From contig CM114271.1 in the NCBI GenBank assembly GCA_050084515.1, positions 13,702,001 through 13,766,000 on the forward strand: 64,000 nt of DNA, in the 5' to 3' direction. A program made the translations under genes and the position numbers. The notes beneath the pieces were generated by a model that was not told where the DNA came from, did not search any database, and saw only the letters and a list, made by a program, of their open reading frames with translations. This document shows positions 1-64,000 of this stretch, piece by piece (the first letter of the stretch is position 1; the number at the start of each line of letters is the position of its first letter). The stretch comes from Blasia pusilla (Eukaryota).

Positions 1-1260
1 GGTGAACTATTGTCATAAATATAAATGCCACTCCACAAAATATGCAATTCTTCCACTAGAGGGGCAAGATATATATATACATCTAAATTTAAACCACTAA
101 CAAATGCTTCCCTAGAATAATCAAGGCAAGTTGCACAAAGAAGTTTTTGGTGCAGAGCCGTCGTGGCAAGTTATAATTCACAAGCACCATAGGCCAGGTT
201 GACCAAACTGAATTCTTATCACAGAAAGGATTCACCCTGTCCAAGGCCAGACCAAAACGACAATTGCGAGCCTCTTGGCTAAACTCAGGCCAAGTTTGAT
301 CAATATGAGGCCATTGTTTTGAATCCCCTATGTGACGAACTAGACCATCAGAGCTCTTTTTTTTATGTCCAAGTCATAAGTTCAGCTATGTTTCTACAAC
401 TATACATTCGCTTCAGTCTTGGTATAATAGGAAAATGTCGTAGAACCTTCACCAGTAGCTTGCTCTTTCCTACATCTTTGAACCTACTAGATCCGCATTG
501 CTACAAGTCCTTATCTTCCCCCCGAAAGAGCATACATCCTTTAGGACAGACATGTATTTGTATGTACTTTAGACCAAGTTTTGTCACAAGGTTCTTTGCC
601 ACATACTGATTCTTTGGGGCTATATTTTGCTCGGGTAGGATTTGACAGGTCAACAATCTCAAAAGCTCATCAACTGTTACGTTGGGAATACTATGCACTC
701 CACAAATGTTTAAAAATAGCATCGTGAAAGCAATTTTACTAGACTTGCAACCAGGATACAATGGTTTACAAGAAGCTTCTAAAAGTTCCTTTTTTGCTGC
801 CCAAGCATCTAATCCACCCTTGCCATGTTCTTGATCAACCCCAGTTTCATCCTCTTTCTCATATTCCATTGGATCCCGTTGATCAAAATTGTGAAAAGCT
901 TCACTTATCATCCTTCCCACATCCATATCTTGGTCTACATCAAGAATTGTGGGCTCTTCTACAATTCTTGGACCTTGTGTACATTGATTGGTGGCAGATT
1001 CTAGATTCCCACTAGAGTTCAAATCCTCGGCCCTCTTCCACTCATCATCAGATGAGTCATAATCTACATGGTTTCTTCATATTCTCAAAGGAGGATGCCT
1101 TGGAATTTAATTAAATGTTTCTCTACCACAGTAAGTAGTATAAATCTAATGCCTTTGCATTTTGGCAAGGACATCGGATTTTTTTAATTCCTAGATTTTT
1201 GGCTGATTCTTTCTCCCTTCGCCAAATCTTCTTGTTATGAGTGGCAACCCGTTCTCAATC
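1..1260 (-). mobile_element. Degenerate CACTA/En-Spm (Tnp2/Transposase_21-type) transposase remnant, running off the window start
   Basis: ORF 501-1022 has KPLYPGC...LPEQN...LGLKYIQIHVCPKGCMLF. Downstream on the minus strand: DGLVRHIGDSKQWPHID..WPEF..EARN.RFGLALD.VNPF...STWPMVLVNYNLP. An upstream IRCPC.KC transposase-associated motif lies near 1150-1190. Stops are present. Confidence 0.9.
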
Positions 1261-2666
1261 ACTGACAAATCTCCTATTGCAAGGGGCGTCTACATGCGTC
1301 ATTTTGATGGTCTAAGAAACTAGAAACATAAAAAAATTGGGTGCTCCAACTATAGCTATTTTACTTAGATTCCATAGGCTTCCTTCAATTTAACCTCAAA
1401 TTTCGAAACTAAAAAGCACTTCCAAACAATTAGAATGGGGAAATCTATTGCTTTATATGTTCATCCAGTTTTAGGTAGCAAAATGATTGGGATAGATGAA
1501 GTGCATGTTAAATAGTCTTCTATATAAGTTCACCTACCATACATATTGGCAAGTGGTTACTTAGTAGGCTATTATAATGTCTAGAAAACTTCGTAGAAAA
1601 CATGAATATTTTTTAAGAAGACATGGGACTTACAGAATCTTTGACCTTGAACTTTGTGAGAAGAAGTGAAGATCTCACTGTAAATTTTGTGAAACAAGTA
1701 TGGTGGTTTTTTGGAGCTCTTCTCCACAAACTCAAGCTTGGTTGCTTCGGGCTATCAATTTTTGAGGTTCGATCTTGACAAATTTCAGGTCCTTGCGCTC
1801 CTCATTCAAAGTTAACTCACTCCAATAGGCGCTGGATGAACAACCTGAATTCCAAAAATTCAATAGTTGTTAACAAGGAGAGTCCCATCATGATAAGGCT
1901 CTGATTTGATAAGTAAGTTAATAGCTAATTTTTTGAAATTATGGATGCATAATTAGCCAATGCTAGCTATTTGTAAAAGGAGATAATTTTGCTGGTCTCT
2001 GGTTCTGTTATGAACCTGAGAAGGGTTCATAACAGACATCTGAAAGTAGAATATAAACATACATAACCATGGCGGGGATTGATGCACACATACAAACAAG
2101 AATAACCCCCAATTTTGATCATAAAACCGCCTTTACATCCGTGCCTTAAGCTTGGGGAATCATTGACTTAATCCTTGCTCCTCGTCGATCTGCACATAAT
2201 TAGATGGCACAAAACCACATCCGTCAAAATCATTTAGAGCCGCAACTATTATCACCAATATCAGACCAACATCCTCTATCAAACTTAGTCTTAAAAATTT
2301 ATGGAAATAACAATACTCTTCAAAACCTAGCTACCCACACTCTTCCTCTACAATACTTGCTTGTTACAAAACTTTGGAAGAAATCAATCAAGTGCACATG
2401 CAAACTAAATGGCAGCCAAGAGACAATCAACTCATTGAGTTACCGGCTCTACCAGGTTAACCAATAGTAATTTTTTACACAATATCAAGACACAATCAGA
2501 AGCAACTTCCAAGATATTAAGCAGCTCCATAATAAGCAGTCTCTATCTATCTCTCCTTCTGTCCGTTTTGCAATCCACACTCATAGCTTTCATCTGTTCA
2601 CAAAGCTAGAAAAACATAAAGAAAATTAAAATGTGGAGGGTGGTGGAGAAGATGTACTAGAACACA

Positions 2667-2837
2667 ATGGACGATAGTGGAGTAGGCATCCGGGTGGGCA
2701 ACAACTCTACTATTGCCCTCATGTTTGCTGATGACTTTGGTGGCCTAGAGGAAAGAGGAGAGAAACTCCAAGCGATGATCTCCATGACCAAAATCAGGTA
2801 AGACATGTGGGGCATGGAGGCAAATGTACTGAAGAAA
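2667..2837 (+). mobile_element. Short non-LTR (LINE-like) reverse transcriptase fragment
   Basis: Manual translation: MDDSGVGIRVGNNSTIALMFADDFGGLEERGEKLQAMISMTKIR*DMWGMEANVLK. The GIRVG...LMFADD...LQ...WGM..N..K pattern matches LINE RT domains 5-6. Confidence 0.7.
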
Positions 2838-3556
2838 GGCCACAAGAAGGTGAACGATATTATTTTGCACATACTTGTGAAGGCCGTAAATAGCTTTGGT
2901 GGTACCAACTCAGCAATTTCAAAACAGGTTATTGCTCTTTCTGTTGTAAATTTCACACAAGTGAATGTACGTTTCATCGATCTCCACTACCACACATTGT
3001 GTAGCATTCCTCTTTTGTTCCTATCCTCCTCTCTTTGGGATTAAGGGAACACACATTCCATATTTTGAATTAAAATTTGACAAAACTACTAATATTGCAC
3101 AAATTTTTTAAGGTGTGCCAATTCGGGATTCACAAGATACATGGGTTCAATTTTGCATAGGATGTGACATCTTAAGAGATCTAAAGACCAAGGATATAGT
3201 GGAGGTCAAATATCTATTGAAAAAAAGGTAAGGCACATACTAGAGCTTCTTATGAAATTTTGGTTTCCATGTAGTAGAGTAATTGATATCTTGACTTTTA
3301 AGATCATAGTTTAATGGATATTATCATTTGTATACAAAAGAGTTGAATCATAGACTTAAATTGCTGAATTAAGTTGGGTTATGTTTTGCAGAGCTGGTAA
3401 CATCTTGAGTTTGGAGCTAGATATGTCGCAACGCATCACTTATAACTATGATGATGCAATCAATCAAAACTGAGCGGAAGCAAATATTGAACTTTTGCTG
3501 ATGGAGAAGATGAGAGCCCTTATTTTGCCTTTGATTCCCATCTTCCAACCCTTGCA

Positions 3557-4775
3557 TGTCACGACCCTCATAACCAAGCAAACTCCAAGCCGAACATCAT
3601 AACTTTAGGGGGCTCACACTAGGATGGTTGAGCTTTGGAGAGGTCTCTTGGAAGAGTCCCAAGAGATGAAACGTGCGAAAAGAGTTTGTGCATTTCATGA
3701 ATTTATTTTCGCGATGAGGAAACCTAGAACAAACGTGAACCAAGACTTGAGAGGAGTCGAGTCTAGGAAGGTTAGTTGCCAAAGAGGTGAGAATCGGATC
3801 TGGAACGAGACTAGCGTTTGGGGTTTTGACTTTGTTTAGGACCATCATGTTGGGACTCAGAACCCAAACCTGGTCTAGGGGAGTGAATTTCAAAAGCCAC
3901 ACTTGGATTCTAGTCCGTGACTCATTTTAGTAAGTCTCGGTTAGGGATTGTCAAGATCCCTTCAATGCCGGGACATCACATCAGAAATAAAGCGCTCTGT
4001 CATTTTTCATAACATCCGTCCCTTGCTGGAATATGGGATCAAACCGCTTGTTTTGCATGTTAGATCCCATTATGATCCCTAACAATGTTGTTTTTCCTTC
4101 CAAATCCTCCCCTTGAAGAGTTGGGGCTGGAAATCAAATCTTTGCCAAAGCTGAGATTTTCTATGCAGCTACGTCTGACAACAATTTGGGCTGTAAATTT
4201 GATTACTGCTTGGCCCTTAGATCCCTTGTGTTGTCCCAATGAATTCTGCTGAAACTGTTCTTTGAATTCCTTCCAAATTCTTTCTTGCTGGAGTTCTGAC
4301 CAAAATTGTAAATCTGGTAGTCCGTTGCTACTTCTCCAAGACTCCTTGAATCAGCCTCGTGAAGCTGAGATTGAACGTTGCGCTATGCTCTGGCTTTGGG
4401 AGAATCTTAGGAGGAGAGTAGTCGCAGCATCATATCTCCGTGTTGTATCATAATCCGTGCTTAAATAGTTGGCTCCGTAGATGTGGGAATGAGTGTATTG
4501 ATGATGGGGCTGCAAAGAGCATGGATTAATGAATGGGAGGATGTGACCAGTGCACGAGAGCACAACATGGAGAAAGTGCCAAAGTGGAAAGAGGTGTTGA
4601 TTGACATGAGGGGTTAATAATGTACACTGAGGTAACAACTTATTCGTACAAATGGGGCAGCATATTGCGTGGCACTCGACTATTACTATCCACATACTCT
4701 TATGGGAAAGAATGTTGGAGGCTAATCAGAAGGGTAACCTGAACTTTTTTCAGGTGAGGCACTTGCATCATCACA
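3557..4775. mobile_element. Possible old solo LTR or LTR fragment
   Basis: Starts TGTCACGACC and ends ...CATCACA, non-coding, LTR-like composition. No TSD found and no second copy in the window. Confidence 0.3.
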
Positions 4776-7700
4776 CTCCCCTAAAGCCAAGATCTATCAT
4801 ATTGTTGTCACATTGTTAGTAGTTGGTGTGAGACAAAGACAACCCTTTAGGCGACAGGGCAGTGAGTAGCATGATATAATATTGCATCGCAATACTCAAT
4901 AGTATTTGAGGATTGGCTTCCAAGTTCTTTTTATAGTATAATTCTATTAGATTCTATTTTTCCATAATTATTTTTAAAATTAGATCATTGTCACATTGTT
5001 AGTAGTTTGTGTGAGAATCTTGGGGGCAGAGCTCAAATCCATCCCAAGTTCAACACTACAGAACCCTTAGAGATAGTGAGATGACCAACAACTACGAATA
5101 GCGTTGGCAGAAGTCCAAGCCCTTCTCGTAGGAAGCCACATTCCAGAGATTCTTATCACGTGCTCATGAAAGAACATTCAATAATAGCTTCACAATAATT
5201 TACAGACTACGATGTATAAGGCATGATTTCCTGCGCACCACACCGACGAACAACCACAAACCAGTCGGTTGTTAGAAAAATCTCCAACCCACATCTTCCC
5301 ACTCACCTTCTACCTAAGCAATCAAGAGAGCTCCCAATGCACAAGGCCAACATAGACTCCCACAAAAATCAAACGTGCAGCATGAGCAAACGGCTAGCGT
5401 TTCTACAAACAACAATCTTTGATGCCTTCTGTCGCACCCTCGGTAGATCGACAGCACTACTTAGCTTCCCGAGACGTCATAGAGTTCTTACACTTGTGAT
5501 TGATGAGCTAGAAAAAGAAGCATAGAAACAACTACAACATCAAAGTAGAACCCCAAAGAAGAGGTGAAATGGACAAAGTAAAAAGACACGTTTGAGAGGA
5601 AAAACGGAAACCGCACCTGAAAGTCCAGTAGGAGATTGTCTTAGGCTGGTATTTCTTGGCTTCCTTCAATGTCCTTGAGAATCTTGACCACCTCGAGCAT
5701 GACTTCCTAGGCAATCCATGAGTAGTGAACACCATCTCCTATCAGCAACATGTGGAAGCCATAGTTGGACAGGGTGAAACAAGACCTCATACGTTTGTAG
5801 AACACTCCAAGGAAGCAGATGCACAACCTGGCAGCATTCTTGATGTCTGGCTGTTGACAAGTTGTGTTGGCCTTGTTTGGGAGAGCTCACTCTTTCCCCA
5901 TAGCAGATCCGGTTCCCATTTATAAACTCTGAGCTCGGTTGATGCTAGATCCGAAACAAGACTATCCAAATTTTGATTTAATCGGTTAGTTTGGATGTAA
6001 TGTGTTGGATCACGCTGAAATTACTGTCTGTTGGTAAGGACTATTGTGCATAGATTGTATCGTGAGATGGCCAAGGTCCTTAGGAACTACAAATCTAGAT
6101 CCAAGAGAATTATATATGGTACCTTCAGAAGTTGAGCTCTCTTGTTATCCAAGAATGATGACGAGGGATGTGCGACTCAAAGACAGTTACTCGCTCCGTT
6201 GAAGGTTTGGTTTGATCTTTCGCTTCAACCAAGCTCGGAGACTAAAGCTTTTTTCTAGGTTTAAACTTCGAGCTCAGAGCTTGTTCCGCCTCGAGTCTTG
6301 TTTCCTTTATAATGAAAGGTTCAAATGGTCCACAAATCCAAGAGCCTACATGACGAAAAACAGAGAGGCATTCCAATGTAAACCTTAAGCTAAGAAAAAC
6401 CCACCTACCTGGAAATTCTTGCATCCGTGACACTTGAAGATGACAAAGACAAAGTTGGGAATTTGGATTGTGAAGGTTGGGATCCTCAATTCCAAGATTG
6501 AAGTGCCCGTGTTCCAACCCAAGACAAGACCGTCATCACCCGATGTTCCTCTTCTGCCCTATCCAGACTGAAGCCAAGAAGCGAATCAGATAGCGCAAGC
6601 TTGTGGAATCCCTATGGCTTTCCCGACACACTCAAATCTGCGCGGATGTGATTCATGAAATCCCCTTCCACTCCAACAAATCCCACTCCTCCTTGGATTT
6701 CATTCCTCTAGAGCAGCGATTCCATCCACAAGCCTCTGCCCTCATTCTCCAGCCACCCCACAAATTGTGAAGGCTCACATACAACAACTCACTTAGCACG
6801 GGTCCCTCATTCCTCCTTCGCCATCCTGCACATTTTCAAGACAACACGTGATTACAAGAAAAGTGTGCCTTCCAAATAGAGTCCCGCTGTTCCGCTTGAC
6901 GCGGATCCCTGCACCCTGAAAACAAGTAATTCCAACATAAGACCAATGCCACAAGTATGAATGGGTGGGTGATGAAAAGATTTAGTATAGGGTTTACGGA
7001 TGATGGAGGGCACATCTCAATTGTCACTTGCCTCACATGCTAAAAATGAGGCCACAACCACCATTGAACGAAAATAGGTCAACGCCGCGATCCGGACCTC
7101 CTCTCTCCCTCTCCTACGCACCTAACACTCTCTCTCCTCTTTCTATCTCTCTATCCCTACATCTACACTATGAGATTCAAATCTCAGTCCATCTACATAC
7201 AAAAGCATGCCCCCTCGATCTTCTGCATAGCAGCGATAGAATTGTGCGGATGTAGCAAGATGCTTGGGAGATCTAGACAAAATCACAAATTCATACTTGA
7301 ACATCCATTGCCTCTACTGTTCTCTCCAATCTCCCACCGAAAAGGGTGTTTCCCGTGTGCGGGAGGATTTCCTATTCATATAAACATAATATAATTTTAG
7401 CAATTAAATTTTTTTTAATAGTTTTCCATCTTTATTTAATTTGTCACAAATTAAATTTTTAGTTCCCAACTTCTAAAACTCCTATTTTTGCAACTATTAG
7501 TACTATCGTTATACATTCCATGTCATTTTGTAAATGAAACTAATTAAAATTCATATTTTAATTAATTAAAATTTTATACATTCATCATAGTTTTAGTCCT
7601 CTTTTACAACTAAGTTCAACTAAATTTAGTTTTTACGGGTTCAAAGTAGTTTTTAATAAGACAGGTCATTTTTTAAGATTATTTTATAAGAAAGTCTTTA

Positions 7701-7889
7701 ACAATTAATTTTTTGTTATTAAACAAAATTTGCCACATCAATTTTTCTAGTCCATCTTAGTTGTATTTTAGGACTAAATTTTGACATGTTGGAACTTTTA
7801 GCCTATCTAGTTGTAAGACTAGTGCTTATGGACTTAGTTGTAAATTTTCTAGTGCTAAATCACTCTTTTCCTTCTAGTGAAGTCTTTGT

Positions 7890-9900
7890 GGCACATGCTC
7901 ACGATAACCTCCATGAGCTCATGACGCCACACTCCTCTCTCGAAATCCACGTTGTTGCACTAATGGTGCAACAAATCATGATTGCTCTCGTGCGAGACTC
8001 ATGGCTGCTACACTCTTCTCAACTATGTTGCACTCAATACACTCCGACATCTCAAAAACATCTCTCAACTTAGGTGAGGTGCACATCAAAAGTACCGCAT
8101 CCCTCATCTGTTTCCTCACGTTTCGTTCCAGCATCCCATACCATGCTTGAACAACCTTTGTTAACCCTTGAGTGACACTAATCAAACGACGTAGGCTAGT
8201 TGATGCCTCCCACAAACTCTCTCTTATGTGCCCATGAAAGGCGTGGATTCTCTATACCTTCTCAGTCTGTACCCATGGTAGGTTCTTCGCAACTCCGCAA
8301 AGAACTCAGCCACATGATTGAACCTAGGACGATCCAAGTGCTCCAGTCTGACTCACTCCTCCGTGACTCTCACCAATGGAAGAGGAAGTAGCCTCCCCTA
8401 GCTCCTCCTCCTCATCTGGAAATGGCTCAATCCATGACACTAATGTGGATCATAGTAGAGTCTCCAGGCCTCAATCTCGGAAGCGTACCTATCGGAGAAC
8501 TCATGGTAATGGTCCATGGGCGCCCCCTCTAGATGTTGGAATACCCCGTTCCATGTTGTGAAAGTTTTGAACTCTCTAGACTTCCTATCCCTCTATGAGT
8601 TGCACCACTCCTTAACTCGGAAATGAAGTTCTGCAACTCAATAGTACCAATAGCTCCCAAATATCTACGCAGTTTTCTACCTCCGTTTGTCCATCTTATA
8701 CGCTCAAATGGTAGGACCACTCCATTTGTGCAGTGATGCACTAACAAACTCCTTTATGCCCTCCCCCTTGTCCGAAGAGGACATAGAAGGAGGTTGATAT
8801 GGTCCTTCACGTGGAGATTCTCAAAACCTTCCGCCACTTCACATAAACCCTTTAGGGCTTCTCTTGAGCACACCACCTTATCTCTCAAAGTCCCAAAAAG
8901 ATGATGTGATGATCCTTATGCCCCCTCAGAAAATTACTCTCAACCTCGCAAGTAATCCCTCAATCATTTGAAATTAATATATGCGGCATTCAATCTACAT
9001 TCCCTCTCATTGAGATGTGTAGTGTGCCGCAACAATCGGCGTGACGTAGCAAATAATTAGTCTATTGTCCAAGGTTGCACGAAAACAGACATGTCAACAG
9101 ACATGCCTGACTCGCACCCAAGCCCGCTTGGAGCCCGCATCTGTTGTGTAGCCCGCAGCCGAGTCACGATGCAGGCTAGAGGTCTGGGCACGCTCAAGGC
9201 CCGCAAAGAGCCGGCCATAAATGCGGGCCTGGTACGGGCCGTGAGCTCACCATCCGCACTCAGGGCGGGCCTAGAGCTCACACCAGGCCCCCAACCCATG
9301 CCGCGACCGGGCTGCGAGCCACGCAACGAATCCGGGCACCAAGCGCGCTCAAGTGCGGGCCTCGGTACCCGTGCCGGCACCGACATGTCCGCGGATACAG
9401 AATTCGTCTGTGTGAAACCTTGTTATTGTCTCATCAACATAGCATACCCTCAACTCTGGACATCCCACGTAGGTCTATGTACTCTAACCTCATACATCAA
9501 TGATGCTCTCAGCATCCCCACAACCCAATATTTGAAATAGCTATTGAATACCCAAAAATCCCTCATATGTGCAGGGCAAAAGACTAAAATGGGTAACCTG
9601 AAAAAATATCTATGTCGCTCCTCAAAAATTCCAAACCTCAACCCTAACTCGATCATAGAGAAAAATTCCTCTAGTGAGGTAGTTGTACTCCCTCAATATT
9701 GACGATGCTCAAACCTCCTTAATATATATTACATTGTCGCATTAATAGCAGCATTGAACAACTATCAACCACATGGAACCCAATAATAGGATACGATAGT
9801 CAATGGCATCCCCTCCCCTAGCAAAAATAAATGCTCTACTCCTCAATATTGGTGCGTTGCGGCCACAAGGGATGCGCCACGGCGTGGCAATTGGCGGTAC
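7890..9900 (-). mobile_element. Degenerate 5' leader plus gag relic of the DNMT-PHD Gypsy family
   Basis: RRLISVTQG...QAWYGMLE and RRYLGAIGTIELQNFISE match the gag at 45060-45878. Nucleotides 8900-9060 and 9430-9900 align by eye with about 45860-46560. Confidence 0.85.
9070..9422. mobile_element. hAT-type MITE (353 bp) inserted in the Gypsy relic
   Basis: TIRs CAAGGTTGCAC / GTGAAACCTTG (10/11 match). 8-bp TSD ctattgtc (9062-9069) / ttattgtc (9423-9430). GC-rich interior. The insertion is absent from the homologous site near 46020-46030. Confidence 0.85.
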
Positions 9901-10144
9901 GTTGCAGCTACAAGCATCATGACACCATATTCAATTTTTGTCGAGGGGAAACCAATCACCAAGCATTACAAAGCGGAACACAAACTCAAATCCCATCAAT
10001 AAAAAAATCATATGTGATCACGATATGGTGCTCGTAGACAATCGATGACGGAACAACTGGACCAGTCTTGTTGGTGTCAAAGGCATAAAACACTTGTAGA
10101 TAACTCAATCCCAAGGAAATCCCAAGGGAGTACAACTAGGAAAT

Positions 10145-10220
10145 CCTCTGCCAACTGATGTGCAACTGCCATTAGCTACTAATTAGTAGCTAATGGCAGT
10201 TGCACATCGGTCGGCAGAGG
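10145..10220. repeat. 76-bp loopless palindrome
   Basis: CCTCTGCCAACTGATGTGCAACTGCCATTAGCTACTAA|TTAGTAGCTAATGGCAGTTGCACATCGGTCGGCAGAGG: 38-bp arms with 2 mismatches. Confidence 0.95.
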
Positions 10221-11239
10221 CCTAAAGTAAGTGGTGGTGGTTGCCCCCATCGTCCCTAAAAGTCATCCAATTAACAACAGGGGAACGACTACAATCAATG
10301 ACCGACATCAGTACCAACGAAAGGGGCAGGGAGACTACAGTAACGGCCGCCACTTGGTAGCTCGGCTTGATGCAATAGCTTTGGGCCACGAGGGCAAAGG
10401 TATTTTGAAATGGTTTCGCCATGGACAACACAGAGATGGAGTGGAGGGCGGGAAAAAAACCCGACACTAAGCGGCTACAGACTATGGCTACCTTGGTTTC
10501 AGACAGACGGGAAACGATATTTTAGGATATGCGGCTGCCTATTTGGGTTGCATGGCCAGAAGGAAAGGTACATCTTCAAGGGCATGAGGGCCAAAGGGCT
10601 AAGGTAGGCTAGACCCGACCAAGAGTCATATCGTGGTAGGATTCTTGCAAGATCGGATCAGTGGGAGGACATGTCGACTAGACATAAGAACCTGACACTA
10701 ATAACAGGCCTAGTGATTCTTTACCATGATTCAAAGCAATATGAGAATATCAATTGAAATTCTTGGTGTTTGAAGAGAGAAGAGAGGCATAAATTTCAAA
10801 ATTCTTGTTTGGGAGAAGAAAAAGATCTCAATGGCAAAAGATTCCAGATGGAGCTGTGACGATGATAAAACTTTGGAAGCATTTTTAGGGCTTTCCTGGT
10901 CGATTCAGCAATCTCGGTCCGCATCGGCCAAAATAAAATTTAATTCTTGTTTTTATCGTCTTGTAGAGCTTGTCGAGAGCTTTCCAATGCATCCAAAATT
11001 GTTTGATTCCAACATTCTGAGCTTTTGCAATAGCAATTTTAGTATAGGAAAGTGCAATTAATGAAGGAAAGTTGTGCAATTTGCTCTCTACAAGCCAACT
11101 TTGACTAGGTCTTCCATATAATTGGTAAATTTTGGAAAATTTGAGGTTAAGTTTTGTGTAGGAGTGGTGTATGCTTCAATTGGAGAAGTGGAGAGCCTGA
11201 AATTATGTTTTGTGAGGAAAATCATTCTTCATGGAGTAT

Positions 11240-12895
11240 TCCTTAGTATAGTAGTAATCACATGCGAGAAGCTAGATAAGTAGAATTACAATGTCTGGAA
11301 GTTTCATATGAAGAAATTTTTCATGGGTCAAGCACTATGGCAGCTTGTTATAGGTGATGAGGCCAAACCAAAAGGTGACTCAATAGACTTGAATGTTTGC
11401 GCTTGGAACAAACGTGCAAGGCAAGTAATCCTCTACTTTCAATAACAATCAGTTTGCCAATGATTGGTCACATTCAAGATGTTGATGGTCAAAAGGAGGC
11501 TTGGGATGCATTAGAAAAGTTCTTCTAGAAATCTAGAAAGGCCTGAAATATTCAATTAAAACAAAAATTAAATGAAGTGAGGAAAGGATCACAAAGCATC
11601 AATGATTATGTTTTGACTATTAGACATATTTTTTTATTAGTTCAATAGCTTTGGAGTGACTGTAGAAGATGATCATCTGATTTTGTTCACTCTTCAAGAC
11701 CTTCCAAAAACTTACAAGTCCTTTGAGACCTCTATCTCTATAAGAGAGAAGTATCCAATCTTTCAAAAGTTAGTCCCACGGTTAATTAGTGAGAAGATGC
11801 GCCTAGTAGGTAATGATAGGTTGCCTAGTAGGCAAGAGAGTGCGCTATTTGCATGTAATGGGTCAAACAAAGGCAAAGGTCATGGTAGAAGATTCTGTGC
11901 TCGTGGTGGATATCAAGCATATGGAGGAAGAGGCACTCAACATAACTTCACTCAATCAACTGCAAATTATTATCAGTCACAATCACAAGGTGGTGATGGT
12001 GGAAACCGTTGGGGTTGAGATGAGCAACCGAGGGTCCTTAGATCTTGAAATTACTATGGGATAATGGATCATCATGCAAAGTTTTGCTTCAAGAAGAAGG
12101 TAGATATGAGAATGGGAGCCTTACAACAACAAAACTATGTCGAGCAATGACATCAAGGGTAATATCAAGAACGAGAACATTTACAAAGTGAGCACCTCTT
12201 GGTCATGACTCATCATATGGGAGCAATAGTCAAGAAAGACTCAACAACAGATTGGTTCATCAACTCTAGTGTATCAAATCACGTGACCATACAAGCTAAA
12301 TGATTCAGTAGTATGGAGTCGGTAAAAGATCCTACAATGGTGCTTACAAGATATGATACTCAACATCATATCACGTATATCCATAAACTTCCAATTACAT
12401 CAGATGGTCTTTGTGCTCTTGGAAATATTTTCTATGTTTCTACTATCGCAAGAAATTTGATCTATGTAAGACAGATAGTAGAACATAGTTATCAAGTGAA
12501 GTTTAACATAGATGCTTTTTTCATTGAAACAATGGATGATCAAACTATAATAGTTAAAGGAAAAAGATTTGGTCGAATGTTCAAATTAGATGTTTCTATG
12601 CTAGAGATTCAAACAACTATATATGTTCAAACTCGCCAATAAGTCACATATCTAAATCTATGGCATAAGAGAATTGAGCATATGAAACTTCAAAGATTAC
12701 AAAATCTTTCCTCATCTAATCTAGTAATAAGACTTCCTACTATGTTAGAGAAATGCCTTGCTTGCCAATTTGTAAAACAAGCTAGATTTCCATTTCCAAA
12801 GCAAGATAGAAGAACATCCAAGATATTTGACTTGATTCACAATCATGTGTGGACAACATCACAACATAACCTTAGTGATTCCTAGTATTTTGCTA
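11240..12895 (+). mobile_element. Ty1/Copia gag-protease-integrase(N-terminal) pseudogene
   Basis: EKLD..NYNVWKF.MK.F.MGQALW gag start. Decayed zinc knuckle near 12050-12090. WFINSSVSNHVT (decayed W..DSG.S.H.T protease). NLIYVRQI, LWHKRI.H and CLACQFVKQARFPF...FDLIH..VW pre-integrase motifs. Many stops and frameshifts. Confidence 0.9.
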
Positions 12896-13139
12896 ATGTA
12901 AGTGTGTTTGGGCCTAGATCAGTAAGGAGAGTGTGATCTACTAAACGCAAGCTTCTGCGACATATAAGACTGGCTTTCAAGGGAGTAGACGCACGACAAT
13001 AAAGATTGTAGATGCATTAGTTTGATCAAATGGCATGACTAAGTAGTCAAAGTATCCATACTAAGTACGAAAAGTAGTCATGGGCATATTCTCATCTGTA
13101 AATTGATTTTTTTTTATAATCGATATCGCTTCTTAGATC

Positions 13140-13545
13140 AAAGCAATTATAATCAGATTCGAGAAGTATTTTGCCCCTTATAGTCGGTTGAACAAGTTAT
13201 ACATACTTCGTAATGGATATTTGATCTTGATCATTTGTTGATTCAGTACTCAATAGTCCATACAAAATTTCATGCTTCTATCCTTCTTTTTCACGAAAAG
13301 AATTGGTTGCATGTGGCTAGAGGCTTGGTTAATTGGATGAAGCCTTTGTGCAATATCTTCTCCACTTGGGCTTTATACTCTTCCAATTCCCTTGGAGCAA
13401 CATGGTAAGGAGCCTTACATGGTGGTGTGATCCTTCTCACAAGGATATCAATCTTGTGGTCTATCCTCTCTTTGGGGAATAACCATAATGGTAAGTCTTT
13501 TGGAACTAAATCTTTATATTCCTCCAATACTTCTCTCAACTTGTT
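13140..13545 (-). mobile_element. Ty3/Gypsy RT N-terminal fragment
   Basis: VLEEYKDLVPKDLP...P.ERIDHKID......PPCKAPY...PRELEE.KAQVE..L.KGFI is the typical pre-RT segment of Gypsy pol. Confidence 0.85.
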
Positions 13546-14356
13546 TCATACCCCTGAATGTTTTTAAAACTACCAATATTTCTAATTAAACTAAAAAAAT
13601 ATACATCTTGATGTTTAAAGGTAGTTTTTCCTATTACATATGGGGGTAGGGTTCTAGGATATGACCTCACTTTATCTCCATAAAGCTTCCATTCTTGGGT
13701 CTTCATAATCTTTTTTCCTCCGATCTATCTCAGGATTATATTGCGATATCAAGGAGTCTCATGCTCTTGGTTCATCCCCATGGTTTCCAAGGTGGGGTTT
13801 AGGTTAAAAACACCCTTGGAGACCCTACCCTTTATATAAAGTTATAGACCATCCTCTCCCTACCTATGGGAAAGTCCTCTTAGGCCACTTCTTGTGGTTC
13901 TCAATCCAACTGTCATTCCAATATGTTGAAGATGGTTTATGAATCTCTGATAATGCATTTTTCTAGATTTTTCATATTTGAGAATCAACTTCTCACAAGC
14001 TTTCCAACACCATCTTGTTCATCCCAAATGCATCTTGGATCTAGTTGTTATGACCTCAAACATGGAGAATCCCTAAATGTGCAATCAAGTTTCAAGCCCA
14101 GTTGTAGTCCTCTTGGCACCTAACTCTTATGGAACTTGAGCTCTTCTCAAGTCCTGTTCAAAATTGATCTTGATCTCCTAGATGACGACATCCATCCTTT
14201 AAGACTTCGATCAAGGCTCGTGTCGCAAGTCTACAAATCTTGTCTTACTCATGAGATTGTGACTCACTTCCATCCTAGTTTGAGCCCAATACTAGAGTTC
14301 AGATGTTCCGCATTGGCATGCGTTTCAAGGCACTTATGGTCTCCATCTCCTCGGTC

Positions 14357-14360
<4 letters not shown>

Positions 14361-14447
<87 letters not shown>
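14361..14447. repeat. (CT)n microsatellite
   Basis: Direct reading. Confidence 0.98.
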
Positions 14448-14448
<1 letters not shown>

Positions 14449-15838
14449 AAAGTTATATTTCTGACTCAAGCAACTTCTTGTGCTAATTCTTGGACTTGGT
14501 TTCGACTTTGGTCAAATTTCAATCTCAACTCTCTTAATTCCTTAATCATGTCCTTAAAGTTTCTTCTATTATCACTTCACCTTTTCCTTGATCCTTTACT
14601 ACCAATTTAATATAATTTTAATTTGTACACTTGCCAATTTCACACAATAGGGATTATAAAAGATACTATTGACGTAATAATCTCATCATAATACTCTTGG
14701 CCAAACTTCTTCACTATAAACTCTCTATATGCTATATTAGGTCGAGAAATCATATGGACTATACATTCAATAAAATAAATATTCATTGGGGCTTATTCAA
14801 ATCCATCCCCTATATCTCATTCAAAATAAAAGATAAATAGTGTAATCACATATATAATAATATATAACAATTGGGAGGATCATGGAGAAGTGAGATTCCA
14901 TCACTTGTATTTTAAAAGTTTCACCAAAGTGATATATGAGGTACCTTATGAACCAATATTTATCTATATACAAGAGCTTGATAGTTAAAAAATTTAGAAG
15001 TGGAAAATTAAAAGTCATTCTCGCTCTCCTTGCATCCATTACCTGCAAAGTAGCCCTCCCCCTTCAATTGTACTTGTAGCTCAATGACCACTACCAACCT
15101 CTAACAAGCCTCTCTAAACTCACAACACTTTATTATTAGTTGGTTATTTTTCCAAAAGGGATAATCCACTCTCATTGAAAGAGCAACATTCCTCTAATAT
15201 CATTATAACTCTCTAGATCATAACACCATTCTAGAATTGCACAAAAGTAGAATGCCCTTGGAGATCTCTCTTTTATATTTATATACTCAAAGATAGGTGC
15301 AATTAAGAAACTGGCACAGTCTCATTGTTATCCCATTTCTGGTTGGTTCTTTCCCACTTATGCGCTATATGGTATAGGCTCTAACTTAACTATGACTAAC
15401 AAAGGATGGTTACAATTAGGATTGATATTGAGATCACATATTTTATATAATTTGGAATGGATTGACTCACAGTTGTTTGTTATAGTAATTTTTTATATGT
15501 ATGAATGTATTTAGCATCAATATACCCGCAATAGGAGCTAGCCAAAAATAAATATTTTTTACCTTATCTATTTCCCTAGCATGAGCCGTCAAGAAGCCAA
15601 GAAGTGAAATCCTCTAGAAAAAACCTTTCTTAAGAAAAAATACGCTAATAGAAGACTTAGTGAAAAAAAAAAAAGGATTCCAATAGAGAGTTGTTATGAA
15701 GGCTACAATAGGACTTTAATATAAACTAGCCACATTTCCTGAAAAGAGGGAACAAAACTTACCAATAAGAAAGGACTATACCTAAATATGCTTGTTGTGT
15801 AATAGAAACAAGGCATGATATAGGAAGGGCATGAGGGG

Positions 15839-16391
15839 ACATATGACGTTTTTGAAGAAATATGTGCGCCAATTATTTCAATGGTCTTATACTTCGGTTT
15901 CTTTTTTCTACCGAGCGCAACCCCCCCCCCCCCCTAAACACACTCTTGCCACCACTTTCTTGCACCCCATACTCGGAAACTTGCCCTTGGGCAGGCGACC
16001 TGGTTTCCCAAAATAGGGAAAGGGGCGGGATGGCATGTTCATGAACATGTCCGAACGTGTCCGCTTCCGTGGCGGGCACAGATGCGGGATGAGAGAAATA
16101 TTTCTCGCACAGACATGTCATACGGATATAAGTCCATGGACACAAATTTTATTCTGCGTGCAACCTTGGAGTTGATGCTACCTTTGGAATTGAAAATAAC
16201 TTGATTGTTACAAGTACTTATCGGGTGCCTAAGGCCATGCATATGGCAAGACCTCGTCCGTGAGAGCTCACACTCACAATGCAATCATATTTAATGAGAT
16301 TGCCAAAATTGGACTCATGATATTAAGAGAAACCGAAGTATAAGACCATTGAAATAATTGGCGCACATATTTCTTAAAAAACATCATATGT
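15839..16391. repeat. 64-bp inverted repeat pair (15839-15902 and 16328-16391) enclosing 425 bp; probable MITE/foldback element
   Basis: ACATATGACG...CTTCGGTTTCT is the reverse complement of AGAAACCGAAG...CATCATATGT with 2 mismatches. Confidence 0.85.
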
Positions 16392-17614
16392 TGATTATTT
16401 GCAAGTGAAAATTATCATTTCCTAGGCACATTAAGAAAAAGCCGACGTGGCCAATGGTGGAACATTTTTCTTTCGTCTCCAAACCAAGATATTAAAATTT
16501 CCATGTACATAGTGAGCTATAGAAAATATCCACTTTAAAGATGAGTTTTTTTTAAATCAAAATTTTGAAGTTCTAATGTTAAGAAACTCTCTTTCAAAAT
16601 GTCCCCGAACCCCCCAAATGACTACGCCCATGTATGGGTTATTAAAAAAAAAACTCTTAAAAAAGGACAAAGAAAGGTAAGAAAACAAGGAAAGAAAACT
16701 AGTATAAATTTAAGCCAAAAATCATGAGGTTCTAATAGAATATGAGAGTCGACAACGTTGGAGTCAAACAAACGGTGTCATGCACGTCTTACGTCGTGTT
16801 TTGCATCGCTTTCTCTTGCCACAAGCATGTCGTGCGTCTGAAAAGTCCATGGACGCGCTGGTTCGCGCATGTTCTCTCCCGCCTATATCGTATTCCATAT
16901 GATATTGTAGCAAGGCTTTCGCATCCGACGAACCTGGATGCAGTGATACACTCATCCATTCGGATTCCCATCCTGATTCCAAGTGTGCTTCAACTTGCTT
17001 GAAGCTATCAGCAACCTGACCGGACCCATTCAAGATTATTCCGAACGGGAAAGCATATCATTTCAAACCAGGAGCCATTCGCGAACCATGGCACGTTCAC
17101 TCGACCACTGTTCACATGTACGTAGAAATGGGACGGAAGAAATCTAAGTGTCTTTTGTACAACTGCACTCACATTTTCCGGTATCCAAGTCCTATGATCT
17201 TGACTAGACGCGGCAGCGTATGATGAGTGAACACACTTTCTTGAGGGCTTGTAGTTCTGACCGCAAATTCTATCATAGACAAGGCAAGCCCTCGTTACAG
17301 AAATTACCCAAGTTCGTTCACTAAACATGAATCGCATGACGCGGACTTAATGGTTTTCATATATGATAATGAGCGGATTTTCTCGTACTCTAGGGGAAGC
17401 GAGACAGGTAGGTACTAACAGCAAATCAAAAGATCTCGAAAGACGAGTCTCCCGTCTGTCATATATATGACCGCTCATCAACTCCTGTGCAAAGAGCCAA
17501 AATTGTTGGAAATGTTTCGGCTACCCTTTTCTTCTTTGCAACAAATTGAATCGGACCTGACCTACTGGTATTAGAATTTTCGTACGTGCTGGTCAGCGGA
17601 GCAATTTTTTAGCG

Positions 17615-18814
17615 CTATAGGAAAGATTCGAGAGAGGGGATGATAACGTGCCAGTCTTTGTGAACGCTGGAGTACATCGTCCAATTGGAGAATCCGGTAC
17701 AAGAATTCGAGGAGACATTGAAAACAACGAGTTTCTTGACCGCGCATGCCGAGCCTTCTTCCTGCCACAGATACATGACATCGCCGAGGCCTGCGCATCT
17801 CAATCCTAGTTTGTTGTCGAGGTGAACGGTGCCGCTCAAGCAGGAGACAAGTGATTTTGGCATTTCTATGGCAGTGAGCCAGAGCTCGGAGCCGGAGTCA
17901 CGCAGCTCGAGGAACCTGTAGCTCCGCTGAGAATCGGAGCCTCTCGTCAACAGCAAGACCCGTCCGCTGAGTTCCACGAGTTGAACTCTAAGATAATGCG
18001 GGAAGCTACAGCTGGGCAGTTCGTAGATGACCTCGCTCCAAGTTTCGCTTTGCACGGTGTATTTCAAAAGCCGGCTGCCGAGATCCATGAGACAGTACAT
18101 GTCTCCGTTGCAGCTGATGGCCTGATCGTAGAATCTGCCTCGCGGGACTCGAGCCACCTCTTTCCAAGTTCCAGTGGCGGAGTCGAAGACATGAGTTCTC
18201 CCGTTTGATTCCGCGTATGATCCCGCAACAATGAGTTTGTAGGTTCGAGCTCTCTCGGAGTCGGACAGCTTTGTGGAGTACACGACCATACCTGCTACCA
18301 TCTCGCGCCCTGCCATTTGAGCACCTTTGCAGAGCTGTGAGGGCAAAGAAGGTTGTTGATCGTGAGAGCTTGGCATATGCAACCGCCTCCATTTCTTCGT
18401 CACTGGATTGCAGATAACGAAGTCACCAAAAGCATCGCCACCAAATATTTCAAAACACAGCAAGCCTCCCCCTGATGCAACCAGCCACAAAAAGTCGGAG
18501 CGAACTGGAAGAAATAACAGGTTGACTTTCTCCCACGAGTTGCGTCTAGAGTTGTAGGCTGTGAGTGTCCCGTGACGCCAATTCAGAAGCACGGTTCTTC
18601 GAATGGGGCACTTTTGCAAAATACGGGAAGAAAGTACCCATGAGTTCCATTGCTTGCAAACACGGCGGACTCTATTCAGATCGGGTAAGGAAAGCTTAGC
18701 GAGGACTTTTTGGAGGACGTCCTCCGGAAGCTTCTCCCACACTTGGGGATTCATCTGATGTTCTTCATCTGAGTCTTCAAATGGAACGCTTCTAGCGCTA
18801 TAACAGACTCCCAT
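17615..18814 (-). CDS. F-box protein with C-terminal kelch-like/F-box-associated beta-propeller, 399 aa, single exon
   Basis: Uninterrupted ORF. F-box WEKLPEDVLQKVLAKLSLPDLNRVRRVCKQWN, then VASGGGLLC, ICNPVTKKWRRL and VFDSATGTW motifs of plant F-box/kelch-like proteins. Confidence 0.92.
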   Translation of the reverse strand: MGVCYSARSVPFEDSDEEHQMNPQVWEKLPEDVLQKVLAKLSLPDLNRVRRVCKQWNSWVLSSRILQKCPIRRTVLLNWRHGTLTAYNSRRNSWEKVNLLFLPVRSDFLWLVASGGGLLCFEIFGGDAFGDFVICNPVTKKWRRLHMPSSHDQQPSLPSQLCKGAQMAGREMVAGMVVYSTKLSDSERARTYKLIVAGSYAESNGRTHVFDSATGTWKEVARVPRGRFYDQAISCNGDMYCLMDLGSRLLKYTVQSETWSEVIYELPSCSFPHYLRVQLVELSGRVLLLTRGSDSQRSYRFLELRDSGSELWLTAIEMPKSLVSCLSGTVHLDNKLGLRCAGLGDVMYLWQEEGSACAVKKLVVFNVSSNSCTGFSNWTMYSSVHKDWHVIIPSLESFL

Positions 18815-21800
18815 GTTAGATCGACTCGATGAATGTTAAAAACTAATCTAATTCACAGGACTCAAAACTCTGGGAGGACTTTCCAGTTCTGGCATCATGA
18901 ACTGCTCGTTAACTCTGTTTCTAAAAACTGTACATCTAGGATCGGAGACGGCACCCCACATGTGCACAATTGCTTTACCTGGGCATCTCTCTAGATCTCC
19001 CTATGTCATTGAACCGTTAGTAAGAGCAAAGTACTTGCTGAGATTGAATCTCTTCAAGGTGGGCATATGTGTGCATTTAGGCCACCGATAGGAGGTAATT
19101 TCTCCAATTCTAGCTCGTGCACGCTTGATCCGTGACCGCCATATCTGTTTCTCACAGTCCCCGAGGTTGGATTTCTCTGGAAACGTACCGCAAGGTGGCA
19201 CCAAAAATTCCTCTAGAGTCTCTCTTGTGTTTGTGACCGCTGTGAACTCGTGTAAGGGCACAACCTAGTTACACATACTCCACGTCAGATTTCCACAGTC
19301 AGAGCCGTGACTTCAGATGTCACGATCTTTGCCATCAATGAGCGGCGTTGATACTCAACTATGTACAACAGGGGCATGGTGCGACTTCACTGCTGGAGTT
19401 GCATGCCTTCTATCAAGTACAACAGTTCACACAGCCAAAATAGAAATGTTTCGGTACCGACCTTGATGGCGAGCGGTCCAATATTCTTACAATCTCTTAT
19501 TCCCAGCAATCGCAAAAGTAGTGTCTGGTGGATGGGCCAAATTCTTATCAATCGACTCATCATCAGGTTTCATCCACATATTCTCTCAAAAAGTTGGCAT
19601 TGTTTGAAAGTCTTTTCCATCTAGCGAAGGCTCCTTCTCCTCGGTGCTTCACTTCATCTAGAACGCTTTTGCCAGACATATGAATGAGCACATATTCTGA
19701 AGCCGTCAGAGCCCTTCAATCCAACAGCCATAGTTTGCAGGATTCCATTGCCGTGCTAACTATTTCGTGGAGTTTCCACATGCAATATTTCCATGTGAAT
19801 TGGTATGGAAACTTGAGTCCGCTGGACTCATCTAGTCATCAGCCCGCGGTCGCCAGCCGCAGTGATCCGCCGGATGGGAAAGTGTTCATGAAGAGACCGT
19901 CTATGTGGATACCCGGGAATGGCCAGAGAAATCGTTAAGTGGCCGATTCGTTCCCGGACGCGCTCTCATTCCAGGGTGAGATTTCTACACGGGAGACCTG
20001 TCACCAACCCTTCCGCATGTGCCCTGCTCTTTCTTCGCGTTGTGGTTCATAAGTCCTGTGTGTAACAATACCTACAATAATTCCAAAGTAGGCTTTGCGG
20101 CCAGAGCCACATGTGATGCCTAAGGTGGGGCCTGATTTTGATCCGGTCGAACTCTAACCCGCCCAAATACTTTCATTCGTCCATGTGCCTTTCCACTTAC
20201 GTAAGCTAGACTTGATAGACCCCTTTGTTGAATTCGACAAATTGTGACGATCACGTCATTAAAACCTCTGTAATGTTACACGCAGCGTTTCCCGCAGAAT
20301 TGCAATTTCCAAATATGGTCTAGTAACGATTCCGGAGAACGTGAAACACAGAGAGGGAGAGAGAGACTAAGCTCAGTAACCCCTACGACCAATGGCTACA
20401 CGTCCGCGTAACTACTATACTGAGTCTGTACGTGTTCACGGCAGTAATATTCCACTCCAATCATACGCATGAAGCATCGAAAGCCTACGGCGCAGATGAG
20501 GCCAGACAGAGGCAGCTCAGAACCAACTCGTGGATACTCTAGTTGGTGGACATCTCAGCTCCAATGTAGTTCATGGAAGAATTCCGTCGGTCACCCAATC
20601 GCTAGTCGCCGATGATTCTGATTCGCGGATTGGCATGGCGGACTCATAGGTGTGCTGTAACATCGTTCACAAAGGCCTTTACATCTCCGAGGTTGAGGTC
20701 TAAGATCGTACCCGATATGAGACTACCCGTGGACCCTACCTCGAGAATTCTCTCCGAAAAGTTGGAACTGCCAGTTTTGTAGACAAGTTGATGCACACGA
20801 GGGTTTGCGCCGTAGGCTTTCGGTGAATGCCCGCGTGCATGCATGGGCAATCTGGATTCTGATCAGTCGAGTAGGTCATACGTCCTCGAAGTGCTTGGGA
20901 AAGAGACTTGATGGAGAGCATTGGGGGTCCAAGAGATGCCACAGATTCCACCCAGATAGTCGTGGCTATAATATTCGGGGTCTACAAGGAAATTTTCGAT
21001 TAATGGTTATTTGTACTTTTTCCTGCTTTAGAGAAGAAAATCCATTTGCGCTGAAACAGCATAAAGCTAATGCTAGGCTAATAAGAACAAAAGCATAAAG
21101 CTAAGCTAATAAGAACAATGTTTGATCCGTCAATCGACATTCGAGCTTGGGTTGTGCCACTTCCAGTGGTAATTGACGGTAGTGGCCCAAGCCAGTTTCC
21201 GAGCTCACGAACCTGGTCTTGATCGATTATCGTTGGCGTACAAGCTGTCTCGGCTGGGCCACGTACTACAGGGAACCAATGGTTTGAAGTTGTCCAGAAG
21301 GACAAGTGTTTCTGTGGTGAATGCCGGAATCGGCGTGGTGTCTGACACTGGAAGCCATTTGTGAAGTTAGCTATGGGCGCAAGTGTGCAGGACATGGAGG
21401 TATTTCGGATACCCTCTTTGCACGGTCTTAACCACACGCTCTGTCCTTGTCGAGAGCACTATATCGTCCAAGCCCCAGGGTCTATCTTGGGCCCAGCTCT
21501 ATGGATCTATCTAGGGCTGTTGATTATTACAGTGACGTTATTCCCTAACTACTCTTCCTAATCTACATCTCCTTTACGCATCTTCACAAGCCATTAAACG
21601 TGGAACATTTTCACGCCTCCTCCATACTCCTCAAGTAGGCATCCCTGTACATTCAGTGTGAAAGTTCTCCGACTATCCCTCGGTGGAAGTACATTAGACA
21701 TTCTTCCCCGACTTGAAACACGCAGCACCAGATCCTGTATCCCATCGACGTACAAGACCTTCATGAAATTTTGTGGGCTCCAAGTGAGATTCCGACACCG

Positions 21801-22978
21801 ATATAACCACGGGTCCTTGCAGCCTCCTCGCGCAGGCACAATCTCCCGAGTAGGTAGACTTGGGGAACATGCCAGTGAACTTGCAGGAAATGACTGTCCA
21901 GCCGGGAGTGTGGTGCTCTCCCTCTGCGACAGGAGCTCGGTCGGGAAGCCAAACATTCGTGAGAAGGGGACGAACCATCCATTATGCATCGACCCGAGAC
22001 GCCCTTAGGCTTTACCCAGATAACTCTGGACACCTCAATTCGCCTCAGCGGTGCCCATGCGTTCGAACGTTGCGGGCGAATGTAAGTTGTCTGTACTGGG
22101 ATGTACGACAATGTATCCACCACGATAAAGAGGACCATCGAAGGTAGGTGGTAGTGTAGCACGTGACTTGATTGACAAAATGGTCTACGTGCAAGAAGGC
22201 ACTTGAGCTTCCCTGGCATTCTACCTGGCACTGAAAAGTGAAGGTAATATCCACAGAATGATACTAGCCCCGAGAGCACAGCTACAACTTGCACATTCCT
22301 TGCTTTAAAATTTTCCTTTCATATCCTAGCCACAGTACTTTCTAGGCGCAAGCACAACACTTCATTCTAATTGGCTATGTACTTTGAGAAAAATAATATG
22401 TTCCAAACTTCCGAGTGAGTTTTAAGGAGGGGCCTCAGTCCTAACTTCCCGTCTGCAGTACTTCGGAATCAGAACTACCAAAGTTCTCGTCTGGTAATCT
22501 GTGACAAGTAAATTACAAGGGTGGGTGTCGACCACAGTTGATGAAAAAGAAAAAGGGTACCTGTTTCGAGGATCTCATCAACCCACCCTCTGTGTCCACC
22601 CAATAATTCACCCTAAGCCGCCTATACCTGTATCGCTTATATTTGTTCCTCCTAGCAACTGAGGGCTCTGAGGAACATCCATATGCCATGACCCACCCTC
22701 TTATCCCGACCATCAATGACTGCTGCCAAGATGAGTCCATGCACAAAACCACAGCTGGGAACACTTTCAACTCCTCATGCCACACACAGCAGGGGAAATG
22801 GCCTAGTTTACATTGAAGGAACGTTTACCACTTCTCTGAAGAGATCGACAACATTGTGTCAAATGGTACAAGCAACCAGATTAAAACCTTTCCCAGAGAA
22901 AAACGAAAGAAAACCAGCGGCAGTTTACAAAATCACAGGTCCACTGTATCAGCAGTCTTTCTTGATGTGAGTGCACAG

Positions 22979-25758
22979 CTATTGCACAGATAGTGGGGCT
23001 GTTTCTGCCCCTGGAGAGTTGTGTACTTCCTTTGCAGGACTTCCATTTGGCTTGATCTGGTGTTCCTGATTATCCAGTTTTAAATTTGACATGTCTGGCG
23101 CCTCTGTTAACTTCCAGTATTGAGCTGTCAGGACGTCATCCTCCTTCATTTGCTTCGCATACTCAATAAAATCAAATGTAGATGTGTTATTGCCTCCAAA
23201 TGAAGTTTCCAGCTTGTCCATGTCGAAAAGCTCTGGTAAGAGCTTCAGGCTCTCTTGATTCTTACTATAAACAAACTTTACCTTGCGAAATGTCTTTGGG
23301 TCAAGGAAGGGTTTAACAATCTGCAAGTCAACAATTTCAAGTGAGTCAGACATACCAAGAACATAAAGCAAAGCTCTTCCCATAAATTATAGAAAACAAG
23401 TGAGAGTCCCCAGAGTCCAATATTCCATAAGAAACCTATCCCAGGATTAATTGAATCATTTAGATGCTGAAGTAACAATATCTAAGAGTCACAGTCAGCA
23501 CTCTCATTCAAAACAAACTAGACTAGGAAATTATGAAAATATGGCTCATAAGACTTACAGCCCAGAAGGTTTCAAATAGCTTAGGAGGATCATAAAGAAT
23601 GGCCAGACTCAGTCGTTCAGGGTACATGTTCTGCAAGATGTTTGCAGTTTCCCGAGCAGTGCTGATAGGAACAGACTTGCGCATTGTCCATCCCTTGAAG
23701 TCGATCAGCCACACCATCTGCTCTAGGTCTTTGGGTAATTTCATGATAGCATTCTCAATGGTGTAAACCAGCTGGCGTATCTGTCCATTTTGGTCCGTAG
23801 TGTTCTGCAATGAATGCAAGTGACTGAGTCACTCTGTACCTCGTGTCCTCGTGAACCTATATGGGCATAAAGACAGTCGTAGAACCCGAATAGATAGTGC
23901 ATAAAACAGCACCACTGATTCAAGACCCTGATTTGACAGAAACTAAAATAAACATGCGAATTAATTTTGAATTATTGAGGGGATGTTTCAAGAAAAGTCC
24001 ATCACCAACACTGCTAACCATGCAGAGAAAAGTGAAAACTCCTGAGATAGTTCACATCACATACAACTTCAATGTCAAACTTAGTACTTGTGCATAAGGT
24101 ATGTCTGTTTTACCTGATTCCCTGGCCTCATTACAAGCACAGTCCTGCCCAACTTATCAACAAAGTTGCCTCTGTAAACTTTGCCAGTTTCACATTCTAC
24201 TGCAACCTCTTCCTGCCATAAGAAGCTCAAGATTGCAATTAAGGCCATGTTTGCTTTTGTACGCATCCCTAAACCAAGAATAACTTGCAAGAGAAACTTC
24301 TATTCTGCTCAACAAATACCATGAAACTACCTGACTTGAAAAGCAAAAACTAGTCTTGCATGATTGGGATGACCAATAAAAGGCCCGTCAATTTGAACTA
24401 CCAAGAACTTTTAGCTGTAAGATAATATTATATAGCCTAAAGTGCCACAGTTTCAGAAAAGGGTGAGAACCTCATGGTTAGCAAACAATCACAAGTACTT
24501 CTCCTTCCATACGAAACAAAATAGAGGGTGGTCTTTTAAGAATGTTGAGACTAGATCTGTTCAAGATAAATTAGAACGACAAGTCTAATGTGACTTCATC
24601 CCAATTTTTAGATCGTCAAGGTGAAAAATCCTTGGAACTGTTGTAACATTTGGGCCAGAGAAACTTGAAGAGATCGTGACTCCAGATGGGGAAACAGACT
24701 CCCAGATGTAGACTACAGACACATAATCTAATTTCAACCAGTGGAAACAGGACAGGTGTATTGGCTGAATCATGCCAAAGACAGACCAAGCCCTTGACTG
24801 TAAGTGGGACACTCCCATCTCTATCTTTTGAAATCCTGCCACTGAATGACAGCTTCAGGGTTGAATGTTCATTCAGGGAACTGCTTCTGGGTGTTTGTTC
24901 AGAAACAATCATGGAAAATTGAAGGGACAAGGCGTTTAGGTTAAAAAATTCAAAAACTGGACATAAATACGTGCACTGAATGAGGGGTGTGTTTCCATCT
25001 GACGATGTCAGTACTGAATAAATCCTAGATCCATCCAAGTGCTCTCTTTCACATGCAATCTCATTGACCCCATTCCACAGCTCGCACAATTCTCATCCAT
25101 CCCCTTAGCACAGGCATTTGAGCAGCTACTAATTTATCAGTGGGTGAAATCTCTCTTGCAAACACAAACTGATATTTAGCATAAGGTAATATACTAGCCT
25201 CTGCTTCATGAGCAGTATTGTTCAACTCAGCACATTGGTATATTACCCAGTGTATATCTTCAGGTTTATATGACGCCCTCCACTTGATAGTTTCCTTCAA
25301 CATTTTTTCAGCCTTCTTGACATTCCAACTCCGTGCTCTTAGATACCGTGCAAGGCAGGCATCTGAACAGAAAAGTGCAGCTCGCCCTGATATTGGACCT
25401 AGAGCTGCCCGTAATTCTTTAACCTTCAAACCAGTAGCATTCCAAACCAATGCAAACGTGAGTATCGTAGCAGAAGCAAATGGAATTCACACCATACAAT
25501 AAAATTTTGAACAAAGCAACATTTGAATTAGATTCACAGCAAGGGATTAATCTAGTTTTGAATAACCAAGCATCCCAGAGATACTTTGAAGTACAATCCA
25601 TCACCAGTACTGAGAAGAATGTTCTGAATTCTCACTGCTCAGTACTTGTACATCATTGGGGAATTCCTCATTATGAGGTAGTTGCATACCTTGGCCAGCT
25701 CTTCAGCGGGGGAAATTGTTTCCTCATGAAATTTAGAGCCATTTTTCTTTGCGGACAT
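22979..25758 (-). CDS. SEC14-like / CRAL-TRIO phosphatidylinositol transfer protein, 310 aa. Coding exons 25758-25690, 25423-25247, 24212-24114, 23804-23559, 23320-22979
   Basis: All four introns are GT-AG and phase 0. The spliced product has CRAL-TRIO_N (SDACLARYLRARSWNVKKAEKMLKETIKWR) and CRAL-TRIO motifs (ETGKVY...DKLGRTVLVMRPG, MVWLIDFKGW, LQNMYPERL, VKPFLDPKTFRKVKF, LETSFGG). A further acceptor at 25820/25821 implies an upstream 5'UTR intron. Confidence 0.95.
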
Positions 25759-28237
25759 TCTAACCAGTGACAAATACACCACTAGCTATGTAGAAGTTCT
25801 TAGCTCCGAGTGTTGAATCCTGCAAAAGATGAAAAATATCTTTAAGTTGGGTCATAGTCGCACACTATCCAGCTAACCGAGACAAAAATCTAGAACAAAG
25901 TGCTCCCCCAAGAACATGATATAAATGTAGAATACGAATAGGTGCCAAATCAAAGCTCGCTTCTAAGGAATCAAACAGTTTAGGAGTACAAAGACAGTAC
26001 CAAGAAGTGCCACGCATACCTTATGTACTGTTAACTGACCTAACAGCTTGTTCACACATGAAACCCAAACCAAACCATTTGAAGGAAACTGCTTAATCGT
26101 CAACAAGCAAGTTATACTGAGATCCCCCAGCCCCAGAGTTGTGATCTATGAAATTCAAATGCTATAATAAGCTCAGACCAAACAGTAAAAGCAATTATCG
26201 AAACTCATTTGTGGTGAAATTCTATGCTGAGGATTATCTGATCAATATTGCAGAGAACCTTGGCAGGGTTCTCCATACAAATGCTGAGGTGAGCCCGAAT
26301 TGAATTGTCAACCACAAGAAATTGGCTGACAGGAGAGTTCTTTTGAAAGGAAATTTACAGAAGTCTTTTCTGGAGAGTCAGAAAATATCTAACGTGTAGC
26401 TAAGAAGACATACTCACCAATATTCCAACCCATACATAATTATCATGAAGCAGAAATAGCATAGACACAACCCACGGATGATTTAATAGATTTGGAGATC
26501 AAGTAGGCCCCCAGGAAGGAGGGGTTCGTTAACCTAAACTGCGACGTTGCTTACAGTTGTGCAGAAAACAAGCCCCGGTGCCCCATGCCGCAGTACCCAA
26601 ACAGATCAGAAATCTATCAAGTGGAGAATGAAGCAAACAAGTCATACATCGAAATAATGCTTTCTAAGTATCTGCCTGCATCACCAAGTCTTACAATCAT
26701 CCCCGGGACCTGCTGGCAGTATCTCTCCAAGATACAAAAATACTATGAAATTGCGTCCAATCTATGTTCTTGTCATGTAAGAAGTTGACCTCTCATCCAA
26801 TGCTAAGGCGCTTTCGATGGCAAGCGCTCCTAATACCGATTATAACAGTGAGGTTCGCATATCTGCACCGCTTCACGTAAAAGAGGTGCAAAAGAGAAGT
26901 GTAATGAAAGGACAGGTCTTCCTGCTCTAAAATCGAAGAACCTGACAAGCCATCCAATTGCAGAACAACCTCGCACGTGGCCGGAGATTCATTACCTCCG
27001 ATCCATCATCGGCTCAGGAAGTAGTCAATTCCAACACCTACATCCACCTCGTTAACCGATCATTCACCCCCACAAACGCAAATCACGTCTTCCTTGCGTT
27101 AGGAAGCCTCTAAGCTCAACGTACGCCCCACCATGACATCTACATTTGAGACTCGCGTAGATTGCTTCGAGTGTGAGCACCGGAAGGACGAAATAGTTCT
27201 GGAGGAACTCGATTTGATAATTGACCTTTCACGTCATACTGTTTACTGATCCGAAAAATCAGCCCAATATACAGGCCTGACCTGTCAACCCATACCTAGC
27301 CTGTGGTGGTCAGCCTGTCTGCAGTGACATGAAAATCCAAATACACAGCGCAAACTCATCCAACACACGGAGGAAACGCGGCAGCACCGAGTCCTACAAG
27401 AAGGCGCGGACCCTGATTAATTGATCTGAAATTTTCTAGCCCAGGGAAAGCCTATTGGCCAATGGGACCCCTTCCATGTGTGTGCCTTGTCACGGACTTC
27501 GTTCAGTACCTTACTCAAGCTTCTAAGCTTAGGCTATCTCCGAGGGAATTATGTTTCGGTAAGTATCCTAGAGATCACCGAGTAAAACAACGAGAGTGTC
27601 GCTAAAGTCGACAGATGTTAAACACAACGAATAGTGTTATTCCCTCGACCATGGGTCGCCACTGCCTTGGCAGCGATTGCCACCTCCAATGGCCTGGAAC
27701 CACTCCCGAATGTCACTTCCAAATATTGATTAGGTACTGAGCTTACGACCTCACGACGATCATACAAACTTTGAGCTACACCGAGCTGTCGTCTATCGCC
27801 AGATCTAAGAGAGAGAGAGGAGGAGCTCAACCTTCGGAATCGAGAGAGCACCTTTGAGATGATGAGCTTGGCGATGAAGGATGCCCTGGAGTTCTCGGGC
27901 CGCGATTCGTATACAAAAATGATGAAACCCGGGTAATCTCAAGGGTCAATTTTTCATTCCTCCAACCAATTCCCTCGCCCCAGAGCCCGAGTGAAACGAA
28001 GCAGACCGCAAACCCCAGGAAAGAATTTACGCTCCCACCTGTCCCTACACCACGGCTTCTAAATCAACGCCAATTAACTGTCCGTCTTGGTCAAATAGTA
28101 CTTGGCCTCAATATTCCAACCGTGCACATCAAAAATCCTCTAATGACTTCGGTATCCCTACTCCATGCACATCGTGCTCGAATTGCTCCACGCCCCGCTC
28201 CCGTAGACGCCTCTACGATCCTCCCGCCTTCCTGCTC

Positions 28238-28320
28238 CCTCTCTCTCTCTCTCTCTCTCTCCTCTCCCTCTCCTTCTCCTTCTCCCTCTCCCTCTCTCTC
28301 CTCCCACTCCCTCTCTTCCA
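28238..28320. repeat. CT-rich compound microsatellite
   Basis: Direct reading; lies upstream of the SEC14 coding region, possibly within its 5'UTR intron. Confidence 0.85.
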
Positions 28321-29529
28321 CCACCAGAGCATCCCCTGTCGATCTCTGGTACTACTGAGGAAAAGAGAGCATTTCCTAGAAGAGGTCTCGGCGGATGGGG
28401 GGGCAGGGAGGCACGCGGTAAACGACACTTACTTGGCCTGAATATATTCCTTCGCAGATATTGTAATTGCGTTGGTGGACTGCTTCACTCATCGACGGTT
28501 TCCAATTTCGGCTGGGGCATCGAACGGTCACGCGAACTGATCTGCCCGCAGGAAGAGTTTTGGTCTCGAAGTCTTTATTTATTCTTTCCACTCCTTGTCT
28601 TTGCACGATGGGCATTCACTTTCCGGCAAAAGGGGATCGCACAGGTCAAAACAAATTAGCAACCATTCATTTATATCCATTTTCTTATGATCTTGGCATT
28701 TAAAATTCTTTTCTTGCGTAGTAAGTGAACGTGGCCACTTTTCCCTTTAGATTTACTTGATGCGGCTTCCCTCCATGGGTGAAGGGAAAGAATTCTAGGC
28801 ATCCTTAATTTAATTCACCCTTTTAACATGACAAAATGCACAAGTATACATAAGTAAAGGGTACTAGTAAGGTGCACGGGTTTATAAATGTGTTATAAAA
28901 GTGACTTGTGTTCGACGACATACTTACTACGAAGTCGGTCCCTACATAACGTGGATCGAATTGGATCATGAGTGGTGGAGTTAAGGGAGTGTGGGAGAAA
29001 CTGTCCTTCCACGGAGGTAGACCTACCTTGTCATAGAGCAGATTGATATATGCACATGAGGTAAAGAGCGGCCTCACAAGACATCCATCGCCTCCCCACT
29101 TTCGGAAATGTGGAACTTTATCGACCTTGGACATCATGGCACAACTCTGACAGTTCCCTCATCACTCGTGTCACATACTTAGCACCACATTTTCTAAACA
29201 GGTTTCCTCATAGGAATCCAAGAAACCTATGTTCTCTTCTCTTCACTACAAGTCCTAGGCAGGAGCATAGTATGTTGCCCAAGTGACAAAAGACCCTTGA
29301 CAATTCTCCCTTTATTAGAGCTCACAAAATCTCCTCGATAGCACCTCTGGCAGCTAAATGGCACCCACAAAGTCAACAAGCCCAAAATGTGTGCATGTGA
29401 CACACTCAGTAGGTCGAGGTTTCATCCTCTACCATGCTTCCTAAGACAGATGCATACTGCAGCTATTGGTCCCTCCTCCACCTCTTTCTCATTTTGCATT
29501 TAATGTCTGATTTTGTTATTGAGAAGAGT

Positions 29530-29757
29530 GGAGCAACTTATACGAATGATGGGCACGCTAAGGCCGATGAAAGCAGCAACAAAGAGCACACTTAGTAGTT
29601 TATCAGACGCCACTTCCTGATTGACTGTTGAAGGATCCGTCACAATCTCCTCAGCAATAGCCGCCCCAAAGACGAAAGTTAAGCCAGCAACGGCCAAGAA
29701 TGCCACGTGTTTTGACAAGAGCCATGGGTTCAAGGACATGTAGAAACTTTCAGCCAA
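29530..29757 (-). pseudogene. Possible host gene fragment: small membrane protein with signal-like hydrophobic stretch, AIA-EE, then a second hydrophobic helix
   Basis: AFLAVAGLTFVFGAAIAEEI...DKLLSVLFVAAFIGLS resembles a thylakoid-transfer peptide plus TM helix. No confident family call; appears truncated. Confidence 0.3.
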
Positions 29758-30540
29758 TGGGTAAGGATTGTAATTGCTTGTCAGCTCTTACAATTTCCAC
29801 CTAGGAGCTAGAGTTGGAGCTGGAGTAGGTTGGAGCTAAGGTGCGGCCCTGACTGCTCTGTGAGCTATGGAGCTCTGTGAGCTATGGAGCTATGAACAAA
29901 TTTTTCGAAGTCGGAATCCCAAATCAGATTTGATTGGTGATAGCGCATAGGGTTGAAATGCAAAGCATTCGGACTACAAACCGCAAAAATAGAAATCACT
30001 TTCTCAATAGCAACCGACATTGTTTCCCAAGCTAAGAACGGGATTATCCCACCTATGAGAACTACCATTTCACTTCCAGAGCACCCAAAGATTGCATACT
30101 CACTCCTCAAATTCACATTCTGAAAAACTCCACAATCTCACTTCATAATCATCCCCGAAAACGGAATCGCTGGAACAAATCCCTTGAAGGCCTAGCTCAT
30201 ATCACAAACCTCAACATAGCTAAGGTTCTTCCACAGGACTGGAAATTCCCCAATGCACAATTCCATCTTCAGAGTTTTCCAGCCACTAACACCCACTTTT
30301 CAAATCCAAAGAACACAACAACTCCACTCATCCAGTTACCACCAAACGATGTCCCACAAGCCTACCCCAATCTCACTCCCTCCCCCCCAATAACCTACAG
30401 GCCCACAATTTTGACAGCTCACAAGTATGTGCAACAGACTTAGATGACTAAATTCGCAACTAATACAGAAATTTATCATCCTTCACCATAACCAGCAAAG
30501 TACATCACCTCTGAGGGCTCCAATGGAAGATCCCACAAAC

Positions 30541-30543
<3 letters not shown>

Positions 30544-30595
<52 letters not shown>
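30544..30595. repeat. (AG)n microsatellite
   Basis: Direct reading. Confidence 0.97.
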
Positions 30596-30598
<3 letters not shown>

Positions 30599-32315
30599 GC
30601 ACATCTTTGCGAATACGAGCAATTCACAAGCAATCCGCTAAAGCTATGACTACAACGATAAGTGAAAAAATCGAATGATATGAGTAGGAATCCTTAAATT
30701 ATATCTTCATAAGATCGTTGAGGACGTTGGACTGAAATAAGATCATGAAGGTGCATATCTCGAGCATACGAGAGATGGAGCTCCTCTCTGCAGTAATAAA
30801 AACAACCTACGATGGGAATCATGGCAGCCATATTTGCTAACCCCATGCGACCTCCGTTGAAGTGGTACCTCTGGGTTCTGTGAGAAATAGTCAGAGATAG
30901 AAAATCATGACGAAGTTACCAAATCAAAAACAACGGAAGTTACCTTCTAGCCATGCCCTCCTCCGCTATTTTTAGGTGCTCCATCGTTAGAATAGTACTC
31001 CTCCCGCCTCCACTTCCTTCTACAAAGTTACAACTACACTTATAACTGGTGAATGAGGTTCAAAAGTTAACACGTGGCTCCCTCCAAGACGACATCAATT
31101 TTGAGATCTAGGTTTCCCTACACCGACAAAGACACCAAATCAAACCAAATCAGATAAAATCTATCTATCACGCCACGGCACGAGCAAAGAAATAAAGTAG
31201 CTTCCCTTCTATTTAAGCTGTGTAATATTTTTAGCTCAATTAAGACAAAATGCACGCTGTGTAATATTTTTAGGTCCCTTGACACGAAAGCTTGCTTTAC
31301 TTCTTATAGCGAGGGAACGGTTTCTTTTTATTTTTTTCTTACCGCTAATAGTAACCTCCCATGTTTGGTTAATGGTATAGATTTCAAAATGAGTTATTTG
31401 AGGAATAATTATGAGTGTTCAAAGGGAATAATAGTAGAGTGACGCTTCAGTGAATGAGGAATGCATGAACTTAGAGTAATAAGACATAGCTTCATAGCTT
31501 GCTATATTTGTTGATTGGAGCTCGTTTGAATTGATGAGGCAAGAGCTTAGGGCAATTTGCAAATGTATTGCTCAGACATGAAACTCATCATGAGTCTTAG
31601 TGTACCCACAAGGAATGCAAAAGCGGGGTCGGCAATGGCCAAGTGAGACCTGGAATAATTTGTACATGCACAGAATAGAACTTAATGGCCATGAAGGAGC
31701 GCGACAACAAGAGTGCTTATGAGAGATGAAGTGACAATATTGGGATGCATAGTTTGGACTTGAACGGATTGGAGTTCTTAAGTTTTAAGGACATCTATGG
31801 GGCACTATTGTTGATAAGAAAATGCTGGGAGTTGTGTTAAAACATGGAAACTAATACCATTTACATGAACTTTGAAGAGAAAAAGGATGAATAGATACTC
31901 CATAGATGAGTCTAGCATTCATGGATCCAAGTCTGAACTTGGTAAAATGACAAATATTTATGTCTCATAGCGTCATGGAATCAAAACCTGAACATATGAA
32001 ATCTCATTGTGGAAAACCTGCAAGTAAATTCTGGCAAACACTACCAACACAGAAGAGACTGAATAACAAAAGCTCTAAGAGCATGCTTGGGGTCATCCTG
32101 AATGTAGTCATGGACACTAGCCAAGAACTCCTTGAACTCAGCCATCTGCCAAATGCTGCTTGAGATCATTTAGCCTAGGTAGATATGCCATATTGGCTTC
32201 TTGTTTAAGCTCAAACACATGAGTCAAAATAATGACTTCAATTGATAGGCGTCCAAACCGTTCTTCAGCCTCATCCAAAGTTTTCCACATGGATTTGTAG
32301 ATGTGATCTAGAAGT

Positions 32316-32670
32316 CTACGAGGATGGTGACTTTCTAAGGCTACAAGATAGGGAGAGAGGGCTTTCCCAAGCCATCTTTCTCATGTTGAACCTTTGGAGC
32401 ATCTTTTTTGCATAGGTGTGTGTAGGAACTAGCATCTGCATTCCCTCATAGCGGAGGGTGGATATGGCTCGATATGCCGATGTAGATTTAGGAGTGGAGT
32501 TAGGAGTGTGACCCATTTTTACTGTGATGTTTTTCTGTGGTCTCGGTGTTTGTGCGTAAGTATATTTTTTTATGTGTGGATCTATCCGTGTGTTGGGAAG
32601 ATCGATGTTGTGTGGTGTGTAGATGTTACTAGCAATGTGGATTGTGTAGCAATGTGTATGTGCATATTAA
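32316..32670 (+). mobile_element. Degenerate B-A terminal repeat unit of a third subfamily of the split-repeat Gypsy family
   Basis: About 32535-32670 is the reverse complement of the A-like segment at 48058-48195. The preceding part resembles B of element 2 (TTCCCTCATAGCGGAGGGTGGATATGGCTCGAT vs TTCTCCCATCGTGGAGTGGGTTTGGCTCGAT). Confidence 0.6.
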
Positions 32671-32975
32671 TAGAGCGCATGCGCATAACAAAGCCCTTTG
32701 TATGATTTTCATTATCATCTTTCTCAATTCCAATCTGTCGTTCTTACTTGATACTTAAGCATATTCAAGTTGAATGATCTATCTTCCATGCAGATCTGGA
32801 GTGGTGGTCATGATGGGGATTCATACACTCAAGGTTACACCAGTGATACTGTGAATTGGGATCACCATCCTCCTTGGAAGGCAAGTGAATTTTTGACAAT
32901 TTCCCTATTTTTGGCTTTAGGAGGCTATTTTTGGGTTTGGATGGTACTTTTGGGTTTCCCCAAAAATAGCATCAT

Positions 32976-33695
<720 letters not shown>

Positions 33696-34421
33696 GAGAG
33701 AACCATAGAGAGCATGGCATGTCGACAACACTAGTCAAAATTACTTAATATTCAAACAATTTTTCTTCATTAAGACTCTTATCAAGCCATCCTTCACGTG
33801 CTCCCATTCGGAAACTCTACTTCCAGATCAGATAGAACCAGCATGCTTGGAAAGGCTCATGGCTTCAAAACCAGCTCTACCCTCGAAGACCCACAACTGT
33901 AGGAATAAAGACTTGTTACAAAAGTTGAAGAAATTCTTTTAGGGTTTGGACTAGCCAAACTTGAAGACTTTAGGTGAATAGAGGGAGGCATGATAGAGCA
34001 TACGAGAGATAATTCTGTATAGTCCAATTATCCTTAGGATGTGAAGGGTAATTTTAACCTAGTCTTCAACTAGCATGCTCAGTCATCCCTAGTTTGAAGA
34101 CTTGGTTAAAAGCAAGTCATCCTTAGATGAAGACTTGGTTAAAAGTAGGATTGGGGAGATATTTGTTGGAAATCCAGAAAAACTGAAGTTACTGGTAAAT
34201 CAGGAAATCCTGAAAAACTGAAAAATCTTGAGAAGCTGAAATTACCGATAAATTGATATTTACCATATCACTAAGAGTAGCTGTCGGAACCTTGCCGTGA
34301 TTGGAGATGTATTCTTATGACATGCTACTTATTCAGAATTATACATTTGCATATGATTTTGAATTACCATCCTAGGTGTACAATTGAATTCGAGCGATTT
34401 TATTGGTTTAGATAACGAACA

Positions 34422-34502
34422 ATTCTATTGGCTAAAAAATACATGTGACAAAAGGAGAGGTGGTTTCAAAATGAAGAGGCACTCTCCAATAATAATATAG
34501 AT
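34422..34502 (-). repeat. Dispersed repeat, copy 1 (copy 2 at 36001-36081); possible Helitron 5' end
   Basis: Both copies end ...GGCACTCTC(C/T)AATAATAATAT(A/G)GAT, which reads A|TC(T/C)ATATTATT on the minus strand, like plant Helitron 5' termini. No matching 3' hairpin-CTAG was confirmed. Confidence 0.4.
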
Positions 34503-36000
34503 GAGTTGGCGGTTTTTGGTTAAGACTGGTCAACTTTTGCTTCAACAAAACGCGCATGCTTGTGCTGGAGCAAACCATCTACGCTTTACAACTATGTACC
34601 CTTTCAATTATGTATAGCCAAGAATATCTTGCATCTATATCCCTTCAATGCATAGCCGAGAATATTTTGCATCTATCTTTTGTATTTCTTATCCTTAATT
34701 CCTAGCAAGATATGCGGGGCTTTCTAAAAGTGGAAGAATATATTCTTCTTATTCTTACTTCCTGGCATTAGGCGGAAATATTTTTATACGAGGAAATATT
34801 TGTAGCAAGGTTGAATCCATTGGAGGAATTTTTCTCGTGATTGAAAATTTCGCTCATGCATTGGATATAGTTGCAATGTTACATTGTGACAAACTCGTCC
34901 ACATTTCACTTATTTTGCTAACTTGTCAACCCTTTTCATGGAGGGAGATGAAACTCTTTCGTGTGGAAATATTATCTACTTCAGACATGGTTCATAAGAA
35001 AATTGAATGAGCAGTTTGCTAGATGACATTGAAGAAGAAAGAAAAGAATTTTGATACCAATGTCTTTACTAAACTAGCTAGGAGTCGAGCTAGCCTTAGT
35101 TCAAATCGAAGTTACCTATTTTGTCCAAAACTTTAAGGCATAAAATCAAGAAACATGAGATTCATTTGTATTAGGCAACAAAACTCTGATTTCTTTTTAT
35201 AGTAAAATGAATATTTATTTATTGATTCAAAAGTTATGAAATGATCATAACGTATTTAGCACTCACAACCTTTTCCATCTCCTAATCCATAGACCATTGA
35301 TATTACACATTTATCTTATAGACAACATTTCAAGTCCATTAGGGACGTTGCATAGTCAAGTTATATAATTATCTTAGTTCTGTATCTCACACGTTTCATT
35401 GAGCCACCTAGGAACCCCGCAATCTAGCAATGTGCGACACTATCAACCCGGAGATGTTGGGTAGCACGACCGTTGGCCCTTAGAAACTTTACAAGAGCTT
35501 CTACCTTTCTGCAAGTGGAAAGTAACACCACAACAAAGAGTGCAATCGGCGCAGCTTGTTCTCATTTTTGTGGTGAGTTCAACTGGTAGGGGGATGCCCC
35601 TTTTTCTTTTTCTCGTCCAATCCTGGCCTTCACGTACTTGAATCTTTGAGTTCCCCTCTTTTGTACTCCCGATGGGTTTTCCATCATCCCCTTTTTATTC
35701 AAGCTTTCCTTTGGTTCTCGTTTGTCGCCATTAGCTTATGAGTTATCCTTGGTGAAATCTAACCAATCCTCGAAAATAGGAATTATTGATAGTCTAAACT
35801 GTCCAACATCGTGCAAGTTGGAATCCAAGATTGAATTCTTTCCTCATAGGTGAGGTAGAGCATCCCAGAACAATAAACACGCAAAGGTAAAGCTCAGCAG
35901 TTGGGTGCAATGCACAAGTTTAAATTACCTCCCATAATTAATGTCTTAAGTGCCATTTTAAATCAATTTTGAGTGATCCTATTGGTTCAAAAGGCAAATG

Positions 36001-36081
36001 ATCCTATTGGCTGAAAGTGCCAAGTGTCAAGAGGAGAAGAGTTTGCAAGATGAAGGGGCACTCTCTAATAATAATATGGAT
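36001..36081 (-). repeat. Dispersed repeat, copy 2; possible Helitron 5' end
   Basis: Similar to 34422-34502. Confidence 0.4.
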
Positions 36082-37369
36082 GTAATTTTTTTCATTCTTA
36101 TTCTTAACGCAATTCCGTGCGTATGAGGGTAATGCCACATGAATAAAAGAGGACTAAGAGGGCCATTCAAAGTGTCCCTTATGGTGATTTTTATGGCGAG
36201 AGAAAGTAAAGAGATTTATATGTGAAATTATTTGATTTAATTTCAGAAATATTTTAAAATTAAAATTAGATGGTTGGAAGAAGGATAAATTTTGTAAGTG
36301 GGTTATGTCCTTAGGTACCCCATCTTGTGTTGCGTTTAATTAGATTGATTTCCATAATTCAATGTTGCATCAATTGTTGTGGGGCTGGTTTCAAATGTCC
36401 TAATCTTTCTATCTATTGTCAACTAAAAATGCATAGTTAGAAAAAATAATGAGAAAATAAGTCAAAATAGTACCATTATTACTATTTTTTTCTCTTATTT
36501 AAGGTTTGACACTTTGGAGAGGGACAATAAATTTGAATTTTGGGTGGGAAATATGATTTACTTAATGAAGAATTGGTGTTATTTTTAGGAAGGAGTGGGA
36601 TATCATTTCAACCTTTGTACATTGAGGAGTGGGGTGCAATTTCAGTACTTATGGAAGATTGCGATACTATTTCAACCTTTATTGAGGAGTGGGATTATTT
36701 AAGGGAATGAGATGTTACTTCTACTTTAAGAAAGTGGAAAAATAAATGGGTTTGGGAATGGAGGAAATGATTGGGAAATGGAAGATTATTTCTAGATTAT
36801 TATTTTTTAAATACCCTTTTGGTGCAAAGCATGAGCGTGCTAACTGGTCATAATGGAACACTCCAATAGCCTCCCTTTAAGAAAGACGGAATGCATAAAC
36901 TACCTCTTATCCCATCCAAAAAGAAAATGAAAATGAAAATAGAATAAGAATGTGGTTGTTTCCCCACCAACTTATGAGAAATTTGTTCTCTCTTTTGCGT
37001 CAAGGGATTTTGCATATACCATTAAATTTGTAGCCTTAGCACCACCACGGACTTTTAAGGCATGGCCCGCAAGGACCGATGACATTGCACGAGTGACCTC
37101 TTACCCATCATGTTAGCCTGTCTCTCACCTCAAGGCCATTTCTTGATGAAGTCAACTCTAACCTAACCCACAATAGTAATTGAAGATCCACATTCCTAAT
37201 CTAAAAGTCAACTATTGCTAGAAGTAACTAATTTTCCAAAATGGGTAAGTAAAAATAAATATAAATCACCTTAAAATAGGGATATCTTACAAGCACATGA
37301 CATCCACCTCCTAAAAAAAATCCCCAACCAAGAAGAGTTGGCGCATGATACCTCTCAACATGCAATACC

Positions 37370-37500
37370 AAAATGAGGAAACATGCTCTCTCATGTTACT
37401 TGTGGCCTCAACAGGTCATCCTTGACCTCTTGAGGCTATCCTCCACTACCCGCAAAGGCTCTCTACTAGATCTCGCCGATCGATCCTAAAAGACGTGACA
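37370..37500 (-). mobile_element. Degenerate extra B-terminus of the element-1 family
   Basis: Aligns with 38140-38267 and ends ...CCTAAAAGACGTGACA. Confidence 0.75.
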
Positions 37501-38582
37501 CTCCAAATTGTAACCTACGTGCAGAGGTTATCGGATAATCGTTATCTTCATCAACAAGTCATATGACTGACAAACACCAAAACAAGGAAATTAGCAAAAA
37601 CAATATTCTTGATGCAATGGACCTTGTCATGCGCATACACATCGCTACACAACATACATCGCTGTCACCGAACACACACACAAACACGCACGATCCCATG
37701 CTAACTCATGGCATCCAAACAACGAGACAAGAAGTACCAAATATCTCCAATTAAAATAAGATCCAATCTCTCTCTACACAATCTCACACCATAGCTCTCA
37801 AAGGTGTGCACTCTCTCTCATATCAAACCAAACCCACTCTCCAAATGAGAGGCTTGGGTTACACTCACAAGGCAAGGGACCATAGCTCCGCCGCCTCATG
37901 CCAAGAGGTTCAACAAAGAAAGAATGAGCTCTCAAGCTCTCTCTCCTTGAGATATATACCCCTCCCCTCTCCCAAGCTCTCTCCATGGTAACCTATTCTC
38001 CCAAGTCACCTCCTTGGCTCTTGACCTGATGTAGGAGGTCAAGGGCCACTTACCAAAAATAGAAAGTCGATCATATACTCAAAATGGTACTTACCTAAAA
38101 TAGTAAGTTCCTCAATATGGCTCCAAATGAGCCAAAACGAAGGGGAAACCTGCTCTCTCAGGTTTCTCGGGGCTTCAGCAGGTCATCCTTGACCTCCTAG
38201 GCCTGTCCTCCACTACTCTTGAAGACGTTGTACTAGATCTCACCGATCTATCCTAAAGGACGTGACAGTTGTCGTGCGCATATACATCGTTACACAACAT
38301 ACATCGTTGTCACCGAACACACACACAAACACGCACGATCCCATGCTAACTCATGGCATCCAAACAACGAGACAAGAAGTACCAAATATCTCCAATCGCC
38401 CCCCTAGCTGGTGGTTAGGTCCCTCTAACTCCAGATAGCCATCTATCCCTACCTACCATGACATACATCTCTCGGACGCTAAGAGCAAGAAGGTTGGGTG
38501 CTCATGTGGCCCCATCGTTAGTCGCCTTCCTATCATCCATGTCAGAGAAAAATTTGGGATCGAGACCTACCTAGTATCTCCT

Positions 38583-39900
38583 CTATGTACATCTGGGACA
38601 CATCCATCGTCCTCGAGGAACCCTAGTGAGAGGTGGCGTCAGACATGCCATATGCCAACCTCTCGAACAACCATCACAGACTAGCATCATGGCCGCACCA
38701 CGGGCAGAACCACACAACATACAACGCAAGCCTGCAAGAACTACTGCTAAGCTTGGATCCACTGTACCATCAATGTTAGGAAGGTGACATGGTGCACAAT
38801 TACGCACATGGTCCTTCCATACCATACCATCGCGTCCCTCCAGCAAGAGAACACCGGATGGCAAAACGTCACGCACTCTCAGGATAGTGCGCCCTGCAGT
38901 CACATCCAACATCATCAGTGTCATTTACTACAAGTAGACATAATCTCCTTGATGAAACCTTCGGATAGTTGGTCAATAACCACCACCCCGAATAGTCGCA
39001 TACCTCAACGTATCCCGATATTGCACAATCGCCAAGTTCTCGAACGCCATGGGCATCACTCTTCGAAATAACTCAGCCCTCTGAGAACATGCTCGCACCC
39101 ATACATCTGGGTCATCAAGGTCCAGCACCTCACCAGCATCTCGACAAATGGCCATAGGTAAATCTGGCTCTCGGCCATAAAGTAGCAAGTACGGTGAAAA
39201 AGACGCTAAGGATGCATGCCTGCTGAATCTGTATCCCATCGCCAACCATGGCAACTGGAGGTCCCAATCTCCTAGGTGACCTCTCTACAAGCCATACTTG
39301 CCTAAACCCCTCTCCATCGTCTGCACAACTCTCTCCGCTAATCCATCTGCCTCGGGATGATCTCGCGAAGTCGTGCAGTGGTCGATCAGCGCCTGATCAC
39401 ACAAGGCTTGAAACTCATCGGGAAACTCGGTACCCTGGTCTGTCAACACCTCAGTCGGTGTGCCCTAATGACTCAGCACTCTCTAAAGGAAGGCATAAGC
39501 TACCCCCTCACTCGCTTTGTCAGGAAATGCAACCAACTCGATCCACTTCGAGAAGTGCTTGATCATCACCAACACATAACGATTGTGACGCTCCCTCAAA
39601 GGCAAAGGTCCTGCAAAATTCAAACTCCATCTATACCCTAAGCTCATGATCGGTAATGGATGCAACTGTGGAGTCGGAGCATTGAACGATGCTTGGACCC
39701 GATCACACACCATGCACCTGGCAACAAACTGCTCAACGTCATTGTGCATGCCTCGCCACCAATACTGAATTTGGAGCAGGGTGTACGTCCGCTTCACCCC
39801 AAAGTGACCTAACTCCTTATGGGCATGCTACACTAGTCGTGCTCTCTGCAAAGGATGCGGCACTACGTGTATGCTGCCATCCTCCCAAACCCTCAAAACA
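38583..39900 (-). pseudogene. Element 1 DDE integrase with C-terminal PHD finger (38583-38723)
   Basis: HHCC zinc domain (AH.ELGHFG...CMVC), WSL(D/N)FAGP, SKWIELV, TDQG.EF, SPYLLLYGREP. PHD: CMLC...CDGC...HMAC...WMCPRC. Confidence 0.92.
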
Positions 39901-39971
39901 TATGTCCCCTCCCAACGGAAACGCCTTTGCCCCAGAGGATCTCGATCCGCTCTCTAGCATCCACGGTGCTC

Positions 39972-41672
39972 TTAACGCCCGGTCTGAAGGTACTCCAAGA
40001 CTACTCCATCATCATGAATATCTCTACCACTTGTCGTCTCCTCACTGGCCTCGAGATCCAAGGACTCTCCACTAGACCTCACCATCGAAGTCTCCACACT
40101 CTGGCTCTCCATAGCCAACATGCCTAAATAGGCTGACGCTTGCCATCCTAGCACCGACTCCTCATCACTCTCTCCATGCCATTGAGCTCCAGTTGCATCT
40201 CGTTGACTCAGGCATGGGTTACGACTCAACCCATCTGCATCTTGGTTGAGCGTCCTAGATCTATGTACCACTTGAAAATCATACTCCTGCAACAACAGAG
40301 CCCATCTCGCAAGCTTCCCTTTAAGCTTGTCGGACTCCATCAACCACTTCAGTGGTTGATGGTCAGTGATGATGGTAAAGGGGTTTCCGAATAAGTAACA
40401 CCTGAAATGCGCGATAGCCCACACCGCAGTCAAGCACTCACCCTCATACAAGATGTACTTTGCCTCTGTAGCGTTGTTCGAGCGGCTAGCGTAAGCCACC
40501 ACGAATTCTCTACCCTCATCATCATGTTGGGTGAGCACCGCTCCAAGCCCCAACATGCTCCAATCTTTGTGCAACTGGAAAGGACGCCCCTTGATCGGTC
40601 TCCTCAAGATGGGCGCAGATGTCAACCTGTCCTTGAGCAACTGAAATGCTCGCTCTTGCTCATCCCCCCAGTGCTACTCGTGATCCACCTTGGTCAGCAA
40701 GGTCAGTGGCTTCGCAATCGAACTGAATCTCTTGACGTATTGCCGATAGAAGTTCGCCAATCCCATGAATGCACGAACACGGCTCACATATGTAGGGCGT
40801 GGAATGCGTGAGATAGCCTCTACCTTCGTTTGCTGAACACCAAGGCCCCCTGGGTATATCGTATGACCCAAGTACTCAATGTGGTCGCAGAAGAACTTGC
40901 ACTTGCCTGGATGTAGCTTCAGCCCATGTAATTACAATCGTCAAAACACCTCCTCTAGATGTCGCTCATGCTCCTCAGCCGTGGCGCTAAAGACTACAAT
41001 GTCATCAATATAATACCTAGCAAAATCCAGACCAGCCAAGATCCTATCCATGACCCTCTGAAACTTAGCCGGGGCGTTCTTTAACCCAAATGGTAAGAAC
41101 CACCTCTGGTACAAACAATCCTTCCCGTGAGGATCGATGCCCCAAAATGCCGTCTTCTACATGTCCTCCAATCTGATAGGCAGCTGATGGTTTCCGGCTT
41201 GCAAATCTAATGGACTGAAGACCTTTGCGTGACCAATCGCATCAAAGATTTCCTCAAGGGTGGGCATGGTATACCTATCGGACTTTGTCTGCCGATTGAT
41301 AGGTCGGTAATCCCCACACATCCGCCTATCCGTCTAGTTGCCATGCACATCCTTCTTGGCGGGCATGACAGTGGCAGATGCATACTCCCCATGGGACATC
41401 TCCACTAGTCCTACTCTGACCAAGTCCTGGCTCCTACTTTGAATCAGAGCCCTCTCCATATCACTGTACCTATAGGGTGGTCGGAAGATCGGCGTAACAC
41501 TCGAAAACTCAATGCGGATCCCCGGTCCCTTCAGCGTACCCAAATCCTCCATGCTAAATGCAAAGCAACTCGTGAGGAACTGATGTATCCGGCGCCGCTC
41601 TCCTCCTTTCAACTTAGGGCCCATATCTGGCTCCCAAGTCTCCACCGTGACTACGGTAGGACTCTCTGGCAC
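39972..41672 (-). pseudogene. Element 1 reverse transcriptase and RNase H
   Basis: PIFRPPYRYS, RMCGDYRPIN, LPFGLKNAP and YIDDIVVFS (about 40990-41015); RNase H FQLHKDWS...LGAVLTQ...YEGECL...TDHQPLKWL. Confidence 0.92.
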
Positions 41673-41999
41673 GGGTATCGGTGGTTGCTATGGTGCAACC
41701 CCGTCTCGAACAACAACACTCAGCTGCTCTTCTGCAGCCAACTGCAAACTCTAATCTCCTCCACATGCAGTGCCCGAAACCACGCTCGATGTTGTGGCTA
41801 TCATCTCCTGGCGTACCTGCAAAACATCCCAAGAAGTCCAAGGGTGTCTCTCCCGATCTCCCCTGGTGCATAGATCTCCTCGGGTCTCGCCCCCACCCAC
41901 TGCCTCCACCATCTCGGTAGGCATGGGGCTCACCAAAGCAACCGCTGTGATCTGTTGCAATCTCATACGACGCTGCTCAGCCACTCCCAAGCAGAGGAT

Positions 42000-42935
42000 C
42001 CATGTCAGCAGTTCAGGTCCATCGCGACCCAAGACATGGCGTCGTGATGCCTCTAACACTAACGGTACTGCCGTCACACCTGTGGGAAATCCCATCGCTC
42101 GCTCTCTCTCATCGGCGTTGGGCTCCACCAACTGCTGAACCTGGTCATCCCAAACCAAGCCAGGACCGGCCTCCTTGTATGCATAGGAAGCGGGAAAACT
42201 CACAAACGTGGGCAAGGCTGCCCGCAACATGCCTACCCTATTGACCACAGTGAACGGTGGTCGATCAACGTGCCTCACTGCCTGTGATTGACGACTTGGA
42301 TCTAGAATGGAATCCACTACCAAATGAGAGGGGCGCTCCACTCTCGCATACGCCCTCCGTAACACCGCATGGGGCACCAAGTTGGTCCATCATAGACGCG
42401 GGCGATGGGCTCTAGAATCTACACTCGCCGCATCCAAGAACACTGCTGGGCCGATCCAGGCACGCAGCTAATGAGCACTCGTCACCACCCGTGACCTGGA
42501 GTCTCCTAAGATCGGCACATTCTCCAGAATGTAGGCTGGAGAACGAGACTGGTGCTCCTCCAACTGCCGTAAGACCCTCAACATCTCCCAAAACAACCTG
42601 GACCGAGTGTCAGCCAACCCGCTGCCTCGTTCAGCACTCATTGGCCCTAACATGGCCAACCGGAAATGACCAAATTAATGGTCCCTACCCGCTCTAAGTC
42701 CTGCGTCCCCAATAACAAAATATTCCTCAGTAGGGAACTTTGGTACCCATGTACTACGGACGCAGACAATAAGTCGGGAAAACATAGGCGTAACTGCGCC
42801 ACATATCGTAGTGAGACGCGCCTTGCAACATCATCACTCTCCACATACATGTACTGTTGTACTCGCACTCCTGCCTGCAAAACAGCAGCTACCCAGATGC
42901 TAATCCCTCCAAAGAGATCTAACACTCGGATACCC
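42000..42935 (-). pseudogene. Element 1 C5 cytosine DNA methyltransferase domain (DNMT3-like motif order)
   Basis: Motif I IRVLDLFGGIS; IV NLVISGWPC*; LADTRSRLFWEMLRVL; VI YILENVP; VIII LDAA..SRAHRPRL; IX ERERAMGFP; X RRHVLG. Confidence 0.92.
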
Positions 42936-43274
42936 TCCCCCGGGATACACCACACAATGGGTGTGGTATCCAAGGGTGTCATCGTAGCACTCCTTGCTAC
43001 CTTGGGTTCCTCAGACCCGTCACGCTCCGGTGCAAACGCTTCACTCCACGCCGTCTGCACGTGCTCATCTGCCAATCGTCGAAGCTCCTCAGTCGAGCCC
43101 CACAACAGCACCTCTCCTCCACGGAATGATATAGCTACCATAACACTCCTCTCCATAGAAATGTCAGGAACGGGAGTATCCTCTGCATGGACATGTCCCT
43201 CAATCAAATCACTAGGCCAAGTGATGGCACTGCTAAATGCTGCTAAGGTCGCCATCTCTCCTGGCCGTTGTTCG

Positions 43275-43800
43275 TCATCGCACTGTGAATCGAACGGGTA
43301 ATGAGCTAAGGCACCCATCACTTGACTGCCATCCTGGTCTGTAGGACGCTGACTCCTCCCAGTAATCCAGGGAAAACCCCATCGGGTATAACACTGCTCC
43401 ACGAACCAAGACGTCATATGACTCTGCACCAGTCACTATCGCCTTGGCCCACACCATGGACTCATCTGTAGGATGTCCCAGGAAAATCCTCACCACGACC
43501 TCTTGTCGGGTGATATACTATGTGGTACTCGCTCCACCCAAGGATGTCTGTATCCGGAATGGACAACGCTCCACATCGGCTCTCGTCAAGCCCAATCCTC
43601 TGAATAACGCTTTCCCCAACATCAGGGGTTGCGCTCCTGAATCCAACAAGACGCATTGCGGACTAAAAGCTCTACCTCTAGGACTCACCAAGTGGAAGAC
43701 CTTTCCTCGGTTATCCAACAACACAACACCAGGACAAGCCATGACACGCTCTATCGGGGGTCTAGCGGGCATCTCCGCCATTCTAGCAGCCGCAGCCTGC
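43275..43800 (-). pseudogene. Element 1 aspartic protease
   Basis: CVLLDSGAQPLMLG active site and YDVLV(R/G)G C-terminal motif; frameshifted. Confidence 0.85.
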
Positions 43801-44387
43801 CATGAATCTGACGTGGAAGGTCCGAGCATCGGCTCCAAGGGCAGGTCAATCACCTCCTCTGCAATCACCTTTGAACGTGATGCACGAACTCCAACTCCGC
43901 GCTCACATAGCGACGCGGCCAGCCAAAAAGCCTCGGCGGGCGTACCCCCCAACGTCATAACATCGGAAGCAGAAAATAAAGGAGTGCGGTACACAACGGT
44001 GGCCGCCCCCAACAATGTGCTCGACAGATGCCCCTCCTGAGCATCAACAATAGAAGTCGTCGCACTCGCTTCTCCCATCGCCCTTTGTGCCTGCACACCA
44101 ATAACATCACCACCTCTCAAGGAACTTTGATGAGGACCCATCGATGGGGTCCTCATCGCTTCGGACAACGTGAAAGACTGAGGAAGCCTAGTCTATTTTC
44201 TGGCTTCCCCTCGCTGTGGATCAAACTCTGCGGCTGCTCCACGCGTCACAACTGCGGCGGCCTCCATGTGGGCAACCCCGCACATCCAACCAGGATCCTC
44301 CAGATCTCTAGCTGCTCCATATGATGTCGATGCCACGAATCTGGCATCAGGTAACCTCAATGCCATAGTGGCAATCTGCTCCTGTAG

Positions 44388-45878
44388 CTACTGTATGTGA
44401 GCAGCCATCCCAGCCTCACGTCCGGCGTCTCCCTTGGCGCGTCTAGGTGGTGGTACTCTACCTCCTCCACGGGCAGCTCCACCACCCTGTCGGGCAACTC
44501 CAGCTCCTCGGTCCCCAACGGGACCACCTAGTGCACGATCTCTAGGCCCACCCGGACCGGCTACTCGCTCTGGTGCCCTCTCTGGCCCTCGGTCCGAACG
44601 TAACTCAGGATGTAAACTGAAACACCTGGCGCATGTATGACCATACCTCTGACAATAGTCACACTGATAACCTCCTGGTGCAGCACCATCTCCTCCTCCA
44701 TGCTGAGGCATACGTCCATGACCCTGACGAGTGCAATGGCACTGATGATGGGCTCCACCACATGACCAACAAGTAATAGTAGGCGGCTGCTGTTGAGCCG
44801 CATATGAAGGCGCAGGTCTTTGTGCCACAGGCTCCCGGTATCCTCCCTGAGCTTGTGGTGCCACAGTTGACCTATCTCGGAGTCCACGTTGCTGCACAGG
44901 TGGTGCAGCCAATCGCGATTGCTCTCGCCCAGAACCCATGGTGGCTACGATATCCTCCGCCATGTTGCGCTCAATGTTCTCGGAGGTCCTAAGAACATCT
45001 CTCAACATAGGGGAGGTTTTCATAAGAAGCACCCCCTCCTGCACCCGTGGCCGCAGGGTCTAGTCCAGCATCGCGTACCATGACTGGATAGCCTGAGCCT
45101 CTATCACACCCTGAGTGACGTTGATCAACCGGCGCAAGCGAGTGTAAGCCTCACGTAAACTCTCACCCGGGCGCCTTAGGAAGTTGTGGATGCTCCGCAA
45201 CTTTTCCGTCCGTACCCCTTGGTAGCTCGCCCTCAACTTAACAAAGAACTCAACCACGGGGTTGAACCTGGGACCAACTCGACTAGACGGTGCAACTGCT
45301 CCAATGCGAGTGACCCCTCCTAAAACATCACTAGTGGAAGAGGAAGTAGCCTCTCCTGACTCCTCCTCCTCATCTGGGAATGGCTCCGTCCATGACACAT
45401 AGTGTGGGTCGTAGTAGAGTCGCCATGCCTCAATCTCCTGGGCATATATGTGGGAAAACTCATGGTAATCGTCCATGGGTGCCCCCTCTAAATGCTGGAA
45501 CATACCATTCCATGCTGTAAACGGGTTGAACTCTCTAGAGTTCCTGGCCCGCTGGGAGTCGCACCAACTCCTAAAATCTGTTATGGAATCGTGCAACTCA
45601 ATCATACCTACTGCACTTGAAAACCTACGCGGTCCTCTACCCCGGTCGTCCATCTCGTACGCCCAACTAGTAGGACCACTCAAAATGTGTGGCGATGTGC
45701 TCACAAATTCCTCTACACCCTCCCCCTCATCTGACGATGACACAGAAGGAGGTCGAGGTGGTCCCTGAAGTGAAGACCCTCGGAACCTCACGCCACTCCG
45801 CGTAAAACCTCTAGAGCTACTCTCGGGTTCACCACCTCGCCTCTCAAAGTCCCGAACGGACGCCGTGATGACTCTCAT
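44388..45878 (-). pseudogene. Element 1 gag with two CCHC-type zinc knuckles
   Basis: FRSWCD...FNPFTAW..MFQHLEGAPMDDYHEF; RRPGESLREAYTRLRRL; CWSCGGAHHQCHC and CDYCQRYGHTCARC. Confidence 0.85.
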
Positions 45879-48004
45879 GCCTTTCTCACCCGATCACTCT
45901 TGCCTCGCGAGTTATCCCTCAATCACTCATCCCAAACATGCGGCACTCGATCTACACACTCCCTCTCGAGACATGTAACGTGCGGCAATAAGCGGCGTGG
46001 TGCGGCAAATCGACCAGGCTATCATCTCATTGACAACCTACCCTCAACTCCGGACATCCCACATAGGTCTATGTCCCCTAAGTCACATACATAAATGATA
46101 CTCTCAGCATCCACACACCCAATATCCCCAAATAAACTACCCAAATCCCAGAATCCCTCACACGTATAGGGTAAAGGACCAGGATGGGTAACCTGAACAC
46201 ATGTCGATGTCGCTCCTCAGCAGCTGCGAATCTCGACCCCAACTCGGTCGTGGAGACAACTCCTCCAATCAGCAAGTCATACTCCTCCCGTACTGACGTT
46301 GCTCAATAATCCTCGATAGACGGTGCGGTTCTAGCGGAACGGTGCGGCGTTGCAAGCGGCACGGAACGGCTACAAACGGCACGACCCTCGATGATGGGAT
46401 GCGGCACTCGGCGGCATACCCTCCTCAATCAAAAATAAACCCACACTTTGCTCCACAATGTCGGAGCGGCTCTGCAATCAAGACGGTGCGGTGTGCGGCC
46501 ACGAGCGGCACGGCGCGGCAATCAGCGGCGCGTTGCGGCTACGGGCGTCACGGCACGGTACCCGATCGTCGTTGAGCGGCTACCAATCACAACATAGCAG
46601 GAGGAAATCAAAACTCAAACACTATAACATGAGGTCATATGCCATCACACGTTGATGATGGTGGCGGCCAAAGCAAAGTACGTGATGGCGACGCAAGTCC
46701 GAGAATCAACGAACGTTGTGGAAGACCCTCCACTCCGTAACGGCGGCAATGGCAACCAAGGGTGGACAAGGGACGGTGGACCATTGAAGATGACGGTTGA
46801 CCATTGATGGTGATGGTTGACCATTGATGATGAAAGTTGACCGTTGACGGTTGACAGTGACCATGACGGCGACGGCCGCCGCCGGTGTGGTGGCTGATTT
46901 AGGGTTTGCACAATTTAACCCTAAAAATCGCCTAGCAATGGCAATTTTTGCAAGATTGACCATACCTTTTTGCTCCCAACTCCAAATTGCACATTTTTTG
47001 TTGCACAGCGTCCACAGCTTGACGATCTACGCCAGTATCAAAAAAATATTTGGAATTGAACATTCCAATAAAAACTGACAAGGACTGTCGTAAAGCCCAA
47101 TGTCTCTTTCTTCTACCCAACATTCCTCCCAACAAAAATGTAAAACTTGTAAAAATGCAAATCAGCAAGCAACATGGTGCTCCCAAAAGCATCGGCATGG
47201 GGTAACCCGCCCCCATACTCAATCCCTATCAGAAATTGGGCAGCGCTTCCGCACGCCACTCTTCCACACGAAAAATCGGCAAATGCAAGGAACAATCCAA
47301 GCAACCCTTGCTCCGATGAGCACTCCCATGAGCCGTTGAACGGGGAACACGGTCCCCAAGCTGCAAAAACAGCGAGTGACCAGCGAGCTCCCCCATGAAG
47401 CTCTCTCACTCTCTCATTCTCTAATTTTGCATTCTCTCTTTCTCTCATTCTCTCTTTGTAAAGTAAGATCCAATCTCTCTCTACACAATCTCACACCATA
47501 GCTCTCAAAGGTGTGCACTCTCTCTCATATCAAACCAAACCCACTCTCCTAATGAGAAGCTTGGGTTACACTCACAAGGCAAGGGAACATAGTTCCGCCG
47601 CCTCATGCCAAGAAGTTCAACAAAGAAAGAATGAGCTCTCAAGCTCTCTCTCCTTGGGATATATACCCCTCCCCTCTCCCAAGCTCTCTCCATGGTAACC
47701 TATTCTCCCAAGTCACCTCCTTGGTTTTTGACCTGATGTAGGAGGTCAAGGGCCAGTTACCAAAAATAGAAAGTCGATCACATACTCAAAATAGTACTTA
47801 TCTAAAATAGTAAGTTCCTCAATATAGCTCCAAATGAGCCAAAACGAAGGCCTCAACAAGTCATCCTTGACCTCCTTGTCTTCCACTACTCTTGAAGACG
47901 CTCTACTAGATCTCACCGATCTATCCTAAAGGACGTGACAACCTATTTCCAACCTTATCCGACATCTCAAGACGAAGTTAAGCCGATACAAATTTTTTAC
48001 CCTC

Positions 48005-48245
48005 TATGTCATCGACCTAGTAGAACTCTATCTCTAGGCTAACTAAGATGTGACAATCTTTGTGCTCATACACATCGCCACATAATCAACATCATTGGTC
48101 ACATCTACACACCACACAAGATTAATCTTCCTAACACACACATAGATCCATACATAAAAAAAATATTTACCCATATATATCGAGACCACACTACCGCCCC
48201 CTAGTTGGTAGTTGAGTTCCCTTAACTCTAAATAGTAGACATCAC
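48005..48245 (-). mobile_element. Older third-subfamily relic (B end, 2 nt, A, PPT) into which element 1 appears to be nested
   Basis: GTGACA (48050-48055) + AT + A-like CTTTGTGCTCATACACATCG..., followed by CCGCCCCCTAGTTGGT, as at 38397. Confidence 0.6.
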
Positions 48246-48479
48246 ATCTATCCAATATAATCCACTATTCTATACATATATAGCACCCTCGGTGTCGTCA
48301 TACCCGCCATATCTCCCAGCACATACTCATTTGTGAGTCCATCTCCTCTATCTCTACCTAGAGATATCAATGTATCCGGATCTCATCCTACATTGCAACT
48401 CTACAGCTACCCACCATATTGATCCCTCTAAAGAGATCTAACACTTTTGCACCCTCCTCCAGATACTACCATACAATAG

Positions 48480-49230
48480 ATGTGATATCCGAAGATGTCA
48501 AGTCTCCACTCCAAGAGCATGATGTTGCTCGATATGGGAGTGTAGGGAGAATCCGTGTAGATAGAGGTGAGTTGAATGTGGAGGAAGCACGAGAGTTCTT
48601 CAATAAGTATGGACTCCAGTTGAGATTAACAACCTCTATGAATCCGGAGGCAAAGGGCAAGAGCGCAAGGGGACATCCGCCAATCATTCAAGCATTGGTA
48701 AAGGTGTGTGGAGACCATTATGCTCATTGGCCTAGATTGCTTCCATTTGCTTCATGGGCATATACGATCACTCACAACAGCGTTACAAGGTTCATGCCTA
48801 CATAGTTGATGCCAGGTCAAAAGCCAATAATGCCAGCAGAAGGAGATATTCCCACTTGGATGGATTTACCGTGGGAGGACGGGCTCGATAGGGAAGAGCT
48901 CATAGCACTTTGAATGTAGCATCTAGAGCGGCGTGAAGTAGATATCGCAGAAGTATTAGTCAAAAGGAAGGAAGCAAGGTTGAAAAATAAGGAACGCTTC
49001 GACAAAAGTCATCGACTTGAGAAGGAGCCTATAAGAGAAGGAGATTGGGTCTTGGTGCACGACAACAACCTCGACAACCAGCATAGTACTATTAAAAAAT
49101 GTGCACGTCATTGGTTTGGTCCATATATTATAGCCTTTTTTTTTTACAATGCCACTTAGAAATTACAAGAGCTAGATATCACAATTCTCAAGTTGCCCAT
49201 TGTAGAAAAAAGGGTGAATATTTTCCGTAG
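48480..49230 (+). mobile_element. Integrase fragment of a different Gypsy lineage, followed by a PPT-like tract and probable 3' LTR start at 49362
   Basis: RYG..GRIRVDRGEL...TTSMNPEAKGKSARGH...WPRLLPFA.WA...GQKPIMP...GDWVLV...WFGPY (GPY/F); GGAGGAGGTGAA|TGTCGT at 49350-49367. Confidence 0.85.
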
Positions 49231-50704
49231 ATGTGAGGGATTTTTGATTTTGACGAATCAGATCAATCTTTCTAGAGATACAGTAAAAATAAGTCTGAAT
49301 AAGATAGCAAGAAGTCTTGACCTGCATATACCGGAGGATGTGCAGATTTGGAGGAGGTGAATGTCGTATAGTAAAATCACCTACCATATAAACTCCTCTC
49401 TCATTAAGTGTTAGAGAGAGTTTTATTAGTATGAAGTAAATTAGCTTAGGAAAAGAAAATTTTCATATTTAAACCTCTTTATGGTGTCTCTTTTATGCGG
49501 GCCCAATTTTAGGAAAAGAGGTAATAAATTAGACATGAGATTATAAAAATAAAGTAGGGGATTGGTGAATTAATGAAAGAAAAGCAAAAGTACTCTTGGT
49601 TTGTGGCTAGGGTAGTTGGGGTAATTTGGAAGATATGAGGTGAGTACAGGATTTGTCATGACCATATGGATTATGTCGTAAAGTATAGTGTGCTAGTAGA
49701 GGCCATTCCTTATGTAGGACCGTAGTGGCTTGGTAGAGATGCGGTTTCATACATAGGGTTGGAGGTTACTCAGTTGGGGGTGACTTTCCCAGTAGGTTGG
49801 AGGATATAAGGTGGAGTGCACTCAAAGAACAATCAATTCTTTGAGTTGAGCCTGTTGCGTTAGGAGTTAGCCTTGGTAGTGAGTAGAGCTCTTGGCTATG
49901 GTGTTTCCCGCAAGCTTCGACATAGATTCTCCCATCGTGGAGTGGGTTTGGCTCGATTGTATGTGATTGTATACGTGTTTTATGACAGTAGGTCTTTCAG
50001 GGATTTCACTCAAAGAACTGGAGTAGATCGATGGTAGCTTCGATTGTAGATCAGTAGGATCTGGTTAGGGCTGATTGTGTACTCAGCCGTGGATGTTCGT
50101 GGCTTGTGGGCTATTCTGCCTGGAGGACGCTTAACTGCTGAGTTCTTAACTATGCAAGTGTACACACTGTTGTAGCTCATTTGGTGCTGTTCGGAGAGTT
50201 GTTAGGCGCTTTATGCATCTAAGGTTTTTGGTTGATGTACCTCTAGCGCATAGTACGGTGTAGCCTCTCCATGCAGGTGATATTTTCAGGTGCTGCGAGT
50301 TCGACTAGCACGTCATCGACCCGCGGCGGAGTAGCTATTGCGTTAGAATTGTGTGGTGGGTTTTGTGGAGTCAGGGGGCACCACGTTTGGTGGATTGTGT
50401 TACCTTGATTTCCATTTGCGATTGGAGGGTTGTCGTTGGACTTCCTGTGTTTGGATCCCCTCCATCGGTGCTTCTTGCTTGCGCGCCCATTGTTAGGGTT
50501 GACGCTGATTTCTAGAGTAGTGTTACTCCTGTGTGCTACCGATAGTGAGGCTGGAGTGATGACCAGTAGACCGTGGGAGGCTTCTTGTGGTGATGACATG
50601 TTAGGTTGCCTACATCCATAGCTAGTAGAGCTAGAATAGTATAGCGACATCGACGTCACTTGGTTATTTGGTGGTGGTAATTTGGTGGTGGTGCGGCATC
50701 GGCG

Positions 50705-52200
50705 TTGGTCATCACGGAGCTGTCGGGTGGTCTGGTTGGGGACCATGGTGCGGACAATGGTGGTTTCACACGGAGTGGATTTAGGTATCGGCTACCTTTT
50801 CCACTTCCGACGGTTGATGAAGAGGAGGACGAGGGTGTTCCAAACACCGAGTCTTCTACGTTGTTATCGAGTGTTGCAGCTCCATTGATTTGGGACATGG
50901 ACGGTGGATATGGGGCCATGAAGGGCCCACGACGATACTCGGGTGCAGTGGGCACCATTGAGTCGGAGGACTTCATGCAGGAGTTTGATACGTGGTGTGA
51001 TATGCAGATGTTATGAACGCACGTTGTTTACACCCTTCTTGGCTTGGAAGGGGTTGTTTCAAAGACTTGTAAGGACCACCCATGGATGATTACCATGAGT
51101 TTAGGAAGGACCATGTTGCTGAGATTGAGGCATGGAGACAATATTGGTCTCCAGGCTATGTGTCTATCACCCATGGTGGTATTGGTAGTAGTGCTCTTAC
51201 TATGCCAACCAGCCCGACGTTGAGTGGTACGAGTACGAGCCGGAGTGGGGGTACTAGTAGAGGTACTAGTGCCCCACCATCGTTCAGCCCGGTTGCAGAG
51301 TTCTTCAAGAGGTTGAAGAAGAACTATCAGGGAGTGAAGACGGAGAAGTTGAGGAATCTTCAGAATTTGAGCGAAAGACGGTGAGAGTCTTCGTGAGGCA
51401 TACACTCGTATCGACGCTTGATTTCGATTACCAGGGTGTGACCGAGGATCAGCGATCGATTTTGGTATGGGATCTTGGACAGAGATTTGCGCCGTAGGGT
51501 ACGTGATGCTACTCTTATGAGTGATGATTCACCCACATTGACCCATATGTTTGCTCTATCTCGAGAAGATTGAGCTTAACATGGTGAAGGAGAGAGTGGT
51601 GACATCTGATTCAAGAGGGGATACAACTACTACTTCTCGTGTTCGGCAGCCCATCTCACAGTCTCATAGTAGTGGTGGTGGTAGTAGTAGTGGGAGTCGT
51701 GGGGGGTACACACGACCTCAGTCAGGTCCTAGAGGGATACTTGCGCAGAGACCATTGCCTTCATTTGCTGCCCCGCAACAAGGAAAGTCATGTTGGATAT
51801 GTGGAGGTGATCATGTTAGGAAGTTTTGTCCCCAAGAGGATGGGAGACGGACTTTGGAGGATGGGCTTCAGTTGGCCCCAACTTAGTGTGATCATTGCGG
51901 GAGACCAGGTCATCCTCGAGAGCGCTTTGCCTTGATCTTCATCCAGAGTTGAGATCAAGCCGCGGCCGTGGTGGAGTAGCTCCGAGAGGCTGAGGTGGTA
52001 GAGGTGGTAGAGGTGGACCAGTGGTTGGAGAGCCTAAGGTGGCTACCCCTACCACTACGATAGAGTCAGCTATGGCTGCCAGGATTGAGCAGTTGGAGTA
52101 GAAGTTGGCTACTATGGCTGGTATCCAGCATAGATCATGTTCGGGAGCAAGGGCTTCCACCTCTTATGGAGGGGATGATCTCTCTTATATGGCGAGTGCA
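50705..52200 (+). pseudogene. Element 2 gag with two zinc knuckles
   Basis: RRYSGAVGTIE..DFMQEFDTWCD; MDDYHEF; YQGVKTEKLR; CWICGGDHVRKFC and CDHCGRPGH. Confidence 0.85.
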
Positions 52201-52651
52201 AAGATGAAAGTTGAGGCATCATCGGTGCAAGAACAGAGGAGCCACTCGGCGCCGAGCCACGTGGTGCTCTTGTGGAGTTGGACCCACAGAGGGGTGAGGG
52301 GGAGGCAGGCTAGGCTTCCCGGTCATTCTTGTTGTCTGAGGTGCTTAGGACTCCATCCATGGTTCCTACGCAGCCTATTGAGCCGACAGTGGGGACTGAG
52401 GCATCTACATCGCGTGTAGTAGACACGGATGCATCATCCAGTGCAATATTGCGGATGGCAACTTCAATATTGGGATCCCCATTGTTTTCGGCCATGGAGC
52501 TAATGGCTTTAGGAGTTGACTTAGCTCCTGTATTTCAGCTAGCAGCCACGTTGTGTGAACGTGGGGGTGTTACTGCTACACGTGTTGAGGTGGATGAGGG
52601 TGTTGCGGTGGAGCGACCCTCTATGTCGAGTAGCATTAAGTACCGTGCTAC

Positions 52652-53150
52652 TTGGCGGCAGCGGCGGCGAAGATGGATGCATTACCAGCCCGGCCAGCCA
52701 TTGATCGTGAGAGGCTTACACCTGGTGTATGTATGTTGGACAACCGGAGTGGGATATTCCGATTGGTGAGTCCTACAGGACAGGTGTATAGACCAGATAG
52801 AGTCTTATTAGACTCTGGTGCCCAACCTTTGATGTTGGGAAAGGCGGCATGTATTGGTTTGGGTATTTGGAGGTCAGAGCTTGAGCCTTGCCCATTCCGA
52901 TTCAAACATCACTTGGAGGAGCCAATGATAGATCTCAATTCATGACACGGGAGAAGTTTTTTTCTGATTGAGACCAGATCATGCGATCGATAGCTCCCGA
53001 TTAGGAGTATCTCGGTAGTCTCATCACCGAGTCGTATGATGTACTAGTTGGAGGAGCGATTGTATCCGATGGGTTTTCAGATGGATTCTTCGGATCGAGA
53101 GGCGTCTTATAGACCTGGTTGGCAGTCCGGGATGGACGTATGAGCCAAGT
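52652..53150 (+). pseudogene. Element 2 aspartic protease
   Basis: RVLLDSGAQPLMLG; ESYDVLVGGA. Confidence 0.88.
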
Positions 53151-53528
53151 TCTGTGAGATTTATTTGTGGGGCTCGACCAGAGGGTCTTCCCCAACAAAG
53201 ATGTTAGCATCCGTGGTCTGGTTTCAAAGTGGAGTAGTCACTTGGCTAGAGACTTTTTGGAGGGTAATATTTCTGCTATGGGTTCTCATGCGCTTGAGGA
53301 GGTAGAGGAGGTCCCTATTCTTGCAGATGGCATCCTCATTGTTGGATGTGCCACTTTGGAGTTCAGCGGTGCACTACGGCAGAGGCGATCGCCTAGTGTA
53401 GGAGGCTTGGTGTGAGGTGTTATACCTCACGAGGAAGAGGAGGCCCCACGGCGGACTCCTACTTCTGGTCCATTAGGTTATCCCTTTGGATACTACACCC
53501 ATTGTATGGCAAGTATCCGCCGGAGGGC

Positions 53529-54460
53529 ATTTGTGTGTTAGATCTCTTTGGTGGGATTAGCACTGGTTTGGTCTTAGATGTTGCAGGCCCGTATTCTGTG
53601 GGGAGATACGTGTATGTGGGAGCGAGATGAGACGGCCCGAGAGTCTCATCCCGACATATTGGTCAGTTGATGCGGAGATATCCTGAGTTGTTGCCGCCAT
53701 CAGCTATTCGTGGGTACCAGCGTGCTTTACCATCACACATTGCATTGTTGGGGGCGCAGGACCTTGAGAGGGTTGGTCCTGTGGATTTGGTGATTGCTGG
53801 ATGGCCATGTCAGGGTCATACACGTGCTGGTTGTGGTGAGGGATTACATGACCCTAGGTCTTGTTTGTTTTGGGAGATGTTACGGGTGTTACGACATCTT
53901 CAGGTTCATCAGGCACGTGCTCTAGCTTTCATTGTGGAGAATGTTCCATTGTTGGGTGACACTCGGACCCGGATGAGGGCGAGTGTTCATGAGGTGCGGT
54001 CTTGGATTGGACCAGCGGTGTTGTTGGATGCAGCCCGAGTTGGCTCGCCTGCACATTGTCCACGCTTGTGGTGGACAAACTTGTTGCCCAGGGAGGTTCT
54101 ACGTCGAGCATATGATGCAGTGCAGCGGGATCCTTGCCTTACCGTGGATAGTATCTTGGATACTGGGCGACTTTCTCAGGTGGTGAGGGTTATTGATCGC
54201 TCACCCATGGCAGTGGTGAACCGTGTGGGCCAGCCTAGGATGGTACTACCCACATTTGTGAGTTTTCCCTCGTCACATGCCTACAGAGAAGGTGGTCCGG
54301 GGCTTGTATGGGATTCTCATGTACGACAGTTGGTGGAGCCTAACGCTGATGAGAGAGAGCGTGCGATGGGATTTGCTACTGGTGTGACACCGGTTACTTC
54401 CATTTCTGAGGCTTCACGACGTCATGTGTTGGGTCAGGCCATGGACCTGAATTGTTTAAG
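53529..54460 (+). pseudogene. Element 2 C5 cytosine DNA methyltransferase domain
   Basis: Motif I ICVLDLFGGISTG; IV GPVDLVIAGWPCQG (catalytic PC); GLHDPRSCLFWEMLRVL; VI FIVENVP; VIII LDAARVGSPAHCPRLWWTNL; IX ERERAMGF; X RRHVLGQAM. Frameshifts after motif I. Confidence 0.95.
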
Positions 54461-54728
54461 TTGGATTTTGAGTCTTGGTATGGCCGAGCAGCGTCGACTT
54501 CGGACTTTGTCTGTGGGTCTTCCACCCCTTGTAATGAGCTCGATGGCTACCGGGACGGTAGAGGCATCGGCTGGGGGCGAGGAGAGTAGTATTTTGCATC
54601 CTTGGAGTAAATGGGATGTAATGGCTGGGCATGTGGAGTTGGTTGCTCATGCTGGTGGAGGAGTTATTTGCTCAGATGATGGTGTAGCTAAGGGTGTACC
54701 ATTTCGTGAGGGGGTTGCGTAGCAGCCA

Positions 54729-56507
54729 ATGGCATCGTCCTCTCCCTCTAGTGTGCCAGTGGAGGAGACTTGGGAGCCATTACTTGGGCCCAAGCTTACG
54801 GGAGGTGAGAAACGACGCTTGACACAGTTCCTACGTGCTTATAGGAGTTGTTTTGCCTTTACCATGAAGGAGTTGGGTTCTCTGGTTGGACCGAGTATAC
54901 GGATTGATTTGGCTAGTGATACGCCAATCTTCTGTCGTCCCTACCGATATAGTGATATGGAGAGGGACCTGATTCAGAGTAGGACGTTGGACCTTTTGGA
55001 GGCTGGATTAGTGGAGTTGTCGCATGAAGAGTATGCATTAGCCACTGTCATGCGTGCTAAAAAGGATATGCATGGCAACTACACGAATAGGCGGATGTGT
55101 GGAGATTACCGTCCTATCAATCGGCAAACCAAGGCCGATAGGTATGCCATGCCTATACCTGAGGAGATCTTTGATGTGGTGGGACAGGAAAAGATTTTCA
55201 CTACTTTGGATCTTCGGGCAGGATACCATCAATTGCCGATTCGGGAGAGTGACAAGGCCAAGACAACATTTTGGGGTGTCAACTCTCATGGCAAGGATTG
55301 TTTGTACCAGTGGAAATTCTTATCCTTTGGGTTGAAGAATGCACCTACCGAGTTTCAGAGAGTTATGGACAGGATCCTAGCAGGGTTGGATTTTGTTCGG
55401 TGTTACATTGATGATATCTTGGTGTTTAGTAACACGGTGGAGGAGCATCAGATACATTTGCAGATGGTGTTTGAGCGGTTGAAAGCTCATGGTCTACGTT
55501 TGCATCCAGGAAAGTGTAAGTTCTTCCATGAGGATGTTGAGTACTTGGGTCATGTGATCTATCCAGGTGGTTTAGGAGTTCAGCAAGCAAAGGTGGAGGC
55601 TATTGCACTTATTCCGCGTCCGGTAGATGTGAGTAGAGTTCGGGCATTCATGGGATTGGCGAACTACTATCGGAGGTATGTGAAGGGATTTAGTGCTATG
55701 GCAAAGCCTTTGAACCAATTGCTGAAATCAGATCAAGAGTGGCACTGGGGAGATGATCAGGAGAGAGCTTTTGTGGAGCTTAAGGCCTACTTGGTGGCGG
55801 CGCTAATCTTGAGGAGACCTATTAGAGGGCGCCCATTTTAGTTACACACTGATTAGAGTAGGTTAGGACTTGGAGCCGTGTTGACACAACATGATGATGA
55901 GCACATGGAGTTTGTGGTGGCCTATGCAAGTCGTTCGAATAATGCAGCGGAGTCGCGCTATAGTTCATATGAGGGAGAGTGCTTAGCAGTAGTGTGGGTT
56001 GTGGCACACTTTAGGTGTTACTTGTTTGGCACACAGTTTACCCTTGTTTCTGATCACCAGCCGCTCAAGTGGTTGATGGAGTCTGACAAGGTTACAGGGA
56101 AGCTTGCACGGTGGGCTCTTATCTTACAGGAGTATGACTTCCAAGTGGTACATAGACCTGGAGTTGGCAACCTTGATGCTGATGGGTTGAGTAGGAACCC
56201 ATGTACTAGCCAAGAGGATACAACTGGGGCTAGATGGCATGGCGAGGTTGATGAGGAGATGGTGCCAGGTTGGCATGCATCCGCCTTTTTATGTTGGTTA
56301 GGGGTGGACTCTAGTATGGAGGATCACATGATATCTTACTCTAGTGAGAGAGTAGATGGCCAGCCTTCAGATCCTAAGGTTGGAAATGGTGGTACGGATC
56401 AGCGTGATATTCATTATGATGCGTTGGTGTTGGAGTTCCTACGGACCAGTAGGGTGCCAGGCATAGTGAGTGCCAAGGAGCGAGACCGTGTTCTTCAGCG
56501 TGCTTAG
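54729..56507 (+). pseudogene. Element 2 reverse transcriptase and RNase H
   Basis: RMCGDYRPINRQT, LDLRAGYHQL, FGLKNAP, YIDDILVFS, YLGHVI; RNase H YASRSNN.AE..Y...EGECLA, SDHQPLKWL, ADGLSR. Confidence 0.95.
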
Positions 56508-56540
56508 AGGTATCGATTAGAGGGAACACATACTCTCCAC

Positions 56541-57837
56541 GTGTGGGAGGATGGTAGAGTACGAGTAGTGCCACATTTGGCTCAGAGAGACCGCATTGTG
56601 CGACATGCGCATGAGGAGTTGGGACATTTTTGGGTAAAGCGTAAGTATAGCTTACTCCTTGGCCAGTATTGGTGGCGTGGCATGCATACTCAGGTGCAGC
56701 AATTGGTGTTACATTGTATGGTTTGTGACCAGGTGAGGGCATCATTCAATGCCCCTACACCACAATTACACCCCTTTCCTATTATGGGGTTGGGTTACCG
56801 TTGGAGTGTGGACTTTGCGGGACCGTTACCGTTGACTGTACGACATCATCGATATGTGTTGGTGATGGTGGAGCACTTCTCCAAGTGGATTGAGTTGGTG
56901 GCATTACCGGACAAGGCAAGTGAGGGAACGGCGTATGCGTTTCTTGATAGAGTGCTTAGTCATTTTGGTGCACCGGTGAAGTGTCGACCGACCGAGTCTG
57001 AGTTTCAAGGTGAGTTTCAGGTCTTGTGTGACAAGGCGTTGATTGATCATCGGACCACGTCTCGAGATCATCCAGGCGGATGGTTTGGCTGAGCGTGTGA
57101 TTCAGATGAAGTGAAGAGGGCATTGGGCAAGTATGGCCTCTGAAGGGCATCTTGAGACAGGATATTCAGTTGCCATGGTTAGCCATGGGGTATAGGTTCA
57201 GTCACCAAGCATCCTTGGCTTCCTTCTCACCTTATAATCTGTTATACGGCCGAGATCCAGACTTGCCAGCAGCAATTCGTCGGGAGTCTAGTGAGGTGGT
57301 GAACCTTGATGACCCAGAGATGTGGATGAGAGTGCGTTCTCAGCGGGCAGAGCTCTTTCGGAGAGTTATGCCAACATCCTTTGAGAATCTTGCCATTGCT
57401 CAACACAGGGATACATTGCGGTATGCATTCGGGGTGGAGGTTATCGACCATCGATTCGTAGGTTCCATGTGGGGGACTATGTCTATTTGCAGCAGATTGC
57501 ACCGACAACGTTGGATGTGACGGCAGGCCGTACTATTTTACAAGTGCGAGAGGTGTTAGCTTCTGGAGTTCTCATGTTGGAGGGTCGTGATGGAGTTGTT
57601 TGGAAGGACCATGTGCGTAATTGTGCGTCATGTCATCTTCCAAATGTGGATGGTACTGTTGACCCAAGCTTAGCCATGATCCGTGCTAGCTTGAGGTGCA
57701 TGTTGTGTGGGTCTGCTGGTAACGCTGCTCGTATGTTGGTGTGTGATCGGTGTTCTAGGGGTTGGCACATGATGTGTTTGACTCCACGTATGGATGTTGT
57801 TCCTACAGGAAGGTGGGTTTGTCCTCGATGTACTTAG
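56541..57837 (+). pseudogene. Element 2 DDE integrase with C-terminal PHD finger (57697-57837)
   Basis: AHEELGH...CMVC; WSVDFAGPL; EHFSKWIELV; PHD CMLC..CDRC..HMMC..WVCPRC (C4HC3). Confidence 0.95.
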
Positions 57838-59227
57838 GAGAGGTAGATGACTTGATCTTTGCATGATATGGATTACAGATGTGCGACTAACGATGGGGCA
57901 ACCTAGCACCCGGACTTTTGATTCGAGCACCCAAGAAGGTGTATAGCATGTAGTAGATGTATAGGCCTACCTGGGAGTTAGAGGGACCTAACCGCTTGAT
58001 TAGGGGGCGAGTTGTGGTACACTTGTGTTTGTGGATGCTCTCGTCTATGTTATGTATGTATGTGAGTATGGTATATCAGCGATGTATGTTGTATGACGAT
58101 GTGGATTTGCACGACAGCTGTCATGACCATACGGATTATGTCGTAGATTATAGTGTGCTAGTAGAGGCCATTCCTTATGTAGGACCGTAGTGGCTAGGTA
58201 GAGATGCGGTTTCATTCATAGGGTTGGGGGTTACTCAGTTGGGGGTGACTTTCCCAATAGGCCCGCTCTTAGTTTGGAGGATATAGTGTGGAGACCCAAA
58301 GAACAGTCAGTTCTTTGAGTTGAGCCTCTTGCGTTGGGAGTTAGCCTTTGTAGTGAGTAGAGCTCTTGGCTATGGTGTTTCCCGCAAGCTTCGACCTAGA
58401 TTCTCCCATCGTGGAGTGGGTTTGGCTCGATTGTATGTGATTGTATACGTGTTTTATGACAATAGGTCTTTCACGGATTTTAGTTGTGGTACACTTGTGT
58501 TTGTGGATGCTCTCGTCTATGTTATGTATGTATGTGAGTATGGTATATCAGCGATGTATGTTGTATGACGATGTGGATTCACACGACAGATTATATTTTG
58601 GAAGAAATAAGAGATAATCTACTTATGTCAAAATATTATTGGCTAAGCCTTGAGAGGAAGCCATGTGGCACAAGATAAGATTAGTCATATTTTATATTTT
58701 TGTGGATCCCTTGTGAGTATATAAAGAGGAGGGACCTTCAAGGGTTTATCACCTTCTATTTCATTCTTGAGTTATCGTATCATTCTTGAGTGGATGGCAT
58801 TGGGCTTGCTTGCTCTTCCAATGAGAATGGATTACCCCTCTTGAGAGAATAACTTGACCATGATTTATTCTTTGAGAGGATTTTAGAGTGTGATATGTGT
58901 AGAGTTGAGAGACTTGTTATCTTAGGGAAGTTTAGTCATATTAGAGATAGTGGATGGTTTTGGCTTGTTAGTTTCCCAATGAGAATGGATTACTCCTCTT
59001 GGGAGAGCAACTCCAGCAAAATCCATTCTTAAGGTAAGTAGAGGATGCCCGTCAAGTATGGATAGGGGTGGAGCACGAGTTGTACATGATTTTCCTTTCC
59101 TTAACGCGTAGCACGTGAAGATTCTCCTCGTAGATAGACACTACTTTACTTGTTATCTAGTTTACCACTTTGGAGAGGCATTCATGAACCAGTTCATGCA
59201 GTCTCCAACTCTGGTGATTCTTCCTAT

Positions 59228-59579
59228 TGTCACGTTTGGGAGGACATAGGATTGTAAATTGTATGTTCTTATATAGCAATCCATGGATGTTAATATGCCT
59301 GCTTATATAGGATTTAACACTAGTTGTGTTATTTTTCTTGTCTACAAGCATAAAGTAGTTTACAGGGACTTTATAGTTAGGAGTTTTGGTGTTCGATGTT
59401 ATACAGAGGTGATCTCCTCGGCACTACCATTCGTGATTCTTACCGTGAGAGAATACAGGGTTTATATAATAATTTTGTATTGAAAAAGGGGAACTTCTTA
59501 TAGAGTGCACCTTGCATCAACCCCGTTTTCCGCAGCTAGAAGGTATGCTCTTACTCAAAGAAAATCTCTCGACACGATA
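59228..59579 (+). mobile_element. Isolated LTR (about 352 bp) of the tRNA-primed Gypsy family at the window end, in opposite orientation
   Basis: TGTCACG...GACACGATA; aligns with the reverse complement of 63659-64000. No TSD (CCTAT / ATGTC). Confidence 0.85.
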
Positions 59580-59599
59580 ATGTCTCAAGCACTTGCTGT

Positions 59600-61830
59600 G
59601 AGGGCAAGTCCTCCACCTCCTCACCAACTATCTATAAACGCAAGACACAATATGGAGGCTAGCCTTAACACCTCCATTGGTCCAACTTCCATTGCCGCCA
59701 ACTCCATAGCCAAAAATGAAGGAGTCTGGCTCACTCTAGTGGCCATCTCAAAAACATTGACATTGGCTCCATCCAAGATGGCACAAGAGTCATCTCTCCA
59801 ACCTCTTGTGAGGTCAACGCACCTATCCCACCTATAGGCACCCCTAGTTGTCTAGGCACCATCGATTGTATGTGAAGTGTCTAGAATGTGAAAGATTGTG
59901 GAACCCTTGCCTATCGCCCATCGGTCCCCTACTCTAGATCGATCTCCACACTACCTCTAAATGGTTTGGTCATTCTCATAGCACCGAGTCACCACCGTAG
60001 GAGCCTCTACCTGAGCCGCACTACACATAAATCTCAAGCTCGCATAATCATCCTCCATATCCAGATACAATGTGGAGGTTTGAGCTACATTAGCTACTCT
60101 TGTCTTTGTGCCTATCACTAGAGGCATCATCGTCATGGTAGCAATCCTCTACTCTAATTGATCGGTGCAAGTGCTCGTGGAAGTGAGGATGTTGCATTGG
60201 GTGTATGTCCTCCATCTCCTCTGGCTGGTGATGAAACCCTACCACCACAGTCATCAAATCCTTGATCTCTACCAACTCTCTTGCCCTCAAGCCCTTGGCC
60301 TACCTCTGGACGTAGCTCTCAGCCAATATCAAAACACATATCCCTAATATGACCATATTGGTGATAATGGTCATACCGCAACTATGGTGGGACCATCCTA
60401 GGTGGCTCCTCAACACTTGGAGGCATCCTTGGCCCTCTACCATGTTGTGGTCAGTCCCTTTCCCTATGGGGACCAACAAGCCAAGGTTGGTCCTTAACCT
60501 AACATATCTACACATCAACGACTAGACAACCTTGATATAAATTTGATATGGAATGTGAAATCTAATGAAACTTGCAATTAGCTATGCTTCATCCAAACAT
60601 CCACTCAATGATACACATTGTGGTAACAGTAGGAGAAAGTCTAAAATATACTCTCAATATGTGTGATCTCTGATCAATCCTAGCCCACTCTCCAAGAGAG
60701 AATCTAGGCTCAATACATCCAAGTTGCACTATATTACATATCCCAACATGGATCTGATCCAAGGAAGAGGAGGAGATTTGAATGAGCTTCATCCGAGGTT
60801 TACCCCCTCGGGCACCTCCATGGGTGACTTGTACACATAGGTAACCTCCTCCTAGCAAGTCACTAATAACCTGGAGTACACAAGGTACTAACTCTCTAAC
60901 AACTACACATGCGGTCCTCTCATGAGACCAATCACCAACTAACCCTTAACCTTATAGGCCCAATTAAGTGGCTCCACACAGAGAATGGGAGGGTCAATCT
61001 CTCCAAGGTTGCCACTCCTCATAAAAGAAGGGTGACCTACACTCATAAATTACCTCTTAAGATTAGGTCACACATGACCTCTAAAAATAGGGAAGTACAA
61101 GACCCCTTTAAGTCCTCAATACTATCTTGCCCTACGTCTCATCTACCATGATAACCACCTTTAATGTAGGTTTCGCCGTGTGAAGCAACATTGGATCTTA
61201 AACTCTCCTCCATAGCTTCTGGTCCAAAGCCCTGTACCAATATTGTAGTGAGTGTGCCTTGATCACTCCATATGTGGCAATGATCAATCACTGCTTGTGC
61301 GTGAACGCCTCTCTCAGACTCTCACCCGATCTCCGCTGAAAATCTTGTAGACTCTTCAGTTTGTCAGTCGGCATGCCTTGGTACGTAGCTCCTCCTTAAC
61401 TATCAAAATAACTACACTGTAGGACTAAAATTGGGTGGTACTCTAGCACTAGGGGTCTCTGCCACCTCGCCGCCCTCACTACCATTATCTCCATCTAGTC
61501 TCTAGGCTAATGGTGTAGGCCTCTCGTCTCTCACTATCCCATTCTACGCCTCGCAGCCACTAGTGGATACTTACCTTGGAGCCTAATATATCCTCCAAGC
61601 ATCAATCTCTACCAAGTGTAGAAACCAAAACTCCCTGTAGTCATCCATTGGAGGACCCTCTAAGTGCTGGAGAAAAACCTTCCACAATGTCCAAGGGTTG
61701 AACCACATAGGGACTCGTATCTTTTGGAAGTCGCACCATTTGTCAAAATCTTAGATGAAATCATCTAAGTCAATGTTTCCTACCGCACCTAAGAAACGAC
61801 GTATGTCTTGGTGGCCCATGGCATCCATCT
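59600..61830 (-). mobile_element. Highly degenerate gag/pre-protease relic of the DNMT-PHD Gypsy family
   Basis: RFLGAVGNIDLDDFI.DFDKWCD...WFNPWTLW..FLQHLEGPPMDDYREF (61620-61800) and VFEMAT.....PSFLAMEL (about 59700-59755) match elements 1 and 2. Confidence 0.8.
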
Positions 61831-64000
61831 CCCTCCACTCTCGCCTCTTCTCCTTGTAAGTCAAGCTTTTGTCCAAAAACTTGGCAAAGCTCTTCATCTT
61901 CTTCTTCTGTGATGTCAGTATCCAATGCCCTCACCATCACCATATCTCCAGTCATTTGCCTTTTCCTTTTGATCACATCTATGATCAACTCATGGAAGTC
62001 ACGTTTGGCTATGCCCAAGACTTCCCTCAAAGAAAACTCTATTTTCGCATCCAAAATCCTATCCTCAAGAATCTCTTTTAAATTCGTTCTTGTCTCTATA
62101 TCAAATTGCAACTTGTATGTAGGAGTCTTACACTTGGTCTTCTGGGAAGACCTCAATTCTTTCTCCTTCATTCCACCTTCTTTCATTTGAGAATCCATCA
62201 TAGATTCAGATGTAGAAGGCCCTTCTTCTCTTGATGGTTGCGCCTCTGGTTGCCCTTTCCTTCTTACGGTCCTCGCTCTTCTTGCAGCTTCCTCGAGATC
62301 AGCACCATCATTGTCGCATCTCCTCTTCTCCTCCACACTAGCATCTTGCCAACTCACATGTTTCTCTTGTGCTAGGTATGCTTTAACACATCCAACTTCC
62401 ACTGGATCATCCCATCCAGTCAGATGACGGATAGTCTCTGCCCCTCGTATCATCACTTCTCGAGGAAATTGTAATGATTCACTTTTAGCTACAGATACAA
62501 TAGGCACTTCTATTTTTTCTGCAAAGGTATCAGAATCTAATGCCGTAGTGGCAACTCCTACTTGACTTCTCACTAAGCCTTTCATTCCTCCTCTACCAAA
62601 GTTGGTATTCAACAACATACCAGTCTGCGTTGAATGAATCTTCCCATCTTTGAAGTTTACTATTCCATTCCTAAGAGCTTCTGAAAACTCCTCACATTCT
62701 CGACGTTGATGCTCAACACTATCACACCATATACATTTTCTCACAAAGTTCCTACTTATTGAAGGAGCACCAACACTAGGATTCCTATCAAGTTAAAGCT
62801 CAGCCATTTCTACTCTCAATTCTCTCAAACCTTTCACCAACTCATCTATAGCAGGATCTTCAAGTTTTGTTGAAACGGGCTTAGGCAATGGATTTGAAAT
62901 TGATACCTCCGACTTGAATAGTGCGGTTCTACCTCTACTTCGATTTTGCTTTGTAAGGATAGCAACAGCTTCTTCCACTTTCTTCCAATTAGTGCTAATA
63001 TCTCCTTCTTCGGTCTTGTCCGCCAACATTATGAAAATTTTGTCCTCCAAATTCTCGTCAGCCGCCTCAAGGAATAACTCAGTTTTCCTCAAGTCTAGAG
63101 TTGCTCTTTCGGAAGAAGAAAGCTGAAAAAACCGCTTCTCAAACTCACGCAATAATTCATTTGGAGTCATTCCCTTCCCTGGACGTTGCTTTGTCCATTT
63201 AAAAAACTCCTCTTAGTCACCCGATCCACATCATCATCGAAGAATTCTCTTTTAAGCAACTGCTCATACTCCTCCCACGAGGTTGAATTTTCTGCTCTCA
63301 ACTTCTTCACTTGACTACGAATCTCTTGTATTAGAGCTAACTCAAAACTTGACGCCATATCATCTTCGGGTACACGATTTACCTCCATCTCACAAACGTA
63401 CTCTCGAACATACTTGGTGATGTTTCTCCCATCAAATCTCCCCAATTTCTTTACAATCGCTTGAAGAGCCCTTGTTGATCTTTGCTCTCCTATGTGAACT
63501 CCTCCTTGTTGGCTCAACAATGTTGTCAAAGTTCATAGAAGATCCTCAGCTCCCTCAGTTCCCATTGATGAAGTACTACCAAAAGTAGTCATCTTGATTA
63601 GACTCCAACTTGCAAACACAATCTACCGTCTCAAAGATCTCTCAGTGGAAGCACCATTTGTCGTGTCGAGAGTCTTTCTTCGAGTAAGGGCATGCCTCCT
63701 AGCTGCGGCAGACGCGGTCGATGCAAGATGAACTCTCTGAGAAGATCTCCTTTTTCAATATAAAATTATTATGTATACTCTCCATTCTCTCACGATAGGT
63801 ATCACAAATGGAAGTGCCGAGTCGATCACTTCTTCGTAACATCGGATCCCAAAATTCCTAACTATAAAATCCCTATAAGCTATTTTACGCTTGTATACGA
63901 GGAAGATAGCACAAGTAGTATTAAACCCTACTTGATCCGGCTTATTAATGTCCATGGATTGCTATATAAGGACATATAAAGTACAATCCCATGTCCTTCC
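61830..64000 (-). mobile_element. 5' part of a conventional Gypsy element: LTR (63659 to beyond 64000), tRNA PBS (63639-63656), gag with CIWC...H....C knuckle
   Basis: LTR ends ...CACGACA, then AA, then TGGTGCTTCCACTGAGAG (3'-CCA tRNA complement, resembles tRNA-Thr). Gag: RFDGRNITKYVREY..EME; CIWCDSVEHQRREC; PTYKL..DIE...LKEILEDRILDAKIEFSLREVLGIAK. Confidence 0.88.

Follow-up and report, generated by a model that had tools for sequence, protein, structure and literature searches.

Split terminal repeats as the usual integrated form of a streptophyte Ty3/Gypsy lineage carrying a DNA methyltransferase

This study analyzed a 64,000-nucleotide stretch of DNA (the window), which carries two Ty3/Gypsy elements and a degraded third relative. 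Element 2 lies on the plus strand and comprises the following parts:

49650-49653, plus: left target-site duplication (TSD) GATT, read directly and the same as 58589-58592
49654-50007, plus: repeat segment B1, first letters TGTCATG (repeat search and reading)
49803-49809, plus: TATA-like GATATAA in B1
49837-49846, plus: primer-pairing segment TTCTTTGAGT in B1
50008-50017, plus: predicted primer-binding site ACTCAAAGAA of the self-priming type, perfect complement of 49837-49846
50008-58009, plus: internal region
53631-57837, plus: pol remnants with in-frame stops (Pfam and open reading frames)
53631-54722, plus: C5-DNA methyltransferase (DNMT; Pfam)
54723-55841, plus: reverse transcriptase (RT; Pfam)
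55857-56507, plus: RNase H (Pfam)
56508-57092, plus: integrase, H2C2 and rve (Pfam)
57385-57837, plus: PHD finger (Pfam)
58001-58009, plus: polypurine tract TAGGGGGCG, adjoining A1 on its 5' side (reading)
58010-58116, plus: repeat segment A1, last letters CACGACA (repeat search and reading)
58117-58118, plus: spacer GC within the palindrome-like CACGACA-GC-TGTCATG, proposed att site
58119-58481, plus: B2 (repeat search and reading)
58482-58588, plus: A2, last letters CACGACA (repeat search and reading)
58589-58592, plus: right TSD GATT (reading)

The repeat pairs of element 2 were 98.1% (A) and 91.0% (B) identical by gapped blastn. The Pfam families identified in this element were DNA_methylase, RVT_1, RT_RNaseH, Integrase_H2C2 with rve, and PHD; among 10 plus-strand open reading frame (ORF) pieces from 50409-53627, nine contained no Pfam family and one gave only a sub-threshold chance match. 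Element 1 has the same arrangement on the minus strand:

47944-47941, minus: left TSD AGGT (reading)
47459-47940, minus: B1, with TATA box and primer-pairing segment CATTCTTTCTTTG (reading, blastn)
47446-47458, minus: predicted primer-binding site CAAAGAGAGAATG, pairing with one mismatch with the B segment 3' of the TATA box
38583-42820, minus: pol remnants, in the order DNMT, RT, RNase H, integrase, PHD (tblastn; Pfam RT_RNaseH)
38397-38407, minus: polypurine tract CTAGGGGGGCG (reading)
38270-38396, minus: A1 (repeat search and reading)
38269-38268, minus: spacer AC (reading)
37752-38267, minus: B2 (repeat search and reading)
37625-37751, minus: A2 (repeat search and reading)
37624-37621, minus: right TSD AGGT, ACCT on the plus strand (reading)

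In element 1, the two A segments were 96.9% identical and the two B segments 89.5% identical (gapped blastn). An earlier note on this DNA had described the order B-internal-A-B-A with TG..CA ends and exact 4-bp TSDs for both elements, and repeat search and reading reproduced its coordinates. It had also regarded the elements as independent and diverged. The internal regions were approximately 75% alike (inverted arms I1-I7, 73-76%) and the RT sequences 70% identical, indicating that the two are diverged relatives and that neither is a copy of the other. Both are old, dead Ty3/Gypsy copies. The third relative, element 3, has lost most of its interior by deletion:

32976-37500, minus: element 3, degraded
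37500-37368, minus: B positions 1-136
33694-37367: insertion of 3.67 kb
33693-33324, minus: B positions 136-428
33101-32976, minus: purine tract and A

No B-A followed the A segment of element 3, and its flanks (GGAG versus TGAT) differed, giving no TSD match.

The pol order was protease, C5-DNA methyltransferase, RT, RNase H, DDE integrase, and PHD finger. The RT-RNase H-integrase order of Ty3/Gypsy elements, with an rve core and H2C2, was found by Pfam and by tblastn at 60+ loci and in both window elements, and tblastn placed the DNMT upstream of RT across the loci of the clade. The C5 methyltransferase within pol (PF00145) was identified in element 2 and in intact relatives, which also carry rve and H2C2, and D,D35E was legible in an alignment of the window RT piece and 14 family proteins. 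A PHD finger (PF00628) occupies the integrase C-terminus, and the chromodomain of Tf1/sushi elements was not found. The closest proteins among the matches listed were from Marchantia and Calypogeia (80-83%). In a quick RT/RNase H tree, the Klebsormidium Gypsy proteins P0038 and P0067, which may not be the published KnitGypsy-Dnmt3 copies, fell inside the DNMT clade with the window elements (SH-aLRT 99), and chromodomain elements formed the sister group of this clade; the window RT was 38-46% identical to the Klebsormidium proteins.

Paralogues of the elements were transcribed in two recent RNA runs. Reads from these runs (7 and 32, respectively) joined position 49646 to position 58593 with 7 other letters between. 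The joining reads come from a paralogous copy of the host DNA in which the entire B1..A2 block is missing (an empty site), and their joint fixes the limits of the inserted unit with an uncertainty of a few bases. The proposal that the permuted form is itself the inserted unit was thus upheld by the TG..CA ends, the 4-bp TSD, and the empty-site paralogue.

Textbook LTR retrotransposons integrate a linear cDNA via both ends and consequently carry a complete LTR at each end. Two complete, identical LTRs, one per end, were not found in this family: the 5' end was B only, reading flank, B, and primer site in 21 of 21 unique 5' ends, and A, A-nn-B, or B-A-nn-B stood at none of the 21. The 35 unique 3' ends, from census loci belonging mostly to a few related metagenomes with limited host diversity, consisted of 22 A-nn-B-A ends, 2 A-nn-B ends reaching the contig end, 1 rearranged end, and 10 ends with A only. 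The 22 elements with the A-nn-B-A end (20 independent metagenome loci and the 2 window elements) fall into two deep lineages of one clade, between which RT was only approximately 40% identical. The tabulation of repeat order and TSDs over family copies, which the earlier note had proposed, thus showed a family-wide trait and did not bear out the first of the note's refuting outcomes, in which most intact members would have conventional identical LTRs at both ends with TSDs.

A conventional LTR element that had been damaged after insertion or mis-assembled, with A lost from the 5' LTR and duplicated before the 3' LTR, is suggested only by the oddity of the layout. This reading is refuted by the recurrence of the layout in 22 unique elements of two lineages and in independent assemblies, including 20 unique loci of assemblies other than that of the window, which also answers the concern about an assembly artefact. 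Moreover, the purine tract always adjoined A and the primer site always adjoined B in the family loci, and the empty-site paralogue likewise argues against damage. The split-repeat layout, B - internal - A - nn - B - A, is a trait of the whole family and the usual integrated form of this streptophyte Ty3/Gypsy lineage.

The ends of the elements read TGTCAYG...CACGACA, and the TG..CA termini and short TSD of Ty3/Gypsy elements were both present. A 4-bp TSD was identified in 12 of 13 testable elements (7 perfect, 5 with one mismatch). Full elements with both ends (n = 9) contributed 4 perfect TSDs, 4 with one mismatch, and 1 without a match; A-only elements with both ends (n = 4) contributed 3 perfect TSDs and 1 with one mismatch. 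These results bear on the possibility that a tyrosine recombinase, encoded by the element itself or supplied in trans, carries out a DIRS-like integration. Although the split direct repeats of PAT/Ngaro/TOC1 have an identical order in the available text (PMC8969392; PMC5890265, Fig. 1e legend), DIRS elements are described there as having no TSD (PMC8969392), and the TG..CA ends and conserved DDE integrase also argue against such a route. The tyrosine recombinase family PF00589 was found in 0 of the 120 homologues listed, and Pfam revealed no such recombinase in P0034, P0029, P0015, P0044, or the scanned ORF pieces of element 2. The tyrosine-recombinase reading is close to refuted, and the view of the family as having a DDE integrase but lacking a tyrosine recombinase is supported within this set.

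The earlier note had placed a purine tract directly before A1 and a primer site directly after B1. Both adjacencies stand; the primer site is not of the tRNA type. A tRNA primer site after B1 was considered and rejected, because the site is complementary to a stretch inside B. In 18 of 20 B1 ends, a segment complementary to the primer site over 10 nt or more, with no more than one mismatch, was located inside B, and this segment lay 25-35 nt downstream of a TATA box. The pairing was perfect over at least 16 nt in L002, L004, and L044, and compensatory changes in it separate the lineages. By its sequence, the primer site looks like Tf1-type self-priming, and a pairing of this type with B implies that the reverse-transcribed LTR is A-nn-B. 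Because the purine tract adjoins A and the primer site adjoins B, reverse transcription should produce an LTR without TG/CA ends, as had been predicted. The RNA data of both runs revealed sense-strand coverage across the whole element. Between the 314-nt bins 57878-58191 and 58192-58505, the depth of these reads, which derive mostly from paralogues 90-99% alike, dropped from 111 to 31 and from 174 to 38, within B2.

We further analyzed the two joints of the layout. In a scan of the window, CACGACA-NN-TGTCAYG occurred without mismatches only at the A1/B2 junctions of elements 1 and 2; with at most two mismatches, 3 matches were found versus 0.56 expected, and at least 3 were obtained in 4 of 100 shuffles. 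The spacer was 2 nt long in 25 of 25 junctions (GC 10, AC 8, AT 4, GT 2, GA 1). The B|A joint was exact in 14 of 22 elements and altered in 8 (+1, -1 to -3, or filler). Sister elements differed at this joint (L044 exact, L049 -2), and the joints of L024, L031, L077, L038, and L049 displayed +1 nt or a loss at an AT|AT microhomology. The joint variation is therefore not inherited and fits an end-joining step that connects the U5 end with the U3 start anew in each insertion, although some of the differences could be later mutations because all copies are old (repeat identity 79-98%).

The earlier note had explained the layout by ligation of linear AB-internal-AB cDNA into a free two-LTR circle, which integrase then opens at either internal att site. 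This route accounts for the B|A joint with its small indels and for the TG..CA ends and TSD, and the end-joining it invokes fits the 8 altered joints of 22. Its one-LTR circle variant also predicts B-internal-A, which was found at 10 of 35 unique 3' ends, with a perfect TSD in 3 of 4 testable cases. However, the two att sites of a free circle lie within hundreds of bases of identical sequence, and the other predicted product, B-A-nn-B-internal-A, would therefore be expected approximately as often; it was found in 0 of 21, versus 22 elements of the observed form. A later collapse of B-A-nn-B-internal-A to B-internal-A would make B-internal-A outnumber the full form, but the actual counts were 10 versus 22. 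The lack of alternative 5' ends implies either exclusive use of the upstream-LTR att or an intermediate other than a free circle; the circle model is only partly supported, and in its original form we consider it improbable. We take the B-internal-A copies to be dead side products; cutting at both sites, a one-LTR form, or A x A recombination at a later time could have produced them, and some members of the A-only class may reflect deletions or collapsed assembly of the short-read metagenome contigs.

Reverse transcriptase could alternatively create the B|A joint within the particle and without host ligation, if the plus strand, having reached the U5 end, jumped end-to-end to the upstream LTR and continued from its start by copying A; integrase would then trim the product at whichever two CA/TG sites lie closest to its ends. 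Template jumping fits the +1 nt joints and the microhomology losses described above as well, and it is inherently one-sided, which fits the absence of alternative forms (0/21). Nevertheless, the B end and the A start share no guiding homology, and the upstream A-nn stub (110-180 bp) would still need cleavage far from a DNA end; we regard the route as rather unlikely.

The rearranged layout suggests that integrase cuts within the terminal repeat. The explanation we favor, to which we assign a probability of roughly 0.55, is that self-primed cDNA with A-nn-B repeats is opened at the internal CA-nn-TG of the upstream LTR and that its outer ends are joined imprecisely; both the circle itself and the cleavage of CA-nn-TG by integrase are our inference. 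Transcription would begin in B1 and finish in B2, and the RNA 5' end would prime minus-strand synthesis as in Tf1. The outer ends of the resulting cDNA would not be integrase substrates. Integrase would instead recognize the palindrome-like CA-nn-TG inside the LTR, which resembles a ready-made LTR-LTR circle junction; retroviral integrases are described as cleaving such palindromic junctions in the available text of PMC1180852, PMC1905944, and PMC4372172. Opening would occur only at the upstream-LTR site, and the U5 end of B and the U3 start of A would be joined by imprecise end-joining before or after strand transfer, yielding the permuted insert and the 4-bp duplication. The preference for the upstream att is speculative and was devised to fit the 0/21 result; one conceivable reason is that the upstream LTR would become double-stranded long before the downstream LTR.

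A broader reading is possible, and we advance it tentatively, at somewhat less than even odds. An ancient clade of integrase-bearing LTR elements may have shifted its att site from the LTR ends to the LTR interior, so that no cDNA end is an integrase substrate, every productive insertion requires end-to-end cDNA joining and opening of the upstream LTR at CA-nn-TG, and the cDNA is present in the provirus in circularly permuted form. Split direct repeats would then be a general footprint of integration from a junction-type site, whichever enzyme performs it. To our knowledge, the origin of this layout in DIRS-order elements is an unsolved problem, and the clade is suited to addressing it. The clade departs from the textbook LTR rule, although its DDE integrase is of the normal kind and its insertions have TG..CA ends and a TSD, and it provides a natural system for asking whether integrase can act from an internal site resembling a circle junction. 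Annotation is affected as well: programs that search for LTRs as a pair of identical terminal repeats will overlook split-repeat elements or set their boundaries wrongly. The DNMT and PHD finger in pol provide a link to chromatin targeting and self-methylation, a theme raised by PMC5890265.

Among known systems, KnitGypsy-Dnmt3 of Klebsormidium nitens has repeats of DIRS structure with Gypsy domains (de Mendoza et al. 2018, PMC5890265, Fig. 4c legend). The earlier note had been aware of no description of the layout for Gypsy elements; split repeats with Gypsy domains are already in print in that legend, without a mechanism. In the main text as available, "target site" and "circular" each occur 0 times, and the text is silent on a TSD, an att site, a primer site, and the mechanism. 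As described there, KnitGypsy-Dnmt3 shares with the window elements a Gypsy pol containing a Dnmt3-type C5 methyltransferase as well as the DIRS-like repeat order; its host is Klebsormidium, whereas that of the window elements is a liverwort-like plant. In the available text of a plant LTR survey (PMC6317226), PHD, methyltransferase, Marchantia, and Klebsormidium each occur 0 times, and the DNMT lineage is unmentioned.

The split direct repeats A1-internal-B1-A2-B2 of PAT/Ngaro/TOC1 correspond to the window order with the letters swapped, a single permutation of the two possible being seen; TOC1 is a non-autonomous DIRS element (PMC9940879). These elements are described as having a tyrosine recombinase and no TSD (PMC8969392), neither of which holds for the window elements, with their DDE integrase, TG..CA ends, and 4-bp TSD. 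Self-priming is reported for Tf1/Sushi and Tcn1 in the available text of PMC6317226, and the window elements resemble them in that the U5-adjacent primer site can pair with what would be the 5' end of the element's own transcript. The LTRs of Tf1/Sushi and Tcn1 are conventional and identical, and these elements carry a chromodomain, whereas in the window elements the repeats are split and pol includes a PHD finger and a DNMT. Finally, the two-LTR circle junction of foamy virus and HIV-1 is described as a CA-spacer-TG palindrome that integrase can cut internally, regenerating integration-competent ends (PMC1180852, PMC1905944, PMC4372172), which likens it to the junction of the window elements. 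The retroviral palindrome arises only after circularization and serves a side route, whereas in the window elements every LTR contains such a palindrome from the outset, with a 2-nt spacer, and it is apparently the sole usable att site.

A repeat search, together with a reading of the sequence at all four boundaries, reproduced the coordinates proposed in the earlier note for two Gypsy elements (elements 1 and 2) in which the terminal repeat is split into two halves, A and B. Each element is bounded by a 4-bp target-site duplication (TSD), and the parts are as follows, in element order.

Element 2, plus strand
TSD, GATT
B1, 49654-50007
internal region, then TAGGGGGCG
A1, 58010-58116, then GC
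B2, 58119-58481
A2, 58482-58588
TSD, GATT

Element 1, minus strand
TSD, AGGT
B1, 47940-47459
internal region, then CTAGGGGGGCG
A1, 38396-38270, then AC
B2, 38267-37752
A2, 37751-37625
TSD, AGGT

Both elements start with TGTCAYG and end with CACGACA, but A2 of element 1 ends with CATGACA. In gapped alignments of element 2, the A copies are 98.1% identical and the B copies 91.0%; the corresponding values for element 1 are 96.9% and 89.5%. The internal regions of the two elements are approximately 75% alike and their reverse transcriptase (RT) is 70% identical; they are old insertions that occurred separately and belong to related families. Within the window, the two A1/B2 junctions are the only perfect matches to the motif CACGACA-NN-TGTCAYG. 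The split layout as observed is real. In two raw RNA runs labelled as the same species, 7 and 32 reads connect 49646 with 58593, with seven different letters at the joint; their source is a host-sequence paralogue that lacks the entire B1 to A2 block. The insertion site of element 2 (49400-49653 and 58593-58800) is repeated, transcribed sequence covered by RNA reads, and the empty site is bridged in paralogues.

Pfam searches of element 2 revealed DNA_methylase, RVT_1, RT_RNaseH, Integrase_H2C2 with rve, and a PHD finger, and tblastn revealed the same domain order in element 1; stops interrupt the coding regions of both. Among ten plus-strand ORF pieces at 50409-53627 of element 2, nine had no Pfam match and one had a sub-threshold chance match only. 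Intact relatives carry protease, DNMT, RT, RNase H, integrase, and PHD in that order, and the D,D35E triad is visible where the RT piece of the window is aligned to 14 proteins of the family. Marchantia and Calypogeia have the closest proteins (80-83%), followed by Sphagnum, Closterium, Klebsormidium, and Chara. None of the 120 homologues listed carried a tyrosine-recombinase domain.

Metagenome contigs were scanned with an RT alignment, which yielded a census of 80 loci (L-numbers). The 3' ends were scored by self-comparison and by mapping A, B, and both internal edges, after merging of duplicates (L026 with L027, L036 with L038, L039 with L040, L033 with L034, and L059 with L061; for 5' ends, also L002 with L004). 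The 35 unique 3' ends comprised 22 reading A-nn-B-A (20 loci and the two window elements; the second A of L010 is truncated), 2 running A-nn-B to the contig end, 1 rearranged, and 10 with A only. All 21 unique 5' ends read flank, B, and primer site; A, A-nn-B, or B-A-nn-B was found at none of the 21. No second A was found in the sub-lineage L019/L020/L030/L068. An apparent split layout in L059/L061 (B of 919 bp, A of 57 bp) was rejected: in L059, the 919-bp repeat lies within the RT region, flanked by 57-bp direct repeats, and is an inserted sequence unrelated to the A/B repeats. It was removed from the queries.

Positions of the 919-bp repeat starting TGTCGTAACCCTAGCC
L059, 5893-6804 and 10868-11784
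L061, same positions
L020, 4773-5638

In the RT/RNase H tree, a branch (SH-aLRT 98) separates all 63 DNMT-bearing rows from 9 rows without DNMT or PHD, including L080, which has an ordinary 796-bp LTR pair. The DNMT clade consists of two deep lineages (support 100 each), both with the split layout, which is a trait of the whole clade. The A-only rows are interspersed with split rows (9 changes for 12 rows) and represent end products and not a lineage. A second tree placed two Klebsormidium proteins, the Closterium DNMT proteins, and the Marchantia proteins within the DNMT clade (99), with chromodomain elements as its sister. An assembly artefact, which the earlier note had considered, is ruled out by the recurrence of the layout over independent assemblies and by the RNA reads from the paralogous empty site.

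The TSDs were compared in elements with both ends, the chance of a 4-bp match being 1 in 256.

Four-base-pair TSDs in elements with both ends
Full elements: testable 9, perfect 4, one mismatch 4, no match 1
A-only elements: testable 4, perfect 3, one mismatch 1, no match 0

The spacer between ACA and TGT was exactly 2 nt in all 25 unique junctions (GC 10, AC 8, AT 4, GT 2, GA 1). A G-rich purine tract adjoins A in most elements of both lineages where the boundary is readable (not L051 and L052). At the right ends of lineage II loci (e.g., L031, L033, and L038), A contains two or three GTCACGACA-like words in its final 30 nt; these may be an array of integrase binding sites.

A tRNA primer site directly after B1 was rejected; the sequence there pairs with B itself. 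Complementarity to a B stretch (at least 10 nt, at most one mismatch) was found in 18 of 20 B1 ends, the stretch lying 25-35 nt past a TATA box, and pairing was perfect over at least 16 nt in L002, L004, and L044. The lineages differ by paired changes: ACTCAAAGAA with TTCTTTGAGT, AATTCTAGAAAAACTA with TAGTTTTTCTAGAATT, and AATTTTAGAAAA with TTTTCTAAAATT. By our own estimate, chance alone would give a single 10-mer hit with one mismatch in approximately one-fifth of elements but would not account for 13-17 nt runs at the homologous position. The complementarity appears to be a self-priming design of the Tf1 type, under which transcription would start in B; U3 would therefore comprise A, the two spacer nucleotides, and the beginning of B, with the remainder of B forming R-U5. 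Sense-strand RNA coverage extends along the full element and drops approximately four-fold within B2 (111 to 31 and 174 to 38, in coarse bins with reads mainly from paralogues), which agrees with termination in B2. Both RNA runs also contained the following joints, which may reflect RNA processing or paralogues that carry deletions or rearrangements.

50982-57446, reads skip 6463 nt (6 and 7 reads)
56367-57369, 9 letters in place of a 1001-nt stretch (16 and 25 reads)
58433-58149, 285-nt back-joint within B2 (4 and 4 reads)

Joints between B1 and B2 in DNA contigs mapped ambiguously to the two B copies and were left out of the analysis.

We infer the replication and integration mechanism from these sequences. 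Ordinary reverse transcription of an RNA from B1 to B2 would produce A-nn-B, internal region, A-nn-B, and the outer ends of this cDNA lack TG/CA (AGTTG.., ATTGG.., and ATACATG.. on one side; ..ATTTC, ..TTTA, and ..AAT on the other). The inserted form would be a circular permutation of this cDNA, with the upstream LTR opened at its CA-nn-TG, a proposed integrase (att) site, and with the U5 end meeting the U3 start at a B|A joint. Normal strand transfers cannot make this joint. Dimer, rolling-circle, alternative-primer, and read-through cDNA schemes do not yield it either, and definitions of the LTR as B-A with a damaged 5' LTR or as B alone were dropped on the same ground.

The joints of 22 unique elements were compared with the end of B and the start of A in the family. 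Fourteen were exact, three had gained 1 nt (L024, L031, and L077), and four had lost 1 to 3 nt (L038, L049, L040, and L062), with L038 and L049 having lost AT at an AT|AT overlap; the remaining one, L050, is complex, with a 15-nt filler and 5 nt of A missing. The joint is not inherited, because the tree sisters L044 (exact) and L049 (-2) differ, and it is variable, unlike the templated att spacer of constant length. Such a pattern is what would be left by two DNA ends joined afresh at each insertion; a fresh template jump would leave it as well. A jump by reverse transcriptase, from the end of B onto the start of A, is a serious rival. The copies are old, and part of the differences may thus be later mutations.

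The earlier note had proposed a two-LTR circle opened by integrase at an internal att site. A free circle of this kind has two identical att sites. A permuted cDNA with a B|A joint is retained from that proposal, along with one of its allowed products, B-internal-A, represented by the A-only 3' ends. However, if both sites were equally likely to be opened, B-A-nn-B-internal-A should be as common as the form seen, and this other allowed product was absent from the 21 unique 5' ends. Had it been made and then lost to B x B recombination, which leaves B-internal-A, that class should exceed the full form, whereas the counts were 10 B-internal-A versus 22 full. The process is therefore one-sided. 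Speculatively, the upstream LTR would be complete and in duplex form well ahead of the arrival of the plus strand at the downstream LTR; integrase would assemble on the upstream site and cut it first, and joining of the two free outer ends would precede or follow strand transfer. Retroviral integrases are described as able to cleave a palindromic LTR-LTR junction (PMC1180852, PMC1905944, PMC4372172). The B-internal-A copies, which have good TSDs, could derive from cutting of both sites, from a form with one LTR, from A x A recombination at a later time, or partly from assembly collapse, among which the sequence does not discriminate.

The window contains further relatives and repeats.

32976-37500, minus strand, element 3, a degraded third relative; B interrupted by a 3.67-kb insertion at 33694-37367
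33416-33510, (CT)n run of element 3, between TATA box and self-primer segment
approximately 48040-48162, minus strand, older A-AT-B junction of a further relative, with element 1 approximately 100 bp inside its B
32565-32664, inverted copy of the A tail of that relative, 83% complementary
7934-9664, stretches with 71-80% similarity to the gag-side part of element 1 (44871-46259), same strand
59238-59580 and 63658-64000, inverted repeat, 343 nt, 81%, 4 kb between arms
15839-15905 and 16325-16391, inverted repeat, 67 nt, 96%, 419 nt between arms

The interior of element 3 is mostly deleted, its A is terminal with no B-A after it, and its flanks do not match (GGAG versus TGAT). The element region is a nest of the split-repeat Gypsy family. 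No pol domains were found at 7934-9664, which by its similarity is probably a fragment of another relative, and the two inverted-repeat pairs may be other transposons.

The split layout, of which the earlier note knew no description for Gypsy elements, had already been remarked on for KnitGypsy-Dnmt3 in one sentence of a 2018 figure legend (PMC5890265); the accessible part of that paper gives no TSD, att site, primer, or mechanism. No other description was found in the literature, although the supplements of that paper and of the plant LTR survey on which REXdb is based may hold more; the survey text makes no mention of this lineage (PMC6317226). The elements are real instances of a kind published but scarcely described. 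New are the TSD, the TG..CA ends, the invariant 2-nt spacer, the apparent self-priming, the variable B|A joint, the lack of the alternative permutation, and the occurrence of the clade in land plants. Self-priming has been reported for Tcn1 and Tf1/Sushi (PMC6317226), and the primer-site design here resembles that of Tf1. Split direct repeats are otherwise described as a hallmark of the DIRS order, whose elements lack TSDs (PMC8969392), and TOC1 is classed as a non-autonomous DIRS element (PMC9940879); in contrast to DIRS elements, the elements in this study are flanked by a TSD of 4 bp.

Follow-up and report, generated by a model that had tools for sequence, protein, structure and literature searches.

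The window analysed here is a 64,000-nucleotide stretch of the genome of the liverwort Blasia pusilla (contig CM114271.1, positions 13,702,001 to 13,766,000), and it holds two elements, element 1 on the minus strand and element 2 on the plus strand. Judged from their sequences, both are decayed Ty3/gypsy-type retrotransposons of a streptophyte lineage whose polyprotein includes a C5 DNA methylase and, at its C-terminus, a PHD finger. Pfam domains for a DNA methylase, reverse transcriptase, RNase H, integrase and PHD finger were identified in both elements, all of them degraded, and in both the PHD finger (PF00628) lies behind the integrase. In element 2, the degraded pol (53631..57837, plus strand) is a single frame interrupted by stop codons and a frameshift, and it contains DNA_methylase (PF00145), RVT_1 (PF00078), RT_RNaseH (PF17917), Integrase_H2C2/rve (PF17921/PF00665) and PHD (PF00628). 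Element 2 therefore has a methylase within a gypsy pol, as does the lineage of the KnitGypsy-Dnmt3 type. The chromodomain of Tf1/sushi elements was not found in either element with Pfam. Nor did the scanned open reading frames give a Phage_integrase match, the sign of the tyrosine recombinase of DIRS-order elements; they encode an rve integrase instead. No Rfam family was found within the window at gathering thresholds.

The homologue search placed the closest protein relatives in liverworts (80% to a Calypogeia protein). PF00145 together with rve was also found in relatives, including proteins from Marchantia, Closterium and JGI, and PF00628 is present in many homologues, among which there are also proteins from Klebsormidium nitens. 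Outside the streptophytes, the nearest matches came from chromodomain elements of green algae and from GIN1-like proteins of animals, and the viral contigs scanned with the reverse transcriptase open reading frame gave no match. As relatives for the comparisons below we used 80 related metagenome loci (numbered with L). Three sequence groups of the family are referred to: that of element 1, that of element 2 (to which L011 and L013 belong) and the large L010 type. No intact copy of the family was found among these 80 loci, where every long open frame belonged to an ordinary gypsy element.

Element 2 is preceded by the target-site duplication GATT (49650..49653), its 5' end reading caggatt/TGTCATG and its 3' end CGACA/gatt. 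The 5' repeat B1 (49654..50008) begins with TGTCATG, ends with TTTCA and is a direct repeat of the 3' repeat B2 (58119..58482). B1 is predicted to hold a promoter-like part, the start of R, and U5. It contains a TATA-like TATAAG (49805..49810) and, 29 nt further on, the candidate self-primer motif CAATTCTTTGAGT (49834..49846). The predicted primer-binding site ACTCAAAGAACTG (50008..50020) adjoins the end of B1, and homologous sites are present in L002, L011 and L013. The motif in B1 has one mismatch to this site, while B2 holds its exact complement, CAGTTCTTTGAGT (58308-58320); the B2 version of the duplex comprises 14 bp with one G:U. The motif also forms the 3' arm of a small palindrome (49820-49846), in the 5' arm of which the post-B sequence recurs, and in the element-2 group identity to the post-B site and complementarity with it are thus not fully separable. 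At the 3' end, a polypurine-like G-run tract, AGGGGGCGA (58002..58010), lies directly before the internal short repeat A (58011..58118), which ends with CACGACA and two further nucleotides. B2 follows, then the terminal short repeat A' (58483..58588, ending CGACA) and the second GATT (58589-58592).

Element 1 has the same plan on the minus strand. Its B1 (47459..47940) begins with TGTCACG at 47940 and is preceded by the target duplication AGGT (47944-47941). The candidate motif CTCATTCTTTCTTTG occurs at 47635-47621, 30 nt after TATATAT (47665), and again at 37928-37914 inside B2, while the predicted primer-binding site CAAAGAGAGAATGAG (47458-47444) adjoins the end of B1; between them a duplex of 16 bp can be drawn, one pair of which is G:U. 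The 3' end (37625..38405) consists of a G-run tract (38405-38396) adjoining the internal A (38395-38269), then B2 (38267-37752), A' (37751-37625) and the duplication AGGT (37624-37621). The leader of element 1 is GA-rich and contains tandem repeats. A third, internally deleted copy carries the motif CTCATTCTCTCTTTG (33416-33402, minus strand), which is a perfect complement of the post-B sequence of element 1. All motif strings quoted for elements 1 and 2 in the preliminary description were confirmed at their positions.

Both elements are thus arranged as B..A-B-A, with TGTCA..GACA ends and exact 4-bp target duplications, and have the DIRS-like order of long repeat, coding region, short repeat, long repeat and short repeat. 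Of the metagenome loci, at least 16 independent ones have the A-B-A arrangement at the 3' end. Target duplications of 4 bp were also exact in L022 and L023/L027; they were inexact in L010 and L030 (three of four nucleotides) and in L057 (two of four). A G-run tract adjoins the internal A in all 34 aligned copies of the relatives. B1 and B2 diverge at one sharp point, behind which lies the complementary stretch in the case of B1 and A' in the case of B2. Because the G-run tract adjoins the internal A and the complementary stretch adjoins the end of B1, A plus B would serve as the LTR in replication, with the primer necessarily bound at the B1 end. Its seat has to be exactly the end of B, since minus-strand synthesis sets the 3' edge of the LTR. 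The proposal that the end of B is the U5 end in a permuted LTR is supported by the G-run tract in 34 of 34 copies, the TGTCA..GACA ends and the 4-bp duplications.

The pairing itself recurs throughout the family. In three divergent groups, the 12-16 nt after the element's own B1 can pair with its own motif inside B, about 30 nt past the TATA box, giving duplexes of 12-16 bp. The motif always stands 29-31 nt after the TATA box, and in every case the first nucleotide of its partner lies in the last 0-3 nt of B. Counted from TATA start to motif start, 32 of the 33 L010-group copies have a spacing of 31 nt; element 1 has 30 nt and element 2 has 29 nt. In the L010 group, AATTCTAGAAAAACTA pairs with TAGTTTTTCTAGAATT over as many as 16 bp; the L011 duplex has 16 bp with one G:U or, by a separate reckoning, 19 bp against its B2 and 15 bp against its B1. 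The same geometry with different sequences, first seen in the two Blasia elements, is therefore a family trait.

The preliminary description also held that the two arms co-vary, and covariation analysis across the relatives bore this out, both in the arm sequences, which differ between the groups, and in changes on both sides within the element-2 group. The latter were found in L013, where ATTCGAAGAACT is paired with AGTTCTTCGAAT, while in the rest of the group ACTCAAAGAAC is paired with GTTCTTTGAGT. Two of the pairs differ from the group in both partners and are thus compensatory, and the changes are present in both repeat copies as well as in the post-B site. The full 12-bp motif of L013 is intact in B2 only, its B1 being more decayed (8 bp). 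Clear compensatory events are few among the relatives; since all copies are decayed, most of the variation is decay and not compensation. Pair counts were made by script, as the MAFFT cross-group alignment was unusable, a 4-column gap in one arm shifting the paired columns.

These observations suggest that the elements probably prime their minus strand with the 5' end of their own RNA and not with a host tRNA. The 12-16 nt directly after B1 are most likely the minus-strand primer-binding site, and the predicted RNA start coincides with the complementary motif, about 30 nt past the TATA box of B. By analogy with Tf1, the 5' end of the RNA would fold back onto the primer-binding site, RNase H would cut behind the duplex, and reverse transcriptase would start from the freed 3' end and copy the last 115-165 nt of B. 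Plus-strand synthesis would later copy the primer, so that the site would be regenerated and the two arms kept matched. We infer the start site, the RNase H cut and the priming itself.

RNA folding is consistent with this proposal. When RNAs were folded from the motif to the site, the 5' end paired with the site with a probability of 0.8-1.0 at most positions in six of seven folds, the exception being the decayed B1 copy of L013, which folded without this pairing. In element 1, the first 13 nt of the motif pair with the post-B site at 0.84-1.00. In element 2, folded from 49834, nine of the first 13 nt pair with it at 0.81-0.91 and three more at 0.57-0.78, the mismatch being close to 0. We also mapped raw, strand-specific reads from three RNA-seq runs of the same species. 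Sense-orientation reads were found over both repeats and leaders, and for the element-1 type 16-22 reads per run span the junction of B1 end, site and leader (joint 47409/47441). Counting against the predicted starts, the three runs showed no pile-up of read starts at about 47635 or 49834; RNA depth is equally high in the upstream and the downstream part of B, since the A-B 3' context supplies most reads.

The duplex could also be a structural stem, a panhandle of the RNA 5' end and the U5-leader region that acts in packaging, dimerisation or translation control, with another RNA priming at the same or an overlapping site. Stems of U5 and leader surround the primer-binding sites of retroviruses, and in the folds the terminal helix is prolonged into longer stems, which in element 1 reach about 22 bp. 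The lack of a start pile-up in the RNA-seq data counts in favour of such a stem as well. This explanation is nevertheless unlikely, given that the duplex starts exactly at the B boundary in all three groups, which is the seat required of a primer, and that there is no second conserved candidate site beside B for another primer. A conserved TGGAGTAG does occur downstream in the element-2 group, but its distance varies (11-21 nt) and it is absent in L013.

Sites of the usual tRNA type were not found at the 5' repeat. The preliminary description stated that neither element has a TGG-initiated tRNA primer-binding site. This holds in that no TGG adjoins B, although one occurs in element 2 at 11 nt past B. 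Elements 1 and 2, L011, L013 and the 17 5' copies of the L010 group all lack TGG within 10 nt of the B end. In the element-2 group, TGG is 19-21 nt from the B end in L002 and L011 and absent in L013. Among ordinary gypsy loci of the same scan, TGG lies directly at the LTR end in L073 and 3 nt after it in L040. The site could still be bound by a piece of a host tRNA (an internal stretch or one half, in the manner of some copia lineages), and its match to the repeat would then be secondary. Half-tRNA priming is given for about 2% of plant elements in PMC6317226, and ARAGORN found no tRNA gene in the window or in the 80 metagenome loci. We regard this as improbable, and more so than a structural stem. 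A shared host primer would hold the site constant, whereas the three related groups have three site sequences, each matching its own repeat, and in L013 the site has changed together with its repeat motif.

To see how often comparable duplexes arise by chance, the site of each of nine elements was set against 108 further leader windows of 22 nt and, for each element, 500 dinucleotide-shuffled versions of B. The score of element 1 (15.5) was reached by none of the 108 windows and none of the 500 shuffles, and the same was true of L010, L011 and L026 (four of the nine elements in all); for L023 the counts were 0/108 and 1/500. The score of element 2 with its mutated B1 (10) was reached by 4/108 windows and 9/500 shuffles, and its B1 duplex is therefore weak taken alone. 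The B1 copy of L013, with a score of 8, was equalled by 18/108 windows and 32/500 shuffles. The repeat copies themselves provide an internal control: in the L010 group, an uninterrupted duplex with a score of at least 10 was found in 9 of 17 5'-context copies (median 12.5) and in 0 of 19 3'-context copies of the same repeat (median 5.5), while point changes or indels break it in the other 8 of the 17. A DNA-level by-product or chance match, arising from short palindromes or GA/CT runs of low complexity close to the border of the repeat and having no role in replication, would fit the GA-rich, tandemly repeated leader of element 1, the palindromic motif of element 2 and the low B1 score of the latter, but it is already disfavoured and very improbable in view of the recurrence of the geometry across independent groups, the fixed spacing to the TATA box, the retention of the duplex in 5' and not 3' copies and the four elements never equalled by the controls.

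Like Tf1/sushi elements, the elements described here have a predicted primer-binding site after the 5' LTR that is complementary to the predicted first nucleotides of their own RNA, no tRNA-type site, an RNA predicted to fold back, and a Ty3/gypsy-type pol with an integrase. They differ in the end of the integrase, a PHD finger and not a chromodomain, in the DNA methylase of the pol, and in the permuted repeats (B..A-B-A), where Tf1/sushi elements have two plain LTRs. The Tf1 duplex is 11 nt long, while the duplex potential here is 12-16 nt. The label of Tf1-like self-priming is thus apt for the mode of working, which is supported by the recurrent pairing at the B edge and by the co-variation; membership in Tf1/sushi is not implied, since the repeats are permuted and a PHD finger stands where a chromodomain would be.

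Self-priming is established for Tf1 and has been predicted for the plant elements Tcn1 and TAR (PMC6317226; Neumann 2019). Tcn1 (gypsy) and TAR (copia) are plant LTR retrotransposons whose self-priming was likewise predicted from sequence; the lineage described here has another domain set and another repeat layout. Tcn1 occurs in mosses and club-mosses, and according to the text of PMC6317226 no plant chromovirus group other than Tcn1 self-primes; the term PHD does not occur in the main text of that paper. Closest in structure is KnitGypsy-Dnmt3 of K. nitens, a gypsy pol with an embedded Dnmt-type methylase and the layout A-coding-B-A-B, 'the same as that of a DIRS retrotransposon' (de Mendoza 2018, PMC5890265). 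The Dnmt-type methylase in a gypsy pol and the permuted repeat layout are shared with the elements described here. These elements are nearest to those of liverworts, and their target duplications, terminal inverted repeats, polypurine tract and self-complementary site are described here and not in the main text of PMC5890265, in which 'PBS', 'primer binding' and 'priming' do not occur. A literature search on split repeats with an integrase (including TOC1/DIRS and Gypsy/PHD/Marchantia) gave nothing past de Mendoza 2018.

The split direct repeats of the DIRS order (Ngaro, PAT) run as long repeat, internal region, short, long and short repeat. This terminal repeat geometry is shared by elements 1 and 2, which differ from the DIRS order in having a DDE integrase (rve) with no tyrosine recombinase found, 4-bp target duplications and a gypsy-type reverse transcriptase. 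SymbioDIRS has also been drawn with split direct repeats (PMC5890265).

The A/B junction reads ACA-NN-TGT and resembles the junction of a two-LTR circle. Tentatively, the lineage may divide the work of the LTR, with the A plus B LTR serving reverse transcription and the DDE integrase joining at the internal A/B junction, so that integrated copies would be circular permutations, B..A-B-A with 4-bp duplications; we put this forward as a possibility to be doubted for now. If it were true, integration would proceed from end-joined or circular cDNA or after very deep end processing, and the lineage would replicate in a manner parallel to DIRS/Ngaro elements, but by means of an integrase and beginning with self-priming. 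That a two-LTR circle opens symmetrically, at one A/B site or the other, is disfavoured, as A precedes none of the 16 start-aligned 5'-context B copies (15 without one duplicate). Indels at the junctions, scored by eye, were present in about 6 of 16 cases at B2/A' and about 3 of 16 at B1/site, a gap too small to be used as a sign of end joining.

What is described here is a new lineage for a known mechanism; predicted self-priming in plants has already been reported for Tcn1 and TAR (PMC6317226). It would be the third plant lineage with sequence-predicted self-priming, a methylase- and PHD-bearing gypsy lineage of bryophytes with protein relatives in charophytes. For permuted elements of this kind, the replication map now has its primer site, polypurine tract, U5 end, integration ends and target duplication placed. 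One LTR (A plus B) is set by the primer site together with the polypurine tract, a second unit by the integrase ends, and the two are in conflict. How an integrase-bearing element yields a DIRS-like split-repeat copy has thereby been made a testable question.

Every sequence on which the preliminary description based its proposal of tRNA-independent, Tf1-like self-priming was recovered at its position. In element 2 (+ strand), the stretch directly behind B1, the 5' copy of the long repeat B, is a candidate primer-binding site (ACTCAAAGAACTG, 50008-50020) and is perfectly complementary to 58308-58320 in B2, the 3' copy. The complementary motif in B1 (49834-49846), a candidate self-primer, has one mismatch to the site, and TATAAG lies at 49805, both as described. 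In element 1 (- strand), the site CAAAGAGAGAATGAG (47458-47444) pairs with CTCATTCTTTCTTTG (47635-47621) with one G:U, the duplex is extendable to 16 bp, and TATATAT begins at 47665 (-). A third copy, which is internally deleted, carries CTCATTCTCTCTTTG (33416-33402, -), a perfect complement of the element 1 site. About 3.7 kb of other sequence interrupts the B repeat of this copy (33324-33693 and 37404-37500, -), its motif is immediately preceded by a long (GA)n expansion, and its internal deletion reaches to the 3' end of pol. Just behind the primer site of element 1 there is a 31-nt tandem duplication (47410-47440, -), which has many length variants among the DNA contigs.

Among related metagenome loci (L-numbers, 80 from one scan), the site was complementary to a motif within B in three groups of differing sequence (element-1, element-2, and L010 types), and the shared geometry noted before in the two elements thus extends to all three. 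In the element-2 type, ACTCAAAGAATTATGT of L011 pairs with ACATAGTTCTTTGAGT over 16 bp with one G:U, ATTCGAAGAACT of L013 pairs with AGTTCTTCGAAT, and the motif is deleted in the 5' copy of L002. The L010 type was sampled in 17 5'-context and 19 3'-context copies, and here TAGTTTTTCTAGAAT(T) pairs with (A)ATTCTAGAAAAACTA. The expected co-variation was found in L013, in which two pairs are altered on both sides relative to its group; the changes occur in both repeat copies and in the site. In the element-2 group the motif is also part of a local palindrome, and the upstream arm of this palindrome in L013 B1 did not follow the changes, suggesting that the pairing maintained would be that of the motif with the site rather than with the neighbouring arm.

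In the L010 group, the uninterrupted duplex score was at least 10 in 9/17 5' copies (median 12.5) and in 0/19 3' copies (median 5.5), counts that include two near-duplicate locus pairs (L023/L027 and L042/L043). In each of these nine 5' copies, the distance between the partner and the end of B was 112-117 nt. The remaining 8/17 5' copies score low through point changes or junction indels, and all copies are decayed. Chance was assessed with 108 other leader windows and 500 dinucleotide shuffles of B, per element. The scores of element 1 (15.5), L010 (15), L011 (16.5), and L026 (14) were reached by 0/108 windows and 0/500 shuffles. L023 (12) was matched by 0/108 and 1/500, L037 (12) by 1/108 and 4/500, L046 (11.5) by 0/108 and 7/500, the B1 copy of element 2 (10) by 4/108 and 9/500, and the B1 copy of L013 (8) by 18/108 and 32/500. 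Conservation in the L010 group was 0.91 in the motif columns versus 0.82 in the preceding spacer, and 0.85 in the first 13 columns behind B versus 0.70 in the next 13. Two contrast loci from the same scan (L040 and L073) are ordinary gypsy elements with plain LTRs and TGG-type primer sites 0-3 nt from the LTR end.

Both elements have the order B1, internal region, A (internal short repeat), B2, A' (terminal short repeat). Element 2 spans 49654 (TGTCATG..) to 58588 (..CGACA) on the + strand and is flanked at both ends by GATT; element 1 spans 47940 (TGTCACG..) to 37625 (..TGACA) on the - strand and is flanked at both ends by AGGT. Among the 80 loci, A-B-A follows pol in at least 16 independent loci and the complete B..A-B-A unit is present in seven. 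Exact 4-bp duplications were found in L022 (ATAA) and L023/L027 (TTTA), and imperfect ones in L010 and L030 (3/4 nt) and L057 (2/4 nt). TGTCA..GACA ends are present on the permuted units of elements 1 and 2 and of L010, L022, L023, L030, L034, and L057. Since the permuted unit carries target duplications, it is the form inserted by the DDE integrase.

In LTR formation, the replicative LTR has its 5' edge fixed by the plus-strand primer and its 3' edge by the minus-strand primer. A G-run polypurine-like tract lies immediately 5' of internal A in both elements, and also in 34/34 relatives' copies with an aligned start. A' begins at the same nucleotide as internal A, directly after B2 (17 aligned rows), and B1/B2 likeness ends at one sharp point, followed by the complementary stretch after B1 and by A' after B2. 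The replicative LTR therefore consists of A+B, and the binding site of the minus-strand primer has to lie directly behind B1, consistent with the earlier placement of the U5 end at the end of B.

The TATA start precedes the motif start by 31 nt in 32/33 copies of the L010 group, by 29 nt in element 2, and by 30 nt in element 1. In folds of RNA starting at the motif and ending shortly behind the site, the 5' end paired with the site at a probability of 0.8-1.0 at most positions in 6/7 folds; the exception, without this pairing, was the decayed B1 copy of L013. Three raw-read RNA runs with the same species label were aligned at 85% likeness, and reads were sense-oriented across both elements. 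Depth was 90-325 over B and 20-65 over the leader of element 1, and 75-160 over most of B and 5-36 over the leader of element 2. Many reads run from A into B, and thus most repeat reads come from the 3' context. The element-1-type junction of B1 end, site, and leader was crossed by 16-22 reads per run, with a joint that skips the 31-nt duplication; expressed copies of this type therefore lack it. No read-start pile-up at the predicted start sites was reported in the three runs, so the transcription start is placed by TATA spacing alone. In B of element 2, reads jump from 49958 back to 49683 (+; 4, 9, and 5 reads in the three runs), a joint absent from all DNA contigs that may stem from a rearranged copy or from template switching in the library. 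Between the elements, 48468-49607 (+) has strong + strand coverage (depth 20-257), and all reads deviate from the window at fixed positions, indicating that a paralogous copy is expressed from elsewhere in the genome. There is an ORF at 48362-48805, and 79 nt at 48422-48500 have 75% likeness to 42903-42981 within element 1.

Standard reverse transcription of an RNA from B1 to B2 should give a linear cDNA [A B]..[A B], whereas copies are inserted as B..A-B-A. In all groups, the sequence at the internal A|B junction is ..ACA, two nucleotides, TGT.., suggesting a circle-junction signature. A two-LTR circle has two A|B sites, and opening at one or the other would yield B-A-B..A as well; A preceded 5'-context B in 0/16 copies with an aligned start (15 without one duplicate). 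This model therefore misses some directional step. In a shorter 'B..A' form, B2 and A' are missing and internal A is directly followed by unrelated sequence (14 aligned rows, 12 without two near-duplicate pairs: L009, L012/L015, L018, L028/L047, L032, L033, L044, L046, L059, L075, and L076), and L009 has matching TTTT on both sides. These forms could be primary insertions or A-by-A' deletions. The third copy in the window (32982-33155) is also of this form.

Element 2 encodes DNA_methylase, RVT_1, RT_RNaseH, Integrase_H2C2/rve, and PHD in one frame interrupted by stop codons, and element 1 retains RNase H, the integrase zinc finger, and PHD. The two are 73-76% complementary across the reported inverted-repeat arms. 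The top protein matches are from liverworts (Calypogeia 80%, Marchantia 71-83%), some with PF00145, followed by Sphagnum, Closterium, Klebsormidium, and Chara. The combination of rve and PHD is found in many homologues, some of which also have the methylase, a protease, and a CCHC finger. The elements are of the same kind as KnitGypsy-Dnmt3 of de Mendoza et al. 2018 (PMC5890265), who likened its repeat layout to that of a DIRS retrotransposon and in whose main text 'PBS', 'primer binding', and 'priming' do not occur; this element type is little studied. In a low-coverage DNA run, contig depth summed to at least 1e5 over both B repeats (47442-47897 and 49608-50063), and thus these repeats are very abundant in the host genome. 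Downstream of element 2, a 343-nt inverted repeat (59238-59580 / 63658-64000, 81% complementary) probably belongs to another mobile element.

The elements are not members of DIRS: their integrase is of the rve type, they carry target duplications, and the scanned ORFs gave no tyrosine recombinase. Self-priming, as first proposed, is retained as the best explanation for both elements and is probably correct. Their working mode would be like that of Tf1, for which self-priming is established (as cited in PMC6317226), but they have neither a chromodomain nor plain LTRs. Neumann et al. 2019 (PMC6317226) predicted self-priming in 12% of surveyed plant elements, namely Tcn1, a gypsy clade of mosses and club-mosses, and TAR, a copia lineage; in that account no other plant chromovirus group uses it. 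In SM-Tcn1, Novikova et al. 2010 (PMC2864245) found no tRNA site and no site for self-priming. Since self-priming was already predicted for Tcn1 and TAR, the mechanism is not new in plants. What is new is predicted self-priming in the methylase/PHD gypsy lineage, and the mapping of primer site, polypurine tract, integration ends, and target duplications onto the permuted layout.

What the first reader, a model, noticed from the sequence alone, without database searches (positions are those of the whole stretch)
53529..54460. C5 cytosine DNA methyltransferase embedded in the Gypsy polyprotein between protease and RT (also 42000-42935)
Seen in sequence: both elements carry DNMT motifs I, IV (GWPCQ), VI (ENV), VIII, IX and X in non-permuted order, at the same position in pol and collinear with RT (only a stop at 54720-54722 intervenes in element 2). 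The domain is conserved between two copies whose repeats have diverged strongly, which suggests selection. The DLF.GI, H(R)PRLWWTNL and ERAMGF motifs look DNMT3-like rather than permuted DRM-like. Established: DNMT-carrying retrotransposons have been reported in dinoflagellates and charophyte algae. Inference: this is a land-plant lineage in which the enzyme could methylate the element's own cDNA or circle, or its insertion site.
Basis: partly seen in the sequence, partly recalled or inferred. Interest (0 to 1): 0.88.

Follow-up and report, generated by a model that had tools for sequence, protein, structure and literature searches.

The report
DNMT3 methyltransferase inside bryophyte Gypsy retrotransposons
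Two dead copies of a moss/liverwort-type jumping gene each carry their own DNA-methylating enzyme, a kind of element so far described in print only from an alga, and sister copies are still transcribed.

Summary
Both elements (37625-47940, minus strand; 49654-58588, plus strand) carry a non-permuted C5 cytosine methyltransferase domain between protease and RT (PF00145 37 bits against a cutoff of 22). It is DNMT3-class by profile (DNMT3A E 6e-19, plant DRM 1e-8 to 1e-5) and by fold.

- Both copies are pseudogenes.
- The stop at 54720-54722 is not damage. An in-frame stop sits there in both copies and in 48 of 48 readable related loci, in a UAG-CAR-YYA read-through context. The enzyme therefore ends ORF1 (Gag-PR-DNMT), and RT-RH-IN-PHD needs read-through.
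- The repeats are split direct repeats (A-coding-B-A-B) with TG..CA ends and 4-bp target duplications.
- A PHD finger follows the integrase.

The DNMT is under purifying selection (dN/dS 0.13-0.27, close to RT). Named relatives are liverworts and Sphagnum. A second architecture (RT-RH-DNMT-IN-PHD) dominates the wider family, and its named members are chlorophytes. Stranded RNA-seq shows sense transcripts from sister copies.

The closest known case is KnitGypsy-Dnmt3 of Klebsormidium (2018). I found no printed report from land plants. What the enzyme methylates remains inference.

The parts
49650..49653 (+). Element 2: 4-bp target-site duplication GATT, left copy
   Evidence: the same four bases recur at 58589-58592
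49654..50006 (+). Element 2: repeat A1. It starts TGTCATG and holds a TATA-like box and the putative transcript start
   Evidence: 91% identical to A2; sequence
50640..52600 (+). Element 2: Gag region of ORF1 with a CCHC-like knuckle (CWICGGDHVRKFC). It is broken by frame changes and stops
   Evidence: HSPs to the intact ORF1 relative P0183 fall in all three frames
52640..52945 (+). Element 2: aspartic protease region (LLDSGAQPLMLGK)
   Evidence: This fragment has no Pfam hit of its own. Relatives P0143 and P0147 hit Asp_protease_2 at the homologous place
53502..54719 (+). Element 2: DNMT3-class C5 cytosine methyltransferase domain and C-terminal tail, at the end of ORF1. In-frame TGA at 53628-53630; motif II acid lost
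54720..54728 (+). Element 2: in-frame TAG followed by CAG CCA (UAG CAR YYA context), the ORF1/ORF2 boundary
   Evidence: a stop at this place in 48 of 48 loci; consensus in print
54723..55841 (+). Element 2: reverse transcriptase, start of ORF2
   Evidence: PF00078, 112 bits
55857..56507 (+). Element 2: RNase H
   Evidence: PF17917, 112 bits
56508..57092 (+). Element 2: integrase (H2C2 zinc domain and DDE core)
   Evidence: PF17921 47 bits; PF00665 31.9 bits, just under its 32.6 cutoff
57385..57837 (+). Element 2: integrase C-terminal region ending in a PHD finger
   Evidence: PF00628, 42 bits against a cutoff of 24
57970..58009 (+). Element 2: conserved purine-rich block ending AGGGGGCG, polypurine-tract-like, directly upstream of B1
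   Evidence: conserved in element 1, L011, L049, L050, L069
58010..58117 (+). Element 2: repeat B1, ending ..CACGACA
   Evidence: 98% identical to B2
58119..58480 (+). Element 2: repeat A2. The B1|A2 junction GACA-GC-TGTC is a palindrome of the two element ends
58482..58588 (+). Element 2: repeat B2, ending ..GACA. TSD GATT follows at 58589-58592
47459..47940 (-). Element 1: repeat A1. TSD copy at 47941-47944
43521..45893 (-). Element 1: Gag and protease part of ORF1
41754..42935 (-). Element 1: DNMT domain, with a frameshift after GWPC (about 42647) and two in-frame stops
41682..41690 (-). Element 1: in-frame TAG CAA CCA at the ORF1/ORF2 boundary
38586..41687 (-). Element 1: RT, RNase H, integrase and PHD finger (ORF2; 10 stops over the 756 aligned codons, ORF2 residues 11-766)
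   Evidence: PHD PF00628, 45 bits
37625..38396 (-). Element 1: B1 (38269-38396), A2 (37752-38267), B2 (37625-37751). TSD copy at 37621-37624

Best explanation
What it is. The window holds two old, inactivated insertions of one Ty3/Gypsy-type retrotransposon family. The named members of this family come from bryophytes.

Shown. In this family ORF1 encodes Gag, protease and a DNMT3-class C5 cytosine methyltransferase. ORF1 ends at an in-frame UAG in a CAR-YYA context. ORF2 follows in the same frame and encodes RT, RNase H, a DDE integrase and a C-terminal PHD finger. The element is bounded by split direct repeats (A1-coding-B1-A2-B2), has TG..CA ends and makes 4-bp target duplications. The catalytic motifs are invariant in the family, and the domain evolves under purifying selection about as strong as that on RT. 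Sister copies are transcribed in the sense direction today.

Inferred, step 1. The UAG is read through at low frequency. Gag-PR-DNMT would then be made in Gag-like amounts and Gag-PR-DNMT-RT-RH-IN-PHD in small amounts, and the methyltransferase would be built into the particle as part of both precursors.

Inferred, step 2. After protease cleavage the enzyme methylates the element's own newly made DNA, or DNA at the integration site. A new copy would then arrive already carrying 5mC, while the PHD finger on the integrase steers integration by reading histone tails. I put step 1 at about 0.7 and step 2 at about 0.35. The two copies in this window cannot make an active enzyme.
For: Domain identity:
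- PF00145 at 37 bits against a cutoff of 22.
- phmmer against PDB: best hit DNMT3A, E 1.4e-7.
- Family profile against PDB: DNMT3A 6e-19, DNMT3C 7e-18, DNMT3B 2e-17; tobacco DRM 1.7e-8; M.HaeIII 5e-7; M.HhaI 3e-6; AtDRM2 1e-5; DNMT2 5e-4; DNMT1 not listed at E<=0.01.
- AF2 model pTM 0.64. All 40 Foldseek rows shown (ranks 1-50) are DNMT3A/3B entries, E about 5e-12, TM 0.62-0.67 on the target for the methyltransferase-domain entries (0.34-0.46 for the longer full-length or complex chains).

Conservation:
- GWPCQG, ENVP, the motif VIII H..R..W.N, DERE.AMGF and GQA are invariant in 19 sequences that are 40-77% identical.
- 32 of the 192 stored proteins scanned carry motifs I, IV, VI, IX and X in order.

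Selection: element 2 against element 1 gives DNMT 0.16, RT 0.13, RNase H 0.15, IN 0.07, PHD 0.10. Against L004 (dS 0.67) it gives DNMT 0.23 and RT 0.13.

ORF boundary:
- TAG CAG CCA and TAG CAA CCA in the two copies.
- A stop directly before the ORF2 start in 48 of 48 loci where the junction could be read, out of 74 fetched (TAG 37, TAA 11). CAA follows in 47 of 48.
- L029 keeps a 438-aa DNMT ORF, then TAG CAA CCA, then 766 open ORF2 codons to the contig end.
- Database ORF1 proteins of 1228-1451 aa end just after the DNMT.
- The UAG_CAR_YYA read-through consensus is in print (PMC3542737, passage read).

Element ends.

Transcription: 2668, 2563 and 2889 stranded RNA-seq reads were laid. The strand flips with the coding strand of each element, and depth is 0 in the spacer 48656-49322.
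Against: - No activity data exist for this family. The only tested relative named in print, the KnitGypsy-Dnmt3 domain, gave no detectable methylation in yeast; the authors call this inconclusive because human DNMT3B also failed.
- Both window copies are dead, so nothing here is expressed as an enzyme from these loci.
- Only 100, 95 and 101 of the laid reads are 99% or more alike, so the transcripts come mostly from other copies.
- 35 of the 48 junctions read TAG CAA CCC. The last base departs from YYA, and 11 of 48 have TAA.
- Most of the 74 loci carry record names from a few series. They are probably copies within few genomes, so the 48 of 48 count is partly inheritance from few master copies. 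The independent support comes from the two diverged window copies, L029 (60% identity) and L059/L060 (52% identity, TAG CAA CTA).
- Read-through itself was not measured.
- dS between the two window copies is near saturation.
- The AF2 model is only moderate: mean pLDDT 59, with the target-recognition region 213-267 below 50.
Confidence: 0.8

Rival explanations
1. The methyltransferase-like domain is kept for a role other than methylating DNA. It might methylate the element's RNA, as DNMT2 acts on tRNA, or serve as a DNA- or SAM-binding module inside the particle without turnover.
For: The Klebsormidium retrotransposon domain gave no DNA methylation in yeast. The target-recognition region is the least confidently modelled and least conserved part. 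Some relatives of the second architecture read GWECQ in place of GWPCQ (P0161, P0162, P0164).
Against: The residues needed for C5 catalysis on DNA are invariant in the bryophyte-type alignment: the PC cysteine, the ENV glutamate, the motif VIII arginine and the SAM-binding motifs I and X. The profile is far closer to DNMT3A/B/C (E about 1e-18) than to DNMT2 (5e-4).
Confidence: 0.15
2. The enzyme acts in trans on the host genome or on competing elements rather than on its own cDNA. It might silence rival transposons, or dampen its own family to limit harm to the host.
For: Placement in ORF1 implies that far more DNMT than RT or IN is made, more than would be needed to mark one cDNA per particle. 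The family is abundant in Marchantia annotations.
Against: There is no direct evidence either way. As part of a Gag fusion the enzyme would be confined to particles until cleaved. CpG observed/expected in the elements (0.65-0.73) is not distinct from the window as a whole (0.61).
Confidence: 0.2
3. The in-frame stop between DNMT and RT is shared decay, or ORF2 is reached by another route (splicing, reinitiation, a separate transcript) and not by read-through.
For: Read-through was not measured. 35 of 48 junctions have CCC where the consensus wants YYA, and 11 of 48 have TAA. Many of the loci are probably copies from few genomes.
Against: The stop is at the same codon in lineages that are 52-77% identical in protein (window elements 1 and 2, L029, L059/L060, the main locus group), while every other stop in these decayed copies is scattered. 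ORF2 is always in the same frame, directly after the stop, and begins QP in 46 of 48 loci (Q in 47 of 48). Intact ORF1 proteins in the database end there. The two window copies match UAG CAR YYA exactly.
Confidence: 0.1
4. A host DNMT3 gene merely lies next to or inside transposon debris, and the apparent fusion is an accident of this locus.
For: None found.
Against: The same order occurs in two copies that are about 73-76% identical in DNA. Both lie inside repeats with target-site duplications. The order recurs in 74 fetched loci and in dozens of database polyproteins. 108 of the 150 best representatives link the domain to other retroelement domains (96 to RT, RNase H or integrase, 12 to Gag/protease or a downstream RT).
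Confidence: 0.01

Closest known systems
KnitGypsy-Dnmt3 of Klebsormidium nitens (de Mendoza et al. 2018, PMC5890265; abstract, sections 9 and 10, and passages read)
   Same: - An unpermuted DNMT3-type domain inside the polyprotein of a Gypsy-type element.
- Key catalytic residues conserved.
- Purifying selection: the paper reports Ka/Ks < 0.2; here 0.13-0.27.
- Repeats arranged as in DIRS elements (A-coding-B-A-B) although the domains are Gypsy-type (Fig. 4c legend; here).
   Different: - Host: a charophyte alga there; here the named relatives are liverworts and Sphagnum.
- The text read does not mention a PHD finger (0 occurrences), a stop between DNMT and RT, target duplications, or the position of the DNMT within Pol. 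The figure and supplements were not visible to me, so these may or may not differ.
- No protein named Klebsormidium appeared in my three wide searches, so sequence-level kinship could not be tested.
Chlorophyte and unnamed RT-RH-DNMT-IN-PHD elements (Chromochloris zofingiensis P0171, Monoraphidium neglectum P0203, Haematococcus lacustris P0172; database proteins, no paper found)
   Same: The same DNMT clade, with shared signatures GWPCQ, AHR.R.(W/F)WTN and EPNADERERA(M/L)G(F/Y) at 32-40% identity. The same integrase followed by a PHD finger.
   Different: The DNMT sits between RNase H and integrase, not between protease and RT. On DNMT trees the two architectures fall on either side of one branch: SH-like 94 on 168 rows, and SH-aLRT 99 on 66 of the 168 rows. 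Of the 150 best representatives, 96 have this order and 12 have the bryophyte order.
Host DNMT3A/3B/3C (solved mammalian structures)
   Same: Best sequence-profile and fold matches. Same motif order I-X. The motif VIII/IX region aligns.
   Different: About 18-23% identity. No PWWP or ADD domains. The domain is embedded in a retroelement polyprotein. The region matching the target-recognition domain is longer and poorly modelled.
Chromoviruses (Ty3/Gypsy with an integrase C-terminal chromodomain; PMC6317226, passages read)
   Same: A Gypsy backbone with a chromatin-reader module fused to the integrase C-terminus.
   Different: No chromodomain hit was seen in the scanned ORFs. The elements carry a DNMT and split repeats.
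SymbioDIRS-Dnmt3 of Symbiodinium (PMC5890265)
   Same: A DNMT3-type domain in a retroelement with A-coding-B-A-B repeats. That DNMT methylated CG de novo in yeast.
   Different: Those elements use a tyrosine recombinase. The elements here have a DDE integrase with an H2C2 zinc domain, TG..CA ends and 4-bp target duplications.

Membership tests
C5 cytosine DNA methyltransferase (PF00145) | Profile score at or above Pfam's gathering cutoff | tested here: met
   37.0 bits against a cutoff of 22 for element 2. The fragments of element 1 alone (P0002, P0003) gave no hit. Relatives score 27.6-45.5 bits; P0171 is below the cutoff at 20.6.
C5 cytosine DNA methyltransferase (PF00145) | Catalytic motifs: I (F.G.G), IV (PC), VI (ENV), VIII (R.R), IX, X | tested here: met
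   All are present in element 2 and invariant or at least 90% conserved in the 19-sequence family alignment. In the window copies themselves, motif II is lost in element 2, and motifs IV, VIII and X are damaged in element 1.
DNMT3 class | Closest to DNMT3 among solved methyltransferases by sequence profile and by fold | tested here: met
   DNMT3A 6e-19, against the next class (DRM) at 1.7e-8. All 40 Foldseek rows shown are DNMT3A/3B entries. No tree with host DNMT3, DRM, CMT or MET1 could be built, because no such sequences were returned as usable records.
DNMT3 class | Unpermuted motif order I to X | tested here: met
DRM (domains rearranged methyltransferase) | Circularly permuted order, with motifs VI-X before I-V | tested here: not met
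   The order here is I-IV-VI-VIII-IX-X. DRM chains match only over motifs I-IV, at their C-terminal part, with E 1.7e-8 to 1e-5.
Ty3/Gypsy LTR retrotransposon | Pol order PR-RT-RNase H-integrase with a DDE integrase | tested here: met
   RVT_1, RT_RNaseH, Integrase_H2C2, rve at 31.9 bits against a cutoff of 32.6; relatives above the cutoff.
Ty3/Gypsy LTR retrotransposon | Two identical long terminal repeats flanking the coding part, TG..CA ends, short target duplication | tested here: inconclusive
   TG..CA ends and 4-bp duplications are present: GATT, AGGT, and CATA in L049/L050. The repeats are split, however: A at the 5' end, B-A-B at the 3' end.
Gypsy-DNMT3 elements (KnitGypsy-Dnmt3 type) | DNMT3-type domain within a Gypsy polyprotein, DIRS-like repeat layout, purifying selection on the DNMT | tested here: met
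   compared with the text of PMC5890265.
Gypsy-DNMT3 elements (KnitGypsy-Dnmt3 type) | Sequence kinship with the Klebsormidium copies | not testable with these tools
   No Klebsormidium-named protein was returned. No eukaryote genome collection was on hand. Figures and supplements were not visible.
DIRS-order retrotransposons | Tyrosine recombinase in place of a DDE integrase | tested here: not met
   The integrase region hits PF17921 and PF00665. No PF00589 hit appeared in any scanned ORF or relative.
Chromovirus | Chromodomain at the integrase C-terminus | tested here: not met
   A PHD finger is there instead. No chromodomain family was listed.

The most novel reading that the evidence does not exclude
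A land-plant retrotransposon lineage places a working DNMT3-type enzyme in the Gag-protease reading frame, upstream of a leaky stop. Every particle would then be loaded with many methyltransferase molecules and the new DNA copy would be methylated before or during integration. Its integrase would work on a palindromic junction of the two element ends, as in a circular or concatemeric intermediate, which would explain the split repeats together with ordinary TG..CA ends and 4-bp target duplications. Because intact, annotated copies exist in Marchantia polymorpha, a transformable model plant, the question of what transposon-borne methyltransferases do would become directly testable in a land plant.
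Probability: 0.3. Interest if true: 0.8.

Novelty: new member of a known kind. Interest (0 to 1): 0.62.

Why it matters
Cytosine methylation is the main weapon of plant genomes against transposons, so a transposon that carries its own de novo methyltransferase turns the usual picture around. In the papers I could search, this is described for dinoflagellates and one charophyte alga, and its purpose is still unknown. The one streptophyte enzyme tested gave an inconclusive result.

This work adds four things:
- The family lives in land plants (liverworts and Sphagnum), including a model species with genetic tools.
- It is transcribed today.
- The enzyme belongs to the abundantly made Gag-protease frame.
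- The element also carries a histone-reading PHD finger.

Together these give concrete, testable handles on that open question. The work also shows that the 'independent acquisition in the K. nitens lineage' proposed in 2018 may be part of a much wider and older green-lineage family: 601 representative clusters at E<=1e-30, with two domain orders.

Tried and rejected
- Own genome and earlier notes: neither was available.
- Naming the host species: the exact look-up of a host ORF found nothing and the unnamed relatives stayed unnamed. The run index gives coded organism names. No RNA holder was listed by the index itself; the RNA evidence comes from laying raw reads.
- Kinship with Klebsormidium: no Klebsormidium-named hit. 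This is weak evidence of absence, because those searches score only the 8000 candidates that share most words with the query.
PDB profile and fold comparisons were used instead. Without an outgroup, the direction of the DNMT's move between the two architectures is unknown.
- First dN/dS run: element 1 was taken one base out of frame, so those element 1 rows are void. Redone.
- Self-priming idea (the sequence just after A1 pairs with the likely 5' end of the transcript, as in Tf1): strong in element 1 (15-bp duplex, dG -21.2, reached by 0 of 500 shuffles, 29 nt after a TATA box). Not significant by energy in element 2 (79 of 500) or L049 (77 of 500). Kept only as a side note.
- CpG depletion as a footprint of self-methylation: element values 0.65-0.73 against 0.61 for the window, which is not informative.
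- A read joint from 58414 back to 49987 (4 reads in one run): best explained by the likeness of A1 and A2, and not taken as evidence of circles.
- B1/B2 pair in related loci: not detected at 60 nt or more in L040 and L044, although A1/A2 were.
- Literature: nine searches. Eight of them (all but) bore on a land-plant report, and none found one. Supplements and figures were not visible, and a bryophyte copy could be listed there, for example in the DNMT trees of PMC5890265 or PMC12344493.
Full report
**1. The observation**

The window (64 kb, 44.6% G+C, no N) holds two related retroelements. Element 2 lies on the plus strand at 49654-58588. Element 1 lies on the minus strand at 37625-47940.

In element 2, a single frame from 53502 to 54719 reads through these methyltransferase motifs in the ordinary order:
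- motif I (VLDLFGGISTGL)
- motif IV (GWPCQG)
- motif VI (ENVP)
- motif VIII (AHCPRLWWTN)
- motif IX (ERERAMGF)
- motif X (VLGQA)

Pfam's PF00145 scores 37.0 bits against a cutoff of 22. The next ORFs in line are reverse transcriptase (112 bits), RNase H (112 bits), integrase (H2C2 47 bits; rve 31.9 bits, just under its 32.6 cutoff) and a PHD finger (42 bits).

Element 1 has the same order. tblastn with the element 2 domain finds these two copies in the window and no others.

**2. Both copies are dead**

Element 2:
- It has an in-frame TGA at 53628-53630, between motifs I and IV.
- It has lost the motif II acidic residue. The family reads YV[E/D]; this copy reads YVG.
- Its Gag-protease part is scattered over all three frames.
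- ORF2 has 3 stops in 766 codons.

Element 1:
- It has a frameshift directly after GWPC.
- It has two stops inside the DNMT, one of them inside motif VIII, and a degenerate motif X.
- In all it has 2 frame changes and 7 stops in ORF1, and 10 stops over the 756 aligned ORF2 codons.

The flanking A repeats are 91% identical in element 2 and 96.4% identical in element 1, so both are old insertions.

**3. Class of the enzyme**

- The element 2 protein alone finds DNMT3A (E 1.4e-7), DNMT3B and DNMT3C first among solved structures. DRM2 reaches only E about 0.4.
- A profile of 19 family members gives DNMT3A 6e-19 (71.5 bits), DNMT3C 7e-18 and DNMT3B 2e-17. Next come tobacco DRM at 1.7e-8 (motifs I-IV only), M.HaeIII 5e-7, M.HhaI 3e-6, Arabidopsis DRM2 1e-5 and DNMT2 5e-4. 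DNMT1 is not listed at E<=0.01.
- An AlphaFold2 model was made of the window's own domain, with X at the stop and the family as its alignment. It is moderate: pTM 0.64 and mean pLDDT 59. The Rossmann core is at 70-87. The region 213-267 and the tail 339-406 are below 50.
- All 40 rows that Foldseek shows (ranks 1-50) are DNMT3A or DNMT3B entries, with E about 5e-12 and TM 0.62-0.67 on the target for the methyltransferase-domain entries (0.34-0.46 for the longer full-length or complex chains).

I could not build the proposed tree with host enzymes, because no such sequences came back as usable records.

**4. Selection**

HSP-guided codon alignments were scored by the Nei-Gojobori method.

| Element 2 against | DNMT | RT | RNase H | Integrase | PHD region | Note |
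|---|---|---|---|---|---|---|
| Element 1 | 0.16 | 0.13 | 0.15 | 0.07 | 0.10 | dS about 1.4-2.9, near saturation; pN/pS for DNMT 0.38 |
| L004 | 0.23 | 0.13 | 0.18 | 0.16 | 0.33 | dS about 0.67 |
| L029 | 0.13 | - | - | - | - | |
| L053 | 0.17 | - | - | - | - | |

Young sister copies give 0.5-0.76, as expected once copies decay neutrally after insertion. The element 1 rows are void, because I took that frame one base off.

In the 19-sequence alignment (40-77% identical to element 2), GWPCQG, ENVP, H185/R188/W191/N193, DERE.AMGF and GQA are invariant. F16 and G18 of motif I are at least 90% conserved. Of the 192 stored proteins scanned, 90 showed a G.PC motif followed by ENV, and 32 of those also carry motifs I, IX and X in order.

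**5. The stop before RT is programmed**

The evidence says otherwise:
- Both window copies have a TAG at the homologous codon, followed by CAG CCA (element 2) or CAA CCA (element 1).
- I fetched 74 related loci from metagenome contigs. In 48 of them the RT match starts at residue 1-2, so the junction could be read. The codon just before it is a stop in 48 of 48 (TAG 37, TAA 11). It is followed by CAA in 47 of 48 and then CCC in 44 of 48 (43 of them after CAA).
- More distant members agree: L029 (60% identical) has TAG CAA CCA, and L059/L060 (52% identical) have TAG CAA CTA.
- L029 keeps a 438-aa DNMT frame, the TAG, and then 766 open ORF2 codons up to the end of its contig.
- Database ORF1 proteins of 1228-1451 aa (P0124, P0125, P0183, P0143-P0155) end just after the DNMT. 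Relatives P0143 and P0147 show, upstream of the DNMT, an aspartic protease, and P0143 also a CCHC knuckle.
- UAG_CAR_YYA is the published consensus for efficient read-through in plant viruses, and it also works with UAA (PMC3542737, passage read).

Caveats:
- Most loci bear record names from a few series and are probably copies within few genomes, so the count is partly inheritance.
- CCC departs from YYA in its last base.
- Read-through was not measured.

My reading is that ORF1 is Gag-PR-DNMT and that ORF2 (RT-RH-IN-PHD) is reached by read-through. The methyltransferase would then be made in Gag-like amounts.

**6. Ends of the element**

The repeats are not plain LTRs.

| Part | Element 2 | Identity |
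|---|---|---|
| A1 | 49654-50006 | |
| B1 | 58010-58117 | |
| A2 | 58119-58480 | 91% to A1 |
| B2 | 58482-58588 | 98% to B1 |

- Element 1 is the mirror image on the minus strand.
- A starts TGTCA and B ends ACGACA.
- 4-bp duplications flank A1 and B2: GATT for element 2 and AGGT for element 1.
- L049 and L050, which are one insertion seen twice, show the full layout with CATA as the duplication. L011, L069 and L058 show the B1/B2 pair. L040 and L044 show A1/A2, but no B pair was detected at 60 nt or more.
- The B1|A2 junction (GACA-GC-TGTC or GACA-AC-TGTC) is a palindrome of the two ends plus 2 nt.
- A conserved G-rich block sits directly before B1.

The legend of Fig. [quoted passage not shown]

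One reading is that the integrase cuts an end-to-end junction in a circular or concatemeric DNA. This is inference only.

**7. Who has it**

- Close relatives (47-81% identical) come from Marchantia polymorpha (many annotated fragments and ORF1s), M. paleacea, Riccia sorocarpa, Calypogeia fissa, several Sphagnum species and many unnamed records.
- On an IQ-TREE tree the window's domain sits next to an unnamed protein (P0183, 77% identical), then Marchantia and Calypogeia proteins.
- A host ORF in the window encodes an F-box/Kelch KIB1-4 propeller protein. The species name was not available.
- A search of 1.84 billion representatives with the family profile gives 601 clusters at E<=1e-30. All 150 listed are at E<=2.7e-85.
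- Of these 150, 96 carry the DNMT after RT/RNase H and/or before integrase (35 as complete RT-RH-DNMT-IN-PHD). 12 have the bryophyte order and 42 show the DNMT alone. Named hosts of the second order are the chlorophytes Chromochloris, Monoraphidium and Haematococcus.
- On DNMT trees the two orders need one change only. FastTree on 168 rows gives SH-like 94, and 0 of 500 label shuffles do as well. IQ-TREE on 66 of the 168 rows gives SH-aLRT 99; two long-branch rows were dropped first and the rest is a random sample.
- There is no outgroup, so the direction of the move is unknown.

**8. Expression**

Three stranded RNA-seq runs under the same species label as the best DNA holder were laid on 38651-58650.
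- 2668, 2563 and 2889 reads fit at 95% likeness or more. Only 100, 95 and 101 of them are 99% or more alike, so the transcripts come mostly from sister copies.
- Over element 2 the first mate lies on the minus strand, with depth 19-46 over the DNMT and up to 107 near the 3' end.
- Over element 1 the first mate lies on the plus strand.
- The spacer 48656-49322 has depth 0 in all runs.

In the usual stranded libraries this pattern means sense transcripts of both elements' families. The sisters differ from the window copies by small insertions and deletions near several frame breaks. I only observed this.

**9. Comparison with what is known, and novelty**

- The kind is known. De Mendoza et al. 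2018 (PMC5890265) describe Gypsy elements with DNMT3 in Klebsormidium nitens and call it an independent acquisition in that lineage.
- A 2025 paper (PMC12344493, passages) and a 2026 preprint (10.64898/2026.05.21.726589, passages) refer to it as present in 'streptophytes'.
- Eight of my nine literature searches bore on the question. None found a report from land plants, of the leaky stop, of the PHD finger in these elements, or of the second architecture. Figures and supplements were not visible and may hold more.
- I therefore file this as a new member of a known kind, with several structural points that may be new.
- What the enzyme does remains open. The Klebsormidium domain gave no methylation in yeast, which the authors call inconclusive.

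**10. Verdict**

- The finding is real and correctly classified.
- The two copies here are relics.
- The value lies in the family, which is in land plants, transcribed, under selection, and has an expression design that puts the methyltransferase with Gag.
- Interest: 0.62.

Noticed in passing
window 49654-58592 and 37621-47944; L049, L050, L011, L069, L058: The elements have split direct repeats (A1-coding-B1-A2-B2), not plain LTRs. A starts TGTCA and B ends ACGACA. 4-bp target duplications flank A1 and B2. The inner B1|A2 junction (GACA-NC-TGTC) is a palindrome of the two ends plus 2 nt, like a circle junction. A conserved G-rich polypurine-like block lies directly before B1, not before A2. 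How a DDE integrase element comes to have this layout is unexplained.
   Followed up: partly
window 47459-47940 (element 1 A1) and 47443-47458; element 2 49833-49847 and 50007-50022: The 15-16 nt just after A1 are complementary to a stretch about 30 nt downstream of a TATA box inside A, where the transcript should begin, as in self-priming Tf1-type elements. This is strong in element 1 (reached by 0 of 500 shuffles) and not significant in element 2 (79 of 500) or L049 (77 of 500).
   Followed up: partly
window 57697-57837 and 38586-38730: A PHD finger (PF00628, 42 and 45 bits) follows the integrase in both elements and in the distant chlorophyte relatives, at the place where chromoviruses carry a chromodomain. 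Its histone specificity was not examined.
   Followed up: partly
database proteins P0161-P0172, P0195-P0207 and 96 of the 150 representatives: A second architecture, RT-RNase H-DNMT-integrase-PHD, dominates the wider family. Named hosts are the chlorophytes Chromochloris, Monoraphidium and Haematococcus. Some members read GWECQ in place of GWPCQ.
   Followed up: partly
window 7882-9712: A third, partial family member: Gag and 5' region only, 72-76% identical to element 1 at 44816-46306 and in the same orientation. No DNMT was found there by tblastn.
   Followed up: no
window 32982-33693: A fragment resembling the 3' end of element 1 (internal end plus B, then part of A, 79-89% identical), interrupted by a dinucleotide microsatellite at 33417-33510. 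The same microsatellite unit occurs at 14361-14447 and, inverted, at 30543-30595.
   Followed up: no
window 59241-59580 and 63658-63997, ORF 61773-62792 (-): A 340-nt inverted repeat pair (81% identical) encloses a 340-aa ORF with a weak DUF4100 match (26 bits, below the cutoff of 27.9) and a CCHC-like motif. It is possibly another mobile element with inverted ends.
   Followed up: no
window 17618-18835 (-): A single-exon host ORF of 406 aa with an F-box (41 bits) and a Kelch / KIB1-4 beta-propeller (36 bits). This is the only clear cellular gene I saw in the window. CpG observed/expected is 0.93, against 0.61 for the window.
   Followed up: no
window 58010-58117 vs 58482-58589 and 49654-50006 vs 58119-58480: In element 2, B1 and B2 are 98% identical while A1 and A2 are only 91% identical, although all four should date from the same insertion. 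In element 1 the values are alike (96.9% and 96.4%). Local gene conversion between the close B copies is one possible cause.
   Followed up: no
window 38651-58650: The transcribed sister copies differ from the window copies by many base changes, mostly transitions, and by small insertions and deletions, several of them close to the frame breaks of element 2. I only observed this and built no repaired frame.
   Followed up: partly

What the first reader, a model, noticed from the sequence alone, without database searches (positions are those of the whole stretch)
58105..58130. Internal back-to-back att junction CA-nn-TG forming a short palindrome
Seen in sequence: the element's right-end and left-end sequences are fused internally with exactly 2 spacer bases. 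Element 2 has CACGACA-GC-TGTCATG (GACAGCTGTC is a perfect palindrome). Element 1 has CACGACA-AC-TGTCACG (38261-38276, minus). A decayed third case sits at 48050-48065. The 2 nt are absent from the true termini. Inference: this is the preserved integrase cleavage site, with the spacer lost on processing like the terminal dinucleotide removed from retroviral cDNA. It is functionally analogous to the circle junction/ICR of DIRS elements.
Basis: partly seen in the sequence, partly recalled or inferred. Interest (0 to 1): 0.8.

Follow-up and report, generated by a model that had tools for sequence, protein, structure and literature searches.

The report
Internal integrase cut site in permuted retrotransposon
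Two plant-type gypsy retrotransposons carry, inside their 3' repeat block, their own right and left ends fused head-to-head with two bases between, which suggests that they insert from an end-joined (circular) DNA form rather than from the usual linear copy.

Summary
Element 2 (+, 49654-58588) and element 1 (-, 47940-37625) are Ty3/gypsy-type retrotransposons. They encode gag, C5-DNA methyltransferase, RT, RNase H, DDE integrase and a PHD finger. Their repeats are laid out A-internal-B-nn-A-B. Each whole unit starts TG, ends CA and is flanked by a 4-bp target duplication (GATT; AGGT). The internal B-nn-A junction is therefore not a separate solo-LTR insertion.

CA and TG are 2 nt apart in 5 of 5 junctions examined. 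These are two intact and one decayed in the window, one metagenome copy, and one distant relative cut by its contig end.

New here:
- A polypurine tract abuts the first base of B1.
- A self-priming primer-binding site abuts the last base of A1.
- The A2|B2 junction is a precise fusion of those two boundaries.

So the LTR as reverse-transcribed is B-nn-A. The genomic copy is a circular permutation of it, opened at CA-nn-TG. This fits an integrase attachment site used on an end-joined (2-LTR-circle-like) cDNA. That mechanism is inferred, not shown.

The DIRS-like repeat layout in a DNMT-carrying gypsy element was already noted for Klebsormidium nitens (PMC5890265). My searches found no account in print of the att, PBS and PPT anatomy.

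The parts
49650..49653 (+). Element 2 left target-site duplication GATT
   Evidence: Same 4 nt at 58589-58592. Empty-site joint 49646->58593 with 7 letters between.
49654..50007 (+). Element 2 A1 (left end TGTCATG; U3b-R-U5 by inference). TATA-like GATATAAGG at 49803-49811. Arm TTCTTTGAGT at 49837-49846.
   Evidence: 18 of 350 aligned bases differ from A2. Motif positions.
50008..50020 (+). Element 2 putative self-priming PBS ACTCAAAGAACTG
   Evidence: 13-nt exact complement of 58308-58320 in A2; 0 of 2000 shuffles reach this. It pairs with the 5' arm in both the MFE and the centroid fold.
50021..58001 (+). Element 2 internal region: decayed gag and protease region, then DNMT, RT, RNase H, integrase and PHD
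   Evidence: Pfam hits PF00145, PF00078, PF17917, PF17921, PF00665 and PF00628. The frames are broken by stops.
58002..58009 (+). Element 2 polypurine tract AGGGGGCG, directly before B1
   Evidence: The same arrangement is seen in element 1, L001 and L004.
58010..58116 (+). Element 2 B1 (ends CACGACA)
   Evidence: 2 of 107 bases differ from B2.
58117..58118 (+). Element 2 spacer GC between CA and TG (the finding)
58119..58481 (+). Element 2 A2 (starts TGTCATG). The T at 58481 is probably the U5-terminal C after a C>T change.
   Evidence: L001 has TTTC|AGTTG at the same junction.
58482..58588 (+). Element 2 B2 (right end CACGACA)
58589..58592 (+). Element 2 right target-site duplication GATT
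47941..47944 (-). Element 1 left duplication AGGT (read on the minus strand)
47459..47940 (-). Element 1 A1 (starts TGTCACG). TATA-like motif at 47666-47658. Arm CTCATTCTTTCTTTG at 47635-47621.
47444..47458 (-). Element 1 putative self-priming PBS CAAAGAGAGAATGAG
   Evidence: 14 of 15 positions complementary to the arm in A (the mismatch is a G.U pair); 0 of 500 shuffles reach this. The fold has z = -4.6.
38397..38405 (-). Element 1 polypurine tract AGGGGGGCG, directly before B1
38270..38396 (-). Element 1 B1 (ends CACGACA)
   Evidence: 4 of 127 bases differ from B2.
38268..38269 (-). Element 1 spacer AC
37752..38267 (-). Element 1 A2
37625..37751 (-). Element 1 B2 (right end CATGACA)
37621..37624 (-). 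Element 1 right duplication AGGT
47945..48202 (-). Element 4 remnant: PPT (48202-48194), B, junction GCACAAAG-AT-TGTCAC (48065-48050), and the start of A, which is interrupted by element 1

Best explanation
CA-nn-TG is the integrase attachment site of a Ty3/gypsy-type retrotransposon family whose att site has moved from the LTR tips to a point inside the LTR.

Shown by sequence:
1. A polypurine tract ends exactly at the first base of B1.
2. A primer-binding site ends exactly at the last base of A1. It is complementary to a segment about 170 nt inside A, about 30 nt downstream of a TATA-like motif. This is a Tf1-like self-priming layout.
3. A2|B2 is a precise fusion of those two boundaries.
4. 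The integrated unit starts at the TG and ends at the CA of the site and is flanked by a 4-bp duplication.

Inferred:
- Reverse transcription makes ordinary linear cDNA (B-nn-A)-PBS-internal-PPT-(B-nn-A). Its tips lack TG and CA.
- The tips become joined U5 to U3, either as a 2-LTR circle or by an end-to-end template switch.
- The DDE integrase nicks both strands 3' of CA at the site in the upstream LTR. With a 2-nt spacer the two nicks are 2 bp apart. This linearises the DNA and leaves recessed CA-3'OH ends with 2-nt 5' overhangs, which is the normal strand-transfer substrate.
- Integration gives A-internal-B-nn-A-B.
- The uncut site in the other LTR persists as the internal junction. Because it lies in U3 of the RNA, it templates both sites of the next generation.
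For: Domains: DNMT, RT, RNase H, H2C2 + rve integrase and PHD. No tyrosine recombinase among 10 ORFs scanned.

Repeat layout and boundaries.

Target duplications GATT and AGGT flank TG...CA in 2 of 2 complete copies. An empty-site joint 49646->58593 with 7 letters between is seen in RNA reads of two runs and in one contig of a third run.

PPT directly before B: element 1, element 2 and L001. It is also directly upstream of the B-like segment in element 4 and L004.

A2|B2 is precise in element 1 and L001, and in element 2 apart from one C>T change.

PBS-to-A complement: 13 nt (0 of 2000 shuffles) in element 2; 14 of 15 (0 of 500 shuffles) in element 1. The sequences differ between the two elements but sit at the same position, so the pairing co-varies. 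The 5'-arm/PBS helix appears in both MFE and centroid folds.

A1/A2 and B1/B2 are similarly diverged: 5.1 and 4.1% against 1.9 and 3.1%.

Spacing is 2 nt in 5 of 5 junctions. L004 is 40-43% identical in pol and has its DNMT in another position, yet it keeps GCACGACAGCTG 112 nt after its PPT. Unrelated DNA shows no preferred spacing: gaps of 0-6 nt gave 7, 17, 22, 18, 11, 22 and 21 of 118 matches.

Sense-strand RNA of the family covers the whole element.

Precedent: foamy-virus and HIV-1 integrases cleave the palindromic LTR-LTR junction. I saw the abstract of PMC1180852 and only the title and start of the abstract of PMC1905944 in a search listing.
Against: No circle, no linear cDNA end and no integrase activity was observed; the mechanism rests on anatomy alone.

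Only two complete copies have readable duplications.

A 2-LTR circle has two identical sites, so the other permutation (A-B-nn-A-internal-B), A-internal-B and A-B forms should also arise. None was verified. Two decayed copies (33693-32982 minus; about 32380-32690 plus) end PPT-B followed by unrelated sequence. That could be such by-products or later decay.

The base after the 3' CA equals the first spacer base in 3 of 3 ends. Chance is about 1 in 64, from small numbers and noticed post hoc. The model does not predict this. It allows a CAR end, a 1-nt spacer and a 3-bp duplication.

The transcription start and the poly(A) site were not mapped. The element 2 fold as a whole is no more stable than shuffles (z = -0.1).

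Element 2's rve match (31.9 bits) lies just under Pfam's cut-off of 32.6.

The L004 junction is cut after TG by the contig end, and its A is unseen.
Confidence: 0.6

Rival explanations
1. DIRS/PAT-style replication without an LTR logic. Template switches during reverse transcription use the internal B-nn-A junction as a bridging template (like the DIRS-1 internal complementary region). They build the terminal sequences and yield the A-internal-B-nn-A-B DNA directly. The integrase then acts on ordinary termini, and the spacer is simply never copied to the ends.
For: The repeat layout equals the split direct repeats of PAT/Ngaro elements (passages of PMC4157794). It was called DIRS-like for the Klebsormidium nitens relative (PMC5890265). 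No circle has been shown here.
Against: A PPT abutting B1 and a PBS abutting A1 are the two boundary-setting signals of ordinary LTR reverse transcription. They predict tips at the B start and the A end, not at TG and CA. I could find no simple series of jumps that puts B after A2 without joining the two cDNA tips. No tyrosine recombinase is present. Target duplications are present.
Confidence: 0.15
2. Same att-site idea, different register. The right end is CAR (CAG/CAA), a single constant C separates it from TG, and the duplication is 3 bp (ATT; GGT). The cut site is then not symmetric and the '2-nt spacer' is a mis-parse.
For: The base after the 3' CA equals the first spacer base in element 1 (A), element 2 (G) and L001 (G, followed by C). 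The second spacer base is C in 4 of 5 junctions and T in the decayed one.
Against: The fourth duplicated base also matches in 2 of 2 copies, which a 3-bp duplication leaves to chance (1 in 16). CA-3' ends and 4- or 5-bp duplications are the rule for plant LTR elements (passage of PMC6317226). A 2-nt stagger yields the canonical processed ends.
Confidence: 0.15
3. Genomic rearrangement. Ordinary LTR elements acquired an extra partial LTR through tandem insertion, unequal recombination or mis-assembly, and the palindrome is incidental.
For: The region is a nest of decayed copies. Element 1 sits inside element 4, and there are remnants at 32380-33693 and 37368-37500.
Against: The same layout with the same boundaries occurs in two elements that are only about 71% identical and lie on opposite strands. 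It also occurs in a metagenome copy, and is reported for K. nitens. Duplications flank the whole unit. The 5' flanks are not B. The 12-mer at the junction is conserved in a distant relative.
Confidence: 0.04

Closest known systems
KnitGypsy-Dnmt3 of Klebsormidium nitens (de Mendoza et al. 2018, PMC5890265; section 9 and the Fig. 4 legend read)
   Same: A gypsy-type pol carrying a C5 cytosine methyltransferase. The legend states that the repeat structure is that of a DIRS element (A-coding-B-A-B) while the domains are typical of gypsy.
   Different: That paper gives no account of termini, duplications, PBS, PPT or the B-A junction in the text I read; its supplements were not opened. The window's copies have their best protein matches in liverworts (Marchantia polymorpha, Calypogeia fissa; 72%), not in a named K. 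nitens protein. Direct sequence relation to the K. nitens copies was not tested.
DIRS-order retrotransposons with split direct repeats (PAT, Ngaro; PMC4157794 passages)
   Same: A1-internal-B1-A2-B2 layout. An internal junction carries the joined end sequences. A circular or end-joined intermediate is implied.
   Different: Those use a tyrosine recombinase and, as I recall, make no target duplication. Here there is a DDE integrase with an H2C2 finger, TG...CA ends, 4-bp duplications, a PPT and a PBS.
Integrase cleavage of the palindromic 2-LTR circle junction in retroviruses (PFV: PMC1180852, abstract read; HIV-1: PMC1905944, search listing only)
   Same: A DDE integrase cuts an internal palindrome made of abutted CA and TG ends and yields 3'-processed ends.
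   Different: In retroviruses the palindrome is created by joining the LTR tips and is at most a side route. Here the palindrome is hard-wired inside each LTR, and the joined tips (A|B) are not the cut site. The spacer is 2 nt rather than the 4 nt of a retroviral junction (the latter recalled).
Tf1/Sushi-type self-priming LTR elements (PMC6317226 passages)
   Same: The PBS is complementary to a segment of the element's own LTR near the presumed RNA start, not to a tRNA 3' end.
   Different: The RNA start is not mapped here. Phylogenetic placement relative to the Tf1/Sushi/Tcn1 group was not tested. A PHD finger replaces a chromodomain.
Bacterial IS3/IS30-family circle or dimer junctions (recalled, no call)
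   Same: Abutted inverted ends separated by a 2-3-bp spacer serve as the substrate of a DDE transposase.
   Different: These are DNA transposons of bacteria with no reverse transcription. The resemblance is mechanistic only.

Membership tests
Ty3/gypsy (Metaviridae) LTR retrotransposon | pol order RT - RNase H - integrase, with a DDE integrase and an H2C2 finger | tested here: met
   PF00078, PF17917, PF17921 and PF00665 occur in that order in element 2 and L004. Element 2's rve scores 31.9 bits against a cut-off of 32.6.
Ty3/gypsy (Metaviridae) LTR retrotransposon | Two complete identical LTRs at the two ends of the integrated copy | tested here: not met
   The 5' end carries A only; the 3' end carries B-nn-A-B.
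Ty3/gypsy (Metaviridae) LTR retrotransposon | TG...CA termini and a 4-6-bp target duplication | tested here: met
   GATT and AGGT flank TG...CA in 2 of 2 complete copies. A 3-bp reading is not excluded.
Ty3/gypsy (Metaviridae) LTR retrotransposon | PBS next to the 5' repeat and PPT next to the 3' repeat | tested here: met
   The PBS-like complement directly follows A1 and the PPT directly precedes B1. Function is inferred.
DIRS order (PAT/Ngaro type) | Tyrosine recombinase instead of a DDE integrase | tested here: not met
   No PF00589 hit among 10 ORFs of the two elements. Integrase domains were found instead.
DIRS order (PAT/Ngaro type) | Split direct repeats A1-internal-B1-A2-B2 | tested here: met
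DIRS order (PAT/Ngaro type) | No target-site duplication (recalled feature) | tested here: not met
   4-bp duplications are present.
KnitGypsy-Dnmt3-like DNMT-carrying gypsy elements | C5 cytosine methyltransferase domain inside a gypsy polyprotein | tested here: met
   PF00145 E = 3.3e-9 directly upstream of RT in element 2. Relatives with PF00145 plus RT, RNase H, integrase and PHD appear.
KnitGypsy-Dnmt3-like DNMT-carrying gypsy elements | DIRS-like repeat layout | tested here: met
   compared with the Fig. 4c legend of PMC5890265.
KnitGypsy-Dnmt3-like DNMT-carrying gypsy elements | Sequence kinship with the K. nitens copies | not tested
Self-priming (Tf1/Sushi-like) initiation | The first bases of the RNA pair with the PBS | tested here: inconclusive
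   The complement is above chance and co-varies between elements. A TATA-like motif lies about 30 nt upstream. The RNA 5' end was not resolved by the laid reads.

The most novel reading that the evidence does not exclude
A family of DDE-integrase LTR retrotransposons, spread from chlorophyte-like algae to liverworts, may integrate obligatorily from an end-joined (2-LTR-circle-type) cDNA through a hard-wired palindromic att site inside the LTR. This would be a natural working version of the abandoned 'circle junction as integration precursor' model. It would also be a living intermediate showing that DIRS/Ngaro-type split direct repeats are circularly permuted LTRs.
Probability: 0.4. Interest if true: 0.85.

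Novelty: new variant of a known kind. Interest (0 to 1): 0.66.

Why it matters
Retroviral-type integrases are held to work on the tips of linear cDNA, and circles are treated as dead ends. Here the sequence signals that set the cDNA tips (PPT, PBS) and the sequences that end up at the chromosomal borders (TG, CA, duplication) lie in different places. This can only be reconciled if the tips are first joined and the DNA is then opened elsewhere.

If confirmed, this would give:
- a natural system for studying integrase action on an internal palindrome;
- an explanation for the odd 'DIRS-like' repeats noted in DNMT-carrying gypsy elements;
- a simple route by which split direct repeats can arise from LTRs.

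It also matters in practice. LTR-finding software that expects two identical terminal repeats will mis-annotate this abundant family.

Tried and rejected
- No whole genome is held for this window, so no census of copies was possible.
- Earlier-findings look-ups returned nothing.
- Scans of viral contigs with the integrase protein and with the pre-PPT motif found nothing.
- The spacing-neutral junction pattern gave 118 matches in viral contigs. All look like chance: gaps of 0-6 nt were seen 7, 17, 22, 18, 11, 22 and 21 times, and 3 matches have AGGGGG upstream but in unrelated sequence. I used these only as a background.
- The metagenome scan with the pre-PPT motif gave 3 loci. L001 and L002 are the same sequence and count once. 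L003 is an unrelated chance match.
- The genome-contig scan gave 6 loci. Only L004 carries DNMT and PHD. L005-L009 are ordinary gypsy-like pol fragments without DNMT.
- The 3-mismatch match at 63791-63806 lies in a different repeat (its pair is at about 59430-59450) and is not a junction of this family.
- The look-up of sequencing runs listed no RNA holder in its index.
- The laid RNA reads did not resolve a transcription start or a poly(A) site. The read lay cannot separate a circle junction from the internal junction, because the two are identical in sequence.
- Copies at 33693-32982 and about 32380-32690 were too decayed to read duplications.
- Literature searches found no description of the att, PBS and PPT anatomy or of permuted LTRs with a DDE integrase, beyond the one legend in PMC5890265. 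The search terms were: split direct repeats + integrase, KnitGypsy (33), 2-LTR circle palindromic cleavage (37), Marchantia DNMT3 gypsy (42, 43), PHD finger integrase algae (67), circularly permuted LTR retrotransposon (68).
- No structure or complex prediction was attempted.

Full report
**What is there**

The window is eukaryotic, and no whole genome is held for it. Between 37.6 and 58.6 kb lie two large retroelements in opposite orientation, about 71% identical over pol.

Element 2 (+ strand) carries, in order:
- a C5 DNA methyltransferase domain (PF00145),
- RT (PF00078),
- RNase H (PF17917),
- an integrase with H2C2 finger and rve core (PF17921, PF00665),
- a C-terminal PHD finger (PF00628).

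No tyrosine recombinase was found among 10 ORFs of the two elements. Frames are broken by stops, so both copies are old.

The best protein matches of the methyltransferase ORF are unnamed polyproteins of Marchantia polymorpha and Calypogeia fissa (72%), then Sphagnum (53%). More distant matches are algal-type polyproteins with RT, RNase H, DNMT, integrase and PHD (34-40%).

**The observation**

The junction is exactly as described:
- Element 2: CACGACA-GC-TGTCATG at 58110-58125, with the perfect palindrome GACAGCTGTC.
- Element 1: CACGACA-AC-TGTCACG at 38276-38261 on the minus strand.

The 16-nt pattern has exact matches only at these two places in the window. The third, decayed case at 48065-48050 reads GCACAAAG-AT-TGTCAC and aligns to element 1 without gaps on both sides.

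**The repeat layout**

Both elements read A1-internal-B1-nn-A2-B2.

| Part | Element 2 (+) | Element 1 (-) |
|---|---|---|
| A1 | 49654-50007 | 47940-47459 |
| B1 | 58010-58116 | 38396-38270 |
| spacer | GC, 58117-58118 | AC, 38269-38268 |
| A2 | 58119-58481 | 38267-37752 |
| B2 | 58482-58588 | 37751-37625 |

The two repeat pairs are about equally diverged: A1/A2 5.1% and 4.1%, B1/B2 1.9% and 3.1%. Both pairs are therefore the same age.

**One insertion, not two**

- Element 2 is flanked by GATT|TG...CA|GATT and element 1 by AGGT|TG...CA|AGGT.
- RNA reads of two runs and a contig of a third run join 49646 to 58593 with 7 letters between. This is the length expected for an empty site, although the 7 letters differ from the window's at 4 of 7 positions. 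The reads come from a diverged paralogue of the flank, not from an allele.
- The 5' flanks are not B.

**What sets the boundaries**

This part is new, and it changes what the junction is.

First, a polypurine tract (AGGGGGCG / AGGGGGGCG) ends exactly at the first base of B1 in element 1, element 2 and the metagenome copy L001.

Second, the bases directly after A1 are complementary to a segment about 170 nt before the end of A.
- Element 2: 13 nt exact; 0 of 2000 shuffles reach this (10 nt against the mutated A1 copy, 14 of 2000).
- Element 1: 14 of 15, the exception being a G.U pair; 0 of 500 shuffles reach this.
- The two elements use different sequences at the same position, so the pairing co-varies.
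- A TATA-like motif lies about 30 nt upstream of the segment in A in element 1, element 2 and L001.
- Folding the stretch from that segment to the PBS pairs the two in both the MFE and the centroid structure. Element 1 has z = -4.6. Element 2 has z = -0.1 overall. I chose the start of the folded stretch.
- Neither PBS starts with TGG, so tRNA 3'-end priming is not indicated (established knowledge).
- This is the layout of Tf1/Sushi-type self-priming (passages of PMC6317226).

Third, A2|B2 is the last base before the PBS fused to the first base after the PPT. No base is gained or lost in element 1 and L001. In element 2 there is a single C>T difference at 58481.

**Consequence**

By the ordinary rules of LTR reverse transcription, the cDNA should be (B-nn-A)-PBS-internal-PPT-(B-nn-A). 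Its tips would begin AGTT or ATTG and end TTTC or TTTA, with neither TG nor CA. The integrated copy is a circular permutation of that molecule. The two tips are joined (A2|B2), and the DNA is opened at CA-nn-TG in the upstream LTR.

The internal junction is therefore the uncut twin of the site that was used. Because it lies in U3 of the RNA, it is copied into both LTRs at each cycle.

With a 2-nt spacer, nicks 3' of CA on both strands lie 2 bp apart. They leave recessed CA-3'OH ends with 2-nt 5' overhangs, the standard strand-transfer substrate. This gives a reason for the constant spacing.

That integrases can cut such palindromes is known for foamy virus (abstract of PMC1180852) and HIV-1 (title and start of abstract of PMC1905944). 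How the tips are joined, by ligation into a 2-LTR circle or by an end-to-end template switch, cannot be told from sequence.

**Conservation**

A scan of metagenome contigs with a motif upstream of the PPT, which is neutral with respect to the junction, returned three loci:
- one related copy seen twice (L001 = L002): PPT-B-CACAACA-GC-TATCATG-A-B, decayed but in the same register;
- one unrelated match (L003).

A scan of genome contigs with an alignment of algal-type polyproteins returned L004 among 6 loci.
- L004 is a 10.4-kb contig with an intact 2152-aa pol ordered RT-RNase H-DNMT-integrase-PHD.
- It is 40-43% identical to the window's elements in RT, RNase H and integrase.
- Its 3' untranslated region has AGGGGGGGAAG, then 112 nt ending CACGACA, then GC, then TG, where the contig stops.
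- The UTR is otherwise unalignable, yet the 12-mer GCACGACAGCTG is identical to element 2.

The CA-to-TG spacing is thus 2 nt in 5 of 5 junctions. Some caveats apply. Two of the five prompted the hypothesis, element 2 and L001 are close relatives, one junction is decayed and one is truncated. In unrelated viral contigs the same end motifs occur with gaps of 0-6 nt at 7, 17, 22, 18, 11, 22 and 21 of 118 matches.

**Expression**

In two stranded RNA runs laid at 85% likeness or more, reads cover the whole of element 2. They lie overwhelmingly in the orientation that corresponds to sense RNA. Only 78 of 4972 and 68 of 5024 reads are 99% or more alike, so it is the family that is transcribed, not necessarily this copy. 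Depth falls in the last bin, which holds B2 and the flank. No start or end of molecules was called inside A.

**Results against, or unexplained**

- No circular or linear cDNA was seen.
- Only two copies give duplications.
- The base after the 3' CA equals the first spacer base in 3 of 3 ends. This permits a CAR end, a 1-nt spacer and a 3-bp duplication, and my model does not predict it.
- A 2-LTR circle has two equal sites, so other permutations should exist. Two decayed remnants (33693-32982 minus; about 32380-32690 plus) end PPT-B followed by unrelated DNA. These may be such products or plain decay.

**Comparison with what is known**

The A-coding-B-A-B layout in a DNMT-carrying gypsy element was noted in one figure legend for Klebsormidium nitens (PMC5890265).

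Compared with DIRS/PAT/Ngaro elements, these elements share the split direct repeats. They lack the tyrosine recombinase and they make duplications. They are therefore not DIRS members, although they may work in a similar way.

They meet the gypsy criteria except for two complete terminal LTRs.

I found no account in print of the termini, duplications, PBS, PPT or att junction of such elements. The supplements of PMC5890265 were not opened and may bear on this.

**Verdict**

- The att-site reading is the best-supported explanation (0.6).
- The analogy to a circle junction needs one correction: the true tip-to-tip junction is A2|B2, and CA-nn-TG is an internal LTR site.
- Novelty: a new variant of a known kind.

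Noticed in passing
window 53478-54494 against L004:3061-9519: The methyltransferase domain lies upstream of RT in the window's elements but between RNase H and integrase in L004 and the algal-type polyproteins. The DNMT domain has therefore moved within pol, or was acquired twice, within one PHD-carrying gypsy lineage.
   Followed up: partly
window 37624/38269, 58589/58117; L001 B2 end: The first base after the 3' terminal CA equals the first spacer base in 3 of 3 readable 3' ends (in L001 both spacer bases match). No such match occurs at the 5' ends. This could be chance (about 1 in 64), a different cut register, or a target preference.
   Followed up: partly
window 32380-33693: Two decayed copies of the family lie tail to tail. 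Each ends PPT-B followed by unrelated sequence, without nn-A-B. One has a long (GA)n run inside A and a large internal deletion.
   Followed up: partly
window 47941-48500 and 37501-37620; 37368-37500: Element 1 is inserted into the A2 of an older, internally deleted copy (element 4). A further A-type 5' end (TGTCACG, 81% to element 1) starts at 37500 with non-B sequence before it.
   Followed up: partly
window 49500-49653 and 58593-58700: The flanks of element 2 are themselves transcribed and repeated. Reads and a contig join them across the element through a diverged 7-letter stretch, and many reads run on into unlike sequence at 49579 and 58681.
   Followed up: no
window 50982-57446 and 56367-57369: RNA reads of two runs skip 6463 nt and 1001 nt inside the element (the latter with 9 other letters between). 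This suggests transcribed, internally deleted relatives.
   Followed up: no
window 17615-18835 (-): An open frame of 406 aa with an F-box and Kelch/KIB1-4 beta-propeller domains. It is a likely host gene amid the repeats.
   Followed up: no
window 59238-59580 and 63658-64000; 61770-63532 (-): Another repeat family is present. Its inverted copies are 81% alike, and it has gag-like frames, one with a weak DUF4100 match (26 bits, under the cut-off).
   Followed up: no
L004:10236-10362: The contig of the distant relative ends two bases into the presumed A. Its last 127 bases, the assembler's word size judging by the contig name, begin exactly at the polypurine tract. The reason for the break at that point is unknown.
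   Followed up: no
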